Both the position numbers and the translations under genes were made by a program. A DNA stretch of 64,000 nucleotides from an uncultured Acidimicrobiia bacterium (GTDB lineage Bacteria; Acidobacteriota; Terriglobia; Versatilivoradales; Versatilivoraceae), in the NCBI GenBank assembly GCA_963786955.1, contig CAWBAT010000003.1:224001-288000 (forward strand). Direction: 5' to 3'. The notes under the pieces were generated by a model that was not told the DNA's origin, ran no database searches, and saw nothing but the letters and a program-made list of their open reading frames with translations. Shown here in pieces: positions 1 through 64,000 of the stretch; position 1 is the stretch's first letter, and each line of letters starts with the position of its first letter.

Positions 1-181
1 GATAAATTGTCTTTCCCTGGATGGCCCGAAACCAAAGTATACTTGCCAGGGGAGATTCCAGATTGGAAGAAAGCAGCCTTCAAACTACGTAACGGGGTAT
101 CGTGCCCGCGCCTGAAGCGCCCCTTCCCCCTTTGTTGACGGCTTAGCTGGATCGGGCGATCTGATAAAGAGGAGAGATGCC

Positions 182-481
182 ATGCATCCAATGACAGACG
201 AAATTCTGAAAAAACTCGAATCGCACCGGCACGACCTGAAAGCTTATGGAGTCCGAAGCTTGGGACTCTTCGGCTCATACGCGCGCGGGGAACAAAGAGA
301 GGGAAGTGACGTAGACTTCGTAGTCGACTTCGAGAGAAAATCTTTCGACGCCTATATGGATCTGAAGAGTTACCTAGAGAATCTCTTGGGCTGCGGGGTT
401 GATCTGGTGATTAGCGACACAATCAAACCAAGGTTGCGCGACCCCATTCTGGCGGAGGTGCTGCATGCCCAAGGACTATAG
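182..481 (+). CDS. Minimal nucleotidyltransferase (MNT/MntA-type antitoxin)
   Basis: 99 aa with the GSYARG-x6-SDVD nucleotidyltransferase motif; overlaps the downstream HEPN gene. Confidence 0.9.
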
Positions 482-803
482 GGTGTATCTTGACGACATG
501 CCGGAGGCCATCGTTAAGATTCGCAAATACACAGCGGGGCTCTCGAATGAGGATTTCCGTGCGGATGAGAGGACTGTGGATGCAGTGGTTCGCAACTTAG
601 AAGTGATCGGAGAAGCCGCCAAGCAGATTCCAGAGGAGATTCGCGAGCGAGTTCCAGAAATCGAGTGGAAAAAGATTGCTGGACTCCGCGACATCCTGAT
701 CCACGAGTACTTTGGAGTTGACACGGAGATTATTTGGGACATCGTTGAAAATAAACTGTCTGTACACGAAAACAAGGTGCAGATCATGCTGACCAACTCA
801 TGA
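465..803 (+). CDS. HEPN/DUF86 ribonuclease toxin (HepT-like)
   Basis: 112 aa with [12 protein letters not shown] and the R-x4-H motif (RDILIHEY); standard MNT-HEPN order. Confidence 0.9.
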
Positions 804-957
804 AAATTTCATGAAGGACAGTCATGTGAACAACTCCCAATTTGAAAGTCCGAGACGGGCGTAGTGACACAAACTCAATGCGCAACTGATCCTCCTTGAT
901 CTTCTGCTGGCCGGATGGGAGAATGGCGGCTGAAATTTATAACCGAGGAGATCATTT

Positions 958-2238
958 ATGCGTTGCACTATTCAATCCATTCAAGCTATGGAAATCCTTG
1001 ATTCCCGGGGAAATCCTACGTTACGTGCCCTCGTCACCTTGGACAATGGAGTTCAAGGCTCGGCCTCGGTTCCTTCCGGCGCTTCAACCGGTGAACATGA
1101 GGCTGTGGAATTGCGCGATGGGGATAAAAAGCGTTATGGAGGCAAAGGGGTGCTCAAGGCAGTGGCGAACGTCAATGACGTCATCGCTCCCGCTCTGAAA
1201 GGAAAAGACCCGTCACGTCAATCAGAGATCGACTATCTCATGATCGAATTGGATGGGACACCCAATAAGGGAAAGCTAGGGGCTAACGCGATTCTGGGAG
1301 TTTCAATGGCTGTGAGCAGAGCGGCTTCCATCGCGGCAGACGTTCCTCTCTATGCTTATTTAGGTGGAACAGGCGCAGTGCGACTACCGGTGCCCATGAT
1401 GAACATTCTCAATGGGGGGAAGCATGCTGACAATAGTGTGGATTTTCAGGAGTTCATGGTGATGCCGATAGGGGCGCCTACTTTTGCCGAGGCCCTTCGC
1501 TATGGAGCTGAAGTTTTTCACACCCTGAAGGGCATCTTGAATAAGAAAAAGTATGCAACGGGTGTCGGAGATGAGGGAGGCTTTGCGCCCAATTTGAAAA
1601 GCGATGAAGAAGCCTGTCAATTAATTGTGACGGCCATTGAACAAGCGGGGTATCAGCCTGGCAAAGATGTGTCCATCGCGCTCGATGCCGCGGCCAGCTC
1701 AATTCTTGAGGAGGGCGCCTATCATTTTACGAAATCGGGCCAGGGAAAGAAGACCAGTGATGAGATGACTCAGCTCTTTGCGGATTGGATCCAGAAATAT
1801 CCTATTGTCTCCATCGAAGATGGGCTGGCGGAGAATGACTGGGGCGGGTTCAAGAAGCAAACCGCCGTGTTAGGTGGCAAGGTACAAATCGTGGGTGACG
1901 ACCTTTTCGTCACAAACACCCGGTTCGTCACCCGCGGCATCCAGGAAAGCTCTGCCAACGCGGTCCTTATCAAGCTCAATCAGATTGGTTCGGTCACGGA
2001 AACGATCGAAACAATTCAAATGTGCCGCAAGGCAGGCTGGGGTTATATTATTTCACATCGTTCAGGGGAGACTGAAGACGCGTTCATGGCGGATTTCGCG
2101 GTTGCTATGGGTGGGGGGCAAATCAAGACAGGATCCGCCTGCCGCAGCGAACGGATTGCGAAATACAACCGGCTCTTGGAGATTGAGGCGGAACTAGGTA
2201 AACGGGCGGTCTTTGGAAATCCTTTTCAGAAGATGTAG
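958..2238 (+). CDS. eno: Enolase (phosphopyruvate hydratase)
   Basis: [35 protein letters not shown] and QIKTG motifs; RBS GAGGAG upstream. Confidence 0.97.
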
Positions 2239-2407
2239 GGCACACGACTGTGATCACATGGGCTGTCCCATTTCTTTCCCACAGATGGACGCAGATTTCA
2301 CAGATGATTTCTCGACGATAATGGGCGGCAACCGGAGGCTAATGGTTTTCTGAGCGGTTAAAGGATCGGAAGATAGTTAGTGCGTGCCTTGACTCAGCCG
2401 TTGGGTT

Positions 2408-2590
2408 ATCAGCCGACGGCGGCACGGTTGCATATCTGGCCGTCTTTCACAACAATAACGGCGAGTGCGGGCAGGTCGTGATTCTTGAAAAGAGTTTCCA
2501 GTGAGTGCGCCGTGTCGACTGGTGGTGCTGTGCCGGTGGAAGGTGGGTTGCTGAAAAAGTAATTGATGCCAAGCAACTCGACTGCGTCAT
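2408..2590 (-). pseudogene. Truncated N-terminal fragment of a serine hydrolase/beta-lactamase-family protein
   Basis: Manual translation ...AHSLETLFKNHDLPALAVIVVKDGQICNRAAVG* resembles the 'xxxPGLAVAVVKDG' start of this family; stops next to the repeat. Confidence 0.5.
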
Positions 2591-3372
2591 GCGTTGACGG
2601 AAAAAATCTGCAGCCAGAGCGATTTGAACAGCGCCATGCGCACGACGTCCTGACGCTGATCGCCTACTTTCAGGTCTTCGAGAAAAACGCCCTCCAGTTC
2701 GAATCCAAACCGGCTGTTGATATTGAGGTTGCTCATGTTGATGTCGCGCGAGTGGATGTAAACCTTGTTTAGGTTGAGAATCATGAACGCGTAGTAAAGG
2801 AAGCCGAACGTGGCGCGTTTGCCGATGCCTTTGCCCTGCAGCCCGGGTTCGCCCACGAGCTTCTTCATCTCCAGTTTGCCTGCCTCACAATCAATATTCT
2901 CGCCACCCACAATGCCCACCGGCTGGTCCTCGAAATAAACCCCAAAATACTCTCGGGTGGGATGCGTGAAGTGGTGTTGCAGGTCGACTTCACTCGCTGG
3001 AAACGCTGGTACGAAGCTCTCGCGCACGCCCGGGGCTTGCAACCATTCAACCACTTTGGGGATGACCGCCAGTTGAAGTGGCCGAAGCGAAACATGTTGC
3101 ACGGTCAATTGCTTGCGCGCCGCCCATTCATCCTTCACGGCCGCAAGCGTGAATATCTCGCTATAATACGCCACGTCCTTGCCAGGCTTCCGCTCCTGCG
3201 CCATGAGATTGTCGAGCAGGTGCGACGCAACGCGCAAGATTTCGTCCTTCTGTACGCCGTAGTTGTTGAGTTCGTTGTAAAAGCCTTTGGCGACCAGCTT
3301 GAGCATCTGGTCGCGTTGCTGTCTGGAGGCTGTCTTTTCTTTATTGCTCGCGTTCATTGGCTGATTGATCAC
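2587..3372 (-). CDS. GNAT-family N-acetyltransferase (RimJ/L-like C-terminal domain with N-terminal extension)
   Basis: Acetyl-CoA motif QGKGIG, plus LNLNKVY and FGFELEG. Confidence 0.75.
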   Translation of the reverse strand: MINQPMNASNKEKTASRQQRDQMLKLVAKGFYNELNNYGVQKDEILRVASHLLDNLMAQERKPGKDVAYYSEIFTLAAVKDEWAARKQLTVQHVSLRPLQLAVIPKVVEWLQAPGVRESFVPAFPASEVDLQHHFTHPTREYFGVYFEDQPVGIVGGENIDCEAGKLEMKKLVGEPGLQGKGIGKRATFGFLYYAFMILNLNKVYIHSRDINMSNLNINSRFGFELEGVFLEDLKVGDQRQDVVRMALFKSLWLQIFSVNA

Positions 3373-3487
3373 TGGTGTTGATAAGAAATCGCTTTTCAGG
3401 CGGCACGGGCACCCGCCCGTTCAGACGGGCTGAAACAACGCTTTCATGGGGAAGAGTGTGCCATGGGGTGCGTGACGAAGGCAAGCG

Positions 3488-3820
3488 ATGAAGGCAAACG
3501 TCCCCTGCGGGCCGGGTCTGCCCGCAGGGGACGTGATCGAGTCTGGAACTGGCAGCGAGGAACCGATCAAGGCTCGACTACTGTTCGAGCCCAAACGGGC
3601 CGTCTACATCACCGACCGCTCGTGGCACCCGACGCAGGAATTCCGGACGCGTTCGGATGGCCGGATCGAGATGAGCTTGCAGAGAACGGGGCGCAAGGAA
3701 CTGGTGCGGTGGGTCTGGTCCTGGATGCCCGACAGGAAGGTGTTGGCTCCCAAGAGCCTGCGGGATCGGATCATGGAGAAGCTTCGGGATGGACTACGGG
3801 CACAGCAAGAAGGAGAATGA
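3488..3820 (+). pseudogene. C-terminal (WCX) fragment of a WYL-domain transcriptional regulator
   Basis: YITDRSWHPTQ, ELVRWVWSW and VLAPKSLRDRI are typical WCX segments; HTH and WYL parts are missing. Confidence 0.65.
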
Positions 3821-3844
3821 CTGCCCAAACACACGCTGTTCACC

Positions 3845-3997
3845 TAGCGGGACTTCCTGAAAAAATGGGATACTACAATGGTGGAATTCCAAGGCCAGCG
3901 CTTCTTGTTAACCGGCCTCAAGAAAGCCACACCCCATTTCCTTGTGGACTTCCATGGCGGCGCCAATGATGGAATAGGTCTGGGCGTCCTTTTCCAT
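3845..3997 (-). pseudogene. 5' fragment of a GxxExxY gene (duplicate of 4557-4709)
   Basis: Near-identical 153 bp to 4557-4709; [37 protein letters not shown]. Confidence 0.85.
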
Positions 3998-4307
3998 ACG
4001 TATTCTCAAACCTTCCCCCGCAGATGACGCAGATTTCACAGATAATTTCGGGGCGAACAGGGGTGGAATCTGTCGCCTGATGGTTTTAGGTATGGTCTTG
4101 ACAAAACCTCCAACCTGATGGAATGAGTGTGAGAATCTTTATCGTTACCTATTGCCGATGCTTCTTCCCGCAGATGGCGCAGATTTCACAGCTAATTTCT
4201 CGGCGAACATCGGCGAAATCTGTGGGCTATTAATCTTCTTAATGGTTCTATGATAGGAAGTTTCTTAATACGTTTCGTGAATCAGCCCTGAATTTCTTTG
4301 CAAGAAG

Positions 4308-4709
4308 TTATGCCTGAGAATTTGCTCTAGTCTTTTTGGGTATAGTCAGGATGAGACGTTCATATTGCAAGTTTGGGCTGCCAAAATTGAGCAGGAGAGC
4401 TCGAGAATATCCCGTGGCGTTCAAATAGTTGATGACCTGTGCCCTATGAGAATCGATGAGTGTTTCAACGGCCTTGAGCTCCACCAGGACTGAATCAAAA
4501 CAGACAAAGTCTGCCTTGTATAAACATCCCAATAATTGGTTTTTGTAGAGTATCTTTAGCGGGACTTCCTGAAAAAATGGGATACTACAATGGTGGAATT
4601 CCAAGGCCAGCGCTTCTTGTTAACCGGCCTCAAGAAAGCCACACCCCATTTCCTTGTGGACTTCCATGGCGGCGCCAATGATGGAATAGGTCTGGGCGTC
4701 CTTTTCCAT
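4308..4709 (-). pseudogene. GxxExxY protein (PD-(D/E)XK-like nuclease) with an in-frame TAA at the motif Tyr
   Basis: ATG 4709; GFLEAG-TAA (4622-4620); reading continues in frame to YKADFVC..VLVELKA..AQVINYL..LLLNFG. Confidence 0.85.
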
Positions 4710-4976
4710 ACATGTTCCCAAAGCTTCTCCCGCAGATGACGCAGATTTCACAGATGGCTTCTGGGTGGCAATCGGCGAAATCTGTGGGCTGATGGTTTTC
4801 TGAGCGGTTAGACGATAGAAAGTTTTTGAATGCGTTTCTTGAGTCAGTCGGATGTTCTATTGCGAACAGTCTTTTTCTTTACGTATTCCGAAAGCTTCTT
4901 CCCGCAGATGACGCAGATTTCACAGATGGCTTCTCGGTGGCAATCGGCGAAATCTGTGCGTGAAGACTATTAGGAG

Positions 4977-5300
4977 CTACACAGTTGCCCGTTGAATCAA
5001 TCTCTTCAGGTGGTGGATTTCCCTGCGGACCCGCTTTAGTTCTTTGTGATTGTGAGCGGCCAGCGCTTCATCTCTCTTTTTCTTGAACTCTTTGATTTGA
5101 GTTTTCACCGAAGCTTTATCGATGCCCGCTACACTGTGATGGCCGTGCATCTCTATGTTGAGGGCTTGGCAAAGAGCCGGCAAAAGCTGACTCTTGTGCA
5201 TCTGGGAATGGCCCTTGACAGCTTCAGGTCCAATGCCATTGGCAATCTCTCGTAATTCCGCCAGGGTCTTCTTCTTGAGTTCTCCATATGAATACGCCAT
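4977..5300 (-). CDS. Small basic protein with Rho-N-terminal-like helix-extension-helix
   Basis: LKKKTLAELREIA...HSQMHKSQLL pattern; RBS AAGGAG. Confidence 0.6.
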   Translation of the reverse strand: MAYSYGELKKKTLAELREIANGIGPEAVKGHSQMHKSQLLPALCQALNIEMHGHHSVAGIDKASVKTQIKEFKKKRDEALAAHNHKELKRVRREIHHLKRLIQRATV

Positions 5301-5479
5301 GAAATCAGTCTCCTTTGAGGATTGAGTTCAATTCCAGTCAAGACTAGCCCGGATTTCTCTCTGCCAGCGCCGCTATTGGGCATGGAGTTACGACCCATGT
5401 AGGCCGGGAGCCCCACCCGGCGAACGACATTCCTCAAAAACATGGTGTGTCTGTTTTCCCCGGTGGTGAGAAATCCAGC

Positions 5480-5962
5480 CTACAGCTTATAACCAAATTT
5501 TCGCAGCAGCTCTTTTCGTTTACGTTGATCCTCCTCACCCTCGACCCCTTTGGGCGAAAATCCGTCCACCACTCCGAGAATTCCCCTGCCTTGTTCCGTT
5601 TCCGCAACGATGACTTCAACCGGGTTAGCTGTGGCACAATAAATGGAACAGACTTCCTGACACTGGCGGACTGCATTGAGCACATTGATCGGGAAAGCGT
5701 TCTTAAGGACGATGAGAAAGGTGTGACCCGCTCCCACATTGCTGATGTTGTCCGTCGCAGACTGAACGAGTTCCTGATTATTTCCCTGGTGCCGCACGAG
5801 GCAAGGGCCGGACGCTTCGTTGAAGGCAATTCCGAATTGGATGCCGGGGACCGCAGCGATCAGGATCTCATAAAGATCTTCGACGGTCTTGATGAAATGG
5901 CTCTGTCCCAGAATGACGTTGCACCCTTCTGGAAATGTCAGGCGGATCGTTTTCAGGTCCAA
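5480..5962 (-). CDS. Adenosine-specific kinase family (DUF355)
   Basis: NVILGQSHFIKTVEDLYE, FNEASGPCLVR, CATANP and GRGILGVVDG motifs. Confidence 0.85.
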   Translation of the reverse strand: MDLKTIRLTFPEGCNVILGQSHFIKTVEDLYEILIAAVPGIQFGIAFNEASGPCLVRHQGNNQELVQSATDNISNVGAGHTFLIVLKNAFPINVLNAVRQCQEVCSIYCATANPVEVIVAETEQGRGILGVVDGFSPKGVEGEEDQRKRKELLRKFGYKL

Positions 5963-5974
5963 GGTGTTCTTCTT

Positions 5975-7441
5975 TCAAGCCAGGACATTGGGCACCAGTT
6001 CTCCGGCAACATCCGTGAGGCGAAAATGGCGTCCCTGAAATTTATAAGTCAGCTTCTTATGATCGACACCCAGGCAATGCAGGATCGTGGTCTGCAGGTC
6101 ATGGACATGGACCGGATCTTTGACGATATTGTAGCAGTAGTCATCCGTCTCGCCATAGACGACTCCTCGCTTCACGCCGCCTCCAGCCAGCCACATCGAG
6201 AAGCAACGAGGATGATGATCTCTCCCGTAATTGGTCTCGGTTAGAGTGCCCTGGCAATACACCGTTCGACCAAACTCTCCACCCCAGACCACCAAAGTGT
6301 CGTCGAGCATGCCTCGCTGTTTGAGGTCCATAATGAGCGCTGCAGAAGCCTGATCGACTCCCTTGGCTTGCAGCTGAATATCCCGCGGCAAATCCGCGTG
6401 CTGATCCCAGCCGCGATGATAGAGTTGAATAAAGCGAACATCACGTTCTGCCAAGCGGCGTGCCAGTAAGCAGTTGGCGGCATACGTCCCCGGTTTGCGA
6501 GAATCGGGTCCATACATTTCGAAAACGGAATCAGGTTCCTTCGACAGGTCCATCAATTCCGGAACAGAGGTCTGCATCCGATAAGCCATTTCATACTGGG
6601 CAATCCGCGTCTCGATCTCCGGATCGCCGTAGTCCTGGGCCTTCATCTTGTTAAGTTCCGCGAGGCTATCGAGCATGTTTCGTCGTGTATTTTTGTCAAT
6701 CCCTTCAGGATCGGACAGATAGAGGACCGGGTCTCCACTGGACCGGAATTTGACACCCTGATATCGCGAGGGGAGGAAGCCGCTCCCCCAGAGCCTGGAG
6801 AAGAGGGGTTGATCAGGAATGAGAGCCTGAGCCTGAGAAATGAGAACCACATAGGTCGGAAGATTATGGTTTTCACTGCCAAGACCGTAACTGATCCATG
6901 CCCCCATACTGGGCCGCCCCGGCTGCTGGCTACCCGTCTGTATAAAGGTAATGGCCGGGTCGTGATTGATGGCATCGGTAAACATGGTCCGAATGATCGT
7001 GATGTCATCGACGATCTTGGCATGGTGGGGGAGTAGTTCACTGATGTAAGCTCCGGACTGCCCGGCCTGTTCAAACTTGAAAATGGGCGCTGCCACGGGA
7101 AGCGAACTCTGACCGGATGTCATCCCCGTAATCCGTTGTCCGTGCCGTATCGAGTCAGGTAACTCTGTTCCCTGGAGCTTGCGAAGTTTCGGCTTATAGT
7201 CGAACAACTCAAGCTGAGAGGGTGCCCCGGACTGGTGAAGAAAAATCACTCGTTTGGCTTTGGCGGCGAAATGGGGCAACCCAGCCAACCCACCCGTCTT
7301 TGGGTTTAGTTCGGCCGTTGAGGCGTTGATGTCCGGACTGAGCAGAGACCCCAACGCAACAATCCCAATTCCCTTGCTGGTTCGGGAAAAGAACTGGCGT
7401 CGGGTCAGTTGTAGATTTATTTCCTGTTCCAAAGTCATCAT
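5975..7441 (-). CDS. DUF1501 domain protein (sulfatase-like fold, Tat signal)
   Basis: TRRQFF signal; [34 protein letters not shown] and GRDHH motifs. Confidence 0.9.
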
Positions 7442-7442
7442 G

Positions 7443-10400
7443 TCATTCCTTGGTCACTGTTTCGTCTAGGTTCAGAATTGTGCTGGCTACAGTTACCCAA
7501 GCGGCCAGTTCGCTGGCATTTAGCTTAGAGTCAAAAGGCGACTCCCCGATTTTCAAAAGCTTCATGGCTGCCTCTTGGTCCTGGCGATAATGTGCCAGTT
7601 CCTTTTCCGCCAGCTCGCTAAGAACTTGATACTCCTGCTGAGCCGGATCACGGGACAAAGCCCATTGGTAAGCGTAATGGATTCGCTTCGCAGGGTCATT
7701 GCCACCCCATCAATCATGTGTTGTGCCAGGGTACGTGAGGCTTCGACATAGGTAGGATCGTTTAGGAGGACAAGGGCTTGTAAGAGGGGTATTCGTCCGG
7801 GCTCTTCGAGACGTACATTTCTCTCGATCGGGCGCATCAAAGGTCGCCAGGGAAACCGGTGGAACAGTCCTCTTCCAAACCGAATACATGCTCCGCCGAT
7901 AGAGATCCTTACCTGCACTCGGCAGATAATTTTGACCGGTGAAGATTTCTCCAAAAGCCATCTCTTCCCAGAGACCTTTGGGCTGGTAAGGATAAACGCT
8001 TCGGCCACCGATCTCCGGATTGAGGAGCCCGCTGATTGCCAGGGCATTGTCTCGAACGAACTTCGGCCGGAAGACGAAAACGGGGACCTCGTGCCAGAAG
8101 ACGGTTCTCCGGATCTCGTTCCAGCAACTCGGGTGTCACACGCGACGCCTGACGATAGGTGGAGCTGGTCACAATCAGACGTTGCATGGTCTTGATGTCC
8201 CAATGGGTGCGAATGAATTCCGTAGCCAGCCAATCGAGCAACTCAGGATGACTCGGCATCTCCCCCTGTGACCCGAAATCTTCAGAGGTCTTGACCAACC
8301 CAATCCCAAAGTAGTTTTGCCAATAGCGGTTGACGGCCACCCGCGCCGTCAGCGGATGAGAAGCGATCGACAAGCCATTTGGCAAAGCCCGAACCGACTC
8401 ATGGGCGCTTCCTTTGGCATGTGCGCCAGCCAGGTCAACACGGCCGGTTGAACCTTTTCGCCATGGTTCCGATAATCTCCCCGAGTCAAGACAAAGGAGT
8501 CTCGCGGTTTTTGGGCCTCTCGCATGACCATCGTGCTCGGAATCAGCTTCTTCTAAAATCGATCTTCTGAGCATTGAGCTCTTTCCATTCTGACATACGC
8601 TTGTCTGATTTCCTGGGGTGCGTCGTAGGTCAGGAAATACTCGGTGATTTTCGTGCGCTGCGACTTGAGTTCCAGATCCTCTTTTGACTCCTTAGGTTTT
8701 TCAATTCCCGGCTCATCGAGTAAGGCCGCGTCTTGCTTGAGGAGGTCCACCCAGAGAAAAGGTTTGTCCGCCAAATCGGTCAAGATGATCCGAATCGGGT
8801 AATGCTTGCTAGAATAACGACTTCGGCAGGAGTCAGAGCCCGACTATAGAATACTGCAAGTCATCGATAAAACCTTGAAGACCGATGCTATCTTCTTGTT
8901 GCCGATCTCCAGGCCATCGTTAACCTGGAGGGTTCCGCTTAGAGTTATCCTGCAGGGTCTCTGTTTCCACGGCTTTCCCGTCGACATAGATCCTCATCCC
9001 GGAGGCTTTCCCGGATCCATCATAGGTCAGCGTATAGTTGTGCCAATTTTCTAAAATGACGGGTTGTTTAGTGCGGATTTGGATTGCACTTTCCGGCCAC
9101 TGATGGACCAGACGCACGACAACCCGGGAGCCTCTTTTGAAGCGGGGCATCTTCTCGATTTCTTCATAAAAAAGCTCAACTCCCCGCCGGTCTAAGCCTT
9201 CACTGGATTTGTCGGAGGAGTCCGATGTCTTTTCTGCCAATGGGAATATTTGTAGGATTGGCCCAGAGTCCAACTGAGAACGGGATGTTTCCATTCGATC
9301 GCCTCGGTCTTGAGAAATTCCACCTGGGACTCTCCGTCCAATTCTCCTGACTGCCGGATCGCTCCCACGTTATACGCAATCTGGCCTTTGAGCACTTTGG
9401 CATGCTGATAATTCCCAGAGGTGTCAGCCAAAAACCCATCGAATTCGTAATTGGCTAACAGCCCATCTTTGGGAGCTTGAGGCATCGTGGACAATCTAGT
9501 CTTCTGCCAACTTCTCCAAGCCTGGCGATCTTTTCGCCCGGCATCAATCGTTCTTCTGCTGAAATTTTCGCTTTCAAGCTCATTGAGCTGCTTTTCCTGA
9601 TCGGTGGAGGGAAGTAACAAATATGGGTTTGGCATTTCCTCTCGATCCGTCCAGACCTTTTTCTGGAATCGTATTGAAGAAAGAATAGATCCGGTAATAT
9701 TCCTTCTGCTTGATCGGATCATATTTATGATCATGGCAGCGCGCACAGCCAATCGCCATCCCCATCCAGACCGTTCCGGTTGTGTCGACACGATCGATGA
9801 CATACTCATTCTGGTACTCCTCCGGGATCGCGCCGCCCTCGAAATTGATCATATGGTTGCGATTGAAACCGCTGGCAATCTGCTGCTGGACCGTCGCTTT
9901 GGGGAGCAGGTCTCCGGCCAACTGCTCAATGGTGAACTGGTCGAAGGGCATATTCGTGTTAAAGGCGTTGATGACCCAATCCCGCCAATGCCACATTTCC
10001 CGCAAGCTGTCGATATGGTAGCCATGCGTGTCCGCATAGCGCGCCAGATCGAGCCACTGCATGGCCATTTTCTCGCCATAGTGAGGCGAACTGAGGAGTT
10101 GATCCACTCTTCTTTCGTAAGCGTCGGGTGAATTGTCGGAAAGAAACGATTCCACTTCGGTAGGGGTCGGAGGCAGGCCTGTCAAATCAAGGGTCACCCG
10201 GCGCAATAAGGTCGCTTTGCTTGTTTCAGGGGATGGCTTCAATCCTTCTTTATCCAATCGGGCAAGCACGAAATAGTCAACCGGATTGCGGGGCCACTTG
10301 GCATCGCTTACGGCAGGAAGCTCAGGCCGCACGGGAGGGTCATAAGCCCAATGGGTTTGCCACTTGGCGCCCTGTTCGATCCATTGGCGAATCAACTCGA

Positions 10401-10760
10401 TTTGTGGATCGGTCAAAGTCCGTTCGAAAGTCACCGGCGGCATATGCATTGCCGGATCTTTTGAACTGATTCGCTGATAGACCCGGCTGGCTCCAGCATT
10501 TCCCGGAACGATGACTTGATAGCCTCCCCGGTCCGCGAAGGCCCCGCCTTCGTATCAAGCCGCAAGTTCGCCATTCTTTGCCCTTCATCAGGCCCATGAC
10601 ATACAAAGCAGGTATCTGAAAGAATCGGACGAATGTCGCGATTGAAATCAAGCGTCTTTGTTGGCTGGTCCGCAGCCTCAACTGCAGAAGCATCCAAAGA
10701 ATACCAGACGAGGCCGATCAAACCAATCCCGCCAACCCAGTAGAGCAATCGACGTCTCAA
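7443..10760 (-). CDS. PSD1/PSCyt (DUF1549/DUF1553) planctomycete-type cytochrome c protein with LamG-like insert; split by several frameshifts
   Basis: Fragments: [20 protein letters not shown] (CxxCH), [67 protein letters not shown]. Confidence 0.85.
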
Positions 10761-10980
10761 TTCATGTCCTCCTTATGATGACCTCTGAAGCTGCTTGGCC
10801 GTGACTGAAGTAATAATTGTTTAAGCACAACACTACGGAGAAATGACATTGGCAATAGAAGATGATCCGCGTACTCATGAACTCTTGATCATAATGTACT
10901 TCCTGTTGATTTTGCCGTCAATTGTTTCATGCTTTCGACACTGCGTTTCTGGGGGGGCAGGCGTCCTCGCCTGCCATCGA

Positions 10981-11171
10981 TGTGCAGGCCAGAGTCCCGC
11001 ACCACAAGGTTGGGGCGCAGGTGTCCTCGCCTGCCCACAAGCGGCCTGAATGGCCGCCACTGCGGGCGGGACGCCCGCGCTCCCAGGGGCAATCCCGTCT
11101 GCTCTTCCAAGTCTAATTCAATCTGCTACGGTCAACTGTCGCTTCGTTGTCATGTTTCACCATTTCAAACC
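10981..11171 (+). repeat. ~190 bp composite REP-like dispersed repeat, second copy at 40970-41158
   Basis: Shared TGTGCAGGC..CCCGCACCACAA..GCAGG.GTCCTCGCCTGCCC...CCACTGCGGGCG.GACGCC.GCGCTCCCA...TGTCGCTTCGTTGTCA.GTTTCACCATTTCAAACC. Confidence 0.85.
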
Positions 11172-11364
11172 GCAACACTCATTTAGACAACTCGCCGCGG
11201 GTTCTTTGAGCGTGCGTCGGAGCGCCCGCTCCACTTGGCGACTTAGAAGCAACGTCGAATTTCGGGTCGAGTTTTTTTTATTTGCCATCCATGAGTTGAA
11301 GGCTAACTCTACTGGTGGTAGATTGCCTTTTCCGAAGGCTTTGTCAGAGCCTTCTGTTGACACG

Positions 11365-11555
11365 GTAGAAACAGGCATCCTTGCCTGTCCATTGGCCGAA
11401 TGGCCAACATTAGTTGCGGCCTGTCGCTACGGGCCGAAAGGTTAAATGAATCGCGGCCTAGCGCGGGCCGACAGGCTAGGGAGCCTGTCGCTACTGACCG
11501 AAGGGTTAAATGAACCGCGCCCTGGCACGGCCGAACAGGGTAGGAGCTTGTTACT
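11365..11555. repeat. REP-like cluster with ~64 bp tandem units
   Basis: GCCTGTCGCTAC..CCGAA.GGTTAAATGAA.CGCG..CT.GC.CGG twice, plus an inverted GTAG..ACAGGCATCCTTGCCTGT. Confidence 0.65.
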
Positions 11556-11590
11556 ATCTTAAGAACTCATATCGAATCCCATTGAATCCT

Positions 11591-14449
11591 ATGCTGACGG
11601 GAAAATACCAGGAACTTTATCAAGCGCTCTCTTCTGCCATTCCCACGGAACGGCTCATTCATGACCCTCTCCGGACACTGGCTTATGGGACAGACGCCAG
11701 TTTCTATCGGCTCATCCCGAACCTGGTGGTGAAGGCTGAATCGGAGGAAGAACTCTTAGCCGTGATGAGGGCATGCCGCTTGCTGCAGATCCCGTTTACA
11801 TTCCGAGCGGCCGGGACCAGCCTGTCGGGGCAGTCCATCAGTGACTCGGTGCTGGTGATGCCAGGCAGCGGTTGGAAAGGAATCTGGATCAGCCCGGACG
11901 GCACCCAGATCAGGCTGCAGCCAGGAGTGATCGGTACTCATGCGAATATCCGTCTGCTCCCGTACGAACGCAAGATCGGTCCCGACCCCGCTTCGATCAA
12001 TTCCGCCATGATCGGAGGCATTGCGGCGAACAATTCCAGCGGGATGTGCTGTGGGACGGCACAGAATAGCTACAACACGGTGGCCTCGATGAGAATGATC
12101 TTCGTCGATGGATCGGTGCTGGATACCGGCAGCCTGGAAAGCAGAAGGCAGTTTGCCGAGACTCATCCCGGGATGATGGACCTTGTTCGGGACTTGTCGG
12201 AGCGGACCAGAAAGAATTCTGATCTGGCAGCGCGGATTCGCCGCAAATTCAAAATGAAGAACACCACCGGGTACAGCCTCAACGCCCTGGTCGACTTTGA
12301 GGATCCAATCGACATCATCACCCATCTCATGATTGGGTCAGAGGGGACACTTGGTTTTATCTCTGAGATTACCTACCACACGGTGCCGGATCACCCTTTT
12401 AAGGCAACGAGTCTCATGCTTTTCCCGGATATTAAGACGGCCTGTGAAGCAACCATCCTGCTGAAAAGCCGTCCGGTCGCCGCCGTTGAAATCATGGACC
12501 GCGCCAGTCTCCGTTCCGTGGAGGCGAAACCTGGAATGCCGGTTTATCTTAAGAACCTGGAAGCTGCTGTCGCTGCCCTGCTGGTGGAAACTCGAGCGGA
12601 GTCTGCTTCAATACTCGAGCAGCAAGTGGGAGAGATCCGACAATGTCTCTCAGAATTGCCTACGGTGCTCCCTCTCGCCTTTACGCAGGACAAAAAGGAG
12701 TACACCGAGCTTTGGAACATTCGCAAAGGATTATTTCCCTCGATTGGTGCGATTCGACAAGTAGGAACAACTGTCATCATTGAAGATGTCGCTTTCCCCG
12801 TCGAGCGGCTTGCTCAGGCAACCCTCGATCTGCAAGGCCTCTTCGAAAAACATGGTTATTCGGAGGCGATTATCTTCGGCCACGCCTTGGAGGGGAATCT
12901 TCATTTTGTGTTCACCCAGGACTTCAATCGCCAGGAGGAAGTGGAACGCTATCGGAGATTTCTGGATGACTTAACACGTCTCGTGGTTGAGGACTACGAT
13001 GGATCGCTCAAGGCGGAGCACGGGACCGGGCGAAACATGGCGCCCTTTGTCGAACTGGAGTGGGGCAGGGAAGCCTACGATCTTATGAAAGAGATTAAGC
13101 AGATTTTTGATCCAGACAATCTCTTGAATCCCGGCGTCATTCTCAATGGGGATGCTTCGATCCATGTCAAAAACCTGAAGCCGCTCCCCCAGGCGCATCC
13201 GATCATCGACAAATGCATCGAATGCGGTTTTTGCGAAATGAATTGCCCATCGCGCGACCTCAGTTTAACTCCCAGACAGCGGATTGTTGTGTGGCGCGAA
13301 GTGTCGCATCTGAGAGCGACCGGAGAGAACCCGGCCCGGCTGGCGGAGTTGAAACAAATCTTTTCGTATCAGGGAGAGCAGACCTGCGCGACCGACGGGC
13401 TGTGTGCCACGAGTTGTCCGGTCAATATTGACACGGGGAGATTGATCAAAGAGCTCAGAGCGCTCGATCATTCAGCACTGGCAGACACTGTAGCGACCAT
13501 GCTTGCCAAACACATGGGGGCGGTGACCTCCGGGATGCGGGGGGTTCTGAATCTGGCGGACTGGACGCATGCCTTGATTGGAACTCAAGCGATGTCTCGA
13601 TTGACTTCAGGCCTCAGGAAATTCTCCGGAAATCGAATACCCCAATGGAATCCCTACCTGCCGCGCGCCGCCGGACGCATCAGTTCGGTGTTGGGAAATC
13701 CAGAGAATCCGTTGAAAGTCGTCTATTTCCCCAGCTGCATCAGTCGAACTTTAGGATTGGCTCGCTCCAGTCCCGAATTGGAATCACAGAACGGGAGAAT
13801 TGATTCCCTGCTGCGCAAAGCCGGCTATGAGGTGATCTATCCTTCCAGGCTGTCTGGATTGTGTTGCGGGATGGCCTTTGCCAGCAAAGGGTTCACCCGA
13901 CAGGGTGATGCCAAAGCCGCTGAATTGGCCGCTGCCCTGCGAGAAGCCGCTGAGGGAGACCGTTATCCGATTCTCTTTGATACGAGCCCTTGCTTGTACC
14001 GGATCAAAGAAGTTTTGGCGACACCGACCCAACTCAATCTTTTCGGCCCGGTGGAATTTGTTCAGAAATTCCTTAAGTCGAGACTCCATTTTAGAAAAAT
14101 TCCGGGCACGGTGGCAGTTCACGCAACCTGCAGTTCACGAAAGATGAGCCAAGAGGAGAGAATTCAGGAAGTGGCTGAATCGTGTGCGGAAACGGTGATC
14201 CTTCCGGAAACGGTGGGCTGTTGCGGGTTTGCAGGGGATCGCGGCTTTAGCATACCGGAACTGACTGCCTCGGCGCTCCACCGGCTAAAAGAATCCTTGC
14301 CGGATGGCTGCCAGACCGGGTATTCGACCAGCAAGACTTGCGAAATTGGCCTTTCACTCCATAGCGGCATGAATTATCAATCGATTCTAGTTTTAGTGGA
14401 TCAGTGCACCGAGCCGTTGGACCCCAAGTTGGTAGGGCGCGCTCGCTGA
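11591..14449 (+). CDS. FAD-linked, Fe-S-containing D-lactate dehydrogenase-like oxidase (Dld-II type)
   Basis: YGTDASFY, FRAAGTSLSGQ, IGPDPAS, SLKAEHGTGRNMAPF, CIECGFCEMNCP and CCG motifs; ATG 11591 preferred over the ORF-track start 11510. Confidence 0.88.
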   Translation: MLTGKYQELYQALSSAIPTERLIHDPLRTLAYGTDASFYRLIPNLVVKAESEEELLAVMRACRLLQIPFTFRAAGTSLSGQSISDSVLVMPGSGWKGIWISPDGTQIRLQPGVIGTHANIRLLPYERKIGPDPASINSAMIGGIAANNSSGMCCGTAQNSYNTVASMRMIFVDGSVLDTGSLESRRQFAETHPGMMDLVRDLSERTRKNSDLAARIRRKFKMKNTTGYSLNALVDFEDPIDIITHLMIGSEGTLGFISEITYHTVPDHPFKATSLMLFPDIKTACEATILLKSRPVAAVEIMDRASLRSVEAKPGMPVYLKNLEAAVAALLVETRAESASILEQQVGEIRQCLSELPTVLPLAFTQDKKEYTELWNIRKGLFPSIGAIRQVGTTVIIEDVAFPVERLAQATLDLQGLFEKHGYSEAIIFGHALEGNLHFVFTQDFNRQEEVERYRRFLDDLTRLVVEDYDGSLKAEHGTGRNMAPFVELEWGREAYDLMKEIKQIFDPDNLLNPGVILNGDASIHVKNLKPLPQAHPIIDKCIECGFCEMNCPSRDLSLTPRQRIVVWREVSHLRATGENPARLAELKQIFSYQGEQTCATDGLCATSCPVNIDTGRLIKELRALDHSALADTVATMLAKHMGAVTSGMRGVLNLADWTHALIGTQAMSRLTSGLRKFSGNRIPQWNPYLPRAAGRISSVLGNPENPLKVVYFPSCISRTLGLARSSPELESQNGRIDSLLRKAGYEVIYPSRLSGLCCGMAFASKGFTRQGDAKAAELAAALREAAEGDRYPILFDTSPCLYRIKEVLATPTQLNLFGPVEFVQKFLKSRLHFRKIPGTVAVHATCSSRKMSQEERIQEVAESCAETVILPETVGCCGFAGDRGFSIPELTASALHRLKESLPDGCQTGYSTSKTCEIGLSLHSGMNYQSILVLVDQCTEPLDPKLVGRAR

Positions 14450-14612
14450 GCGCGCCGCTGGAATTTAGAATTTGTGCAGGCCAGAGGCCCGCACCACAAC
14501 CTTGTGGTGCAGGCGTCCCGCCTGCCTCCAGTGCATTGCCGGATTCGTGGGCTTTATCCGTAGAACTTGTAGGTAGGGCGCCCTCGCCGACGTCCCATAG
14601 GAGCGAGAATCC

Positions 14613-15215
14613 TCTCGCCAAGGCGCGAAGGACGCCAAGAAAGGATTAAAACGGATAGGTTAGATTATTGTAGACGCATCTGTTTTAGTTTTGCTCAGAA
14701 TAAAGCCCGCGGGTGTTGCATACAATAAACTGTTGTGTACAGGCTCGGGGACGGAGAGGGAGAAAACCCATTGGATCTTTGCGCTCTTGGCGTCTTGGCG
14801 AGATGGCGTTACCTTTCATTTTGTTCAATCTGTGATATTCCAGCCGGAAGGAATCTGAAGCCAAATGGGCTGAAGATTGGGAATTTAGCAGCGCTTGCGC
14901 GGCGCGATGGTGCTCTGGGAGCGCGGGCATCTTGCCCGCAGACGTTACCGAAAATAGAGGTTTCTCTCGCCAAGGCGCATAAGGACGCCAAGATAAGGAT
15001 TAGAACGGATAGGTTAAATTGTTGTAGATGCATCTGTTTTAGTTTTGCTCAGAATGAAGCCTGCGGGTGTTGCATACAATAAACTGTGTACAGACTCGGG
15101 GACGGATAGGGAGAGAACCCATTGGATCTTTGCGCTCTTGGCGTCTTGGCGAGATGGCGTTACCTTTCATTTTGTTCAATCTGTGATATTTCCAGCCGGA
15201 AGGATTCTGGAGCCA
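14613..15215 (+). mobile_element. Two direct copies (14613-14863, 14965-15215) of a MITE-like unit bounded by TCTCGCCAAG...CTTGGCGAGA; interior resembles a decayed GxxExxY 5' end
   Basis: ~250 bp near-identical copies; interior reads D*N(R)IG*IVVDASV versus MDENQIGRIVVDTAI of 26934-27332. Confidence 0.7.
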
Positions 15216-15236
15216 GATAGGCCGAAACCGTTGAAA

Positions 15237-16493
15237 TCAATCCCATGATGGCCAGGTAAGCTGCCACGGCCGTTGCGCCGAATCCGCGAGCAATGCCGTC
15301 GCGATCAGCGGGGCGATTCCCCCGGACAGCACCGAGCTGAGCTGGTAGGTTAGCGAAGTACCCGTGTAACGCACCCGCGGCCCGAACAATTCAGACAAAA
15401 ACGCGGCTTGTGGACCGTACATCAAGTCATGTCCGACGTTGACGACGAGAATGATCGCGACGGCCATCAGCACCGGAGAACGTGAATTGAGGAGCCAGAA
15501 AAAGGGGTAGGCAAAAAACAGAATAAAGAGAGCACCCGCGAGATAGAGCGGACGGCGTCCCACACGATCCGAGAGAGCCGCGTAGCCGGGAACGGTGAAC
15601 AAACCAATGATGGCGGAAAGGATTACCCCGACCAGAGGAATACTTCGGGGAAGGCCGAGATGACTCTCCGAATAACTCAGGACAAAGACTGTGGCCAGGT
15701 AAAAGGAACCGTTCTCGGCGATCCTCATGCCCGTGCCCAGTAGCACGATTCGCGGATAGTTGCGAAACAGCTCGATGATGGGGAATGCAGACTCAGCTTG
15801 ATTTTCTTTCAACTTCTCAAAGACGGGTGATTCCAGGATTTTGAGGCGAACGAAAAGGCCAACCCCGATCAATACAAAGCTCAGCAGAAATGGAATTCTC
15901 CAGCCCCATGCGATGAATTGAGATTCGGAGAGGAAGGACGAGAGCAAGGCAAAAACGCCTGTTGATAGAAGCAATCCGGCTGAAACACCCATCTGGGGCC
16001 AGCTTCCATAAAAGCCGCGTTTCCCTTCGCTCGCATGTTCAACCGCCATCAAGACGGCCCCTCCCCATTCCCCGCCAACTCCAATGCCTTGGGCAAATCG
16101 CAGGACAACGAGCAGAATGGGCGCCAGAACTCCAACCGAGTGGTAGGTGGGAATAACCCCAATCAGAAAGGTGGCAATCCCCATGATGAGCAAGGAATAC
16201 ACGAGCATTGACTTGCGTCCGATTTTATCGCCGTAGTGGCCGAAGAGCACTCCGCCTACAGGGCGCGCCACGAAACCGACGGCAAAGGTCCCGAAGGCCG
16301 ATAACGTGCCAGCTAGAGGATTGACCATCGGAAAGAAAAGTTTATTGAAAACAAGCGCGGCGGCCGTCCCGTACAGGAAGAAGTCATACCATTCGATGCT
16401 GGTCCCGATGAAACTAGCCAAAATGACTTGGCGGATGGAGGACGTTTCTGGGAGCGCGGGCGTCCCGCCCGCAAATGTTTGCCATGGTTTCAT
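15237..16493 (-). CDS. MFS transporter, MHS family (ShiA-like); C-terminus probably frameshifted
   Basis: GTSIEWYDFF, GHYGDKIGRK, GGEWGGAVL and SDRVGRRP motifs. Confidence 0.9.
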   Translation of the reverse strand: MKPWQTFAGGTPALPETSSIRQVILASFIGTSIEWYDFFLYGTAAALVFNKLFFPMVNPLAGTLSAFGTFAVGFVARPVGGVLFGHYGDKIGRKSMLVYSLLIMGIATFLIGVIPTYHSVGVLAPILLVVLRFAQGIGVGGEWGGAVLMAVEHASEGKRGFYGSWPQMGVSAGLLLSTGVFALLSSFLSESQFIAWGWRIPFLLSFVLIGVGLFVRLKILESPVFEKLKENQAESAFPIIELFRNYPRIVLLGTGMRIAENGSFYLATVFVLSYSESHLGLPRSIPLVGVILSAIIGLFTVPGYAALSDRVGRRPLYLAGALFILFFAYPFFWLLNSRSPVLMAVAIILVVNVGHDLMYGPQAAFLSELFGPRVRYTGTSLTYQLSSVLSGGIAPLIATALLADSAQRPWQLTWPSWD

Positions 16494-16559
16494 GGACCGG
16501 GATGCTAGCTCTTGACCTAAGCAGTTTAGGAGTTTAAGTGGATTGTGTAAAATAAAAGA

Positions 16560-16725
16560 ATTGAAACTTTTCTGGATGCCGGAAATGGCAAAAGAATATT
16601 TTGATCGTTTTATTCGAGACTCCGGGCATTTTGAGAATGCTAAGGACTACATCCATGAGAATCCAGTAAAGGCTGGTTTATTTGCAAAGGCTGAGGACTG
16701 GGAATTTGCCAGCGCTCGCCGCAGC
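16560..16725 (+). pseudogene. C-terminal remnant of a REP-associated tyrosine transposase (RAYT)
   Basis: EYFDRFIRD..YIHENPVKAGL..AEDWEFASA; HUH-containing N-terminus absent. Confidence 0.7.
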
Positions 16726-16745
16726 GCGCCCGAAAAAGAGAATCT

Positions 16746-16921
16746 TCTCGCCAAGGCGCAGAGACCGCCAAGCAAGAACAGGATGAAGATCAGATTCATT
16801 GGGTCCTCTTGGAAAAAGGTTTAGTATACCTATAGAGAAATTAATTAATAGATGGAATTGCCCCGATCGTCAGCTGGTTGTCGATGAGTACCAGGGCCTT
16901 TGCGCTCTTGGCGGCTTGAGA
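16746..16921 (+). mobile_element. TCTCGCCAAG-bounded unit, decayed and internally deleted GxxExxY copy
   Basis: Begins QDEDQI..., ends LIDGIA-IV (cf. MKDGIFRIVNG), then inverted CTTTGCGCTCTTGGCGGCTT. Confidence 0.55.
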
Positions 16922-17068
16922 TTAGAGAATCCTCTCGACAACGTTTGGCATGAGAGATTCTTAATACTAAAGGTGACGCCAATCACAGCCTTCGGGGCCA
17001 TTTGCCGTTCGTTTCATTTCTTGATGGCTCGTATCTCTGTAGCGCGCTTCTCCAGCGCATCCGCCTCT

Positions 17069-18400
17069 TCAGTGCGATTGGTCAACCGATAAAGTAAAGC
17101 GATATTCTCTAAGGATGTGGCCACATCCGGATGGTCCGGGCCGAGGGCCTTCTCCCGGATCTGCCAGCGAGCGTTTGAAGAGAGGCTCGGCCGGTGCGTA
17201 CTGGCCTTCCAATTGGTACAGCGTCGCGAGGTTGTTCAGGCTCATGGCCACATCGGGATGGTCCGGGCCGAGGGTCTTCTCCTTGATTGCGAGCGAGCGC
17301 TTGTAGAGCGGCTCGGCCTGTGCGTACCGGCCTTGCGACTGGTACAGCTCCGCTAGGTTGTTCAGGTCCGTTGCCACGCCAAGGTGATTGGGACCAAGTA
17401 CTTTCTCGTCAATCGCCAACGAGCGTTTGAAGAGCGGTTCGGCCTTGTCATAATGGAATTGGCTTCGCTGCACCGCCGCGAGGTTGTTCAAGCAGATGGC
17501 CACGTCGGGATGTTCCGGGCCGAGAGCCTTTTCTGTGATTGCCAGAGAGCGTTCGAAAAGCGGCTCGGCCTGTGCGAACTGGCCTTGCGAATGGTACAGC
17601 GCGGCGAGATTGTTCAGGCAGGCGGCCACATCGGGATGGTCCGGGCCGAGAGACTTCTCCGTGATTGCCAGCGAGCGTTTGTAAAGCGGCTCAGCCTGTG
17701 CATATTGGCTTTGCGAATGGTACAGCTTCGCGAGGTTGTTTAAGCTGATAGCCACTTCGGGATGGTCCGCGCCGAAGGCCTTCTCCAGGATTGCCAGCGA
17801 GCGTTTGTAGAGCGGCTCGGCCAGCGCATACTGGTTTTGGTGTCTGTACAGCTCCGCGAGGTTGTTCAGGCTGGTGGCCACGTCGGGATGGTCTGGGCCG
17901 AGAGCCTTCTCCCGGATCGAGAGTGAGCGTTTGAAGAGTTGCTCGGCCTCCGCGTACTGGCCTAGCGAATGGTACAATTCGGCGAGGTTGTTGAGGCTTG
18001 TGGCTACATCGGGATGGTCCGGGCCAAGGGCTTTCTCAGAGATCGCTAGCGAGCGCTTAAAGAGCGGCTCGGCCTGCGCGTATTGGCCTTGCGAAGAGTA
18101 AAGCATCGCGAGGTTGTTCAGGCTCCTAGCCACAATGGGATGGTTTACTCCGTAATTTTTCTCGGCGACCTCGAGCGCCTTTTTCGCAACGATCACGGCA
18201 CGATCATATTCTCCATTTTGATAGAGCGACATCAGTTCCTGATTGAGAATTTCCCACTCGCCGCCAGTCTGTTGTGAGAATGCGGGGAGGGAACTCAGCA
18301 GGAGCAGTCCAACTGTTCCAATTCTTTGGAATATCACCGAATGCACACTGAAAGAGCAGGTTCTCATGAGGATATATTTTACGGCACGACTTGCTGGCAC
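17069..18400 (-). CDS. Exported TPR protein with 42-aa kinesin-light-chain-type repeats; C-terminal frameshift
   Basis: About 8 repeats of HPDVATSLNNLAELY..QGQYAQAEPLFKRSLAI.EKALGPD (126 bp period); hydrophobic signal segment. Confidence 0.9.
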   Translation of the reverse strand: MPASRAVKYILMRTCSFSVHSVIFQRIGTVGLLLLSSLPAFSQQTGGEWEILNQELMSLYQNGEYDRAVIVAKKALEVAEKNYGVNHPIVARSLNNLAMLYSSQGQYAQAEPLFKRSLAISEKALGPDHPDVATSLNNLAELYHSLGQYAEAEQLFKRSLSIREKALGPDHPDVATSLNNLAELYRHQNQYALAEPLYKRSLAILEKAFGADHPEVAISLNNLAKLYHSQSQYAQAEPLYKRSLAITEKSLGPDHPDVAACLNNLAALYHSQGQFAQAEPLFERSLAITEKALGPEHPDVAICLNNLAAVQRSQFHYDKAEPLFKRSLAIDEKVLGPNHLGVATDLNNLAELYQSQGRYAQAEPLYKRSLAIKEKTLGPDHPDVAMSLNNLATLYQLEGQYAPAEPLFKRSLADPGEGPRPGPSGCGHILREYRFTLSVDQSH

Positions 18401-18438
18401 GGGATGAGGATGGTAGTAATGCTGGTTGTCACGAAAAA

Positions 18439-18903
18439 TCCCCTCCTATTTTAGGAGGGGGTTAGGGGGTGGTAACGCCTGTCCTTCGCACCTAAGATCT
18501 GACGTTCAGTTAAGCTTGTTCGAATGGTCTCCAAAACCCCCTGAACATTATCCAACACGGCTCTGTTCTCAAAACGTAGTACTCGTACGTTAAGTTTAGA
18601 CAAATAAGCCGTTCGTCGGGAATCGTATTCCGCTTTGAATGAGTTGAAGTGACCTTCGCCGTCCAGCTCGATAGCAAGTCTGCACTCCGGGCAGAAAAAA
18701 TCCACAATGTAGCTCCCAATACTGTGTTGCCGGCGAAACTTCATCCCCTCTAGCTGCGAGCGTTGTAGGTTCTTCCAGAGAATAGCCTCTGCAGGAGTGA
18801 GTGAGTTTCGCAGAGATTTGCGTCTGGATTTCAGTGATTTGAGGTTATGGATTGGCATGTAGAACTTTACCACCCCCTGGCCCCCTCCTAAAATAGGAGG
18901 GGA
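18439..18903. repeat. 36 bp inverted repeats (18439-18474, 18868-18903), each with an internal hairpin, flanking the DUF559 gene
   Basis: TCCCCTCCTATTTTAGGAGGGGGTTAGGGGGTGGTA versus the reverse complement of TACCACCCCCTGGCCCCCTCCTAAAATAGGAGGGGA (2 mismatches); degenerate third copy ~18951-18986. Confidence 0.9.
18451..18858 (-). CDS. DUF559 / Vsr-like endonuclease domain protein
   Basis: LRNSLTPAEAILW, KFRRQHSIGSYIVDFFC, LAIELDGEGH and VLRFEN motifs. Confidence 0.9.
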   Translation of the reverse strand: MPIHNLKSLKSRRKSLRNSLTPAEAILWKNLQRSQLEGMKFRRQHSIGSYIVDFFCPECRLAIELDGEGHFNSFKAEYDSRRTAYLSKLNVRVLRFENRAVLDNVQGVLETIRTSLTERQILGAKDRRYHPLTPS

Positions 18904-18987
18904 ATTAGATGACGGACCAGCCTGGTCTTAGCAAACTTGCAGAAGGAGTTTGCCACCCCTTGCCCTCTTCTAAGTAGGCGGGGAGAA

Positions 18988-20673
18988 TCAGCTCGGCTCT
19001 TGAACACTCAAATATTGGTTGGCCTTCAAGTTTTTAAGAACCTGAACTTTTCCACAAGGCCAGGTGATAACAACCTGATCCACGGCAGGGCAGTTCCCCA
19101 ATCCAAAATGCACGCGCGGGTCATTTCTGGAAATATAGCTGCCACCATTTCGTACTGTATCCATCTGTTTCTTACCACACTGTTCAATTTCAACTTTTGC
19201 CCCGATAGCGTCTCGATTGCAACCCTTTCCCTTTAACTTGAACGCCATCCAAGAATTATCAGATGTCGCCAGGTTTTCTAATAGAAGTGGACGGCCTTCT
19301 ATCGGGAGCACAACCAAATCCATCTTGCCATCATTATTATAGTCCGCAGCGGCTCCCCCGCGGTAGGAGTTGTGATAAGGGAGCGGGGGGGTCGGGAAAA
19401 ACTTTGCTTCACGATTCTCGAATATGGCGACGGGTTGCAGGTAACTCGTGCTGCCGAGCTTGTCCGCTTCTGGATAGACATGGCCGTTGGCTGTCCAGAG
19501 ATCTTTATCCCCATCGTTATCGAAATCTGTAAAGCCGCATCCCCACCCGAGTAAAGGAAGAGTGATGATTCGCAGGCCAGCACTTAACGATATATCCTCA
19601 TAGAACCCAGGGGTCTTTTGGTGAAATAATGGGAAATAATCTTCGGAAAAAGTGGTGACCAGAAGGTCGATTTTCCCGTCATTGTCATAGTCTCCGACGG
19701 CGACCCCCATATTGGTCTGAGCACGGCCATCTGCATTCAGGGCCACGCCACTGTCGAGCGCGTCCTCTTTAAAGGTACCGTCACCCAGATTGCGATAAAG
19801 GTAATTGGGACAAGAGTCATTCGCTACAAAGATGTCCAATTTGCCATCCCCGTTAAAGTCGTCAAAGACTGCACTGAAACCGTAATACCCAGCGGAGTCG
19901 GTTACCCCGGCTTCATGGGTCACTTCCTTGAAGGTGCCGTCACCATTATTGCGATAGAGAAGATCCGCTTCTCCTTTTAAGCCTCGCGGCCCGCAGAAGC
20001 CTGAGATCCCATTATACCGACAAACCGGAGGTTTTGCAGGCAGCGCCAGCGCCTTGATATCGACATATCCCGCTATGTAAAGATCCAAGTTCCCATCGCC
20101 GTCATAATCTCCAAAGGCGCTTCCCGTGTGCCAAGATACCTGCTGTTTTAGCCCTGCGGATTTCCCCAGTTCCGAAAATGTTCCATCGTGATTGTTCCTG
20201 AAGAGAAGATCGACTCCAATCGTGGTGATGAGGATATCCACAAATCCATCATTGTCATAGTCGGCTGCGTTCGCCCCCGTACCCCAATAAGGGTTGAAAA
20301 TTCCTGCCTTTGTGGTGACATCTTGAAAGTGACCGTTCCCGAGGTTCCGGTAAAGATAAACCCCTTCCTTTTGGGGCTGTGGCGCGGATCCGGACAAGGT
20401 CTTCCGCAATTCTTCCAAGTTTGAACCATTGACAACTAATAAGTCCATCCAACCATCATTGTCATAGTCCAACCAGGCAGCCCCGCTCCCATTTGCATCA
20501 AAAATCCACGGTTTGTCTGATGCCCCGCATCGCATTGAGGCCATGATCCCAGAAGCAGCGGCGACGTCCTGGAGACTGATTTCGCTGTTTTGGCTATTCG
20601 AATTAGGGAACTGATTTTGAGAGCTTAGCAATGGCAGTATTAGGAATAATAGAATTAAGAGGGCACGAGTCAT
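18988..20673 (-). CDS. ASPIC/UnbV (CRTAC1-family) FG-GAP repeat protein
   Basis: Signal peptide, repeated DYDNDG..DL, NRDAIGAKV, SYISRNDPRVHFGLG and WPCG motifs. Confidence 0.9.
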   Translation of the reverse strand: MTRALLILLFLILPLLSSQNQFPNSNSQNSEISLQDVAAASGIMASMRCGASDKPWIFDANGSGAAWLDYDNDGWMDLLVVNGSNLEELRKTLSGSAPQPQKEGVYLYRNLGNGHFQDVTTKAGIFNPYWGTGANAADYDNDGFVDILITTIGVDLLFRNNHDGTFSELGKSAGLKQQVSWHTGSAFGDYDGDGNLDLYIAGYVDIKALALPAKPPVCRYNGISGFCGPRGLKGEADLLYRNNGDGTFKEVTHEAGVTDSAGYYGFSAVFDDFNGDGKLDIFVANDSCPNYLYRNLGDGTFKEDALDSGVALNADGRAQTNMGVAVGDYDNDGKIDLLVTTFSEDYFPLFHQKTPGFYEDISLSAGLRIITLPLLGWGCGFTDFDNDGDKDLWTANGHVYPEADKLGSTSYLQPVAIFENREAKFFPTPPLPYHNSYRGGAAADYNNDGKMDLVVLPIEGRPLLLENLATSDNSWMAFKLKGKGCNRDAIGAKVEIEQCGKKQMDTVRNGGSYISRNDPRVHFGLGNCPAVDQVVITWPCGKVQVLKNLKANQYLSVQEPS

Positions 20674-20882
20674 GGGTTATCCAGAATTTCCATTATGAAT
20701 TTTCCGACGGACACAAGTACATAAGTTGCAAAAATTCGCGCTAATTGTTGTAGCCGGGGTCGTTGACCCCGGGCCTAAATAGCGGGGCCAGCTACAATAC
20801 GGACTCCTGCAAGTAAGTGCTAGTATATACCAAACCGAGATGAGAAGGTAATCTGGGACCGCGGGCATCCTGCCCGCAGTCA

Positions 20883-20990
20883 ATGAAAGATAACCACGGG
20901 AGACACGGGGCTTTTCACTTGCAAAAGTAGAATAACCGCAGATAAACGCAGATTAATACATGGAAAATGAGAAATGAGCGATGAACAATT
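20883..20990 (+). repeat. ~110 bp dispersed repeat, inverted copy at 52952-53061
   Basis: ATGAAAGA.AACCACGGG.GACACGGGGCTTTTCACTTGCAAAAGTAGAATA.CCGCAGATAAACGC.GAT...GGAAAATGAGAAATGA matches the reverse complement of 52952-53061. Confidence 0.85.
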
Positions 20991-21805
20991 GGAAATGGGG
21001 CAATTGCGGCAAGGGGGGCGGCGGTCCAAAGCAAGGGGTGAAGAAATTGAGAGCTCCGTAGGGAACGGACGCTGTTCCGTTCCTTTGTAGAGTGTTGAAA
21101 CCATTGGAATTTAGTGCTCCTTGGAAACAAGGAACGCACCAGCGAGCGTTCCCTACAACTAGTTCCACAATTTTTTCATGCCTTTCCCCATCTGAGATCA
21201 ATTATTGCGGCCTGAACCCTCGCCTCGCCCCCAAACAAAAATTGTTATGCGTTAGTTGTCGGGGGAATTTCTGGTAGGGCGCGCTCGCCGAGCGCGCCGC
21301 GGACGGCCCGGCGGTCCGTCCCTACCCACTCAGCCGCTACAAAAGCGACAATCTCAAATCGTCACCGAAGGCCTTGCCCTTACAGATTTCCCCCCGTAAC
21401 TAACGCATTACAAAAATTCGATAAAAGTATTGACAATTTCCTGGCATTGGGTTTAATGTTTGCCTTCCCGTGACGTTTCCATGATAAATGTTTGAGAAAT
21501 CCTCTCGGAAGTTTCTTTTTTCCGTTACGTAGTAATTGCAGTGAAGCCTGTTTAATCGGTTGACGTGAAATTGACCATTTACTCCAAAGGCTCTGAATGT
21601 TCGCTTCATCAAATTAAGTCTTTTGAGGGGTGTTTCGGTCGAGCCAGACGCGTCAAATAAAACGAATTTTCGTAATCATATTCGAGACTTCGTATAAATT
21701 GAGTGTTTTACAGATTTCCGATCTACTGGATTAAACTGATTATTTTGTTTTTAAGTCACTTTTTATCATTAGTTTACAATTATTTAAATCGATGATTAAT
21801 GAATC

Positions 21806-21821
21806 TGGCAATGCGATTGCA
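21806..21821 (+). promoter_or_regulatory. Putative sigma-54 (-24/-12) promoter of the TonB-dependent receptor
   Basis: TGGCAATGCGATTGCA fits TGGC-N7-TTGCW; lies in an AT-rich ~600 bp region about 200 bp upstream of the ATG. Confidence 0.6.
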
Positions 21822-22026
21822 TTGTTTTACATAACTGTGACAGAGTTGCGCGTTATTCGTTCGCCCGTCTAGAACCAATAAAATTGAAAGCAGTGACCAA
21901 GAATATTATGAGTGAGATGACCCAGTCATAAATTTCTCCGAAAAAATTATCGTGTTAAGCAAGCAAAGAATTTTGTCGATTCCCCTAACATTAAAGCAGT
22001 GCAATACCCTCTCAAAGGAGAACAGC

Positions 22027-25000
22027 ATGAGTAAGTTTGGGCAACGGATGTTAGTTTATGCCAGTGTGGTGATTCTTACCCTAGTAGCTACGGTTTCTCC
22101 CTTCATGGCGCAGACCAACCGGGGCACGATCACGGGAACAGTAACCGATGCGTCTGGAGGTTTGGTCGTGGGGGCCACTATTACTGCCATCAATACCGGG
22201 ACAAACGTTCGTACGACGGCAACAAGCGGAACAGGGGGGAGTTTTACCGTCCCGCTCCTGCAGGTGGGGCAGTATCAGGTGACGGTCGAACACCCGGGCT
22301 TCAAGAAATTTGTTCAGGGCAACATCATCGTAAACATTGCTCAAATTACTCGCGTGGATGCCAAACTGGAAATAGGGCAGGTCAGCGAATCCGTCGAAGT
22401 CTCTGCAGTGGCAGTCCAGGTTCAGGCCGATAGTTCTGAACGAGGTGTGATTATTTCGGGGAAGCAAGTTCTTGATTTGCCCTTGGTGGGGGTGCAGGAG
22501 GTACGCAATCCGGCCTTTTTCATTTCGCTCGTTCCTGGAGTCACCAGCAGAGGGACGGCTTATGGCACTTATAGCGGTGGCGGTCGGCAGTTAAATACCA
22601 CCGTCAATGGAAGCCCGAGCGGCAGTATTGAGTGGCTTCTCGAAGGCGCCAATATTGGTCAAGGAACCGTTTTGTCAGGGAGTTTTCAACAACTCCCCTT
22701 TCCCCCAGACGTGGTGGGAGAGTACAACGTGATGACGCTCCTTCCTCCGGCGGAATTCGGACAATCCGGGTTAGGAATCACCAACTTTACATTGAAGAGC
22801 GGGACGAACGGAATTCATGGCACAGTCTATGAGTATTTCCGCAACACTGCCTTGGATGCAAGGGGCTTTTACGCTGCGAAGACGCCTAGGAACATGCAGA
22901 ATGAATTCGGAGCGACTGTCGGCGGGCCGATCCACAAAGACAAGACTTTCTTCTATGGGTGGTATACGGGGTTCCGCAACATTAAGGAGCCTGGCGCCAA
23001 CTCTAATGATACTGTTCCCACCGATGCGATGAAGAACGGCGACTTGAGTAACATTCTCGGCCCCCAGATTGGCACTGATGCCCTGGGTCGGCCGGTTTTA
23101 TCAAATGCCATTTACGATCCGGCAACTACGCGACTCGTCCCGGCAGGTGCGATTGACCCGGGTACCGGTCTCGTCAACAGCAGTGGTGCCGCCGCGTGGA
23201 TGAGGGATGCGTTCCCGGGAAACATCATCCCGCAAAACCGGATTGATCCTGTGGCTAAGAATATGTTTTCGTACTTTCCGAGCGTGGGGACTTGCTCGAC
23301 TTGCCGCTATGGTTACCAGTACAGAATTGGAACACGGCGCAGGAATCACGTCAACCGACAGCATCAACAATTGGGGTGTCAAACTTGACCATGTGTTCTC
23401 CGACAAAAACCGGATCTATGGATCTTATATGTGGAAGAGTGAGTATGTTCCAGCGGGTTCGAAATATCCAGACCCGATTGGTGAAGGTTCCTACTCGACA
23501 AACGGATGGCGCGTTCTTCGCATCAGCCAGGATTATTTCATGAGGACGAACCTGGTCAACCACTGGACGTTTGGATTTAATCGGGAGTGCTAATGCCAGT
23601 CTCCCGACGGCGGGCTTTGGCTGGCCGGCAGTCCTCGGATATTCGGGTGTGCCTCAGACGGGTCTTGGGTCGGTCTTCCCGGAAAGTGATATCGCAGGCT
23701 TGGGGGCCACTTACGCGAGACAGGGTGTGAATACTTCATGCCAATAACAATTTCAGTATTGCGGACGACATCACCTGGATCAAAGGAAAGCATACGATCA
23801 AGGGCGGCTTCAGTTACATGAAGTTGCAAGTAAACCAGTTGGGAACCAGTTACTCGGCCAGTTATAACCAATACAATGCCGGACCGACCGGGCTTATGGA
23901 CTCCAAATTTTATGATGCCGGCTGCGCGGTAGGTGGCAACTGTACAGGGATGGGAGTTGGAAGCTTCCTCTTAGGCTTGCCGACCAGTGGCACGGTAGGC
24001 ATCACTGCGACAGAGGTCGCGGATCGAATGGGGCGATGGGCAGGTTATGTCCAGGACGATTACAAGATGAGCTTCAAAGCTTACCTTCAACATGGGTCTT
24101 CGTTGGGACGCGTTCCTGACCCACCGTAGACGCGCACAACCAAAAATCATGGCTGGATCCATTCACGATGAATACCGCTATCGGGATCCCAGGTGCCATG
24201 GTATATGCGTCAGATGCAAAGCGTGCGCCATCGACTACTTATATGAAGAATTTTGGACCACGTTTTGGGTTTGCCTATAGCCTCAACCCGAAGACGGTAA
24301 TACGGGGTGGGTACGGGATGCTATACACAGCCGGAGGGGCCCAACGTTCCTTGGCAAGTGCTTGGGAACAATTGGGGTACAATGGTTCCCAGGGTTGCGG
24401 CCAGTCTTCCCTTGGCGGGTTTTCAGGAGCGGTGTCTTGCTCTCCCCAGGGTCTAGCGATGTCCACATGACCCTCGCCACCGGTTGGCCTGCTCAATACT
24501 TCCTACCTGTGGGGAATCTCACTCAAAACGCCTTTGATGGCCAAGGTCCACCGACGTGGGGGCCATGGCCTGGGGATGAGATCCCGCCCAATATCCAAAC
24601 TGCGCAGCTTCAGTATCCAGCGGCAGCTTCCAGGGCAGATTATTCTCGATGTTGGCTATGTTTGGACCAAAGGAACACATTTGTCGAGTCGTTTGATCCA
24701 CAGTAATGTGGTGGAGGTCTAAATCAGAGCTTCGGGGCCGATCTCTTCAAGAACATTGCGGATCCTACCATCCAGGCTCTTCCCAGTTGTACAGGCGATG
24801 CCGATCGATCCCGCGAACGGCAGGCATGCTCCATTCACGGGGTTCCAGACTCTGTGGGGTAGCGGTGCCCAACTGGGCCAGGCATTGCGTCCAATGCCGC
24901 AGTACCGGAACGACAGCGTTCAAGGGCTTTCGCAATTGCGGGATTTGGAGAAACTCAGGGGATGTCAACCTATAATGCCCTCCAAATTCAGGCCAGGAAG

Positions 25001-25776
25001 AATCTATCCTATGGCTTGAGCTTCCTGGTATCGTACACCTGGTCCAAGACTCTTACGAATGCAGGAAGTCTAATCAATGAATTCGCAGGATTCACCCAGG
25101 ACTTCTATAACACAGGTGGTGAGAGAGCGCTGAGCCTCAATGATTATCCGAGTAACTTGGCGATTTCCTATCAGTACGAATTGCCCTTCGGTCCGGGCAA
25201 GAAATGGGCGAACCAAGGGGGAGTGATTAACAAGGTGGTTGGAGGATGGAGCGTTGCCGGATTCAGGTCTTACCGGAGCGGCGCCCCTCAGGGGGTCTTT
25301 TCTTCAGGTAATTCCCTTAACCCTTACATGTCGGATAACAGTTTCACCACCCGCGCCAACCGCGTTCCCGGCGTGCAGAAGTATTCGGATGCCTGGCTCA
25401 ATGGGACCTGGGATCCCAATGGTGCTGGAGCGCTGGGGCAACGATACAACATCAATGCTTGGAATGACCCAGCTCCTTTTACGTTTGGGACCACTCCAGT
25501 CAACGGATGGCGATATCCGCCAATTGCCTTACCTGAATGAGGATATCTCCATCATCAAACGGACCAACATTAATGAACGGGTTAGCGTTGAATTCCGTTG
25601 TGATTTCCTGAACGCCTTCAACCGTGTCCTTTTCGGCTTCGATCAGGGTGGGGACCAGTACGGCCAAGCTATCAGGCGGGCGGTATTGGAGGTGGCGTGA
25701 ATGGTACTTCGGCCGCGTGGCAGTCCAGACGAATGCCCCGCGCGAAATTCAATTCGGATTAAAGATCAACTACTAA
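22027..25776 (+). CDS. TonB-dependent receptor (Oar-like) with carboxypeptidase-regulatory-like N-domain; multiple frameshifts
   Basis: RBS AAGGAG; [63 protein letters not shown]; ends [12 protein letters not shown]. Confidence 0.88.
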
Positions 25777-25807
25777 GTTTTACAAGCTAGAAAGTTAATT
25801 TAAGCAT

Positions 25808-25849
25808 AAGGATGAGGACCAGGAATAACTGGTCCTCATCCTTTTTTTT
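25808..25849 (+). terminator. Rho-independent terminator
   Basis: AAGGATGAGGACCAG-gaataa-CTGGTCCTCATCCTT followed by a T-run, 30 bp after the receptor stop. Confidence 0.9.
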
Positions 25850-26587
25850 GTCATCTTCTGCAGGGATTCTCTCGCCAAGGCGCTAAGGACGCCAAGACAA
25901 GTGAAAGAATCACTCGCCAAGGCGCGAGGGACGCAAAGAATGGGTTAGGGCGAAATAAGTCATATTGTTTTGTATTTAAACACATCAGTGAATCACGAGT
26001 TTGAAACGGATTTGTGTGAGACGGCTTATTTAGTAACGATTTAATGATTAGGACAGCACAATATAATTGCCAACGGCCTTACAGAAATCCCAAATATTAC
26101 TTTGCGCACTTGGCGTCTTGCGAGAGTAGAGAATGCTCTCGACAAGACGTAATGGAGCGCCAAGACAAGTGAAGGAATCTCTCGCCAAGACGCAGAGGAC
26201 GCCAAGAATAGATGAGAACCCGAAACGTAGCGTCTGATTGCAAACACCGAAGTTTCAGTAAACAAAACTCTTGGGTCTCGACAGTTGGAATGCGTGTGTG
26301 AGGCAATACAGCTTGGGAACTGCGAGAGGCGGAATTGGAGTTCGAGAGGCAACACTCTACCCAACTCGACGAACGCCTTATACGAAATCGATAAGGTCTT
26401 TGCGCACTTTGCGTCTTAGCGAGAGTAGAAAACGTTCTCGCCAAGGCGCAGAGGACGCCAAGAATAGATGGGAATCAAATAGGTAAGATTGTTGTGGACT
26501 TCGCCGTTGCGTTACGCCGGGGGCTTGGACTGGGGTTGATAGGATAGGTCGAGAGACCCGGGGACTCTTGCAGTCCAAAGGTGTGCT

Positions 26588-26725
26588 TGGCAACCCGGCT
26601 TCTATAAACGAGGATTCGGTCGGCGAAACAGTTTAAATTCATGTCAGTGTATGTTGAAGAAAATCCCGTTCGGGCCGGCCTAGTGAACATACCTTCCGAT
26701 TGGAAATTGTCGTCTACCCATCCAA
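26588..26725 (+). pseudogene. Second C-terminal RAYT remnant
   Basis: Manual translation WQPGFY.. / IRSAKQFKFMSVYVEENPVRAGLVNIPSDWKLSS (one frameshift). Confidence 0.65.
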
Positions 26726-26933
26726 GCTATCAGAGGATCGTGACCAAGCCCTGGCCTTGGATGTTTGAAAAGGAGTGAGCAGGAAAAAAATGGGAACCCT
26801 GACCGGGTGTCATTCGCCGCTGAGGACAGCGGCTCCCACAATGAGGAGTTTCCATTAAAATCTTTAATAGGGTGCCTGAGATTGTGAAACCTAGTGAAGG
26901 AATCTCTCGCCAAGGCGCTAAGGACGCAAAGAC

Positions 26934-27332
26934 CTATTCTCTTTCGGCGAGGCCGTTGACGATTCGGAAAATGCCATCCTTCATCTGTGCTTCCCCGAAG
27001 TTCAGCAAATAGCCCAGCTTCATGCCCGTGAGCTTTAAATAAGTAAGCAGTTGTTTCTTGTGGGCATTATTGATCGCCTCGATGGACTTCAACTCCAGAA
27101 TTACCTTCCCTTCGACGACGATGTCAGCTCTGAATCCCTCGTCAAACCTGAATCCACCGTACTCAATGGGAATGGGGATTTGTCGCTCAACCGTCAACCC
27201 TCGTTCTCGCAGTTCCTTCGCCAAAACAACCTCGTACACTGTCTCCAACAATCCTGGCCCAATTCCTCGGTGTACCGCAATGGCTGTGTCCACAACAATC
27301 CGACCTATCTGGTTCTCATCCATACTTGGCAT
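26934..27332 (-). CDS. GxxExxY protein (PD-(D/E)XK-like nuclease), intact
   Basis: GPGLLETVYE motif, FRADIVVEGKVILELKS, QLLTYLKLTG..LGYLLNFG; likely start at MDENQ. Confidence 0.92.
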   Translation of the reverse strand: MPSMDENQIGRIVVDTAIAVHRGIGPGLLETVYEVVLAKELRERGLTVERQIPIPIEYGGFRFDEGFRADIVVEGKVILELKSIEAINNAHKKQLLTYLKLTGMKLGYLLNFGEAQMKDGIFRIVNGLAERE

Positions 27333-27628
27333 CCATTACGTCTTATTGAGACCGGTCTCTACTCTCGCCAAGACGCCAAGTGCGCAAAGTGATCTATGGG
27401 ATTTCTGCAAGGCCGTTGGCAATTAATATTGTGCCGTCCTTGAATAATTAAATCGTGACCAAATAAACCGTCTCAGATAAATTCGGTTCAAGCTCGTGAT
27501 TCACTGATATGTTTGTATACACAACTATATCACCTATTTCGCCCTAACTCATTCTTTGCGTCCTTTGCGTCTTAGCGAGAAAAGGCTTCAATATTCTGTA
27601 TCGGGAAGGGACCCGACTGTATAAGAGC

Positions 27629-28828
27629 TCACTGGGGTGTTGTTCGGGCGCGTTGGTAGACTTTCTCTTTCTCGGCTGCCGAGAGCCTCTGGACTTCCTT
27701 CAGTTCCAGGGCACTCGCTTTCTTGTCACCCAGCTCGCGATAAACCTGTGCCAGGAAATAATGCGTCTGCGTGTCATTGGGTTCAGACGAGAGGGCGGTG
27801 AGAAGCTCCGCTTTGGCCTTCTCCAGGTCCTTCAGAGCCAGGTAACATTTTCCCAGGAGAAAATGAGGGCGTGACGCACCGGGCTGGGCGGCCGAGGCGA
27901 CGCGCAAGTAATCCATGGCCCCGGCACAATTGTCCCGGCCCACGGCGAACTCAGCGAGGTAGAGGTTGACCCGGAAGTCATTGGGGTCCTCGCGCAGGGC
28001 CTGCAAGAATTCCTTTTCCGCCTCATCAATCTGTTTCAAATTTCGATAGGCTACTCCCAGCGAGTAATGCAGACCAGGAGCGTCTGGACGTTTGCCCAGC
28101 GCAGCCCGATATTCTTTGAGCGAGGCTTCGTAGAGCTTGTTACTGGCGTAAACTTCGCCCATCAACGCATGTAACTGGAAAGAGTCGGGGTCAAGGTCGG
28201 TAAGAATTTGGATGACATCGAGAGCGGCGTTCATGTGGAGCCGTGCGAGTTGGTAGAGCGCGTCGGCATCCTTGGGATTTCTGGCCAAAGACTGATTGAA
28301 CTGGGCGATGGCATCATCCGAACGGCCAAGTGACACGAGGGCGATGGCGTTGTAGTAATGGCATCGCGGGTGGGGGCTGGGCGTTGAGAGTTCGGCTCGG
28401 AAACTATCCGTGGCTTTTTGAAACTGGTTGAGGCCGAGGAAGGAAGCGCCAAGAAAGAAATTGACTTCAGGATATTGAGCTGAGAAAGATAACGCGCGCT
28501 GAAACGCTTCAATCGATTCCTGAAACTTGAGTTCCGTCTGGTAGAGGATGCCGAGGCGCTTGTAGACTTCAGGATCGTTGGGGGCGAGAGCTAAAGCCTG
28601 TCGATAATTGCCCTCGGCGCTTCTATAGTCACTGGCCTTTTCATAAACACGCGCCTGATCGAGGAGCGATTTCACATCTGCGGGTCTCCCAAAAATTTGC
28701 TGCGGCGAGGCAACCAGCAAGAGCGCCCAAATGAGAAGATAGGCGCACGAAGTGGAGGACCGAATAAAAATGGGAACAAACATGGCCGTGAGCTTTGGAT
28801 GAGTGATCACTTGTTGATGTACCTCCAC
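27629..28828 (-). CDS. Exported TPR protein
   Basis: Hydrophobic N-terminal segment and TPR helices (LGILY, YPEVNFFLG, PGLHYSLG, THYFLAQVY). Confidence 0.85.
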   Translation of the reverse strand: MEVHQQVITHPKLTAMFVPIFIRSSTSCAYLLIWALLLVASPQQIFGRPADVKSLLDQARVYEKASDYRSAEGNYRQALALAPNDPEVYKRLGILYQTELKFQESIEAFQRALSFSAQYPEVNFFLGASFLGLNQFQKATDSFRAELSTPSPHPRCHYYNAIALVSLGRSDDAIAQFNQSLARNPKDADALYQLARLHMNAALDVIQILTDLDPDSFQLHALMGEVYASNKLYEASLKEYRAALGKRPDAPGLHYSLGVAYRNLKQIDEAEKEFLQALREDPNDFRVNLYLAEFAVGRDNCAGAMDYLRVASAAQPGASRPHFLLGKCYLALKDLEKAKAELLTALSSEPNDTQTHYFLAQVYRELGDKKASALELKEVQRLSAAEKEKVYQRARTTPQ

Positions 28829-28894
28829 CTAAGAATGCCCTGAGTTTTCGGTAGCCCGGTGCTGAACTTCGAGGCTAGGAGTTTCGACGTCTTC

Positions 28895-29630
28895 AGCGGC
28901 TTTGCCGCTAGATGTACGGAAAGTCTCTGACTTTCCGCGCCACCGCTCCTCGGTTTCTAGGGGCTATGCCCCAGCTGCAGATTTCCTCCACTTTATGCTA
29001 TCGACGCCGACATCCAATGGTTCGTTTTCGGTCGCAAGTCTCTGCCAAACCCTGGCACTTGACCAAGAATAATCCATGGCCTTTTCCACCAGTCCGGCAC
29101 GCACTGGGTTCTGGTGAATGTAATTTACCTTCTGCATCAACACCTTTTCGCTGAAGATGGAAAAGACGTTCGATTCATGACCCCAGAGCGAGTAAAGATG
29201 GTGCCGTTTCCCCTCGTCGTGCCGCAGTTTTCGCAGCGACTGTTCGTACTTTTGCCGCCTTAAGTACTCGATCACCTCGTGAGCAATCGTGCCTTTGATA
29301 TAGCGAAGCATCACAGAGGCTTGCCTTGGGTTGTCGGTTAACAAATGCAAGTGATCCGGCATGAGGACATAGGCCAGCAGCAGGAACCCACAAGATTGAC
29401 GGGCTTGATTGATCCCTTGACATGTGATGGCCTTAATAGGATCAGTCTGAAACACTGGGAGACGGTCTTTTGCAACGGCGGTGATGTAAAGACTGGGTGT
29501 ATCTCTAGACACTCGAAACCTGCTAGTCGTCATCTTTGGCCTCACGGACTGTAGGGCGTAGCCCCAGAATCAAAGATGCTGAATTGGCGGAAAGTCAAAG
29601 ACTTCCCGTACATCAGGCGGCAGAGCCGCC
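28895..29630. repeat. ~80 bp inverted termini of the RAYT gene, each with three small hairpins
   Basis: Left GCGGCTTTGCCGC / GATGTACGGAAAGTCTCTGACTTTCCGC / GGGGCTATGCCCC; right GGGCGTAGCCCC / GCGGAAAGTCAAAGACTTCCCGTACATC / GCGGCAGAGCCGC in mirror order. Confidence 0.85.
28964..29533 (-). CDS. REP-associated tyrosine transposase (RAYT / TnpA-REP)
   Basis: YITAVAKDRLPVF, HUH motif AYVLMPDHLHLL, catalytic YIHQNPVRAGL, DYSWSSA. Confidence 0.9.
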   Translation of the reverse strand: MTTSRFRVSRDTPSLYITAVAKDRLPVFQTDPIKAITCQGINQARQSCGFLLLAYVLMPDHLHLLTDNPRQASVMLRYIKGTIAHEVIEYLRRQKYEQSLRKLRHDEGKRHHLYSLWGHESNVFSIFSEKVLMQKVNYIHQNPVRAGLVEKAMDYSWSSARVWQRLATENEPLDVGVDSIKWRKSAAGA

Positions 29631-29789
29631 AAACCTGGAAACATGATTGTTTCGTAGTAGTTTCTTCGTCATTCAAAACACCTCCCATCCTCTGCGAGTT
29701 GCCTTCGAGCCTGGAAACTCCAAATCCCTCGTTTCAGCAACGGGGCAGTAAATGGGTTGACAACCCTATACGGGCATTAATGGTGTTGG

Positions 29790-30938
29790 CTATTGAGTCC
29801 CCGAATCTTTCAGTTTTTGTACAGCCTCTTGGAGCCTCTCCCTCGCCTTTTCTTGGCCTTCACGAGTCAATCGTTCGAAGGCCTGAATGTGCTTTTGGCT
29901 TTCCTCCTTGTTTCCCAAGCGTGCATAAAGCTCGGCAAGCTGGAAGTGGACTTCCTTTAAATCGGGGTCTTGTTCCAGAGCCTTGTTGAAAACTTGAACG
30001 GCGCGTTCGGGATCTCCAGTGCCAACGTAACATTTTCCGAGCAGGACGTAGGCCTGGGTCAATTGGGGGTAGACAGAAATAGTCACTTCAAGGTGCGGGA
30101 TAGCCTGAAGAAATTCTTTGTTCGTGACAAAGATGTCGGCGAGGTAATAATTAGCTAACGGCTGGTTGGGATCCTCTATTAGCGCTTGTTTCAGCTCCTG
30201 CTGGGCGTTCTCAAGATTCTTGTTCTGCCAGTAAACCTGGCCCAGGGCTACGTGGATTCCCGGGAAATTGGGGTTCTTGCGGCTGACTTCCTTGAATTCT
30301 TTAATGGCTTCTTCAAATCGAAAGTTATCTGCCAAGACCTCAGCTCGGATCGCATGGGTGAATTCTGAATCGGGATAAAGCTTCGCAAGATTTTCGGCAG
30401 CCCGTTGAGCCGCAACCTTGTAATCTACAGCCAGTTGATACAGAGTGGCCACATTCTGAGGATCGTCCTTCAGCAAGATTTCCAATTGCTGGATAGCTTC
30501 CAGAAGCCGGCCTGACGAACTGAGTGCCAAAGCCAGGTAGTATCGGGCCTGCCTATCTTTGGGATTGCCCGTGAGTTCTTTTTGGGTCGCTTCTATGGTC
30601 TTATCGAACTTGTTTAATGCATAATACGAAATCCCCAGCAATGAATTCACCCCGGGGTAGAGAGGAGCCCGCCGGAGAATTCTCTGAAATATCTCAATCG
30701 ACTCATCATATTTTGCCTTGTTGCTGGCAAATGAGACCCAATCTTTTGAGAATCTCGGGATCATCCGGAGAAATGAGCAATGCTTTCTTGTAAACTCCCT
30801 TCGGCCGCACTCATAGTTTTTGCCCTTCTCCAATTCGAAGGCCTGGTTGAGCAGGCTTTCCATGCTGTCTGACTTGGTTTGGGCGTGAATCAGGTTGGCA
30901 GTCATCAGGATGATTGCCAAGGGGACGACAACGACCAA
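29790..30938 (-). CDS. Exported TPR protein (paralog of its neighbours), with compensating frameshifts near 30720-30810
   Basis: YPGVNSLLG, FPGIHVALG, NQPLANYYLA, VHFQLAELY; TTG start after GGAGG. Confidence 0.8.
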   Translation of the reverse strand: MVVVVPLAIILMTANLIHAQTKSDSMESLLNQAFELEKGKNYECGRREFTRKHCSFLRMIPRFSKDWVSFASNKAKYDESIEIFQRILRRAPLYPGVNSLLGISYYALNKFDKTIEATQKELTGNPKDRQARYYLALALSSSGRLLEAIQQLEILLKDDPQNVATLYQLAVDYKVAAQRAAENLAKLYPDSEFTHAIRAEVLADNFRFEEAIKEFKEVSRKNPNFPGIHVALGQVYWQNKNLENAQQELKQALIEDPNQPLANYYLADIFVTNKEFLQAIPHLEVTISVYPQLTQAYVLLGKCYVGTGDPERAVQVFNKALEQDPDLKEVHFQLAELYARLGNKEESQKHIQAFERLTREGQEKARERLQEAVQKLKDSGTQ

Positions 30939-31385
30939 GGTGTTCCTCCATTCATTTGCCTTAAGCTGTGAAAAACTTCGAATACGCCGCGTGAGGTTGA
31001 GGCAATGAGAAAGCCTCAAGCCTACAATGACTGCAAGGAGTTGTGTAGGTGTTGTAAGCGGATTCCCCTGACCAGGCGGAGTATTTTCAAGCATTCCCTT
31101 CAGAGGGGGTGAGAAAAGTGAGGTCATCGGGTAATGGTTATGTCCAGAACTCAGTGTGATTGATTCCTATTCCTGCCGACCTAATTGGAGGCTGGAGGGG
31201 ATCAACGATACACTCGCGCTCACATTATCGCCCATTCCAAGACCAACCGTGGAAGACCGAAACGCCAAGGACGCGAAGCGCGCCAAGGAAAATATGGATG
31301 CAACTGAAGACTCACGGGTGGTAAGAGAATCGTACCGGGGTACTGTGCCTAGCATCAGCACGACGGTCTTCGTGGGTAATGGGGT

Positions 31386-32570
31386 TCAGTTGTTCCCTGC
31401 GGCATTTTGCTTCTCCATGGCCTTCTCGTTTGTTGCTTTCATCTTCTCTTTCTTCTTCTCTCGTTCTTCGTGATCGAGCTTTTGGAAAACTTCAAGGTGG
31501 TATTGCCGTTTGTCTGGCTGTTGGAGCCGCGTATAAACTTGTGCAAGCTGGTAATGCACCATTTTTTCATTGGGCCCCAATTCTTCGGCCTTTAACAAGA
31601 GCTTAAGTGCGTCCTCGAACCTTCCCTGTGCGATATAACACTTGCCCAGCTCTAAATACCCCAGCATGAACAAGGGGGCGGCTGCCACAACAGTTTCCAG
31701 GCGGGGAACGGCTTCCGGCATCCTCTGACCCTTAATCAGGATGTCGGCCAGGTAAAAATTGGCCATCGGGTGGTTGGGGTCTTCGCTTAAGGCGAGTAGC
31801 AGTTCCGGTTCGGCAGTTAGGGTAATCGACTTTATTGTAATAAAGCAATCCCAGCGCGAAATGGATTCCTGGAAAATTAGGGTCTTTTCCAAGAGTTCTT
31901 TGTATTTTTCGATGGCTTCAGGGTATTTTTCCCCGTCTGCAAAGCTTTCTGCCTTGAAAACCAGCATGTAAGTCGAGTTTGCATCGAGTGTCGCCCAACT
32001 GATTGAGAGCCTCAAGCGTCGCGGACTTAAGCAGTTTAATCAGTTGATAAAGAACCTTTTGATCGGTGGGGTCTTCCTCAAGCAGGATTTCATATTGTCG
32101 TCAGCGCGTCGGATTGGCGATGCAAAGAGCTGATAAGCCATGGCCGCATAGTAGCGAGCTCGGCGGTATTTGGGTTGGCCTCCAGTCTCCTTGTTAAATG
32201 CGTCTATAGCTTTTTCGAACTGATTGATCCCAGAGTAGGAAAGCCAAGATAGAAGTTGACTTCGGGATACTGAGGGGCCTGTTGCAATACTTTGTGGAAG
32301 GTGTCGATGGATTCCTGAAATTTCATTTGGGTCTGATAGATAAGCCCCAGCCGTTTAAGAGTTCGGGTTGTTGGGGAAAGTTCGCCGCGGCCTCTACATA
32401 AATTTTCTCCGCGCCTGCAAAATCCGAACGGTGTCTCCATTTCCTTGGCCAGACGAAAATAATCCTCAAGGCTTTTAGAAACAGCCTGGGCCATTGCTTA
32501 CTGCGGGGAAAAAGTAGGGGGAGAAGACAAGGAAGGGTACAGAAAAATCGGAATTAAGGGTCGATGAAAT
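31386..32570 (-). CDS. Exported TPR protein, frameshifted; start approximate
   Basis: Fragments LKRLGLIYQTQMKFQESI, YPEVNFYLG, NHPMANFYLA and VHYQLAQVY match the adjacent TPR paralogs. Confidence 0.75.
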
Positions 32571-32810
32571 CTTCGGCTAAACACAATTCAAATTATCATG
32601 GGAATCAAAGAATTTGCAAGATCGAATTGAGCGAGGGTTCTGCCAGAGATACTGAGAAAGTAAGTTATTCAGCGGGTTGGGCGTTTTTGGACATTTGTGA
32701 AGGCCAGAGGCCTACATCACAACCTTGTGGCGCAGGCGCCCCGCCCACCTTCTGAAGATGTGCCTATAGGTGGGTAGGCTCCTAGCCGAGCGCGCCGGAT
32801 TGAAGAAATC

Positions 32811-33110
32811 CTCTCGCCAAGACGCAGAGGACCCCAAGCTGTCGGGGGGAACCAGATTCGGACGGATCGTTGTAGATCCCGCCATGTGGTCCACCGAGGA
32901 CTCGGACCAGAGCTATTTGAAACCGGTCGTACTTTGCAGAAGCCTTAATGAAGGACGGCACCACCCGAATCGTCAAAGTGCCTTGATCCTTCAGAAAGGA
33001 CTCAAAAGAAATTGTCTTTGACAGACCTAGTCCACTTAGCAAAGCAATTATGATGCCTGTTTGCAAATTGTTGCGCCCTTATTTGGTTCTAGTCTGTCCT
33101 CTGCGTCCTA
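32811..33110 (+). mobile_element. TCTCGCCAAG-headed, internally deleted GxxExxY remnant fused to a 36.5-kb-type unit
   Basis: Reads NQ(I)GRIVVDPAM-VHRGLGPELFET joined to EALMKDGTTRIV; 32970-33107 resembles 36510-36642. Confidence 0.75.
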
Positions 33111-33167
33111 GGAGTTTGACGAATATGATTTTCGTTTAATTTCAATAATCCGCAATGGAGGTGCGGA

Positions 33168-36100
33168 ATGGATCGAAGAGAATTCCTACAAGCTGGCTTG
33201 ATATCCGCGGCTTGTCCGCTGGGAAGTCACTTCAATTGGGAGATTCCAAGCGGTTAAAAAAATTCCAAGTCGGGGAATCAATGGCAATCTTGATCTGACC
33301 AACGATGAGCTAGACTGGCGTCTCGCATGGGACGAAAATGGTTTGAAAAGCACGGGCTTCGTCAATAAACTCACGGGCCGCCCCTTCCTGTTCTCCTCAG
33401 CAGAGGAAATTTGCCTTGACATTCTCGGCCTCCAAGGTGCGAATTGAAATTCCTTGGTGGAAGTTTCGTCTTTGGTCCAGACGATCATCCTGTTGCCCGC
33501 GAGCAGGAGCAAGGATTGAAGCGAGGCTTTCATCTTAAGAACGAGCCCGATGCAAGTTGGGGAGCAACCGAGAATTTATTATTGAGAAAGCTTCGCGGCG
33601 CTGGGGAGTCACAAAGAGATTCCAGTACGATGGATACGGCTGGTTCCGTCATTGGTTTGCGCTGCCACAGGAGGGACAGGGAGAAAAAATCTTCTTCGTC
33701 CTGGGTGGATATGACTGCCAGGATTGGAACGAATACTGGATCTACGTGAATGGTGAGGAAATAGGACACAGAACTTCAGAGGGCCGATGGCGACAGCCAG
33801 GCCAGTTTGTCCTTGCCCCGGAATGCCGGGATATTCGGCACTTATTTTGGTCCTGGTGGACAAAAATCTCTTGGCCATCCGAACCCGTGGATTTGATAAA
33901 AGCTTTGGTGGTTACAGCGAGGAGATTTTACGAAAATACGTTTATAAACCCGTCCTTGTGGATCAGTATATTTCGGTCGGACAGCCTTTCATTCGGCTCA
34001 CCGATTTTCAGGTAAAGAAGTCTCTCAACAGAGCTGGAAAATCAAGTCAGAGTTCGAACTCTTCAGCCCGTCCTTGTCCGTCTTCGTTTCTGCCCGCTAC
34101 ACGCTCAACGGCCCTCTCCGGCGCAAATCATTGGTGATCAAAAACCATGGTGACAAGGATCTTCTCCTTTTGGATGTCGGTCTCGACAACTTCTCTCTTA
34201 ACGTTCCCACCTCAGAAGGAGGATCTGGGGAGCCTTTATTCATTGACGGCGAAGCGTTCTGCGCCATTGAACATCCAGCGGGATTGAACCAAGGGGGTAA
34301 AGGCAGCGTCAAACTCACACATTATCCTGGGATCCATTTGCCTTCCGGGGGCCACGTCCTCAGTCACGCAGCCTTATTGGGGGTTTCCAACACAGGTGAA
34401 ACATTCAATCATTTCACGTCTTATTTACAGGCCAACAGTCCCCGGAAGAAGAAATTCCTCTCCGTGTATGATCCCTTTGGCATGAACAACCAATGGGGAT
34501 GGTGCCCGACCCTCAATGACCTTGAAATGCTGAATGGCTTGAAGGTTTTGGAAGAATGGCAAAAGCAAGGAATCCATTTTGACTATTACGTTCCGGACTG
34601 GGGATGGTTGGATAACAGCTCGGACTTGACAAGGTTCAGACCAGAATGTTTTCCCGAAGGGCCACGTAAGGTTGTCGGATCGTGTCAACGCTCTCGGAAC
34701 CAACTTTGGATTGTGGTTTTCGGTCAGTAACGCGGCGGTATCCTGCGGGGAGTACCCGCCTGTTGAGCCCAGCCGGGTGCCGATTCCTGGAGGCCCGGCT
34801 CAGCCGGCGCCTCCGGTGCAGGCTTACAGAAATGGATATCTTGCCAGGGAGAATTTGAATGGCAACCTATGTGTGGCGTCAGAGCCTTATTTCACGATCC
34901 TCAAAAATGCGATTCTTTATCATATCCGCGAGAACAACCTCAAGCTCGTGAAATTAGACATGGGGAGCTATTACTGCAACAGTTCCGAGCACAACCATTT
35001 GCCGGGAAAATTCTCTGTTGAGAAGATGCATGATCGTCTGATCGAATTGGCCCAGCGCCGCGCGATAAGCCGAACCTGAAATTTGTATCGTATGGTATTG
35101 GGGTGTACGGTCCCCGTTTTTCGCATTATACGGGGACTTCATATTTGAATCGGGATTATTTATGGAAGGTTCGGGAACGAGCTGGGTCCCTACTTTGTAT
35201 TACCGCGACTCGGTCACCCTGAACCTGGACATGAGTACGCAGTTTGCAAAAACCATTCCTTCAATCAATAAGGACAGCCTCGGAGTATGGCTCGCAGAGA
35301 ATCGCTGGGGGAATTTCATGGCCCATGAGCGCTGGCGGGAGGCTTTGGTTATGGATCTGGGGCGGGGAAGTCTATTGTTCCCTCAACTGTGGGGGAGACA
35401 TATACCTTCTCGACCAGGAGGATCTCGTTTTTCTGGGGGAGATGCAGTCACTCTCCAGGAAGAACGAATCTCTCTTCCTCCAACGGCGGCATCATTGGGG
35501 TGATCCCTGGAAGAATGAGATCTACGGATACACTTATTTTCAGGGAACGCACGGTTTTGTGTTTCTAAGCAATGTCCACTTCATGGCGCGCAAAGTGGTG
35601 TTGCCACTTGGGCCAACTCTCGGCTTGAAAGCAGAATCAGGCAAAAGTGTCGAACTCATCAGCCATTTCCCGGAGAAGAAAAGAATGATGCGTCAAGATG
35701 GGACGGATTACCGCACAGGGGAATCCGCCGAGTTATGGTTGCGCCCGTTTGAAGTTTTGATGATCGAGGTTTTTCCCTGCGAAACCGGGGACAAGATCCC
35801 CAGGCTGCCGCACGAGACATCTATTCTTCAACAGGCGTCCAACATGGCTACTCCTCTCGCTCTTCATCGGCTCGCTCAGGAAGAGGATTGGATGCGGATG
35901 GAGTTTGCCGATGCAAAGCGATTTGAGGCCCAAGGGAAGAGAAAGAAGGTCTTTTCATTTGCAACCGAGTTTGATTCACTGGAAGGGAAACAGGCCGTAC
36001 TGGCAATCTCCATCCGATTGAGGGCGGGGATGGAAGACTGGCGTTATGCGCCTTCCGTTGCCGAAATCGTCCAGGTCGTGGCGCGACTGGGCAACCAAAC

Positions 36101-36345
36101 TGCTCCATCTCATTCCCGTTCCAGATGCGAGACAGTTTGGCAATACTCAAAGCGCCGGGGGGTCTTGGGTGGTCTATAAATGCAGGTTGAGTCTGCAGGC
36201 AGTTCCTTCGGAGTTTCGGTTCGCCGTTCACTGTTACTTGCCGGAGCATGTCGTTCCGGAGATCGAAGGCTGGTTCCTGAGCCAGTGGTGGGAGGAGCGA
36301 AGTCGGCCCGTAGCGGAAGGTTTTTACGCAGATAGCCCTTCCTAG
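33168..36345 (+). CDS. Large Tat-exported glycoside-hydrolase-like protein (clan GH-D-like TIM barrel, sugar-binding N-domain); many frameshifts
   Basis: RBS GGAGG, MDRREFLQ; YDGYGWFRHWF, FDYYVPDWGW, FGLWFS and LVKLDMG segments in successive frames. Confidence 0.6.
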
Positions 36346-36367
36346 ATTGTCACTTTGTCTGGGAGCG

Positions 36368-37068
36368 CTCTTACGGAGCTTCTGGACTTTTCCGGTATTA
36401 GGCTATAGACAGGAGGCTCCTGACGGAGCCGGCTTGTAAACAACAGTGCTCTCGCCAAGAGGCCAAGTGCGCAAAGAACCGCAGTAGATTCCTTTCAGGC
36501 CATTGACTGTCAAAGTGCCTTCATCCTCCAGTAAGGCTTAAGAAGAAATTGTCTTTGACAGACATAACCCACTTAGCGAAGCATGGCAAAGTCTGTGCAC
36601 AAGATGATGCGACCGATCTGGTTCTAATCCATCCTCTGCGTCCTTCGCGCCTTGGCGAGAGGATTTTCCTTAATATTCAAAACAGATTGTGAGTCAGGAA
36701 CAGAGCCGCATAGCGCGACCTGTTTTCGATTCAGTAGTCAGGGCGGTCTCGCTGAGACCGCCGTCCACAGGCCTCTCCTACGGAGCTTCTGGACCTTTTC
36801 CGGTATTAGGCTATAAACACGAGGCTCCTGACGGAGCCGGCTTATAAACAACAGTGCTCTCGCCAAGAGGCCAAGTGCGCAAAGAACCGCAGTAGATTCC
36901 TTTCAGGCCATTGACTGTCAAAGTGCCTTCATCCTCCAGTAAGGCTTAACAAGAAATTGTCTTTGACAGACATAACCCACTTAGCGAAGCATGGCAAAGT
37001 CCGTTCACAAGATGATGCGACTGATCTGGTTCTAATCCATCCTCTGCGTCCTTCGCGCCTTGGCGAGA
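36368..37068. mobile_element. Two ~295 bp direct copies (36368-36660, 36775-37068): GCTCC..CGGAGC REPs plus a TCTCGCCAAG-bounded decayed GxxExxY unit (minus strand)
   Basis: Near-identical copies; the minus strand reads MD*NQIGRIIL...MK...VNGLK between the inverted repeats. Confidence 0.8.
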
Positions 37069-37115
37069 AGTTTCTCTTTATTATTAAATATAATGTTATT
37101 AAATCAAGAGCCCAA

Positions 37116-38207
37116 TTAATACGTCCCATACTTATGAAATGCATTAATCATGGCAATGAAGTTCTCATGCGGAATGTAATTGATGATGCTATGGCTGCTG
37201 CCTGCGACCCATCGTCCACCGGGCTTGAGGACATCCATATGCGCGCAGACATCGCGCTCCACATCGGCAGGAGTCCCCTGGACAAGCGGCCAAGTTATGT
37301 CTATGTTTCCGAACAAGGTAAGCTGAGAGCCATAGCGCTTCTTGTAATCTCTGTAGTCAATGCCCGACGGGTCCATGGGAGTGATGCCATCAACCCCCAT
37401 TTCCAGGAGCATTTCAATGCCGTCATCGATTTTCCCGTCGGAGTGGAACATGATGGGAATCTTGGCCTCTCGAGCCGGCGCCAATAAGCGATCATAATGA
37501 GGACGCCAGATCTGTTTGAAGATGTGCGGTCGAACGAAGAGTCCGGATTTCAGTGCAAAGTCATCCGCAGCGAATAAGACATCAATGCCTTCCCGGACTG
37601 CTCCCTTAGCAAGCTCAGCGAAATAATCGGCCGACCGTCGAAGCATTTCCTCCAGCAGGTCAGGCTCTTCCATCACCATGACCATGCAGTCCACAAAACC
37701 GACGACAAACTCATAGATGGTTTGGAAGATACAACCAAAGAGAAAAATGACACCAATATTGCTTCCTTTGGCTGCCGCTACATAGTCACGCACATACTGC
37801 AGGCGTTCCTCAATTTCTTCCTTGCCCGGCCAAATGATGCGCTCAAAATCAGCTCGAGTCTTAATACTTCGGTTTGTAATTGGGCCAATGGTTCCGTCTG
37901 GACGAATGTGTTTCAAGGGAGTCCAGATGGCTTCAAGAGCAATGGCGTCTTGACCGAGCAGACGGCAAAGTTCTATGTAATCTTTCGGGAACATGGGGCG
38001 TGCTCCTTCCGCGGCTGCAGCGCCCTTGGCAGGATCTCCTCCTATCCCCAAAGTATTACCGGCATACCGGCCGAGCAACTTCTCAACATGCTGGTCTTCA
38101 TCGAGAATTTCGAAATGGGGGACCCGGTCAGTCTTTTCGCCCTGAAGGGCGGCAATGAGCCGGCCGATATGGGGCTCCCCGGAATACGGTTCAATTCTAA
38201 GCATCAT
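37116..38207 (-). CDS. Uroporphyrinogen decarboxylase (URO-D/MtaA-CmuA)-family protein
   Basis: GEKTDRVPHFE, ADDFA, FHSDG, LFGNID, PGGRWVAGSSHSI and IPHENF motifs. Confidence 0.85.
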   Translation of the reverse strand: MMLRIEPYSGEPHIGRLIAALQGEKTDRVPHFEILDEDQHVEKLLGRYAGNTLGIGGDPAKGAAAAEGARPMFPKDYIELCRLLGQDAIALEAIWTPLKHIRPDGTIGPITNRSIKTRADFERIIWPGKEEIEERLQYVRDYVAAAKGSNIGVIFLFGCIFQTIYEFVVGFVDCMVMVMEEPDLLEEMLRRSADYFAELAKGAVREGIDVLFAADDFALKSGLFVRPHIFKQIWRPHYDRLLAPAREAKIPIMFHSDGKIDDGIEMLLEMGVDGITPMDPSGIDYRDYKKRYGSQLTLFGNIDITWPLVQGTPADVERDVCAHMDVLKPGGRWVAGSSHSIINYIPHENFIAMINAFHKYGTY

Positions 38208-38218
38208 TTGCTCCCTTT

Positions 38219-39196
38219 TTAATGAATCATGGCCTGCCGGACGAGACTCGATGCCGTACAAGCATCTGCGCTTCGGATAGCTTCCTTAAATTTGTCCATT
38301 CCAACCCGATCTACCGCCTTGAAAAAGCCGGTCATCCATTCCCGGCACTCTGTTGCTGCGCGGACTCCATCCTCCCGATAGGGGAAGATATCTAGTGTCA
38401 ACCAGCCCTTATAATCGAGCCTCTTGAGCCAATAGACCAGTTCCAGATACTCGACCAAATGAACCGAGCCCACCATCATGTCGTCATCCCAGCTTCGATA
38501 GTTGTCGTTCAAGTGAATATAATCGAGCTTGCCAAAAGAGCTGAGCAGTGCAGCGGCTTCAGCCACATTCTCTCCGGCAGCCAGGGAGTGGCCGACATCC
38601 AGTAATACTCCCACCTTCTCCAGTCCTTGGAGAAGCACAAGAGCTTTGGCCGCGGAGTTGACAAAACAATGGGTCCGGGGTTCCTTTGCTTTATATTCGA
38701 CTAAAACCCGTACCTTGCGAGTGTGTTCGGAACAAGCCGAGAGCCCATCGCGCAGCCATTTCCAGGAATCCAGATAGTCTGACTGAAAAGAGTAATCGAA
38801 ACCGTCCTGTCCCGGCCAGACATCGACAAACGGGCATTCGAGTTCTGCGGCCCAATCCATGACTTTTTTGACTTCATCTACCGCAGCTTGACGCGTTTTT
38901 GCATCTGGCGCCGCAAGACTTCCTTTTCCCCACTTAGCCTGTGTCCAAAGATCCGGAGTGAGCATACACAACTTCAGCCCCCGCTCATTGAACATCCTGG
39001 CTACGTCCCGGATATTCTGGTCATTGACATGCCAGTTGCCGACCAATTCCAATCCATCCATTCCTGTAACTTTGGTCGCCAGGTCCAGCATCTCCTCCAT
39101 ATTCTTTCCGCCTCCGCCATACCCACTCAAACAAAATCGATCTGCACAATTTCCAAAAGTGGGTAAACACGCGCCAAAGAAATGATTCGAAATCAT
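38219..39196 (-). CDS. Xylose-isomerase-like TIM barrel sugar isomerase, D-apiose isomerase (ApsI)-like
   Basis: VWPGQDGFDYSFQ, EYKAKEPR, LLDVGH, NDNYRSWDDDMMVGSVH and LDIFPYRED motifs. Confidence 0.8.
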   Translation of the reverse strand: MISNHFFGACLPTFGNCADRFCLSGYGGGGKNMEEMLDLATKVTGMDGLELVGNWHVNDQNIRDVARMFNERGLKLCMLTPDLWTQAKWGKGSLAAPDAKTRQAAVDEVKKVMDWAAELECPFVDVWPGQDGFDYSFQSDYLDSWKWLRDGLSACSEHTRKVRVLVEYKAKEPRTHCFVNSAAKALVLLQGLEKVGVLLDVGHSLAAGENVAEAAALLSSFGKLDYIHLNDNYRSWDDDMMVGSVHLVEYLELVYWLKRLDYKGWLTLDIFPYREDGVRAATECREWMTGFFKAVDRVGMDKFKEAIRSADACTASSLVRQAMIH

Positions 39197-39325
39197 GGTA
39201 GTCCTCCAATCGAATTTGTAGGGGCGAAGCATTCGACGGTAAGATTAAGGGAATGATCGACAATCATCATCGAATTGCTTCGCCCTACGGATGGTTTTGC
39301 TCGGCGAGAAAAGTTCAATTACGAA

Positions 39326-40859
39326 TCAGTAGGCGTCACGGAGCTCCGCCCTGCAAGCCTCTTCTGGTCGTTGGAAGTCACACCAGTTTTGTCCGCCTGC
39401 CTCCACCAGGCGAAGATATTTTCCATAATAATCCTGCCAGAGAGTGCGATCTTTCGGTTCGTATTCCACCAGGTTTGACGAGGAACGAACGACCTGGCGA
39501 ATTTCATCCGGAGAGCTGAGACAGCCAAGGGCGAAGGCTTGCACCATGATGTTTCCCGCCACGGTAGCTTCTGCAGGGCCCGCCACGACGCGAAGGCCGG
39601 TCGCATTGGCGGTAAGCTGGCAGAGGAGTGTGTTCTTCGATCCGCCCCCCACAATGTGCAGGACAGCAAATGAGCTCCCCAGCATTGCACCCAGCTGATC
39701 CAGTTTATGCCGATAGGCTAGTGCCAGACTTTCCAGAATACAGCGCGTTACCTCACCTGGACCCTGGGGTATCGGTTGAGCCGTTTGTTGACAGTAGCGC
39801 AGAATGGCGTGCAACATCTCTTCAGGAGCCAGAAACCGAATGTCATCTGGATCAATGAAAGCCAAACCTCCGGGAGCCTCAACGGCAAGGCAGGTCAGTT
39901 CCGGGTAGGAATGTTGATCGACCCTGGCGTTGCCAGCCTGCACGGGCTTGTTGAAGCATCCAGAGTCCCATGATATTTCGACACAAAAAGAAACTCTGTA
40001 AAGTCAATTCATTGAAGACCCCGGCCGAGAAAGCGGCGGGTGAAGTGACCACTTCAGGGGTCAGCGCACCCAGGATGGACCAGGTTCCAGAGCTCAGAAA
40101 GGCCCAATCCTTACCTTGAGCCGGCACTGCAGCCACAGCGGAGGCCGTGTCGTGGGTACAGGGAGAAATCACCCGCCCCCGCTTCACTCCCGTGTTCTTG
40201 CTGACAGAGTCACGAACCTCTCCTAAGATAGTCCCTGGGTTGACGAGGTCCGGGAGAAGCCGGACAGGAAGACCAGTTTGTTCACGACTTCATGATTCCA
40301 CTCATGATTCCAAGGGTCGTAAAGCTGGGTCGTAATGGCGTTGGTGCGCTCGCAGCTTTTCCGGCCAGTCAGGAAGTAAGCCAGCAGATCTGGCATCATG
40401 AGAAAAGCGGATGCGCAATCAAGCAGAGAGCTTTGCTGCAGACGCAAGGAGAGTAATTGGGCTGAAGTGTTGATCGGCAATAGCGACATGCCCGTTCGGC
40501 GGAAAAACTCCTCCAGAGCGATTCTCGACCGCACCACCTCAAGAATTTCTCGGTGCGACGGTCACGATGATGGACTGGGTTCTGCAGCAGATCACCGTTT
40601 TGGGTCAGAAGGCCAAAGTCTACTCCCCAAGTGTCGAACCCGATGCCATCCAGCAAGTCCCCGGAACGAGCCGAATACTCACTCATTCCCTTCAACACAT
40701 GGTTATACAGAGCGAGCATATCCCAATAGAGAGTCTGGTTCACCTGGACGGGTTCATTCGGGAAGCGATAGATTTCATCGAGGGTCAGCCGTCATCCTGC
40801 AAGTTGCCAAGAACGGCGCGGCCACTCTCTGCTCCAAGATCAAAGGCAAGAAATTTCAT
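39326..40859 (-). CDS. Rhamnulokinase-like FGGY sugar kinase; frameshifted
   Basis: MKFLAFDLGAESGR, GFDTWGVDFGLL, HDTASAVAAVP, FLSSGTWS, IVGGGSKN and GPAEAT motifs. Confidence 0.85.
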
Positions 40860-41171
40860 GACCGCATCCCAGACAAGCGTATTCGTTAATCGCGTTAGGC
40901 TTGACGAATTTCGCTGAGAAATTTCTAGATGGGGCGGTCTCACTGGACCGTCAATAATTCCCGACGATCTGTGCAGGCAGAGGCCCGCACCACAACCTTG
41001 TGGTGCAGGCGTCCTCGCCTGCCCCCAGCGGGCGAGGGTCGCCACTGCGGGCGTGGACGCCGGCGCTCCCATGGGCTGATCCCTTCTAGCTCGTCCAAGT
41101 CAGATTTAACCCGCAAGGTCGAATGTCGCTTCGTTGTCAGGTTTCACCATTTCAAACCAAATCGCCTATAT

Positions 41172-42517
41172 TTAGTCAAATTTCATCGGCTTGGGATGGA
41201 ATTTGGGAGCGACACGGAGCCAGGGACTCTTGGGTCGCTCGATGTATCCCCATTTTTCCAATGCCCGACGAAGCTCTTTATTCTCGGGCTTCTTGGCGCA
41301 TTCTAGGAAATCCTGGTCCGACATCGTTGCTGCGATGGCTTGTTGCCAGGCTTTGGCTCCAGCGGTATACCCATCGGGATGGCCCAGCATACCCCCTCCG
41401 GCCGGGATCACGATGTCCGTGCCATATTCTCCCACCAGGATGGGGGTCAGTCCCGGGTACACCCCGCGCAAGGCATGGGAAACATGGGTTTGATGTGACC
41501 CAAGGGAGCCAGCTTGATATGGGAGGTGCGGATCCCTTCCTCCAGGCTCACCATGGGAATGCTCGACCAGAAGGTAGGAGTTAGCATCAAGTCAGCGCCG
41601 CATAGGCGAACGAGTTTGGCAAATACCGGCCAGGCGATTCTGGGCTGAGCCGCAATCATATGTGAGGCGTGGAATAAGATCGGAACGTTGATCGCAGGGT
41701 CCTCGGCCAATTGCCTGACAACCGGAAGACCCGCCGAGTAGCAAATTAACAAGCCCGTGGCTCCGAGTTCCACTGCCCGGGCTGCTTTATCGAAAACCCG
41801 ACGCGGTTCATCCGTGATACTCAGGAAGTAGAAGACTCGCTTGCCTGTCTTCGCTTCGGCCTTCTCCAAAGCGTCGCGCACCGCTTTGACGCGATCTTCA
41901 TATTTGCTGTTATACACGTCGCTCGTCATCTCGTCATCTTTCATCATGTCCACGCCACCCATCGCCGTCTGGTAGCATTGGTCTGCTACTTGCTTGGGTG
42001 TCATTCCCATCTTAGGCTTGATGATATGCAGGGAGAGCGGCCGTTTGGGGATCTTCAGTTCCTGGCGGATTCCCGGCACACCGAACTTGGGTCCCTTGAA
42101 CATGGCCAGCAGATCGTCCGGCAGGAAGACATCCAGAAGCCTTAATTTGGGGCTATAGGCAAAACAGTTTCCGGCGATGCTCAAAATCATCATGGGAACA
42201 TTGTCGATCCAGGCATCAATCGGAAACGCCAACTGGACTACGGCTAAACGGCGGTAGGCATTGCCCGTGGGAATCTCGTAGTAGCCAACCATCTTCCCGC
42301 TGAGTTTTCGCCGGACTTCATCGGTATCTTCTTCGACTTTTTCCCATGTTCCGGTCGAACCTTCGATGGCCATCGCCTGGATGAGAGCAAAGTGATCGAT
42401 GAAATCCTCTCCAGGCAACTCGTCATCCATGACATAAGTAGCGACAATGTGATTCGAGCGATTGATGCCGTCAAGAGCATGAACAAAAATATCGGGGTCG
42501 TAGTACTGTTTGAACAC
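41172..42517 (-). CDS. RuBisCO-like protein (form IV RLP); one frameshift near 41465
   Basis: RBS AAGGAGG + GTG; EGSTGTW, AGN, GPKFGVPGIR, IIKPKMG, KDDE and AGGGMLGHPDG motifs. Confidence 0.9.
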
Positions 42518-42554
42518 TGTATCCTCCTTTTGGAATGAGTTGCATGATAATGAA

Positions 42555-43422
42555 CTAGCTTTTCTCCACAAGCCCGCAGAATCTTTTGAGCTCTCTGCTC
42601 GGCCTCCGTTGCGAGTTTCTTTGCCTTGCCGCCGGCCCAGCTTCCCAAGATGAAGTGGATTGAGGCAATGATACAGAGTTGAGGAATGATGGAAGAGGAG
42701 ACAGCGGCATTGATGCGGTGCTCTCGAAAAGCCGTCAATAAACGGAAGTCGCTGGCCTCGGCCAGTGCAGACCGGGGATAGTTCGTGATGGCTACCGTCC
42801 GCGCCCCTCTCTTTCGAGCGGTCTGGATCGCTTCCACAATCTGTCGTGTCTTGCCCGTGTGACTGATGCCGATCGCCACATCTTTGGGACCCACGATCTC
42901 TGTGGCAAAGATTTGCGTGTAAGGGTCGGTGATGGCAATCGCTGTAAGTCCGAGACTCATCAAAACCTCTTCCCCCCGGCGAGCGACCAAAGCTGACGAG
43001 CCAAGGCCTAGGATGATGATTTTCCGGCTTCGGTAAATATGCCGGGCTACCTCGGTCAGCTCCACCTCATTCAGCATCTTTTCCGTATCAGTAAGGCCCT
43101 GGCGGTTATATTCAAACACGCCGTGGAGGATACTCCTGGGGGTTGCGCCTTCAACAAATTCTTCCAAAGTAACCACATGGGTGCTGGCTATAGAGGCCGC
43201 CAAATCCAATTGAAATTCCCGATAGCCCTCGTAACCCAAGCCTCGGCAGAATCGATAGACGGTTGCCGGACTCGACCCACAAATTTGGGCCAGCGCATCA
43301 ATGGACAAATTCCGGACACGGAGAGGAGACTTCAGAACTACTTGGCCGATACGCGTTGCCGCACCCGATTTGTTTTGGAGGCTGGATCGAATCCTGAGGA
43401 GACAGGAACCATTGGTGCTCAT
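42555..43422 (-). CDS. MurR/RpiR-family transcriptional regulator (HTH + SIS); true stop probably ~42555
   Basis: SIDALAQICGSSPATVYRFCRGLGYEGY, GLGSS, GISHTGKT and VAITN motifs; the ORF tail overlapping the RLP is probably a frameshift artefact. Confidence 0.88.
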
Positions 43423-43457
43423 GATCCTCCTGCTTCAACTAAAACCTGTTACTTTTA

Positions 43458-43505
43458 TATAAAATTTATTTCATCCAATCAAGGACATTATAAAATTTTT
43501 TTTCA
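43458..43505. promoter_or_regulatory. Candidate tandem operator upstream of the RpiR/RLP operon
   Basis: TATAAAATTTATTTCA (43458) and TATAAAATTTTTTTTCA (43489), 31 bp apart. Confidence 0.4.
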
Positions 43506-43697
43506 CCAGTAGATCCTTGTGATTCGAGGTCGCTCAGTCCATCTAGCGCGATTGTCTTCTTAAGACCGCGCCTGCTCGTGGAATCCACTAACTACAGCGA
43601 AGTCCAGCGAACTCCTCTCCAATTTGTCACCCGACGTATGCTAAAATCAGAGTGGCGATTTTCGAAGAGACTGAATTAGAATTTCGCAAAACGGGCG

Positions 43698-45457
43698 GTG
43701 GAAGTGAATCGTTTCTTAGTTCAATGTTTACTGCTTGTTACAGGGCTGACGGTGGCTTCATTGTCGCAGCAGCAGAAAGCGGGCAGTTCTATAGTCCCTT
43801 TGCCCATATTTAAGGATGTGACAAAGGAAGCTGGTGTGGATTACCGGATCACCTGTGGAGACGAGGTAACGGAATTCCTAATCGATGTGAATGGGGAGGG
43901 GGCTGCTTTCTTTGACTACGACAACGACGGGGATCAGGATATTTATTTGGTCAACGGTTCTTCCCGCAAATCACAAAAATCTGGCAAGCTTCCTCACGAT
44001 TACCTCCTGAGGAACAACGGAGACGGAACTTTCACCGACGTCACCGAGCAGGCGAAGTTGGGAGACACGGAATGGGGGGGGGAGTTGCCGTTGGTGACTA
44101 TAACAATGATGGGTTCTTGGACCTTTATGTCACGAATTATGGCCCAAACAAACTGTATCGAAACAATGGGGATGGGACATTTACCGAAGTCGGGGAGAGA
44201 GCAGGTGTCGCCGATCCCCATTGGGACATCCCCAAATGGAGCATGGGAGCTGCATTTGGGGATGTCGACAATGACGGTTACGTCGATCTTATTGTCGCCA
44301 ATTTTAGCGATTTCAACTACCAGCCGTTTGGGCCGGCGCCCAGCGAATCTAACCCTTGCAAAATGAAAGGTGTCCCAATTGCCTGTGAACCAGATCGATA
44401 CTTAGGCCAGCAACACCTCTTTTACCATAACAATGGAGATGGGACTTTCACGGATCTCACAAAAGAGGCGGGGCTCCTTCGAAAGAATCCCGGACACGGA
44501 TTTGCCGTTGTTTTGACGGACTTTGACAATGACGGTGACTTAGATCTCTATGTGGCCAACGATGCAGGCCCGAATTTCTATTATGTTAATGATGGCAAAG
44601 GCCACTTCAAAGACTTCAGCGTCTTGTCGGGGACTTCTGTCGATGAGTTTGGTAACTCTCAAGGCTCGATGGGTCTGACAGTAGGTGATTTCAATAATGA
44701 CGGGCTGCAGGATATCTTCATTACTAATTTCATTGACCAGAGAAGAACACTCTATATGAATCAAGGGAATAACCTTTTTTTTGACCAGACCTCGAACTTT
44801 GACATTGGGATGATAGGCTTTCACTACAGTGGGTGGGGAACAAAGTTTTTCGACTTTGACAATGATGGCTGGCTTGATCTTTTCTTTACTAACGGGCATA
44901 CGATGGAGCAGTTGGAACTCGTCTACCCGAACGATCCATTTGCGCAGCCTAGTTATTTGTTGCACAACCTTAAGGGTAAGAAGTATGAGGATGTCTCAAT
45001 AGCCACTGGATTTCGGACGATCCGGGACAAGGCGAGTCGGGGCACAGCCTTTGGTGACTATGACAACGACGGCGACATTGACTTGCTAATTATCAATAAG
45101 AACGATACCCCGTATCTTCTCCGGAACGACGGAGGAAATTTGCAGCATTGGATCAACATCCGTACCGAAGGAGTTTGGAGCAACAGGGCGGGATTAGGGG
45201 CAAAGGTTAAAGTTGCAGGGGGAGGCATCACCCGTCACTTTGAGGTTCGTGGGAGTGATAGTTACTTGTCAAGTAACGATCTCAGGGTTCATGTCGGCAT
45301 GGGGAATCTCGAGGTAGGCGATATCGAAATCCGCTGGCCGAGTGGCCGGGTGGACAAACAGTCCGATGTCAAGCTGAACCAGTATTACCTTGCCCGCGAA
45401 GGAGAGTCATTGGTACCGGATCCACGAATGTCAAAATCTAAGATTTCGAAGAAGTAA
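43698..45457 (+). CDS. ASPIC/UnbV (CRTAC1-family) protein; frameshift in a G-run at ~44075
   Basis: Signal peptide, DYDNDGDQD repeats, NRAGLGAKV, SYLSSNDLRVHVG and RWPSG motifs. Confidence 0.88.
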
Positions 45458-45575
45458 GCAGATTTTTCAATCATTGCATTATTCTTGGTTAGTCTTTGTC
45501 GCGAGGGAATGTTTTCATGTCAGATATGTCTTTTCGCAACTGTCATTTTATGGTTGTTTAGATTGTTGTCGGCCG

Positions 45576-46805
45576 ATGCTCCCACGCGTCTCCTTTAGCT
45601 GTGCTCTTCTACTTGGCCTTTTCTTGATCCAGCTGAGTTTTGCAAACATGCAAGCTCAGACATCTCAGCGTAAGACTCAGGCTGATCCCGAGGCCCAGGT
45701 TCAAGAATACTTTCAAGCTGCTAAGCAAGCCGAGAAGCGCGGAGACCTTGAATCAGCTGTTTCCAACTACCGCGCCATAATTAAGCTTCTGCCGGATGTA
45801 GGGGAAGTGTATCACAACCTGGGATTGGTCTATTACCTTCAGAAGAAAGATCAGGAAGCGATCGAGGCTTTTCAAGTTGCTCTCAAACTCAAACCGGATT
45901 TGCCCGGGTCAAGTCTATTTCTAGGAATGGCATATCTCCGCAGCAGTCAATATGAGAAAGCAATAGAGCCACTCAAGAAAGCGCTCTCTCAAAATGCCAA
46001 AGAAAACCGGGCCTATTTAAATCTAGGGCTCTGCTACATGGAAACAGGGCGAGCGGAAGAAGCGATGCAAGTGCTCCAAAATGGGTTGAAACAGTTTCCT
46101 CAGGATATCGATATCCTCTACAACCTAGGGAAAGCCTATACCAAATTGATGACCAACACTTTCCGGAAGATGGCTGATATCAATCCAGATTCCTATCGAG
46201 TGCATCAGTTGCTGGCCGAGTCCTTTGAGGCGCGCAGAGATATTCCCAGAGCCATCGAGGAATATAAACAAGCCCTCGAACGTCAGCCGGAAGCTCCCGG
46301 ACTCAATTATGCCTTAGCCAATCTCTATTGGAAGGAAGGAAGCCTAGAGGAAGCCGAAAAGGGATTTAAGAAAGAATTGGAACTCAATCCGGAAGACTAT
46401 CTGGCGACTTGGAAACTAGGCAACATCTATTTGATCAAACGTGATACAGAACAAGCCCTCCCTTATTTGCTGAAAGCCATCCAACAAAAACCCAATCTGG
46501 GGCAAGCTCATCGGGACCTAGGAAGAGCTTATGCAAACAAGGGCGAATATGAAAAGGCAATTGAGCATTTCAAAATCGTCACTCAGCTTTCACCAGAGGA
46601 ATTCGTAGCCCATTACCGCATGGCCCTCATCTATAAGCAACTAGGTAAGAAAGAAGAATATGAAAATGAGATGGCTCTTTTTCAGAAGCTAAAAGCAGCC
46701 AGTGACGAACGCGAGAATGTCGCCAGAAGGGTAGAAAGAGGAGACATGCAGGAAGAAGCAGAAAGGTCTAAGAAGGACGTTGATATTGAACCCGAAGCGA
46801 AATAA
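45576..46805 (+). CDS. Exported TPR protein
   Basis: Signal-like segment; VYHNLGLVY, YLNLGLCY, PGLNYALA and AHRDLGRAY repeats. Confidence 0.85.
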   Translation: MLPRVSFSCALLLGLFLIQLSFANMQAQTSQRKTQADPEAQVQEYFQAAKQAEKRGDLESAVSNYRAIIKLLPDVGEVYHNLGLVYYLQKKDQEAIEAFQVALKLKPDLPGSSLFLGMAYLRSSQYEKAIEPLKKALSQNAKENRAYLNLGLCYMETGRAEEAMQVLQNGLKQFPQDIDILYNLGKAYTKLMTNTFRKMADINPDSYRVHQLLAESFEARRDIPRAIEEYKQALERQPEAPGLNYALANLYWKEGSLEEAEKGFKKELELNPEDYLATWKLGNIYLIKRDTEQALPYLLKAIQQKPNLGQAHRDLGRAYANKGEYEKAIEHFKIVTQLSPEEFVAHYRMALIYKQLGKKEEYENEMALFQKLKAASDERENVARRVERGDMQEEAERSKKDVDIEPEAK

Positions 46806-47051
46806 GACGCAAATTCACTCGCTATGAACGCCGGGAGGATGCTCACGTTCAGCGAACCGGCTGTTCTGAAACACAAGAAGACTATTAAACGCTAGACTCT
46901 CCACGCATAGGGCTCCCGACGGAGCTGGTCGTTGGTACAACCCTTTCCTGTGTCTCCGCGGCAATATGTGAGGCTTAATCCCCGTGTCCCCCGTGGTCTT
47001 AATCGCGGCAGCTGGGGAAGATAACCGCGTTCTCTGGGAAGCGCATTTAAC

Positions 47052-48977
47052 TTACTTCATTTCAGAGATCCGGAGCGTTTGGTTCTCTTGAAGACCCTGT
47101 GTGACGACCTGTTTGCGGCCCGAGGGCCAATCCACCTCGACACGATCGATTTGCTTTGTATCGCCCAGGCCGAAGTAAAGTGGGAGAGCGCTTTGCGAGA
47201 GGTAACCGGATTTGCCGTCATGGTATTTTGTATAGACGTGCCCTCCGGCTCGCACACGCACAGTAGCGCCCAGCCCATTCCGGTTTGATGTTTTCCCAAT
47301 GAGCACGATTTTGAGCCAATGAACCGGCTTGCGCTGTGCAAGATTGCTGATCAGCAGCTGGGGCGCTGAATTAAACTCATTGGTTACAATATCGAGATCG
47401 CCGTTATTATCGAGATCAAACATGACGGAGGAACGGCTTCCAAGCGTACCCAACATGGTTACATTGCCCGGTTGCCCCTCACAGATTTTCGTGCCACGCC
47501 GTTCACCAGCGCAATCCAGGACGAACCATGGCGTATGGGTCTCGCCACCTCGTCGCGGCTCGATTCCGAGCAGGAACTCGGCATCCAAAAACTTCTCCCC
47601 GCGGTTGTTCAAGAGCATTGAATTGATCCCGTATCGGAGAGGGAAATTCATGCTTGAAGAGATAAAAATGTCATTCCAGCCGTCGGCGTTAAGATCATCG
47701 ACACTCACCCCCCAGGGCCAATAGTTCTCCGCTCCGAGACGGTCCGAGATTTCCTCGAATTTTCCGTTTCCCAGGTTGTGGAAGAAGGCGTTGCCGAAGA
47801 TGAACGTGTCTCTGGCCGCACCGAGTTGTTCTTCTGGCTTGATGTGTTGCTGAGGGGTCTTCAGCTTTTCTTCCTTGGGTGTCCGGTCACCCATCATGTC
47901 GGAGTGCATGTCGGTTAGAAATAAATCCATCCGCCCGTCGTTGTCGTAGTCGAAGAATTTGATTCCCATAGTTCCAAAGGGGGTCTTCGGGAAGTACTTG
48001 TCAGTTTTATCGACGAATTTCTTTCCCCCTTCATTCTCAAAATAGTGATCATGCCCTTGCATGTTCAAGATGAATAAATCGGGCCAACCGTCTTCATTGA
48101 GATCGGTGAAGCTCGCATCTCCGGACCAACTCTCGGGGTGTAGGCCGACTTCCGCTGTCACGTCTTTGAATTGGTTGTGACCCATGTTCTTGTATAGGAT
48201 AGGATATTCGGAGCGATTGGGAAACATGTGCCCAAAAAATGCGTCCTCAAATCCAACGTAGCTGCCATCCGGCCACCGCTCATCACTCGTGTACTTCCCG
48301 ACATTACACAACAACAGGTCGACCAGCCCATTGTTGTCGTAGTCGAAGAAGACGGCTCCCGAGGAATGAGCGGCCAAGCCAACTCCGGCCTCCTTGGTGA
48401 TGTCCGTGAAGTGCCCGTGGCCGTCATTTTCAAAGAGCACATTCCCGCCGCGAACGCTCGTGACAAACAAATCCTGATCCCCATCATTGTCGATGTCCGC
48501 GAAAGACGCGGTGACGCCGATCCGGTCGGGCAACCCGACTCCTGCCTCCTTTGTGATGTTCTTGAACTTACCACCGCCCAAATTCAGCCAAAGCTCATTG
48601 CCTCCGACTTGGTTCACAAAGTAGATATCGTAAAGTCCGTCGCTGTCGACGTCTGCTACGGCAATGCCATTTCCATGGTCGTAATGCACGGGCTTGTGAT
48701 GCCTGCCTGCATCCTCGACGATATGGTGGACGAAAGTGATTCCACTTTCCTTAACCTTGTCGACTAGTTGGAACTGATAGAAGACTTTGAACTGGTTGAC
48801 AGTTTCTTGCTGAGCCTTTTTTCGCGCAGGAAGCGCTTCCACCCCGATATCCGGATCCGGTATTTGAATCGTTGGCAGGGACTGGCTCCCACCACCCCCT
48901 AGACTGATGCGCCCAGCAGCAAGTAGAAGCAGTGACAAGAGCACGATCAGAACTGGCCGATTCCAATGATTTGCCAT
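47052..48977 (-). CDS. ASPIC/UnbV (CRTAC1-family) protein, tandem paralog 2
   Basis: HYDHGNG, DxDxDG repeats, SGYLSQSALPLYFGLG and WPSG motifs; RBS AAGGAGG. Confidence 0.9.
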   Translation of the reverse strand: MANHWNRPVLIVLLSLLLLAAGRISLGGGGSQSLPTIQIPDPDIGVEALPARKKAQQETVNQFKVFYQFQLVDKVKESGITFVHHIVEDAGRHHKPVHYDHGNGIAVADVDSDGLYDIYFVNQVGGNELWLNLGGGKFKNITKEAGVGLPDRIGVTASFADIDNDGDQDLFVTSVRGGNVLFENDGHGHFTDITKEAGVGLAAHSSGAVFFDYDNNGLVDLLLCNVGKYTSDERWPDGSYVGFEDAFFGHMFPNRSEYPILYKNMGHNQFKDVTAEVGLHPESWSGDASFTDLNEDGWPDLFILNMQGHDHYFENEGGKKFVDKTDKYFPKTPFGTMGIKFFDYDNDGRMDLFLTDMHSDMMGDRTPKEEKLKTPQQHIKPEEQLGAARDTFIFGNAFFHNLGNGKFEEISDRLGAENYWPWGVSVDDLNADGWNDIFISSSMNFPLRYGINSMLLNNRGEKFLDAEFLLGIEPRRGGETHTPWFVLDCAGERRGTKICEGQPGNVTMLGTLGSRSSVMFDLDNNGDLDIVTNEFNSAPQLLISNLAQRKPVHWLKIVLIGKTSNRNGLGATVRVRAGGHVYTKYHDGKSGYLSQSALPLYFGLGDTKQIDRVEVDWPSGRKQVVTQGLQENQTLRISEMK

Positions 48978-49097
48978 CTTCTACCTCCTTAAATGGTCCC
49001 AGAGATTTGCGATGCACTGAAAACATGGTCAAAGATCATGAGGTGGGTTGCGGACAAACAACTTCAGTGCGGTGGGGGGACGTTTCTTCTCATGAAC

Positions 49098-51023
49098 TTA
49101 TTTTGGTTCGATGATCCGAAGTGCCTGGTTTTCCTGTAAACCTTGCGAGACGACCTGTTTGCGACCGGAGGGCCAGTCCACCTCGACACCATCGATTTGC
49201 TTTGTGTCGCCCAGGCCGAAGTAAAGTGGCAGAGCGCTTTGCGAGAGGTAACCAGACTTACCGTCATTGTATTTTGTATAGACGTTCCCTCCGGCTCGCA
49301 CACGTACGGTCGCGCCCAGTCCATTGTGGTTTGATTTTGTCCCAACGAGCTCGATTTTAAGCCAGCGGATCGGCTTACGCTGCGTTAGATTACTGATCAA
49401 CACCTGGGGCGCTGAATTAAACTCATTGGTTACAATATCGAGGTCCCCATCATTGTCGAGATCAAACATTACGGAGGAACGGCTTCCAAGCGTAGCCATC
49501 ACAGTGAATTGCCCTTTTTGTCCCTCGCAGACTTTGTTGCCTTGCCCGGCACGGGAGCAATCTACGTCGAACCAAGGCGTGTGGGTCTCACCGCCTCGTC
49601 GCGGCTCGATCCCGAGCAAAAACTCAGCATCTAAAAACCTCTCCCCGCGGTTGTTTAAAAGCATTGAATTGATCCCATAGCGGAATGGGAAATTCATACT
49701 GGAGGAGATAAAGATGTCATCCCAACCGTCGGCGTTAAGATCATCCACGCTCACCCCCCAGGGCCAATAATTCTCCAATCCAAGGCGGTCTGAGACCTCC
49801 TCAAATTTTCCGTCTCCCAGGTTGTGAAAGAAGGCATTACCAAAGATGAACGCGTCTCTTGCTGCGCCGAGGTGTTCTTGCGGCATAATCTCTTTCTCAG
49901 GTGTCTTCAATTTTTCTTCGCTGGGTGTCCGGTCACCCATCATGTCGGAGTGCATGTCGGTTAGGAACAAATCCATCCGCCCATCATTGTCATAGTCGAA
50001 AAATTTGATCCCCATGGTTCCAAAGGGGGTCTTGGGGAAATACTTCTCGGTTTTGTCAACGAACTTCTTCCCTGCTTCATTCTCAAAATAGTGATCATGA
50101 CCTTGCATATTCAAAATGAACAAATCGGGCCAACCGTCACCATTGACATCGGCAAAGCTCGCATCTCCGGACCAACTCTCGGGGTGTAGGCCTACTTCCA
50201 CCGTCACGTCTTTGAACCGGTTGCGGCCCAAGTTCTTGTAAAGGACAGGGTATTCGAAGCGAGTTGGTATCAAATGGCCGAAAAACGCGTTCTGCAGCCC
50301 CATATAGCTACCATCCGGCCAGCGACCATCACTCGTGTACTTCCCGACATTGCACAACAGCAGATCCACGAGCCCATCGTTGTCGTAGTCGAAGAAGACG
50401 GCTCCTGAGGAGTGAGAGGCTAAGCCAACTCCAGCCTCCTTGGTGATGTCCGTGAAGTGCCCGTGGCCGTCATTTTCAAATAGCACATTCCCACCGCGAA
50501 CGCTGGTGACAAACAGATCCTGATCCCCGTCATTATCGACGTCCGCGAAAGACGCGGTGACGCCGATCCGGTCGGGCAGCCCGACTCCCGCCTCCTTTGT
50601 GATGTTCTTGAACTTACCGCCGCCCAAATTCAGCCAAAGCTCATTGCCACCGACTTGGTTCACAAAGTAGATATCATAGAGCCCGTCACCGTCGACGTCT
50701 GCTATGGCGATGCCATTTCCATGATCGTAATGGACGGGTTTGGAGTGCCGACCAGCATCCTCGACGATGCGGTGGACGAAAGTAATTCCGCTTTCGGCAA
50801 TCTTGTCGACCAGTTGGAACTGGTAGAATACTTTGAACTGGTTCACCGTTTCCTTTTGCGCTTTTTGCCTTGCAGGTAGAGTGTCTACCCCAATATCTGG
50901 GTGCGGATACGGAATCTTTGGCAGGGACTGGCCCCCGGCACGGCCAAGACTGACTCGCACTGCTGCCAACAAAAGCAGACCCGAGAGCGCGATCAGAACG
51001 GGGCGGTTCCTGCAGTAGTTCAT
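49098..51023 (-). CDS. ASPIC/UnbV (CRTAC1-family) protein, tandem paralog 1
   Basis: Highly similar to 47052-48977; ATG 51023 after GGAGGAG. Confidence 0.9.
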   Translation of the reverse strand: MNYCRNRPVLIALSGLLLLAAVRVSLGRAGGQSLPKIPYPHPDIGVDTLPARQKAQKETVNQFKVFYQFQLVDKIAESGITFVHRIVEDAGRHSKPVHYDHGNGIAIADVDGDGLYDIYFVNQVGGNELWLNLGGGKFKNITKEAGVGLPDRIGVTASFADVDNDGDQDLFVTSVRGGNVLFENDGHGHFTDITKEAGVGLASHSSGAVFFDYDNDGLVDLLLCNVGKYTSDGRWPDGSYMGLQNAFFGHLIPTRFEYPVLYKNLGRNRFKDVTVEVGLHPESWSGDASFADVNGDGWPDLFILNMQGHDHYFENEAGKKFVDKTEKYFPKTPFGTMGIKFFDYDNDGRMDLFLTDMHSDMMGDRTPSEEKLKTPEKEIMPQEHLGAARDAFIFGNAFFHNLGDGKFEEVSDRLGLENYWPWGVSVDDLNADGWDDIFISSSMNFPFRYGINSMLLNNRGERFLDAEFLLGIEPRRGGETHTPWFDVDCSRAGQGNKVCEGQKGQFTVMATLGSRSSVMFDLDNDGDLDIVTNEFNSAPQVLISNLTQRKPIRWLKIELVGTKSNHNGLGATVRVRAGGNVYTKYNDGKSGYLSQSALPLYFGLGDTKQIDGVEVDWPSGRKQVVSQGLQENQALRIIEPK

Positions 51024-51265
51024 GTTTTGTCTCCTCCGAAAGTCTCGGCCTCTTCTGTTAATTAATGGAAGCGCTGTCGACTTGTCTAAAAAGTCAGCGG
51101 GGTTGACCAGCGCTCGTGGAGGGTCACTTCTACACAGTGAAAAGATAGCATGTTCGTATCGGGCTTGCAATTTGCCGGCCCGATTAACAGGTTACCCCCA
51201 CCCATCAAAGGCAGGGGCTCGGCGAGGCCGCCGATTCTGATTCTGTGGTACACTCGGCGAAATTC

Positions 51266-52867
51266 CTACCTCTTTCGTTGCATCATCACCGACCACGCCA
51301 ACGGCCCTAGGTTTTGCGGCTGACTGGTTTCAAACCGGGTCTCCCCGATCCATTCAAAGTCGAATAAAGGAGAAAAATCGGCCCGAATTTCTTCCTCGGT
51401 GACTTGGGGAGGAGAATACCTCTGCGTTAATTCATTGGGATTTCCAGCCAAGAGCAAGAACTGCGTGCCAGTCAGGGATAATTTCCGAATCGTATCAACG
51501 TAGGCTTTTGCACCTTCGATTCGGACTTCATGGTAGCAACCCCGGTCAAAGATGAAATTGTAGGGTTCCAAATTTGGAATAGCTAGGACATCCGCCAGCA
51601 GCCAACGTACTTTGACCCCCGCTTTTTCAGCCTTTTGTTTCCCCTGGTTCAAGGCGGTTGGAGCAATGTCAATAGCGGTTACTTCGAATCCTTTACTGGC
51701 AAGATAAATGGCGTCCGTGCCCGAGCCGCAACCCAGATCAATCGCTCGGCCTGCCGGCACGATCCCTTGTTCAACAACTCTTTGCAGCTCCCCTGATGGT
51801 CGTCCTGCATCCCAATTGGGACGATTTCCCCCCCTGTAAGTGGCATCCCACGAGTCCAGCATTCTCATTCCCTTGGGCCCGTATGGCAACAATCCGGTGG
51901 GAAACGGTCTGCGATCAAGCAGAATATCGCCATTGTTTCTGGAAATGGCGATCTCTCCGGCGCCTTTCTTAATTGGGGGCAAGCTGAGTTCAAATACCTG
52001 CTTCCCGGTGGAGATGACCAGCTCCACCTGACCCTCACTCTCTGAAAACTTTGTATTGATCTGGGGAGACCGAGTGTCCGAATCGCCAACAAAGATCACA
52101 TTCAGAAATCGAGTTTTCCCAATGGCTTTTTCCTGATCAACTCGAAGGCCCGGGCCGTCGGACTTCTGTGTTCCACCGGAAATACCCATGACCTTTAGAT
52201 TGGCCTTCTCGGGTAAAAAGGTCTCACAAAGCAAAACCCCATCTTTTTCAGTAAATCGCGATCGATGGCCTGAAATTTCCGGAGGATTCTGGCTGTAAAA
52301 CAACCAAGAGTTATTCCCAGAAGGAAGCGGTCCGCTGATTTCATCGTCCACGACGATAATCGATGGTTTTAAGAAGATGATGCGACGCGATAACGTCGGA
52401 ACCGATTCGTTATTTACTCCCTTCCGTCCTGCCGTGTGCTGCGGGGACTGGTTCACGGCATAAACAAACAATCGCTGCTCTTCAAACGCAATCAGGTCTT
52501 TCGGGTTTAGATGGCTATCTTCAAAGGCGAACTGCTGAACCCGGTCGGGCATGTCCTGGATTTCTGGAATTGTAGCGGAGGCCTTTGCAAAGGCAAGAAC
52601 CTTTGCGGTGGATAGAGTCGGAATGAATGGCTGACTCACGCTGTGAGGTTGCCCAAGGATTAGCAACCCGAGGCTTGAAATCAAAATGATCAGGAGCAGC
52701 GGGTAACGAATCCTCCATCGTGCAGATTTTGATGGCCAACCTAAATTTTCAAATATTGTATGCTTGGATGGAAACAAGTGGATGGAAGACCTCAGTAATC
52801 TTAGGTTGTTTTCGCAGTATCGAAAAATGAAGAGTTCAAAACAGAACTGTCTAGAGATGCTCATCAA
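51266..52867 (-). CDS. Fusion protein: hydrophobic segment + heparinase-II/III-like beta domain + class I SAM-dependent methyltransferase (TPMT/TehB-like)
   Basis: C-terminal WDAGRPS, RAIDLGCGSG, AIDIA and FDRGCYH; N-terminal RRIIFLKPSIIVVDD..SWLF; start uncertain. Confidence 0.7.
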   Translation of the reverse strand: MMSISRQFCFELFIFRYCENNLRLLRSSIHLFPSKHTIFENLGWPSKSARWRIRYPLLLIILISSLGLLILGQPHSVSQPFIPTLSTAKVLAFAKASATIPEIQDMPDRVQQFAFEDSHLNPKDLIAFEEQRLFVYAVNQSPQHTAGRKGVNNESVPTLSRRIIFLKPSIIVVDDEISGPLPSGNNSWLFYSQNPPEISGHRSRFTEKDGVLLCETFLPEKANLKVMGISGGTQKSDGPGLRVDQEKAIGKTRFLNVIFVGDSDTRSPQINTKFSESEGQVELVISTGKQVFELSLPPIKKGAGEIAISRNNGDILLDRRPFPTGLLPYGPKGMRMLDSWDATYRGGNRPNWDAGRPSGELQRVVEQGIVPAGRAIDLGCGSGTDAIYLASKGFEVTAIDIAPTALNQGKQKAEKAGVKVRWLLADVLAIPNLEPYNFIFDRGCYHEVRIEGAKAYVDTIRKLSLTGTQFLLLAGNPNELTQRYSPPQVTEEEIRADFSPLFDFEWIGETRFETSQPQNLGPLAWSVMMQRKR

Positions 52868-53172
52868 GTTACGAACATAGCATTATATCAGGTTGCGTTC
52901 AATTTGCCTCCTGGGAGCTCGGGTATCCTCCCCGTAGTCGTCTCATTTATCATTGTCCATCGTTCATTTCTCATTTTCCATTTGTGTTCATCCGCGTTTA
53001 TCTGCGGCTATTCTACTTTTGCAAGTGAAAAGCCCCGTGTCCCCCGTGGTTGTCTTTCATGATTGGTGGCAGGATGCGAAGTCCCAGGCGGGGCTTTCGC
53101 TTGACAAGGATTTGATTTGCTCCGTAAAATTAATGTTTAAGCTGCACAGTAAGAAAAAGACGATCCACCCGG

Positions 53173-55683
53173 TTGTTGGAAAATCCCTTTAAAATCATAA
53201 AGATAAGTATGAGCATGTCTTCCAATTATCAATCGTCTATGATGAGAAGCTTACGACTGATAAAAATTTCTTCGCTCTTCACAATCCCCATTTTTCTTTT
53301 GGGGTCGCTTTTGGATTTGTCATCCGTATGTTTGGCGCAAAACATCATCGATGTTTTGTCTAAGAACTGCTTTGTTTGTCATGGTCCGAAAGTGAAGCCT
53401 CCAATGAGTGGCTTGACCATGGCCAATTCAGAGACTCTCAAGGCCGGGGGGAAGCGTGGGCCCGCGATTGTAGCGCGGAAGGCTGAAGAGAGCCTGTTGT
53501 ATCAGGCTGTCAGGCGCACGGGTGAGCTCAAGATGCCCCCCAGCGGTCCCTTGCAGGAAAAAGAGATTGAAATTATCAGGGAGTGGATCGATGCCGGCGC
53601 AATTTGGCCCGTTCGAAAAGAAACCGATCATTGGGCATACCGTCCGGTCGTCAAACCGACGGTCCCCACCGTCAAGCATCCAGAACTCGTTTACAATCCT
53701 GTTGATGCCTTCATTGTTTCTGAATATGAAAAGAAGGGATTATTCCCTCAGGATGCGGCCGACAAGCCAACACTCTTGCGACGGGTAGCTTATGATTTGG
53801 TTGGACTGCCTCCCACGTCCCAGGATCTGGATTATTTTCTCTCCGATAATTCGCCGAAAGCTTATGAAAATCTGGTCGACCGCCTTTTGGAAAACGAGCA
53901 GCACGGGGTGAACTATGCGAGTCACTGGCTCGACGTACTTCGTTATGCAGACGTTGACGAACACATGCCGGCTCAATCCGGCATCTATCGGTGGCGAGAG
54001 TGGGTGATTCATTCTCTGAATCGGGATCTTCCGTACGATCAGTTTGTCAAAGCTCAGTTGATGGGTGACTTGATGAACGATTCTACAGCGGTTTTTGGGA
54101 CAGGGTTCTTAGCACGTGGCACTGAAGTCGAAAAGGACGAGAAGAAGAGTCTGGCATTCGCAGTTGTTGAAACAGCCGGTCCTGCCTTTTTAGGAGCCAC
54201 CGTGGGATGTGCCAAATGCCACGATCACATGTTTGATCCCATCCGCCAAGCCGACTATTATGGATTGAAAGCCATTTTTGATCCGCTGGTGATTGAAAAG
54301 CAAGTCCTGGCAGGCCCGCAGGAGCAGGCTCTATACAAGCTGGCGCTTGACCATTATGAAGAGAGGCAGAAGGAATTACAAAAGTCGCTGGATAAATTTC
54401 TGGTTCCCTTCAAGGAAAAATTGCAAGGGGATCGCATCAGCCAACTTCCTGCCGATGCCCAAGAGGCAATCAAAACTCCAGAGGAGAGACGTACCCCGGC
54501 TCAAAAAAAGATCGCTGAAGACTATGCTCCTATCATTCGCATTGACCCTCCCAAGTACCGGGAGATCATGACACCCGAGCAGATTAAGATCTACGAAGGG
54601 TTACGTACCCCACTCCTGGCCCTAGCCAAACCCGCTGACCTGGAGACTTTCTGGACTGTCAGAGAAGACGAAAGTCTCGCCAAAGAGAAAAGTCATATTC
54701 TCGACACAGGAGACCCGGATAAACCTAAGGGCGAAGTCGGGCCCATGTTTCACATCGCAAATGTCGGATTCGAAGCACCGAGGATAGTTTGCGAAGAGAA
54801 ACCTTATACAACGGGTTCAAGGCAGAAATTTGTCGAGTGGGTATTGGATCGCAAGAACCCTCTCTTTGCCCGAGTTGCGGTCAACCGGCTCTGGCAATGG
54901 CATTTCGGAGTCGGGTTGGTTAAGACGCCCAGTGATTTCGGTAGCCTCAGTGAACCACCGACTCATCCGGAATTGCTTGACTGGCTCGCGGTGCAGTTTG
55001 TCGAAAGCGGCTACAGCATGAAGACGATGCACCGCTTGATCGTCACTTCCCGCACTTATCAGTTGTCTTCCAAGACTCTTTCTGCCGACGCTTCAGTCGA
55101 TCCAGACAATCTCTGCCTCTGGCGATTTCCCATCCGCCGCATGACGGCTGAAGAATTGCGCGACTCCATCCTGTTGCTCTCAGGAAAGCTCGACCTCAAA
55201 ATTGGTGGAAAGTCTTTTACCGACCTTCCTGACTATTACTATCCAGGTTCTCGCACGGTCATTGGGAATCTAAATCGGGAGACCAACCGCCGCGGCATTT
55301 ACATGGTCCGGGGGTACGATTCAACCGCGGAGATGATGCCGAATTATCTGCATATTTTTGACGTCGATAACGGCAAGCTTCCCACTCCTGTGCGCACGCG
55401 AAGCATTACGGCGTTGCAGGCTCTGACCCTGATGAATAGCCCTCTGGTCGAACAAGCCAGTCTCGAGTTTGGAAGACGTTTGATTAAGGAAACGAAAGAA
55501 GATTTGGACAAAGCAATTGAGCTTGGATTTATCATGGCACTCTCCAGACCTCCCTCGGAAAAGGAAAAGAAGACCATTTCGAGCCTCGTGAAAGAATGCA
55601 AGGATTGTGAATCCAGTTCTCACGGGATGGAGAAGCTGGGCTGGGTTCTGGTGAATCTGGATGAATTCATTTTCATCCGTTAG
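53173..55683 (+). CDS. PSD1/PSCyt (DUF1549/DUF1553) cytochrome c protein
   Basis: [52 protein letters not shown] and NLDEFIFIR motifs. Confidence 0.9.
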   Translation: MLENPFKIIKISMSMSSNYQSSMMRSLRLIKISSLFTIPIFLLGSLLDLSSVCLAQNIIDVLSKNCFVCHGPKVKPPMSGLTMANSETLKAGGKRGPAIVARKAEESLLYQAVRRTGELKMPPSGPLQEKEIEIIREWIDAGAIWPVRKETDHWAYRPVVKPTVPTVKHPELVYNPVDAFIVSEYEKKGLFPQDAADKPTLLRRVAYDLVGLPPTSQDLDYFLSDNSPKAYENLVDRLLENEQHGVNYASHWLDVLRYADVDEHMPAQSGIYRWREWVIHSLNRDLPYDQFVKAQLMGDLMNDSTAVFGTGFLARGTEVEKDEKKSLAFAVVETAGPAFLGATVGCAKCHDHMFDPIRQADYYGLKAIFDPLVIEKQVLAGPQEQALYKLALDHYEERQKELQKSLDKFLVPFKEKLQGDRISQLPADAQEAIKTPEERRTPAQKKIAEDYAPIIRIDPPKYREIMTPEQIKIYEGLRTPLLALAKPADLETFWTVREDESLAKEKSHILDTGDPDKPKGEVGPMFHIANVGFEAPRIVCEEKPYTTGSRQKFVEWVLDRKNPLFARVAVNRLWQWHFGVGLVKTPSDFGSLSEPPTHPELLDWLAVQFVESGYSMKTMHRLIVTSRTYQLSSKTLSADASVDPDNLCLWRFPIRRMTAEELRDSILLLSGKLDLKIGGKSFTDLPDYYYPGSRTVIGNLNRETNRRGIYMVRGYDSTAEMMPNYLHIFDVDNGKLPTPVRTRSITALQALTLMNSPLVEQASLEFGRRLIKETKEDLDKAIELGFIMALSRPPSEKEKKTISSLVKECKDCESSSHGMEKLGWVLVNLDEFIFIR

Positions 55684-55728
55684 GAAACGCTTACGGGTTG
55701 TTCCCGTTGAAGCGGAGGGCGAGGCAAA

Positions 55729-57162
55729 ATGCAGGATTTGTTTGAGAAGAAGAATTTTCCATTCAGGCCGCTGACGAGACGACATTTTTTTGAATCCTCA
55801 GGAGGGTTTCTGGGAGCTGCAATAGGCTATCTCTGGGCCAGTGAAGGGCTGATTGCCGCCCGTTTGCCGGATGCTAAGAACAACCCCGAATTGGAGCGGA
55901 TTGCTCCCCGCTTGCCCGTGCGGATTAATTCAGTCATTTTTTTATTTATGTGTGGCGGCGTCAGCCACATCGATACGTTTGATCCCAAGGACAATAAGTT
56001 CGCGGGGAAGATGGTCGAAGCGGTCGGATTTGGGGACAACCAGGCCAAAATGCAGCGCCCCGTCATCCCTATTTTGCGAAATTATACGCGGTATGGCCAA
56101 TCGGGGATTGCCGTCTCAGACTGGTTTCCGAACGTCGGAAGTTGTGTGGACGATATTGCTTTGATTCGTTCCATGTATACCCAAGAAGTGAATCATTTCC
56201 CGGCGGTCATTGAGATGGTGACTGGACATCGTGGCCGGCAATTCAATCACCCGAGTATCGGCTCCTGGATCTACTATGCCTTAGGAACGGCTAATAAGAA
56301 CTTGCCGGTATTTATCAATATGGGCCGGCCTTCCTCGCCTGTCCAACTGACAGGGGGATATTTGGGAACGGTCTATGCGGCGACTCCGTTCGGGACAGGA
56401 GAGGTCCCGGTTGAAAATTTGAAATCTCCCGCAAGTGTTTCCGCATCCCAGCGCGAGAAGGACTTGTCGGTGCTTTCCATGATGAACGAAGAATTTCGCG
56501 AGCAGTACGCGACAGATATGGAAATTGCAGCCCGTCTGAAAAGTTATGAGCTGGCGGCCCGCATGCAGTTGTCTGTGCCCGAATTGACAGAGTTCGAGAG
56601 GGAACCGGATCAGGTGAAGGCTCTGTATGGGATCGGGGAGAAAGAAACGGATTCTTTCGGACGCCAATTACTGCTCGCTCGAAGGTTGTCGGAAAAGGGG
56701 GTTCGCTTCATTCAGATCTGCCATGGCGGAGGAGGAAATGGAGCCTGGGACTCCCACGGGGATATGAAATCCCATGGGCCGCTTTGCCGCGAGACCGACA
56801 AACCCATCGCCGGGCTGATTAAAGACTTAAAGCAAAGAGGAATGCTCAACAATACACTGGTGGTCTGGGCAACGGAATTTGGACGAACGCCCTGGTCGCA
56901 AAATACAACAGGAAGGGACCATAATCCTCGAGGATTTACCTGCTGGATGGCTGGAGGTGGCGTGAAGGGTGGGACAGTCGTCGGCAGTACCGATGAGGTA
57001 GGCTTTAATGCCGTGGAGGATCGCGTTTATGTCAGCGATCTAAATGCGACCATTCTTTATTTAATGGGCCTCAATCACGAAGACTTGAACACGGTCGTCA
57101 ATAATCGTCCAGTGCGGCTGGTCGAGCCGGGCTTCGGACCTGTCAAAAAAATTCTCTCCTGA
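55729..57162 (+). CDS. DUF1501 domain protein (Tat signal)
   Basis: TRRHFF, VIFLFMCGGVSHIDTFDPK, WDSH, EFGRTP and GRDHN motifs. Confidence 0.9.
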   Translation: MQDLFEKKNFPFRPLTRRHFFESSGGFLGAAIGYLWASEGLIAARLPDAKNNPELERIAPRLPVRINSVIFLFMCGGVSHIDTFDPKDNKFAGKMVEAVGFGDNQAKMQRPVIPILRNYTRYGQSGIAVSDWFPNVGSCVDDIALIRSMYTQEVNHFPAVIEMVTGHRGRQFNHPSIGSWIYYALGTANKNLPVFINMGRPSSPVQLTGGYLGTVYAATPFGTGEVPVENLKSPASVSASQREKDLSVLSMMNEEFREQYATDMEIAARLKSYELAARMQLSVPELTEFEREPDQVKALYGIGEKETDSFGRQLLLARRLSEKGVRFIQICHGGGGNGAWDSHGDMKSHGPLCRETDKPIAGLIKDLKQRGMLNNTLVVWATEFGRTPWSQNTTGRDHNPRGFTCWMAGGGVKGGTVVGSTDEVGFNAVEDRVYVSDLNATILYLMGLNHEDLNTVVNNRPVRLVEPGFGPVKKILS

Positions 57163-57168
57163 TGGTTG

Positions 57169-58262
57169 GGCCGCTCCTAACGGAGCTTATTGCATTTAGA
57201 TAAAGATTTTCTATAAACCGATCGCTCCTGACGGAGCTCAAAACATTTTTCATCTGATCGATTTCCGATGCATCTAGAATTTACCCTTTGGCTCTGGCGA
57301 TTCGAAATGGCTCCGGAGGAGCGATCTGTCTATAGAACTCCATCCTAAATAATAATATCAAGCTCCGTTAGGAGCGGCCTGTGTCGTCACGCTCTTCCGG
57401 TGATCGGATGACGTATCGGTCATCATATTCGATATGAAATTTCCTTAGCAGCTGCAAATATTCATCGCGGAAATTCATTTTCGCGTGGTGTGTTTCTTGG
57501 TTTTGTATGTATCGAACGACCCGACCCACATGAGAATGTGAATAAGAAAAAGCCGCAAAGCCTTCCTGCCAATTAAATCTTCCACGAAACCATTTCTTTT
57601 CGTTGATGAATTTTGCCGAAATCGCCTTGATATCACGCACAAGATCAGAAAGGGCCACATCTGGGTTCAATCCGACTAGTAGATGGATATGATCCGGCAT
57701 ACTATTAATGGCAATTAATTTTTGACCGCGCTGATGAATGATGCCGGTGATATATTTGTGAACATTTTCCTTGAAGTGTTTCTTCAAAAGGCATTCTCTG
57801 GCTTGAACGGCAAAAATGACGTGCACGTAGATTTGGCTGTAGGTATTGCCATATTTACCTCTACGGGTCGCTCCTAACGGAGATTGGTATCGTCTCGGAT
57901 GCCAAGTTCTAAAAACCGGCCGCCCCTAGCGGGGCTTCACCTCCTACTTTGATACCAGGCTACAAAGAGGTCGCTCCTAGCGGAGCTTATAGTGTTCGGC
58001 AAGAAGTTTTTCTATAAACCGATCGCTCCTGACGGAGCTCTGTTTTCCAACAGACATCAGGTTCTATAAACAGGTCGCCGCTCTGCGGCTTTTTCGTTCG
58101 TATTATATCAACCAGCTTCATTCTTTCAATAGGCCATTGGCTCCGTCAGGAGCCTCCGGCTTATAGCAAACAGCGCCATCAGTACCGAAAGCTCCGGAGG
58201 AGCGATCTGTCTATAGAAATCACCACGCCAATTTGCACCAAGCTCCACTAGGAGCGGCCGGT
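57169..58262. repeat. Array of ~12 REP-like hairpins (CTATAAAC.G.TCGCTCCT..CGGAGCT) on both sides of the IS200-like gene
   Basis: Forward copies ~57170, 57211, 57866, 57909, 57960, 58012, 58065; reverse copies ~57310, 57361, 58140, 58190, 58242. Confidence 0.85.
57368..57852 (-). CDS. tnpA: IS200/IS605-family Y1 (HUH) transposase TnpA, stand-alone; 1-nt deletion after the ATG
   Basis: MA(N)TYSQIYVHVIFAV, HUH motif MPDHIHLLV, FNWQEGFAAFSYS, YIQNQETHH. Confidence 0.88.
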
Positions 58263-58277
58263 AGTTTAAAGACCGCA

Positions 58278-59392
58278 TCAATATCCTCTCGTTTTGTCCA
58301 CGACATTCAAGAGTGGCAAGCCATTGGAATAACGGCGCACATTTTCGGCGAGCAGGGCCACGAGTCGTACTTGACGGATCGGAGCGGCTCCTGAATTGTG
58401 CGGCGTGATCACGAGGTTGGGGCAATCCCACAAGGGATGATCAGAGGGGAGTGGTTCTGGTGTTGTTACATCCAGCCCGGCGCCTGCAATGCGATGAGAT
58501 TTCAAAGCGTCTACCAACGCATCCTGATCGACAAGTCCGCCTCGAGAGACGTTGATGAAATAGGCGGTAGGTTTCATCTTGTTAAACACAGCCGCATTAA
58601 ACATCTTGGCGGTTTCTGGGTCATCGGAGCGCAGCTGACCAACACATCGACCTGCGGTACCATCTCCATCAACCAGCCAGGCTCCCGTAGCTCCTCAACA
58701 AATGCCGGCTTGGGTAGCGGCTTCGGATCGACTGCCAGAATCTTCATTTCGAATCCATAGTGGGCGCGCCTGGCGGTCTCTGTTCCAATCCCGCCTAATC
58801 CTACAATTCCCATAGTTTTCTGGTAGAGATCAACCAAAGGCACATTGCGACTGGATGCCCAACGGTGGGCCTTAAAGTTAGGGATGCTGTCTTGAGCCAG
58901 CCCTCGAGTCAAACTCAGGGTTAAACCTAGAGCAGTCTCCGCAATCACAGGAGCATAGACGCGTTGCATATTGGTCAGAATCGACGAATGGTCCATCACC
59001 TGCTGGGGCAGTTCATCGACGCCAGCAGCCGTAAACTGAACCCATTTCAGGTTCCGGGCGGCCGCAACGGCTTCAGCCTCAAGGCGGCCAAGCACCGCAT
59101 CAGCATCGACAATCTGCTCGATTATCGATGCCTGATCCCGGGCAAAGACCAGGTCAACATTCTTCCCGGAGGAGCGCAACTTCTCTTCATCGGAATGGGA
59201 GAGAGTGGGATGTGTGCACAAAATTTTGATTCGGCCCGCTGGAGGCTTGGGCACGACCAATGGATAGTTGGAAACCACGACGGGATCGATCGAAGCCATA
59301 GCGGTTCCTGAACCAGCCAGCACTGCTGCAGTTCCCCCACTGGCGGCTAAACCTGTTAAGAAACTTCTTCTGGAGAAAGTTGAATGGGTCAT
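58278..59392 (-). CDS. D-2-hydroxyacid dehydrogenase with Tat signal; frameshift ~58600
   Basis: SRRSFL; GIVGLGGIG, FINVSRG, GAGLDV..PEPL and ITPH motifs. Confidence 0.88.
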
Positions 59393-59462
59393 GGTTCATA
59401 CTCCTTTTATCGAATTCTCCCTCTCCCTTGGGGATAGGGTGTCGCGAAGCGACAGGGAAGTT

Positions 59463-59787
59463 GTAGCGCAGACTCGAATCGTGAGTCTGCGGCTTCTATG
59501 GGTTTGGAAAAAATGCGTAGCGCCGAGTCGTTTTCAGACTCTGCGACCTTTAGCCCGAATTCCGAAGGTCCGTGAGCGGCGCCAAAATCCGCAAACTATC
59601 GGTATATTTTTCTCCCTTATCCGTGTCTGGCAAGCCACAGGTAAAACAGCACGTTGATATAGATCGTGCCCGCCCAACTTCGGAATTCGGGTTTAGAATT
59701 GCCGCAGACTCTAACAGCAAGTCTGCACCTTCTATGGATTTGAAAAAGCAGAAAAGCCGCAGACCTGAACTTCAGGTCTGCGCTACC
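59463..59787. repeat. Inverted GTAG-type REP pair with internal degenerate copies
   Basis: GTAGCGCAGACTC..GAGTCTGCGGCTT and AAGCCGCAGACCTGAA.TTCAGGTCTGCGCTAC. Confidence 0.7.
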
Positions 59788-59803
59788 TCTATGAAAGATC
59801 AAT

Positions 59804-61147
59804 TCAGTTCCGGGGTTTCATGCTAAGCAGAGTTTGTGGACTCTCGTAAAGGATGGCCCGGGCAATGTTCAAAGCGTCTTCCCGAGAGTATTGTCTCTGT
59901 TCGACTCGGCGTGCCAGCACTTGGGCCATGATTCTGCGGACCATAACAACCTTGGCGTAAGTCCACTCCACAGCATAAGCGTCAGAGAAGAACCCGACTT
60001 GTTTATTCAGGGGGAGCATGTCTAACCGTTCTGACATGACGTGTCGAATCGCGTCCGGAAAGAAGTTGTGCCACCAATAGCCGGCTAAACTGAAGTTGGG
60101 TAATTCCCGGGCCAGCGTGCACATGGACTGATTTGCGGCCACATTGGCGAGAAAACATTGAAAACGAAGTTTCGGATGTCGGCCGATGATGGTGGCGATT
60201 TGGGCAATGGATTCCTGCGACACCCGGCTGGCCGTCTCAAAGGGGAGCGGTTCAGCGGCGAAACTGAATTGGAGAACGATCTCGTGGCCATGCTTCTCCA
60301 GTTCGGTTAAAAAGGCGTGATTCACGTACGAAGCGTAAATGTCACGCTGGACGGGTCCCGCTTCGCGACGACGAGATAGTGCGTTGGCAAACTCACTATC
60401 GCTCACTTCTTGAAAGCGGATGTCCGTCGAGATATGGGTTGCCGTCGCGACCACTTTCTCATAAGGGATGCTGCTCACATAGTAATGGACGGCTTCGCGC
60501 AAATCATCCACGGTGTGAATCGTATGTTTCGTCGGAGCTCGGCCGCCGGCTCCAATGGGAGAAGGCGAGCTCAGAGGAGAATTTCCCCAGCACGACTCGA
60601 GTTCATAGAGTGCCGTATCAAATTCTTTCCACTGGCAGCGAGTGAAAAAGCCCCACTCTAAGGCATATTGGAAGCGTTCATCGTCTTCGCCGTTTCCGCG
60701 GCGGGCAATTTCCGTCCCGGTGCGCTTGATGTTGAGCCGATCCAGGATGGAATGGTGCCAGCTCCGGTCGTCTGCCCGCTCTCGAATCTTGGCATCCAGC
60801 CGCCGCCAATTGTCCTCGGTAATGGGCTCTGTCCAGTTGTAGAGATCTTTCAGAAGGATCCGAATCCCCCAGGAAGTGCTGGTATTCTGGACTTTGGCAA
60901 GATAGGGGAGGGCTTCTTGGATCCGAGCGTGGGCTTCCTCATCAGACGGAAACTTGGGATATTCAGTCAATCGTTTGCCGGTCGGGCATCCCGCTCCATA
61001 AAGGTCTGAAACCGCCATATGATAGAGCAGCACATCATGAAGTCCGCGGGCTCCCAGCTTGCCGCCGATCAAATGAGTATGGATGTCAAGGATGGGAACT
61101 TCCGCCAGGGCTTGCTCTAACTCTAAAGTCAGATCACTGAGATTCAT
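59804..61147 (-). CDS. Amidohydrolase-superfamily protein, uronate-isomerase (UxaC)-like
   Basis: ILDIHTH metal motif, LARELPN, GYWWHNF, ERLDMLP and GFFSDAY motifs. Confidence 0.7.
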   Translation of the reverse strand: MNLSDLTLELEQALAEVPILDIHTHLIGGKLGARGLHDVLLYHMAVSDLYGAGCPTGKRLTEYPKFPSDEEAHARIQEALPYLAKVQNTSTSWGIRILLKDLYNWTEPITEDNWRRLDAKIRERADDRSWHHSILDRLNIKRTGTEIARRGNGEDDERFQYALEWGFFTRCQWKEFDTALYELESCWGNSPLSSPSPIGAGGRAPTKHTIHTVDDLREAVHYYVSSIPYEKVVATATHISTDIRFQEVSDSEFANALSRRREAGPVQRDIYASYVNHAFLTELEKHGHEIVLQFSFAAEPLPFETASRVSQESIAQIATIIGRHPKLRFQCFLANVAANQSMCTLARELPNFSLAGYWWHNFFPDAIRHVMSERLDMLPLNKQVGFFSDAYAVEWTYAKVVMVRRIMAQVLARRVEQRQYSREDALNIARAILYESPQTLLSMKPRN

Positions 61148-62078
61148 GAGAACATTCTCCTTTTAAGAAGGCTTGTACGGTAGCTAAATTGGGAATCCCT
61201 TCCTGTCCGCCAGCTCGAACCGCCTTCAGGGCGGCGGCCGCTGAAGCCGCTCTCACTCTCTCGGACAGGCTCATGCCAAGCACCAGACCCGCGGCATAGG
61301 CCCCATGAAAGACATCGCCGCAGCCGGTGGTATCCACAACCTTCACCGGAAAGGCAGGATGATGAATTGGGGATTCGGGCCGGCTATCGCTGACATACCA
61401 GCAGCCGTCGGCTCCACAGGTCGTCACGACAACCTTTCGTTTAGGGGTCCAGAGCCTCAGAGCGGCCTCCGCAGGGTCTTTCTTACCTGTAAAAGCTGTT
61501 GCAAAGCCGCGCGAGACAATCAAATGATCCACCTGGCCGAGGAGTTCCTCAAAATAAGGGGAGTCACTGCCTTCAAAGTCCGCGACGATAGGGATCCCGG
61601 CTTCCCGGGCGATTCGCGCCGCTCGCAACATGCCCTTCGGGCTCAGATAATCTACGAAAAGCGCTCGAGCACTGCGGATCACATCAGCCTCGGGCAATAC
61701 ATCATCGGCGCCGACATAACCGTGCAGGTCGAAAAAAATATTTCTGGTTTTCTCCCCCTCATCGACAATGATCGTGGCAGAGATGGGGCGCGCTTCGTCG
61801 CGGCGAACGAGATGAGAAAAGTTGATTCCTTCCTGACTCAGGCGTTCGATGGCAAACTTTGAGAGTTCGTCGCTTCCTAAGACGCCGGCATAGGAGCAAT
61901 GGCATCCCAGCCGAGCGGCCGCCACCAGTGCTGTTGCCGTAAGCCCTCCACAATGGCGTTCCCGCCGGGAAACCGGTATTTTGGCATCAGCGGGTGGATA
62001 AGCTGGAACAAAGATGAGGTCATCGACGGCGACGACACCCAGGCCCAATAGGTCGATTTTTGGGGTTTCCGCTGTCAT
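61134..62078 (-). CDS. PfkB-family carbohydrate kinase
   Basis: GGLTATALVAAARLG, GSDELS and VVDTTGCGDVFHGAY motifs; ATG 62078 overlaps the rpe stop. Confidence 0.9.
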   Translation of the reverse strand: MTAETPKIDLLGLGVVAVDDLIFVPAYPPADAKIPVSRRERHCGGLTATALVAAARLGCHCSYAGVLGSDELSKFAIERLSQEGINFSHLVRRDEARPISATIIVDEGEKTRNIFFDLHGYVGADDVLPEADVIRSARALFVDYLSPKGMLRAARIAREAGIPIVADFEGSDSPYFEELLGQVDHLIVSRGFATAFTGKKDPAEAALRLWTPKRKVVVTTCGADGCWYVSDSRPESPIHHPAFPVKVVDTTGCGDVFHGAYAAGLVLGMSLSERVRAASAAAALKAVRAGGQEGIPNLATVQAFLKGECSHESQ

Positions 62079-62716
62079 AACGAAGCCAGCCACCGCCGCA
62101 TGCTCTTGGGATCTTCTCCAAACATGAGTGAGCCGGGGACGATGAAATCCGAACCGGCGGCATGGAGAAGTGGGACAGTATGCCGGCGAATCCCGCCGTC
62201 GGTCTCGATTTCTGTACGGAGTTTTCGCTCCTGGATAAGCCGTCGTGCCTGGCGAATTTTTTCTGGAACCCCAGGGTCCATCGAGGCTCCTTTGATTCCC
62301 ATGGCTGTGCCGACAATCGTCACAATGTCCAGTAGGTTCCAATAGGGTTCGAGGACTTCGATGGGCTCTTGGATCAGCAAGGAGACGCCGGCATATTTCC
62401 CGGCAGATTTAATGGCTTGGAGCACGGCCCGTGGATCCTTGGCTGCATCAAAACAGAAAATGATGCCGTCGGCCCCCGCTTCAACAAAAGGTTCGATCCA
62501 TGCCATCGGGTCGGTGACCATCAGATGGACCTCAAATGGCAACCGGGTGTGTTTTCGCAGAGTCTTGACTAAGTCCGGGAAGAACAACAGATTCTTGACG
62601 TAATGGCCGTCTGCGACATCCAGGTGAAACCTTTCTGAGTAAGGTTCTACCCGCTTCATTTCAGATTCAAGATTAGCCAAATCGGCTGACCAGAGAGAAG
62701 TACTGCATTTCAGCAT
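62075..62716 (-). CDS. Ribulose-phosphate 3-epimerase family protein
   Basis: SLWSADLANL, FHLDVADGHYV, EVHLMV, ETDGGI and VPGS motifs. Confidence 0.88.
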   Translation of the reverse strand: MLKCSTSLWSADLANLESEMKRVEPYSERFHLDVADGHYVKNLLFFPDLVKTLRKHTRLPFEVHLMVTDPMAWIEPFVEAGADGIIFCFDAAKDPRAVLQAIKSAGKYAGVSLLIQEPIEVLEPYWNLLDIVTIVGTAMGIKGASMDPGVPEKIRQARRLIQERKLRTEIETDGGIRRHTVPLLHAAGSDFIVPGSLMFGEDPKSMRRWLASL

Positions 62717-63546
62717 GATGGGTTCCTTGGAGATGAGTTCTTTGAAAAATGTTTAAGCAAAAATTCTTCGAGGAATCGCTGGACATCTTCCCCGTGACGA
62801 TCTAAATCAACAGACTTTGGTGTCAGCTCCCGAAATTCGGCACCCGGGATGATCTGAGCCAGGACTTCTCCATATTCATAAGGATGAATCGGGTCTTGAC
62901 GGTTTGCCAATACTAGAGTCGGCACCTGAATGGATCTCCATTCCTCCCGATTGAAATTGGGGGCATCGACGGGTATCTGCTCGAGTTTGCCCACGGTTTC
63001 CAAGGCTCGCGGGTGAGTGAAGTGACGTTCCAACGCATTGGCCGAATCGGTGGATTGCCGCTTCATTTCAAGATAGTCTTTCGACTTTTCAAAAATCTCG
63101 AATCCCCTTTCGGGCCCTTCTTTTCGGATCAAGCGTGCAATCTCCCCGAAGACTCTGGCATTCTGCTCCATGGGACCGTCGAGCCACGCCGCGCGCGATT
63201 GAACTAGACCCAAGGCTCGTTCCGGATATCGGAGCGTGAAGTTCAAAGTAATGGCTGCTCCCATTGATATCCCACCCACCACGGCTTGCTTTAATTTCAG
63301 CTGATCCATGAAGGTGCCCAGGTCGTCAGCAAACGAAGAGATTCGAATCTTTGCCGGGTCTCCGAGCGGGTGGGTCTGCCCATGGCCACGACAGTCAAAT
63401 GCAAGCAGGCGAAAATCTGGCGGTGGGGAAAAAAGGCCGAAAGGCTGGGAAACATCACCTCCTAGACCGTGCTGAAAGATAAATGGAGTCCCCTCTCCTT
63501 TATCTTGATAATGAAACTCTAATCCGTCATGTTTGAAGTAGGGCAT
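62710..63546 (-). CDS. Alpha/beta hydrolase
   Basis: FQHGLGG, DCRGHGQT, nucleophile GISMG and DPIHP motifs; ATG 63546. Confidence 0.85.
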   Translation of the reverse strand: MPYFKHDGLEFHYQDKGEGTPFIFQHGLGGDVSQPFGLFSPPPDFRLLAFDCRGHGQTHPLGDPAKIRISSFADDLGTFMDQLKLKQAVVGGISMGAAITLNFTLRYPERALGLVQSRAAWLDGPMEQNARVFGEIARLIRKEGPERGFEIFEKSKDYLEMKRQSTDSANALERHFTHPRALETVGKLEQIPVDAPNFNREEWRSIQVPTLVLANRQDPIHPYEYGEVLAQIIPGAEFRELTPKSVDLDRHGEDVQRFLEEFLLKHFSKNSSPRNPSC

Positions 63547-63708
63547 GGTTCTCTTTATCTGGGAGCCCGGGCAGCCTGCCCGCTTCTTGTCATCCACAAC
63601 CCCATCCCTGAAGTTGTGAAAGAGCTGTAGCGGCGCTCTATGAGCGCCGGTCAAACAGGACGGTCACAGACTGCCGCTACAAGCGATTTTCTGACCCCTG
63701 CGGCGTTA

Positions 63709-64000
63709 TCATTTTAATGACGCCAGCTTTTCCCTTAAGAAGTTGACGCAAAACGGCACTTCTGATTCTTCCAATCCGTGTAATATCATCGGGCCACTGT
63801 AATGGGCGCCTCGCAGCAACTGAAGATATAAATCGTAATTCAAAACGCCTGTTCCCGCTGCTTTGTTTCCGGCTTCACCGTCGTGATCCAGGTCTTTGGC
63901 ATGGGCAAGGATCAGGTCTTGGCCCAGCAAATCAATGGATTCTTTTAAGATCTCGTCCATTCGGGCCAGTTCGCCTCGATGAAACAAGTTTGCTCCATCC
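63709..64000 (-). CDS. Sugar phosphate isomerase/epimerase (AP_endonuc_2), 3' part; start lies outside the window
   Basis: DGANLF, ILAHAKD, AGTGVLNY and ILHGL motifs. Confidence 0.75.
   Translation of the reverse strand, partial: DGANLFHRGELARMDEILKESIDLLGQDLILAHAKDLDHDGEAGNKAAGTGVLNYDLYLQLLRGAHYSGPMILHGLEESEVPFCVNFLREKLASLK

Follow-up and report, generated by a model that had tools for sequence, protein, structure and literature searches.

In 23S rRNA intervening sequences, a small open reading frame encoding a four-helix bundle protein (23S_rRNA_IVP) lies within inverted repeats, and horizontal movement is suspected. The pertinent passage of one report describes this ORF as uncharacterised and as occurring in rRNA insertions (10.1101/2024.02.27.582315). 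REPIN-RAYT systems, which another report describes as vertically inherited for the most part (10.1101/2022.05.22.493013), share with the locus described here a small gene between short inverted palindromic repeats, a repeat type cognate to the gene lineage, and many gene-less, hairpin-forming intergenic copies that are often arrayed.

The DNA analysed here (the window) is a stretch of 64,000 nt from an uncultured Acidimicrobiia bacterium, in which a GxxExxY nuclease gene and its decayed relatives are bounded by short repeats (Table 1). On balance, we favour the view that a compact selfish DNA cassette, ~0.46-0.52 kb long, has members in this region and would be cleaved by its own nuclease and copied by host repair. 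The entry for the PF13366/TIGR04256 family in a survey of PD-(D/E)XK proteins gives it unknown function (PMC3424549). Full-text literature searches return no description of such a cassette, the passages that mention GxxExxY doing so incidentally (e.g. PMC8934634); searches on REP, RAYT and MITE together with endonuclease return nothing linking them to PF13366/TIGR04256, and those on intervening-sequence, four-helix and mobile terms nothing relevant to a GxxExxY cassette.

Gene, repeat ends and gene-less units in the window

The protein encoded by the intact gene (P0001) matches both PDDEXK_3 (PF13366; 2.3e-40, 138.1 bits, curated cut-off 22) and GxxExxY (TIGR04256; 1.2e-40, 138.5 bits, curated cut-off 35), a profile match that places it in a PD-(D/E)XK family and agrees with the sequence-only reading, which had set the enzyme apart from RAYT by its fold. 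The signature motif is G27-x-x-E30-x-x-Y33; E30, D70, E80 and K82 never vary in a 44-sequence alignment, where G27 and Y33 show at least 90% conservation, and, as far as sequence goes, the D...ExK triad of GxxExxY proteins is that of metal-dependent DNases. An AF2 model of P0001 (pLDDT 96.3) has the alpha/beta order expected for a restriction-endonuclease-like fold; its top PDB fold matches (Cas4, Hjc resolvases and lambda exonuclease) are all PD-(D/E)XK but weak, the best having an E of 1.6e-3 and a TM of 0.57 and none reaching E <= 0.001. tRNA-splicing endoribonucleases are also present among these weak matches. A search of PDB chains with the P0001 sequence gives no match, and a two-copy (homodimer) prediction, run twice and without controls, scores 0.00. 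The family comprises at least 19,454 representatives at E <= 0.001 (clusters at 50% identity), and the gene is often multi-copy; six longer family proteins scanned for fused domains contain only PDDEXK_3, twice in tandem, and a single NUDIX, probably from a read-through call.

Each unit end consists of TCTC followed by three 7-nt words (CGCCAAG-like) at a spacing of 8-9 nt, inverted at the opposite end. With at most one mismatch, TCTCGCCAAG occurs 25 times in the window against 5.41 +/- 2.18 expected, a count reached by 0 of 100 shuffles; its 15 exact matches all fall inside 14613-37068, and each of the ten unit positions named from the sequence alone exists to within 1 nt. Of the repeats said to bracket the intact gene, the three-word inverted tail follows the stop codon as described, but most of the left end of this copy is lost, the upstream repeat, homologous in the window self-alignment to the degenerate head at 26137-26170, being eroded to about one recognisable word. 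Head and tail of elements pair well when folded (z -2.9 for the ends of U1); their words are imperfect complements, with A at position 4 in 42 of 51 head words, and with C and A there in 22 each, T in six and G in one of 51 tail words. Over the window, Rfam at gathering score returns no family, and a tRNA/tmRNA search returns none.

Eight complete repeat-bounded units, with head and tail (176-245 bp), and five partial ones are spread over five intergenic sites in the 14.6-37.1 kb interval; besides the one intact copy, these sites thus show at least 12 units that are decayed or partial. Their interiors, trimmed by 30 nt per repeat-bearing end (U8 and U10: head end only) and locally aligned to the CDS, are matched by 0 of 200 dinucleotide shuffles per unit in 8 of 10 cases (z 5.2-20.6) and are weak in the units at 16746 (19/200) and 25912 (9/200), in support of the claim that they hold decayed GxxExxY pieces; the peptide relics quoted for them are readable at the places named. 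With the intact protein, tblastn finds 26458-26541 (E 5.6e-7), 27552-27451 (E 0.002), 36632-36567 (E 0.041) and 32889-32924 (E 0.099), other units being weaker. By blastn the units correspond to two parts of the element, positions 50-~220 and ~400-497: U9, which stands head-to-tail upstream of the intact gene, to 50-166 and 420-497, and U10a with ~161-399 deleted. This mapping to the element's head and tail supports regarding the units as internal-deletion derivatives, as their MITE-like appearance had suggested.

Three unit pairs are local duplicates (14613/14965 and 36450/36858 in tandem including flank, 25913-26156 as an inverted copy of 27332-27579), so the window records fewer independent events than units; U10b is a U11-type copy at a second site, and most units differ in their decay. 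Through local duplication and differing decay, much of the window pattern could arise without transposition. Of the proliferation seen in the sequence-only reading, the gene-less derivatives stand, but part of their copy number here is owed to local duplication.

Table 1. Features of the window and the evidence for each.
Feature	Position	Strand	Evidence or remark
Intact GxxExxY / PD-(D/E)XK nuclease gene (P0001)	26934..27332	minus	132 aa; profile matches
Eroded head (left end) of intact copy	27325..27351	minus	overlaps start codon; about one recognisable word remains
Tail (right end) of intact copy	26905..26933	minus	three inverted words, ending 1 nt past stop codon
U1, complete gene-less	14613..14803	plus	CDS similarity, 0/200 shuffles
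U2, tandem duplicate of U1	14965..15154	plus	352-bp period including flank; 97% and 94%; 0/200 shuffles
U3, gene-less with degenerate tail	16746..16921	plus	interior similarity not significant (19/200 shuffles)
U4, solo head	25870..25898	plus	motif match and self-alignment
U5, complete gene-less, inverted duplicate of U9	25912..26127	plus	85% and 93%; interior weak (9/200 shuffles)
U6, solo degenerate head	26137..26170	plus	belongs to inverted duplicate of 27332-27368
U7, complete gene-less	26180..26424	plus	element positions 50-221 and 434-497 by blastn; 0/200 shuffles
U8, head and N-terminal relic (26458-26541), without own tail	26436..26600	plus	tblastn E 5.6e-7; z 20.6
U9, complete gene-less (head, N-terminal relic, C-terminal relic, tail)	27363..27580	minus	tblastn E 0.002 and 0.77; 0/200 shuffles
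U10a, head with N- and C-terminal relics, without tail	32812..32983	plus	blastn positions 50-160 and 400-451; z 16.1
U10b, truncated U11/U12-type copy, tail-to-tail with U10a	32972..33110	minus	85% and 81-84%
U11, complete gene-less	36450..36660	minus	0/200 shuffles
U12, tandem duplicate of U11	36858..37068	minus	408-bp period, 96%; 0/200 shuffles
Second-lineage GxxExxY pseudogene, near full-length, one in-frame stop	4350..4703	minus	E 3.8e-15 and 4.5e-37
Second-lineage N-terminal fragment, duplicated	3863..3991	minus	92% in self-alignment
Three-word CGCAGAT-type repeat, four copies (4019, 4169, 4731, 4903)	4019..4927	plus	4 matches, 0 expected

A second GxxExxY lineage lies in the window at 2.3-5.0 kb, with repeats made of CGCAGAT words, a diverged copy of which is found near 2271. 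Its pseudogene shares ~30% identity with P0001 and 52.5% with the second gene of L009, a locus from another genome; in both the window and L009, the second lineage (30-34% identical) has CGCAGAT words instead of those of the first.

Linkage, transfer and selection in other genomes

The comparison set consists of 79 GxxExxY loci (1.07 Mb) from other genomes across many phyla, most of them metagenome bins whose host labels may err, with the key cases on 4.7-7.5 Mb contigs or in isolates. In 77 of the 79, two or more words form a run no further than 160 nt from the gene, and three-word runs within 150 nt are found upstream in 64, downstream in 66 and on both sides in 55. Run density falls from 7.8/kb over the first 150 nt to 1.5/kb between 150 and 500 nt and ~0.1/kb beyond 1 kb, against 17 runs in 1.07 Mb (0.016/kb) in block-shuffled loci, so that the enrichment of repeats at GxxExxY termini anticipated for other genomes is confirmed. 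Chance or low complexity as the source of the repeats is ruled out by the shuffle comparisons of motif counts, run density and CGCAGAT copies.

Most loci have a single head, 18-50 nt before the gene start, and a single tail, without an array, each end usually having three words (range two to five); a record of cultured Bacteroides finegoldii shows the same build, with a protein that is 42% identical. Gene and repeats have no fixed arrangement: by the orientation of the closest run upstream and the closest downstream, 25 of the 79 loci are +/-, 8 are -/+, 10 are +/+ and 10 are -/-; in 8 of the 79 the gene lies between complete hairpins, not inside one. Flanking ORFs are unrelated housekeeping genes, with no partner gene among the first 60 of 134 that were scanned, and other ORF families bracketed by word runs amount to three candidates only. 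Rfam at gathering score returns no family over the four loci scanned (L012, L014, L017 and L020).

Word type tracks the protein tree and not the host: it changes 11 times on the tree against 26.7 times in shuffles (0 of 200 as low), and one clade (support 93) spanning four phyla contains all 13 CAC-type rows and one other. Over 524 bp, the DNA of L012 (Lentisphaeria) matches that of L014 (Thermoguttaceae, 7.5-Mb contig) at 96.2% identity, a homology that spans -45 to +53/+95 nt around the gene between unrelated flanks; between L014 and L020 (Calditrichales chromosome) identity is 87%, again with unrelated flanks, and dS for these pairs is 0.09-0.52. The homology between phyla ends at the repeats and includes no shared vehicle sequence. 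Such sharp boundaries support the movement of gene and repeats between phyla as one unit, by rampant horizontal transfer, and agree with the earlier idea of repeat-gene-repeat as a mobile unit.

Of the 14 pairs for which dN/dS could be computed, 13 fall at 0.02-0.13, a constraint tighter than usual for decaying selfish nucleases, and a host-beneficial gene would also fit. In 170 of 276 pairs (24 elements) synonymous sites are saturated, 4-fold sites standing at 27% identity; head and tail ends are identical at 0.78 and 0.77 of positions (253 pairs, 23 elements), or 0.72 and 0.71 minus the 6 nt used for picking, against baselines of 0.50 and 0.49 when one partner is shuffled, and of 0.47 in the 28 nt immediately beyond the ends. 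At the level of aligned sequence, these comparisons show purifying selection on both the gene and its ends, with conservation stopping at TCTC/GAGA.

Gene-less head-tail units number 92, in 43 of the 79 loci, and gene-less hairpins far from any gene occur at 6-10 times the shuffled rate. Tandem arrays in L011, L062 and L075 lie upstream, downstream or on both sides of the gene, and L063 has a nested arrangement; in L011, nine empty units, their start and stop codon regions almost abutting, are followed by the gene-bearing unit. As regards filled and empty sites, one presence/absence difference was found, L043 having two gene-less units where the orthologous intergenic site of L056 is unrelated sequence, but this is a replaced intergenic stretch and not a clean insertion, and no clean empty site was found among the loci compared. 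A difference between L052 and L063, considered as a filled/empty site, belongs to a different repeat family. The target duplications looked for did not appear, the flanks of 40 loci, inspected by eye and without statistics, having no consistent direct repeat. TTCGAA stands outside both ends in L014, L017 and L020 (three of four related loci), and L012 has a degenerate left copy and TTCGAC on the right; since TTCGAA is itself palindromic, it is ambiguous as a target duplication.

A proposed route of spread and its alternatives

The comparison of loci supports reading gene and repeats as a mobile cassette; that the nuclease itself mobilises it is what we infer. Such a cassette would have a left end of TCTC and 7-nt words, a nuclease gene of 127-132 codons, and a right end in which the words are inverted and end in GAGA. 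Its two ends can pair as a hairpin that has the gene in its loop; in other genomes the gene may instead be flanked by complete gene-less hairpins. Landing in intergenic DNA, it would decay by internal deletion to gene-less units of 66-250 bp that persist and may be copied, partly via local tandem or inverted duplication. The nuclease would recognise its own lineage's words at the ends, or a hairpin or cruciform formed from them, and cut there, and host recombination or repair would, much as in homing, copy the unit into sites that are new or that bear such repeats already, the gene-less units being served in trans. Host repair is invoked because PD-(D/E)XK enzymes cut DNA and, to our knowledge, are not known to join it.

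It is unlikely, but of the alternatives the best able to account for the data, that we are dealing with an ordinary accessory gene, of defence or repair for instance, carried on other vehicles, with the repeats as cis-regulatory or RNA-structural flanks (UTR pairing, stabiliser or terminator) and the gene-less units left by in-situ decay and local duplication. The strong purifying selection seen on the protein, a PADLOC match of Cas4-like type, though weak (E 0.0045), and the failure to find a target duplication by eye in 40 loci would all suit such a gene. Against it, homology between phyla stops at the repeats without a common carrier, plasmids rarely have the gene (8 of 72,556 records), and none of 50,697 phage records contains it. 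Flanks that act in RNA would explain why head and tail pair well and why the head stands where a ribosome-binding region would be, whereas the head/tail word asymmetry speaks against simple selection for pairing and a gene between complete hairpins, as in 8 of 79 loci, fits UTR pairing poorly. Local duplication, evident in three window pairs, likewise leaves aside the gene-less hairpins that are far from genes, arrayed, nested and different at orthologous sites.

Less probable still is that the word repeats are of REP/REPIN type, with a Y1 (RAYT-like) transposase moving them in trans and the GxxExxY gene a passenger in the loop. An intact Y1_Tnp ORF does lie at 28964-29545, 1.4 kb from the unit cluster, but it is bracketed by a different inverted pair and not by TCTCGCCAAG; RAYT-like C-terminal relics are found directly before or inside three units (16612-16746, directly followed by U3; 14869-14895; and 26614-26757, after U8), but word type tracks the GxxExxY tree and differs between the two GxxExxY lineages of one genome. 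The ends begin with TCTC and not with the GTAG/CGTC tags named in the literature (PMC3733652), and tblastn with the window Y1 protein finds no relative in the 79 loci, an argument that is weak with one query and with RAYT able to act from anywhere in the genome. The window DUF559 protein, used in the same way against the same 1.07 Mb, gives no match, and a general scan of 27 window ORFs, rather than one aimed at integrons, shows no integrase.

Type III toxin-antitoxin systems have tandem repeats before an endoribonuclease gene. By analogy, repeat RNA could neutralise the nuclease here, as the nine tandem units before the gene in L011, the arrays in L062 and L075 and the tRNA-splicing endoribonucleases among the weak fold matches might suggest, but this is highly improbable given a single head and tail at most loci, arrays in these few that lie upstream, downstream or on both sides, a triad of the metal-dependent DNase type, and gene-less units alone and far from any gene.

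Extending the favoured reading of a cassette cut by its own nuclease, we tentatively propose that GxxExxY/PDDEXK_3 might define, as its only protein, a new class of prokaryotic mobile element: a nuclease of ~130 aa would recognise arrays of 7-nt words, specific to its lineage, within ends that form hairpins, and would spread units with and without the gene via cleavage and host repair. If true, a family that numbers at least 19,454 clusters (50% identity) across bacterial phyla would gain a function, giving PF13366/TIGR04256 a testable role and a cis partner in the form of lineage-specific word arrays, and the cassette would account for a class of intergenic repeats and of spurious over-extended ORF calls in many phyla. 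The near-identical pairs document recent inter-phylum transfer of a 0.5-kb unit; should the nuclease mobilise it, this would be a way of transposing or homing that uses a new class of enzyme, and it would offer natural protein-DNA recognition pairs, the word changing together with the protein.

Comparison with known systems

The proposed cassette departs from RAYT/REPIN in its enzyme, which is PD-(D/E)XK where RAYT is HUH/Y1, in its ends, which are TCTC-led arrays of 7-nt words where REPs are GTAG/CGTC-tagged, and in its gene, which crosses phyla and is often multi-copy. Like IS elements and MITEs, it has terminal inverted repeats on intact and gene-less copies, and internal-deletion derivatives outnumber intact copies; unlike them, it has no DDE, serine, tyrosine or HUH transposase, its only ORF being a PDDEXK_3 protein of ~130 aa, and no target-site duplication was detected for it in 40 loci by eye. 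From the 23S rRNA intervening sequences it differs in protein fold, and rRNA was found neither in the window nor in the four scanned loci. The GxxExxY protein shares the D...ExK triad with Cas4, Hjc and lambda exonuclease and, judging by structural matches that are weak, probably the fold class, and unlike Cas4 it has no iron-sulfur cluster and no CRISPR context. No target allele has been found of the kind that homing endonuclease genes have, and word-array inverted ends and abundant gene-less hairpins set the cassette apart from them; what it would have in common with the free-standing members of that group is a single small nuclease gene, selfish, horizontally transferred and without partner genes.

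Repeat ends, nuclease gene and gene-less units in the window

With up to one mismatch allowed, TCTCGCCAAG matches the window 25 times against an expectation of 5.4 ± 2.2, a number reached in none of 100 shuffles, and its 15 exact copies all lie within 14613-37068. In the left end (head) of the element bounded by these repeats, TCTC precedes three CGCCAAG-like words of 7 nt at a spacing of 8-9 nt, directly after which the gene starts with MDENQ; the right end (tail) is the same arrangement inverted, with its GAGA terminus just past the stop codon. All units are confined to five intergenic stretches, and eight of them are complete gene-less head-tail units of 176-245 bp.

Repeat units and gene relics of the two GxxExxY lineages in the window
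Feature	Coordinates	Strand	Remarks
Complete gene-less unit	14613		head and tail
Complete gene-less unit	14965		head and tail
Complete gene-less unit	16746		head and tail
Complete gene-less unit	25912		head and tail
Complete gene-less unit	26180		head and tail
Complete gene-less unit	27363-27580		head and tail
Complete gene-less unit	36450-36660		head and tail
Complete gene-less unit	36858-37068		head and tail
Solo heads	25870 and 26137		
Head with N-terminal relic	26436		without tail
Two decayed copies	32812-33110		joined tail to tail
Tail of intact gene	26905-26933		well kept
Head of intact gene	27325-27351		eroded to about one word
GxxExxY pseudogene, second lineage	4350-4703	minus	one stop; ~30% identical to first protein
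Duplicated N-terminal fragment, second lineage	3863-3991		

The intact gene (26934-27332, minus strand) encodes a 132-residue protein that matches the profiles PF13366 PDDEXK_3 (2.3e-40) and TIGR04256 GxxExxY (1.2e-40). An alignment of 44 sequences shows no variation at D70, E80 and K82 (a D...ExK triad) or at E30, which is part of the name motif, and the AlphaFold model of the protein is confident (pLDDT 96.3). A sequence search of PDB chains returned no match and a structural search of the PDB returned none at E ≤ 0.001; weak fold matches are headed by Cas4 (4ic1; E 1.6e-3, TM 0.57) and include Hjc Holliday-junction resolvases, lambda exonuclease and splicing endonucleases. Given the invariant triad, the confident model and these folds, the protein is most likely an active metal-dependent nuclease. 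The family itself and its multi-copy habit are already known, and a passage of a PD-(D/E)XK survey gives its function as unknown (PMC3424549). A word-indexed search yields at least 8000 family matches, and an exhaustive one 19,454 cluster representatives at E ≤ 0.001; close homologues include over-extended ORF calls in which the flanking words are translated at both termini. At least 12 of the top 150 representatives (P0122, P0124, P0126 and others) are ~250-295 residues long with two PDDEXK_3 stretches, a tandem form confirmed in P0122 and P0169, and would be either fused pseudo-dimers or products of tandem-copy read-through.

The sequence-only reading had taken the interiors of the gene-less units for decayed pieces of this gene, and the units for its internal-deletion derivatives. 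The relics that it quoted were recovered when the window was searched by tblastn with the protein (E 5.6e-7 at 26458-26541 and 0.002 at 27552-27451; weaker matches, E 0.04-0.8, in the 32.8-kb and 36-37-kb units). After trimming of 30 nt from each repeat-bearing end (the head end only for the unit at 26436 and the joined copies at 32812-33110), the interiors of 8 of 10 units still aligned locally to the coding sequence better than every one of 200 dinucleotide shuffles; taken alone, the similarity is not significant at 16746 (19/200 shuffles) and 25912 (9/200). In blastn with the whole element the units map to its two ends, covering only positions 50 to ~116-221 and ~400-497, a pattern that points to internal deletion.

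Units 14613/14965 and 36450/36858 are tandem duplications, flank included, and 25913-26156 duplicates 27332-27579 in inverted orientation, so that not every copy in the window is an independent event; a truncated copy of the 36.5-kb type lies at a separate site (32972-33110; ~85% identity over ~140 nt). Such local duplications are also accounted for if the gene is an ordinary accessory gene whose flanks are regulatory or serve RNA structure, and so is the strong purifying selection on the protein (dN/dS 0.02-0.13 in 13 of 14 computable pairs). This explanation leaves unaccounted for gene-less units that are dispersed, arrayed and nested. Other genomes hold 92 gene-less head-tail units, in 43 of 79 loci. 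At one locus (L011), nine tandem empty units with near-abutting start- and stop-codon regions are followed by a gene-bearing unit and one more empty one; arrays also occur in L062 and L075, and in Lamprocystis purpurea DSM 4197 (L063; 9820-9995 and 10390-10620) the gene has, on either side, a CACAAAG hairpin nested within a CACGGAG one.

Linkage of gene and words across phyla

These 79 loci come from a genome_contigs scan in which the best 80 of 163 relatives were kept (63-87% identical); they lie in genomes other than that of the window, mostly metagenome bins, from Acidobacteriota, Bipolaricaulota, Planctomycetota, Thermotogota, Verrucomicrobiota, Pseudomonadota, Bacteroidota, Spirochaetota, Chloroflexota and other phyla. 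Three-word runs occur within 150 nt of the gene upstream in 64/79 loci, downstream in 66/79 and on both sides in 55/79, while runs of at least two words occur within 160 nt in 77/79, the exceptions being L004 (head interrupted) and L059 (head degenerate). Run density is 7.8/kb within 150 nt and falls further out to 1.5, 0.33 and ~0.1/kb, and block-shuffled loci contain 17 runs per 1.07 Mb; the enrichment beside GxxExxY genes expected by the sequence-only reading is thus borne out. A scan covering the first 60 of the 134 ORFs around the gene revealed no recurring partner. A cultured Bacteroides finegoldii record has a matching build, with CACAGAG-type words around an annotated GxxExxY gene (42% identical) that sits between radA and another housekeeping gene.

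Words within one element change in concert (CGCnAAG in 50 loci, CGCnGAG in 13, CACnGAG in 9 and CACnAAG in 5). In a quick maximum-likelihood phylogeny of the window protein and 75 locus proteins, from which four premature-stop loci were excluded, word type changes 11 times against 26.7 in shuffles (0/200 as low), a clustering inflated by near-copies, although its clades cross host phyla; one clade (support 93) unites all 13 CAC-type rows and one other, from four phyla. Word number differs between orthologous copies (3 versus 4 and 3 versus 5; L043/L056 tails, L052/L063 heads), a sign that whole words may be gained or lost by a slippage-type process. In a Calditrichales chromosome (L020; 10001-10978), two tandem gene-bearing copies lie ~190 nt apart.

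Near-identical copies occur in different phyla, and their similarity ends at the repeats. A Lentisphaeria element (L012) is 96.2% identical across 524 bp, beginning 45 nt upstream of the start codon and reaching 53-95 nt past the stop codon, to one on a 7.5-Mb Thermoguttaceae contig (L014), which in turn is 87% identical to that of the 4.7-Mb Calditrichales chromosome; Prosthecobacter and Lamprobacter copies (L033/L072) share 86% and Opitutales and Bacteroidaceae copies (L053/L065) 84%. With a synonymous divergence of 0.09-0.7, such pairs are far too similar for vertical descent between phyla, and these sharp, vehicle-less boundaries are likewise left unaccounted for by an accessory gene. The 28-nt ends are 0.78/0.77 identical (253 pairs, 23 elements; 0.72/0.71 without the six bases used for picking) against 0.50/0.49 with one partner shuffled and 0.47 for the 28 nt just outside, so conservation is bounded by TCTC and GAGA. 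In 170 of 276 pairs (24 elements) four-fold sites are saturated (27% identity) and the ends remain 76-78% identical. As to the presence/absence polymorphism and target duplication that the sequence-only reading proposed to look for, an orthologous intergenic site holds two units in L043 and ~90 nt of unrelated sequence in L056; no target duplication was seen in 40 loci inspected by eye.

Second lineage and other repeats and genes in the window

A second GxxExxY lineage (2271-4960), outside the stretch considered in the sequence-only reading, is surrounded by a three-word CGCAGAT repeat (4 copies versus 0 expected). A deltaproteobacterial bin (L009) carries a second GxxExxY gene, 52.5% identical to the window pseudogene and likewise flanked on both sides by CGCAGAT-type words. 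Since two lineages within one genome each have their own words, the repeats go with the gene rather than with its host.

A RAYT-like Y1 transposase may mobilise the word units, given the RAYT-like C-terminal relics directly before or inside three units, adjoining their heads (16612-16746, 26614-26757 and 14869-14895), and an intact Y1_Tnp/IS200-like ORF (28964-29545, minus strand; PF01797, 3.3e-6). However, this gene has its own inverted flanks (~28915-28940/29588-29613), unrelated to the TCTCGCCAAG repeats, and the words follow the GxxExxY lineage. The relics may mark a preferred target, form part of a composite element or lie in a shared junkyard. A type III toxin-antitoxin-like module fits only the few array loci.

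Another small nuclease gene, a DUF559/Vsr-like ORF (18451-18873, minus strand; PF04480, 1.6e-32), is bracketed by 40-nt inverted repeats (18436-18475/18867-18906, 93% complementary). Several further GC-rich REP-like families share intergenic stretches with the units (10978, 14470, 32693, 40966; 14914, 16447, 20852, 52910, 63558; 20883-20960 versus 52983-53060); two copies of one family, D10, lie 120-140 nt upstream of a GxxExxY head. Large genes are in pieces: the OMP_b-brl_4 outer-membrane beta-barrel gene (21952-25540) is split into four ORFs and PSCyt2/PSD1 (7562-10449) into several. They are either pseudogenes or assembly frameshift errors.

Proposed mechanism and known systems

In summary, a ~0.5-kb unit consisting of word-array ends and one nuclease gene is inherited and transferred as a whole, with both gene and ends under constraint. 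By decay it gives rise to gene-less hairpin units, and these persist and multiply. The nuclease may read the words of its own lineage, either at both ends or in a hairpin or cruciform formed by them (head-tail folding z-scores of short units are -4.3 to -8.2), and cut there, whereupon host repair or recombination would copy the unit. PD-(D/E)XK-fold enzymes cut DNA but are not known to join it, which favours a homing-like route, or one templated by repair, over classical cut-and-paste. Several observations fit this scheme poorly. Some loci have the gene within a single hairpin, others have it flanked by complete hairpins (an arrangement that the accessory-gene explanation also leaves unaccounted for). 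Position 4 of the words shows a systematic difference between heads and tails, and target duplication was not seen. In the window, moreover, a RAYT-like relic or GC-rich REP-like sequence often stands ahead of a head.

Full-text searches of the literature outside subscription journals turned up no account of the word-array ends, of the gene-less derivatives or of mobility, and there is a fair chance that the units are a new class of mobile element, provided that the nuclease is the mobilising enzyme. The closest analogues in architecture are RAYT/REPIN systems and IS/MITE pairs, but the defining enzymes of both are absent from GxxExxY units; with homing endonuclease genes, the units share a lone selfish nuclease.

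Follow-up and report, generated by a model that had tools for sequence, protein, structure and literature searches.

A putative sugar-catabolic gene cluster with an uncharacterised form IV RuBisCO-like protein in an uncultured Acidobacteriota bacterium

Gene content of the locus

The window, that is, the whole stretch of 64,000 nucleotides of a soil-type bacterium analysed here, carries at positions 37116-43422 five co-oriented genes on the minus strand that Pfam, with matches far above chance, assigns to an RpiR regulator, a RuBisCO-like protein (RLP), an FGGY kinase, an isomerase and a URO-D-family protein. This same set on one strand had been proposed in a sequence-only reading of the DNA and is borne out. 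The operon is intact in a genome of the same genus (G001), with short spacers between its co-oriented genes, and a scan for promoters and terminators at the operon returned hits at chance level only. The regulator (42574-43422, minus strand) belongs to the RpiR/MurR family and combines an HTH_6 domain (3e-15) with an SIS sugar-phosphate-binding domain (5.3e-18); its match to the intact G001 ortholog (286 aa) covers residues 3-281 at 80% identity. The RLP gene (41172-42519, minus strand) starts with GTG behind a GGAGG-type ribosome-binding site and, read as in G001, encodes about 447 aa, with RuBisCO_large_N (2e-10) and RuBisCO_large (1.5e-23) matches at 41450-42571 and a further RuBisCO_large piece (1.1e-12) at 41175-41591.

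The kinase (39326-40859, minus strand) is closest to rhamnulokinase and L-fuculokinase, with FGGY_N/FGGY_C matches on four of the five pieces into which its frame is broken (39326-40791) and NCBIfam rhamnulokinase matches on pieces. Its intact G001 ortholog (497 aa) reaches 437 bits against the rhamnulokinase model TIGR02627, whose cut-off is 528, and matches L-fuculokinase 4c23 (1.1e-89) and rhamnulokinase 2cgj (1.9e-84) in the PDB, so that its affinity is to 1-kinases of 6-deoxy-2-ketoses. The xylose-isomerase-fold sugar isomerase (38219-39232, minus strand; AP_endonuc_2, 9.5e-29) is intact in a single frame that starts at 39196, by homology to G001, or at 39232, and is 87% identical to its G001 ortholog over 323 aa. 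Its top PDB match is a Pectobacterium protein (3ktc, 3.5e-57), and against the NCBIfam models of xylose and rhamnose isomerase it scores far under the cut-offs. The last gene (37116-38261, minus strand; start at about 38204 by homology) encodes an intact member of the URO-D/MtaA superfamily (Pfam URO-D, 6.6e-26). This protein scores 53-60 bits against MtaA/CmuA models with cut-offs of 235-244; in a profile search it finds MtaA 4ay7 at 1.2e-7, with H-S-D aligned to the H-x-C zinc motif, and its AF2 model has a pLDDT of 88.

Frame breaks and an inserted repeat

Three of these genes are disrupted in the present assembly, a feature absent from the sequence-only reading. The kinase falls into five pieces relative to its intact ortholog (frames -3, -2, -1, -3 and -1). 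By tblastn, the RLP matches G001 at 92% identity in two segments that meet at about 41462, residues 1-353 (frame -1) and residues 352-447 (frame -3), so that its GGG motif is in another frame than the remainder. The regulator has lost its stop, and its frame continues to 42244 (ORF 42247-43422), about 100 codons beyond the stop of the ortholog; a one-base difference from the related genome G002 lies at 42569. Contigs of relatives, which are 90-99% alike and come from other strains than the source organism, carry one extra base at the RLP break and the missing or extra base at the kinase breaks 40790, 40546, 40272 and 39919; the corrective base was found at every break that these contigs cover, in 4/4 runs at 41462 and at 40272, 3/3 at 40790 and at 40546, and 1/1 at 39919. 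Adjacent genes are broken as well: the ortholog of a 1063-aa protein lies in six frame pieces and an FG-GAP gene in two. Elsewhere in the genome, PSD1, OMP_b-brl_4 and MtnA show splits too. Since neighbouring genes are also broken and the relatives' contigs carry the missing bases, the frame breaks are most likely assembly indels rather than signs of gene decay.

Inserted in the spacer between RLP and kinase is one copy (40870-41075, no strand assigned) of a roughly 200-bp dispersed repeat, which the G002 spacer lacks. A blastn search with 40861-41180 found 33 other matching places on 6 contigs of the genome, and the relatives' contigs display a depth spike and loose ends at 40968-41106. Together with six frame-disrupting one-base differences inside about 4 kb, this repeat would suit a decaying relic, an inert cluster with true pseudogenes for kinase, RLP and regulator; private genuine frameshifts are conceivable given that the compared contigs belong to other strains. 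Nevertheless, we judge such decay quite improbable: unrelated neighbour genes are broken at similar density, the assembly consists of 9 contigs, as is typical of long-read assemblies, and all pieces keep 66-92% amino-acid identity to G001 without in-frame stops inside.

Residues and phylogenetic position of the RuBisCO-like protein

The motifs quoted earlier for the RLP (EGSTGTW, KPK, KDDE, GGG, FHASH, DLMLTP and PTFWSSIP) were all found in the translations. In an alignment with representatives passing form III cut-offs, the RLP has A, L and S at the positions of R295, H327 and K334, respectively. Leucine at 327 is found in 118/118 family sequences and serine at 334 in 116/118, and the four commonest residues at 295 (A, G, C and P), Arg not among them, account for 117/118. 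N123, K175, K177, K201, D203, E204, H294, L327, G381, G403 and G404 are invariant (118/118). The RLP thus retains enolisation residues of RuBisCO, including N123 and K177, and the absence of K334, R295 and H327 upholds the earlier view that it is not a CO2-fixing RuBisCO. The companion suggestion of a monophosphate substrate also fits, as the P1-site residues are kept and those three are absent.

At the family level, the RLP lies under every NCBIfam cut-off. Automatic pipelines label its clade MtnW (also YkrW), the form IV RLP that acts as 2,3-diketo-5-methylthiopentyl-1-phosphate enolase, and its nearest solved relatives are indeed the MtnW proteins of Geobacillus kaustophilus (2oek, E 2.6e-59) and Bacillus subtilis (2zvi). 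The RLP and MtnW fall in the same half of the tree and share the K201/D203/E204 metal site as well as L327 and S334, without a second phosphate site. However, the RLP stays under both curated MtnW cut-offs (263 bits, its top score, against 409, and 214 against 513.6), and in a tree of 105 rows its family forms one clade with six unnamed representatives (SH-aLRT 99), separate from the clade of 7 MtnW-passing representatives (SH-aLRT 99 for the group and for the MtnW clade). Form III and OiaX-like rows also stand apart. Placed in a phylogeny, as had been advised, the RLP therefore clusters with no characterised family. Moreover, its family keeps E60 and K177, both absent from the MtnW clade, and has Asn at a position that is Lys in the 12 typical members of the 13-row MtnW clade and Arg in the outlier P0241. 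Imker et al. reportedly described this Lys in 2007 as K98, the catalytic base of the MtnW-type enolase. The genomic context differs too, with an FGGY kinase, a xylose-isomerase-fold enzyme and E1/E2 around the RLP instead of mtnK, mtnA, mtnB, mtnX and mtnD.

Conservation and spread of the gene neighbourhood

The neighbourhood was surveyed in 108 fetched loci, reduced to 88 distinct ones, 52 of which have at least 6 kb of flank and 24 at least 6 kb on both sides. Among the 52, an FGGY kinase is found in 35, an isomerase (ISO or ISO2) in 39 and both in 30; 34 carry any E1/E2, 31 an RpiR or DeoR regulator, 13 an SDR and 7 a class II aldolase. Of the 24, 19 have the kinase and 15 E1/E2. RLP, kinase and isomerase are thus conserved jointly in other genomes, one of two points on which the original proposal had been open to refutation. 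In three of these loci (L044, L076 and L116), kinase and isomerase are the only labelled partner genes, which argues that the RLP/kinase/isomerase trio is the functional core. In contrast, the URO-D-like gene, previously thought to supply a pathway step, occurs in only 18 of the 52 loci (8 of the 24), which makes it accessory. The supposed lack of a dehydrogenase holds for the short form in the present genus only, as 34 of the 52 loci encode pyruvate-dehydrogenase-like E1/E2 and 13 an SDR; in G001 and G002 no close ortholog of the cluster-type E1 beta was detected, the best match being 58-59%.

Glycosidases and sugar transporters often adjoin RLP loci, RhaA, rhaM and rhamnosidase genes adjoin some of them, and class II aldolase, HAD or histidine-phosphatase genes and corrinoid proteins are present in some. 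The RLP clade is tightly conserved across many phyla: its members are 60-92% identical among records titled Terriglobia, Bryobacterales, Armatimonadota, Omnitrophota, planctomycete, Verrucomicrobiota, Clostridia, Actinomycetota and Spirochaetota, yet among the relatives the RLP occurs in 3 of 41 genomes, in one genus only. Judged by sequence, the cluster is an accessory, laterally moved trait.

A proposed sugar-catabolic route and its alternatives

With slightly more confidence than doubt, we read the locus as a sugar-catabolic cluster in its short form, spread laterally and with an RLP of an uncharacterised form IV clade as its signature enzyme. The regulator/isomerase/kinase/RLP set most likely degrades an unusual sugar by an as yet uncharacterised route; the order of its steps, phosphorylation at C1, the reaction of the RLP and the identity of the substrate are our proposal. 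The RpiR regulator would sense a sugar phosphate through its SIS domain, the xylose-isomerase-fold enzyme would convert an aldose to a 2-ketose, and the rhamnulo-/fuculokinase-like kinase would phosphorylate C1. The RLP would then hold the single phosphate in its retained P1 site (T65, W66, G381, G403 and G404), with the remaining sugar in the second phosphate site of RuBisCO, here small and apolar (A/G295, L327 and S334, as in MtnW), and would carry out the committed step with its intact carbamyl-Lys/Mg2+ enolisation machinery (K175, K177, K201, D203, E204, H294, N123 and E60). A plant-wall sugar that is methyl-terminated (deoxy) or branched and acidic is the probable substrate, and aceric acid is one candidate among the deoxy or branched acid sugars derived from pectin. 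The earlier claim that the RLP acts directly on a ketose phosphate survives as the most economical reading, since RLP, kinase and isomerase are kept together. Against it, well-flanked loci without the kinase (L022, L031, L079, L080 and L114) or without the isomerase (L022, L031, L032 and L080) indicate that the ketose phosphate could have another source. In most other lineages, linked E1 alpha/beta and E2 of the pyruvate-dehydrogenase/acetoin-dehydrogenase type imply a downstream thiamine/lipoyl-dependent cleavage to acyl-CoA; in the present genus this module is unlinked and the URO-D/MtaA-like protein is attached instead.

The proposed route resembles the RhaA/B/D, FucI/K/A and DrdI/K/A trios in its isomerase-then-1-kinase logic and in its kinase family, the present kinase being closest to FucK and RhaB. 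Unlike in these trios, the isomerase is not RhaA or FucI, the kinase lies under the rhamnulokinase cut-off, and the RLP would be the ketose-1-phosphate enzyme at the position held by the class II aldolase in the rhamnose, fucose and 5-deoxyribose pathways, an aldolase gene accompanying it in only 7 of the 52 loci.

Salvage of S-adenosylmethionine by-products is an alternative that we consider unlikely. Isomerase and kinase would make the ribulose-1-phosphate from free 5-deoxyribose or 5-methylthioribose, or it would come from MTAP and MtnA; the RLP would act, like that of Rhodospirillum rubrum, as a 1,3-isomerase yielding 1-deoxy- or 1-methylthio-pentulose-5-phosphate; E1/E2, where present, would cleave the acyloin to acyl-CoA and glyceraldehyde-3-phosphate, and URO-D/corrinoid proteins would take the methyl of the methylthio group. 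In the tree, the clade falls in the MtnW/'Ykr' half; it shares L327 and S334 with the MtnW clade, and the known RLP reactions of this group, according to the review PMC6302742, use methylthio-C5 phosphates. The same review describes the R. rubrum RLP as a 5-methylthioribulose-1-phosphate 1,3-isomerase; like the present enzyme, as proposed, it takes as its direct substrate a 2-ketose-1-phosphate whose tail is not phosphorylated. In R. rubrum, however, MtnP and MtnA provide this substrate, rather than an isomerase and an FGGY kinase. The present genome (G000, 93% complete) has MtnA over cut-off and an MTAP-like protein (259.7 against 274.85), with neither ARD nor MtnC and no MtnB over cut-off; the aldolase, HAD or histidine-phosphatase and corrinoid genes of some loci also speak for salvage. 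MtnA and the MTAP-like protein could feed methylthioribulose-1-phosphate to the RLP without isomerase and kinase, which counts against our main reading. Yet 40 of 41 relatives have MtnA over cut-off and 3 have the RLP, so that the fate of this phosphate can be explained without the latter; besides, the RLP cluster is accessory, laterally spread, under a sugar regulator and often beside glycosidases and sugar transporters, and its kinase is rhamnulokinase-like, unlike MtnK.

Still less probable is the lead of the sequence-only reading, a non-oxidative D-apiose variant in which an ApsI-like isomerase forms apulose, the kinase phosphorylates it, a thiamine enzyme cleaves the product (E1/E2 replacing the split transketolase) and the RLP adds a further step. 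Apulose has no hydrogen on C3, so that a RuBisCO-type C3 enolisation would be impossible. The best solved relative of the isomerase is the Pectobacterium protein 3ktc, and in 4 loci (L022, L079, L080 and L083) the cluster contains or adjoins apiosidase-like (PF13204) genes. However, the apiose and branched-sugar analogy found no direct support: the kinase is only 21% identical over 131 residues (E 3e-5) to the FGGY kinase of the E. coli SE15 apiose cluster, as against E 1e-89 to L-fuculokinase and 2e-84 to rhamnulokinase. OiaX, a 3-oxo-isoapionate-4-phosphate decarboxylase, and OiaT, a transcarboxylase/hydrolase, belong to oxidative D-apiose routes and, like the present RLP, sit inside sugar-catabolic clusters; according to Carter et al. 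in 2018, their substrate is said to be a keto-phosphate R-C(OH)(COO-)-CO-CH2OP. The present RLP scores 121.6 bits against the OiaX model NF042437 (cut-off 700), and OiaX-like representatives, which keep R295, H327 and K334, fall in the other half of the tree. These routes also require earlier oxidation by ApnO and dehydrogenases, none of which was seen in the present operon. In favour of the apiose variant, isomerase, kinase and thiamine enzyme are the components of the transketolase route described in PMC13753588 and 10.1101/2025.09.14.675865, the former of which also outlines the oxidative one.

The operon and its reading frames

The operon at 37116-43422 on the minus strand of the window represents a real, conserved and uncharacterised gene cluster built around a RuBisCO-like protein (RLP), and is a variant within a known superfamily. 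Its five co-oriented genes are assigned by Pfam to an RpiR regulator (HTH_6 plus SIS), a RuBisCO large-subunit homolog, an FGGY kinase, an AP_endonuc_2 protein and a URO-D protein. This gene set and several RLP motifs had been recognised in a sequence-only reading, and the observation is confirmed, since the quoted motifs are present in the translations. That reading contained no mention of the frame interruptions within the operon. When compared with the intact same-genus orthologs, the kinase lies in five pieces (frames -3, -2, -1, -3 and -1), all of which score best against rhamnulokinase, the RLP lies in two (residues 1-353 and 352-447), and the RpiR frame passes the stop of its ortholog by ~100 codons. 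The whole operon is intact in G001, a genome of the same genus, with an RpiR of 286 aa, an RLP of 447 aa that begins with GTG behind a GGAGG ribosome-binding site, a kinase of 497 aa, an isomerase of 325 aa and a URO-D-like protein of ~365-376 aa. In G002, a further genome of the genus, the kinase is intact and the RLP is broken.

Gene breakage around the operon affects unrelated genes at a density similar to that of the operon itself. The window's ortholog of a 1063-aa protein from G002 is found in six frame pieces (33814-36342, plus strand), an FG-GAP/ASPIC gene in two (43698-45457, plus strand), PSCyt2/PSD1 and OMP_b-brl_4 genes are split elsewhere in the window (7562-10449, minus strand, and 24962-25700, plus strand), and MtnA is split on another contig of the same genome (G000:C5:378007-379001). 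Uneven consensus quality in what seems to be a long-read assembly (5.65 Mb, 9 contigs) looks like the source of these split genes; unlike such stretches, the window has clean frames at 45.5-51 kb. The breaks were checked by aligning contigs from four public runs, 90-99% alike, on 39300-43450, and a corrective base was present on every contig spanning a break: at 41462 and 40272 in 4/4 runs, at 40790 and 40546 in 3/3, and at 39919 in 1/1. The frame breaks in the operon are probably not real. True pseudogenisation of the kinase, RLP and regulator in this genome is improbable, and some room is kept for such private decay because the comparison contigs derive from relatives, none from the strain itself.

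A scan for promoters and terminators gave matches at chance level only. The sequencing runs share at most 0.19 of the words of the stretch, which offers no basis for inferring a habitat. A dispersed repeat of ~200 bp occupies the RLP-kinase spacer (window ~40870-41075), matches 33 further sites spread over 6 contigs of the genome, and is missing from the same spacer in G002. Two tandem FG-GAP/ASPIC-UnbV paralogs (47052-48977 and 49098-51170, both on the minus strand) both align with one G002 protein along its entire length, at 90% and 86%. The public titles of the two related genomes conflict, G001 being called 'Terriglobia bacterium' and G002 'uncultured Acidimicrobiia bacterium' (loci L014 and L036); the genes carried by the window (PSCyt2/PSD1, OMP_b-brl_4, FG-GAP/ASPIC) suit the Terriglobia title better.

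Active site of the RuBisCO-like protein

RuBisCO-like proteins are non-carboxylating cousins of the main CO2-fixing enzyme, and to our knowledge only a handful of their reactions have been established. Residue positions were aligned with representatives scoring over form III cut-offs, and their roles were assigned after established RuBisCO enzymology. The RLP family keeps E60, T65, W66, N123, K175, K177, K201, D203, E204, H294, H298, G381, G403 and G404, while position 295 is occupied by alanine or glycine, 327 by leucine, 334 by serine and 379 by cysteine. Throughout 118 full-length sequences, N123, K175, K177, K201, D203, E204, H294, L327, G381, G403 and G404 are invariant, position 334 is S in 116 and position 295 is A, G, C or P in 117. 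The carbamylation site Lys201, the Asp203/Glu204 metal site and Lys175 are therefore RuBisCO traits of all 118. A bona fide RuBisCO of forms I-III is rejected, as loop-6 Lys334 and the Arg295/His327 of the second phosphate site are replaced; the absence of these residues, proposed in the sequence-only reading, extends to the family at large. The probable monophosphate substrate proposed there is likewise upheld as a reading, given the loss of the second phosphate site.

L327 and S334 are common to the RLP family and the MtnW clade, the latter having G60, K123 and a residue other than Lys at 177. Asn123 is found in 118/118 RLPs; of the 13 rows in the MtnW clade, the 12 typical ones have Lys instead, and this Lys is the one that Imker and colleagues reportedly described in 2007 as the catalytic base of the MtnW enolase. 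The RuBisCO-type residues retained, combined with L327 and S334 as in MtnW, suggest an enolisation apparatus joined to an apolar pocket at the second-phosphate site. Judged from these residues, the site fits a substrate that carries a single phosphate and has an unphosphorylated tail, which is probably small or apolar. E60, N123, K177 and H298 are RuBisCO catalytic residues retained beyond those of MtnW enolases, so the chemistry of this RLP would bear on how carboxylation arose from enolisation.

A separate clade of form IV proteins

Of the 8000 candidates scored in a search with the G001 RLP, 867 proteins reached E<=1e-10; the top 120 are 68-92% identical to the query and carry automatic names only. 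Related loci lie in records titled Terriglobia, Bryobacterales, Armatimonadota, Omnitrophota, planctomycetes, Verrucomicrobiota, Clostridia, Actinomycetota and Spirochaetota, among others. The clade is large and strongly conserved, with one active-site signature in 118 full-length sequences, and its members are scattered over many uncultured bacterial phyla. Of the 41 genomes related to that of the window, only the three of its own genus have the RLP, which argues for an accessory, laterally moved trait.

The intact G001 protein falls under every curated NCBIfam cut-off. Its best score is to the MtnW model NF007095 (263.1, cut-off 409), followed by 214 to the MtnW model TIGR03332 (cut-off 513.6), 213.5 to the form III model TIGR03326 (cut-off 497.45) and 121.6 to the OiaX model NF042437 (cut-off 700). 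The nearest solved structure is the Geobacillus MtnW enolase 2oek (2.6e-59). Screening 1.84 billion cluster representatives yielded 1775 matches; 96 full-length sequences among the best 150 were kept and labelled with NCBIfam, seven of them scoring over an MtnW cut-off and seven over a form III cut-off. In the resulting tree of 105 rows (quick search, LG+G4), the RLP family and six unnamed representatives form one clade with an SH-aLRT of 99, the MtnW clade is separate and also has 99, and form III and OiaX-like rows occupy the other half of the tree. The phylogenetic placement that had been called for therefore leaves the protein in a clade of its own, outside all three groups. Cluster look-ups for the ten nearest representatives give pipeline names alone.

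Two named functions were rejected in this way. The DK-MTP-1-P enolase activity of MtnW is disfavoured by scores below both cut-offs, a position outside the MtnW clade and Asn instead of Lys at 123; the OiaX 3-oxo-isoapionate-4-phosphate decarboxylase is disfavoured by its cut-off and by the placement of OiaX-like representatives in the opposite half of the tree. IMG labels these genes '2,3-diketo-5-methylthiopentyl-1-phosphate enolase', and the residue and cut-off tests argue against that MtnW-type name for the clade.

Gene neighbourhood

The census was based on 108 loci, 28 from genome contigs and 80 from metagenome contigs. Pfam annotation covered 232 neighbouring ORFs of 18 loci, and the proteins so labelled served as tblastn queries against the complete set of 108. 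Merging near-identical RLPs left 92 loci and dropping four distant or fragmented ones (L039, L040, L041 and L121) left 88 distinct loci, of which 52 have at least 6 kb of flank and 24 have at least 6 kb on both sides. An FGGY kinase is present in 35/52 (19/24 with both flanks), a xylose-isomerase-fold isomerase, either ISO or ISO2 (38% identical to each other), in 39/52, and any of the E1 alpha, E1 beta or E2 subunits in 34/52 (15/24). RpiR or DeoR regulators are found in 31 of the 52, a URO-D-like gene in 18 (8/24), an SDR in 13, a class III aminotransferase in 12, a class II aldolase in seven and a corrinoid (B12-binding) protein in three, with B12-binding genes likewise in 3/88 distinct loci. 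A module of fixed order (aminotransferase, unknown 268-aa protein, Amidohydro_2, SDR, ISO2) recurs in 11-12 distinct loci. Kinase and isomerase occur together in 30/52, which bears out the expectation of a conserved gene set, and in the well-flanked loci L044, L076 and L116 the labelled genes are the RLP, FGGY and ISO genes only. The constant core accordingly consists of RLP, kinase and isomerase.

The window's genus has a short form of the cluster to which the URO-D-like gene is added. The lack of a dehydrogenase, earlier regarded as a feature of the pathway, is a property of this short form and not of the family, given the E1/E2 and SDR frequencies. The E1/E2 proteins are pyruvate-dehydrogenase-like and mostly score under the PDH equivalog cut-offs. 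A dedicated E1 for the window's genus was considered and rejected: the E1 pair of its genome is on another contig and has no close ortholog in G001 or G002, so it is left out of the operon. This alpha/beta pair (L122:8396-10396, minus strand, equal to G000:C6:329398-331401) lies beside a Peptidase_M24 gene without an adjacent E2; its beta subunit is 71% identical to an RLP-cluster-linked E1 beta of another Terriglobia record, and its best match in G001/G002 is 58-59%. Loci L016 and L030 likewise have M24 genes next to the RLP cluster. In a Christensenellaceae-titled record, an incomplete group II intron reverse transcriptase/maturase sits just upstream of the RLP (L032:8246-8752, plus strand).

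Kinase, isomerase and URO-D-like protein

The kinase is closest to the S. pneumoniae L-fuculokinase (1.1e-89) and the E. coli rhamnulokinase (1.9e-84). Identity as the rhamnulokinase RhaB is rejected by its scores (437 against a cut-off of 527.95 for TIGR02627, and 382.1 against 639 for NF007925); rhamnulokinase and S. pneumoniae FucK are nonetheless its nearest families. The nearest solved relative of the isomerase is 3ktc (3.5e-57), from Pectobacterium, whose deposited name is 'xylose isomerase'; in the literature searched, 3ktc is mentioned only in an unrelated paper.

The URO-D-like protein has 729 homologs at E<=1e-20 and a predicted fold with a pLDDT of 88. A profile search of solved sequences reaches MtaA 4ay7 alone (1.2e-7). 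Its scores are 53.4 and 57.4 for the MtaA/CmuA models TIGR01463 and NF004889 (cut-offs 235.4 and 244), and 17 for HemE TIGR01464 (cut-off 302.95). His-x-Cys is the zinc-ligand motif of MtaA/CmuA. The 'HICG' of MtaA 4ay7 aligns to 'HSDG', and FHSDG is invariant in 22/22 aligned URO-D-like sequences; the replacement of H-x-C by an invariant H-S-D argues that the protein is neither HemE nor a canonical thiol methyltransferase. No corrinoid gene was detected among the Pfam-scanned ORFs at window 27.6-52.9 kb, and the two B12-like genes of the genome are far from the operon. A few anaerobe-type loci (L027:5654-8837, L046, L101 and L052:6141-7565) carry two URO-D-family proteins with a B12-binding protein, or an MTTB-family protein. 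Their RLP clusters thus include a full corrinoid methyltransferase set, a hint that these lineages demethylate a methylated substrate.

A possible pathway and its alternatives

The arrangement of the core recalls the trios of isomerase, 1-kinase and aldolase for rhamnose, fucose and 5-deoxyribose, which have the same layout, with the RLP standing here at the position of the aldolase. This replacement leads us to read the RLP as the enzyme of the committed step. We lean slightly towards a general model in which an isomerase and a 1-kinase would be followed by the RLP acting on a ketose-1-phosphate; if that model is right, the product of the kinase is likely to be the RLP substrate. The earlier proposal of a ketose phosphate as substrate is upheld as a reading, RLP, kinase and isomerase being conserved together. 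The reaction would pass through a 2,3-enediolate, after which the carbonyl might be shifted, CO2 might be lost or a C-C bond might be cleaved as in RuBisCO. In loci with linked E1/E2, a thiamine/lipoyl-dependent cleavage to acyl-CoA may come next.

Salvage of SAM by-products, with the RLP acting like that of R. rubrum, is an unlikely explanation for the cluster. The window's genome does encode MtnA and an MTAP-like gene but has no match over cut-off for MtnB, MtnC or ARD. Among the 41 relatives, however, MtnA is nearly universal (40) and this RLP is limited to three, so the RLP is not required for that role; ARD is patchy in these genomes. A variant of the apiose route, in line with the apiose analogy drawn in the sequence-only reading, is less probable still. 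It would accommodate the apiosidase-like genes (PF13204) beside four loci (L022, L079, L080 and L083), but apulose has no C3 hydrogen, and the kinase is no ortholog of its FGGY counterpart in the apiose cluster of E. coli SE15, a cluster named in 10.1101/2025.09.14.675865; the two are 21% identical over only 131 aa (E 3e-5).

L-aceric acid as a candidate substrate

L-aceric acid (3-C-carboxy-5-deoxy-L-xylose) is a rare branched acid sugar of rhamnogalacturonan-II (RG-II). It is conceivable, if doubtful, that the cluster is the missing catabolic route for this sugar. Aldose-ketose isomerisation alone would turn aceric acid into a beta-keto acid without oxidation, a deoxy-ketose 1-kinase would then yield CH3-CH(OH)-C(OH)(COO-)-CO-CH2OP, and the RLP would decarboxylate this compound or split it RuBisCO-style. 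The proposed 1-phosphate is a one-carbon-longer homologue of 3-oxo-isoapionate-4-phosphate, on which, according to what Carter and colleagues reportedly found in 2018, the apiose-route RLPs act. We know of no other RLPs from sugar catabolism. The apiose-route pathway is outlined in PMC13753588.

If true, the aceric acid route would account for the placing of an RLP after an isomerase and a kinase in the absence of any oxidation, for a rhamnulokinase-like (deoxy-ketose) kinase, for the apolar pocket replacing the second phosphate site, and for the OtnC-like best match of the linked class II aldolase-family protein (141, cut-off 250). Pectin/RG-II-type glycosidases beside some loci, the apiosidase-like genes of the four loci named above among them, fit it as well. 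Genes of GH127, the family to which we take BT1003 to belong, lie beside L026 and L078, GH28 beside L020/L059 and L067, and GH106 beside L068; these counts derive from selected ORFs without a control set, including 93 of 149 unlabelled ORFs within 2.5 kb of the clusters. A 2026 preprint (10.64898/2026.03.13.711244) confirms the release of L-aceric acid by BT1003 and a broad distribution of GH140 among soil bacteria. Against the aceric acid route, the RLP clade is unrelated to OiaX and lacks the K334 kept by OiaX-like proteins, and several host lineages are no obvious pectin degraders. No paper on a pathway for aceric acid catabolism was found in a limited literature collection judged by titles.

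Relation to published work

The cluster marks an unassigned pathway in which an RLP is coupled with an isomerase and a kinase, usually together with a pyruvate-dehydrogenase-like complex. The literature searched contained no report of this combination, no pairing of 'RuBisCO-like protein' with rhamnulokinase, FGGY or acetoin dehydrogenase, and, in the broader RLP literature, nothing on the clade of this operon. Merino et al. 2020 (PMC7325909) note only that RLPs of unknown function are encoded next to a DeoR-family regulator. The passages of PMC13454268 do not treat form IV.

A second and highly divergent RLP is encoded ~3 kb past the end of the window (L013:5803-7218, minus strand, equal to G000:C3:289803-291218). 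It is 26% identical, carries A at N123 and forms a long branch near unnamed form IV representatives. Its sugar cluster differs, with a PfkB kinase, an alpha/beta hydrolase, an AP_endonuc_2 protein, a GFO/IDH/MocA oxidoreductase, an aldo-keto reductase and an RraA-like aldolase.
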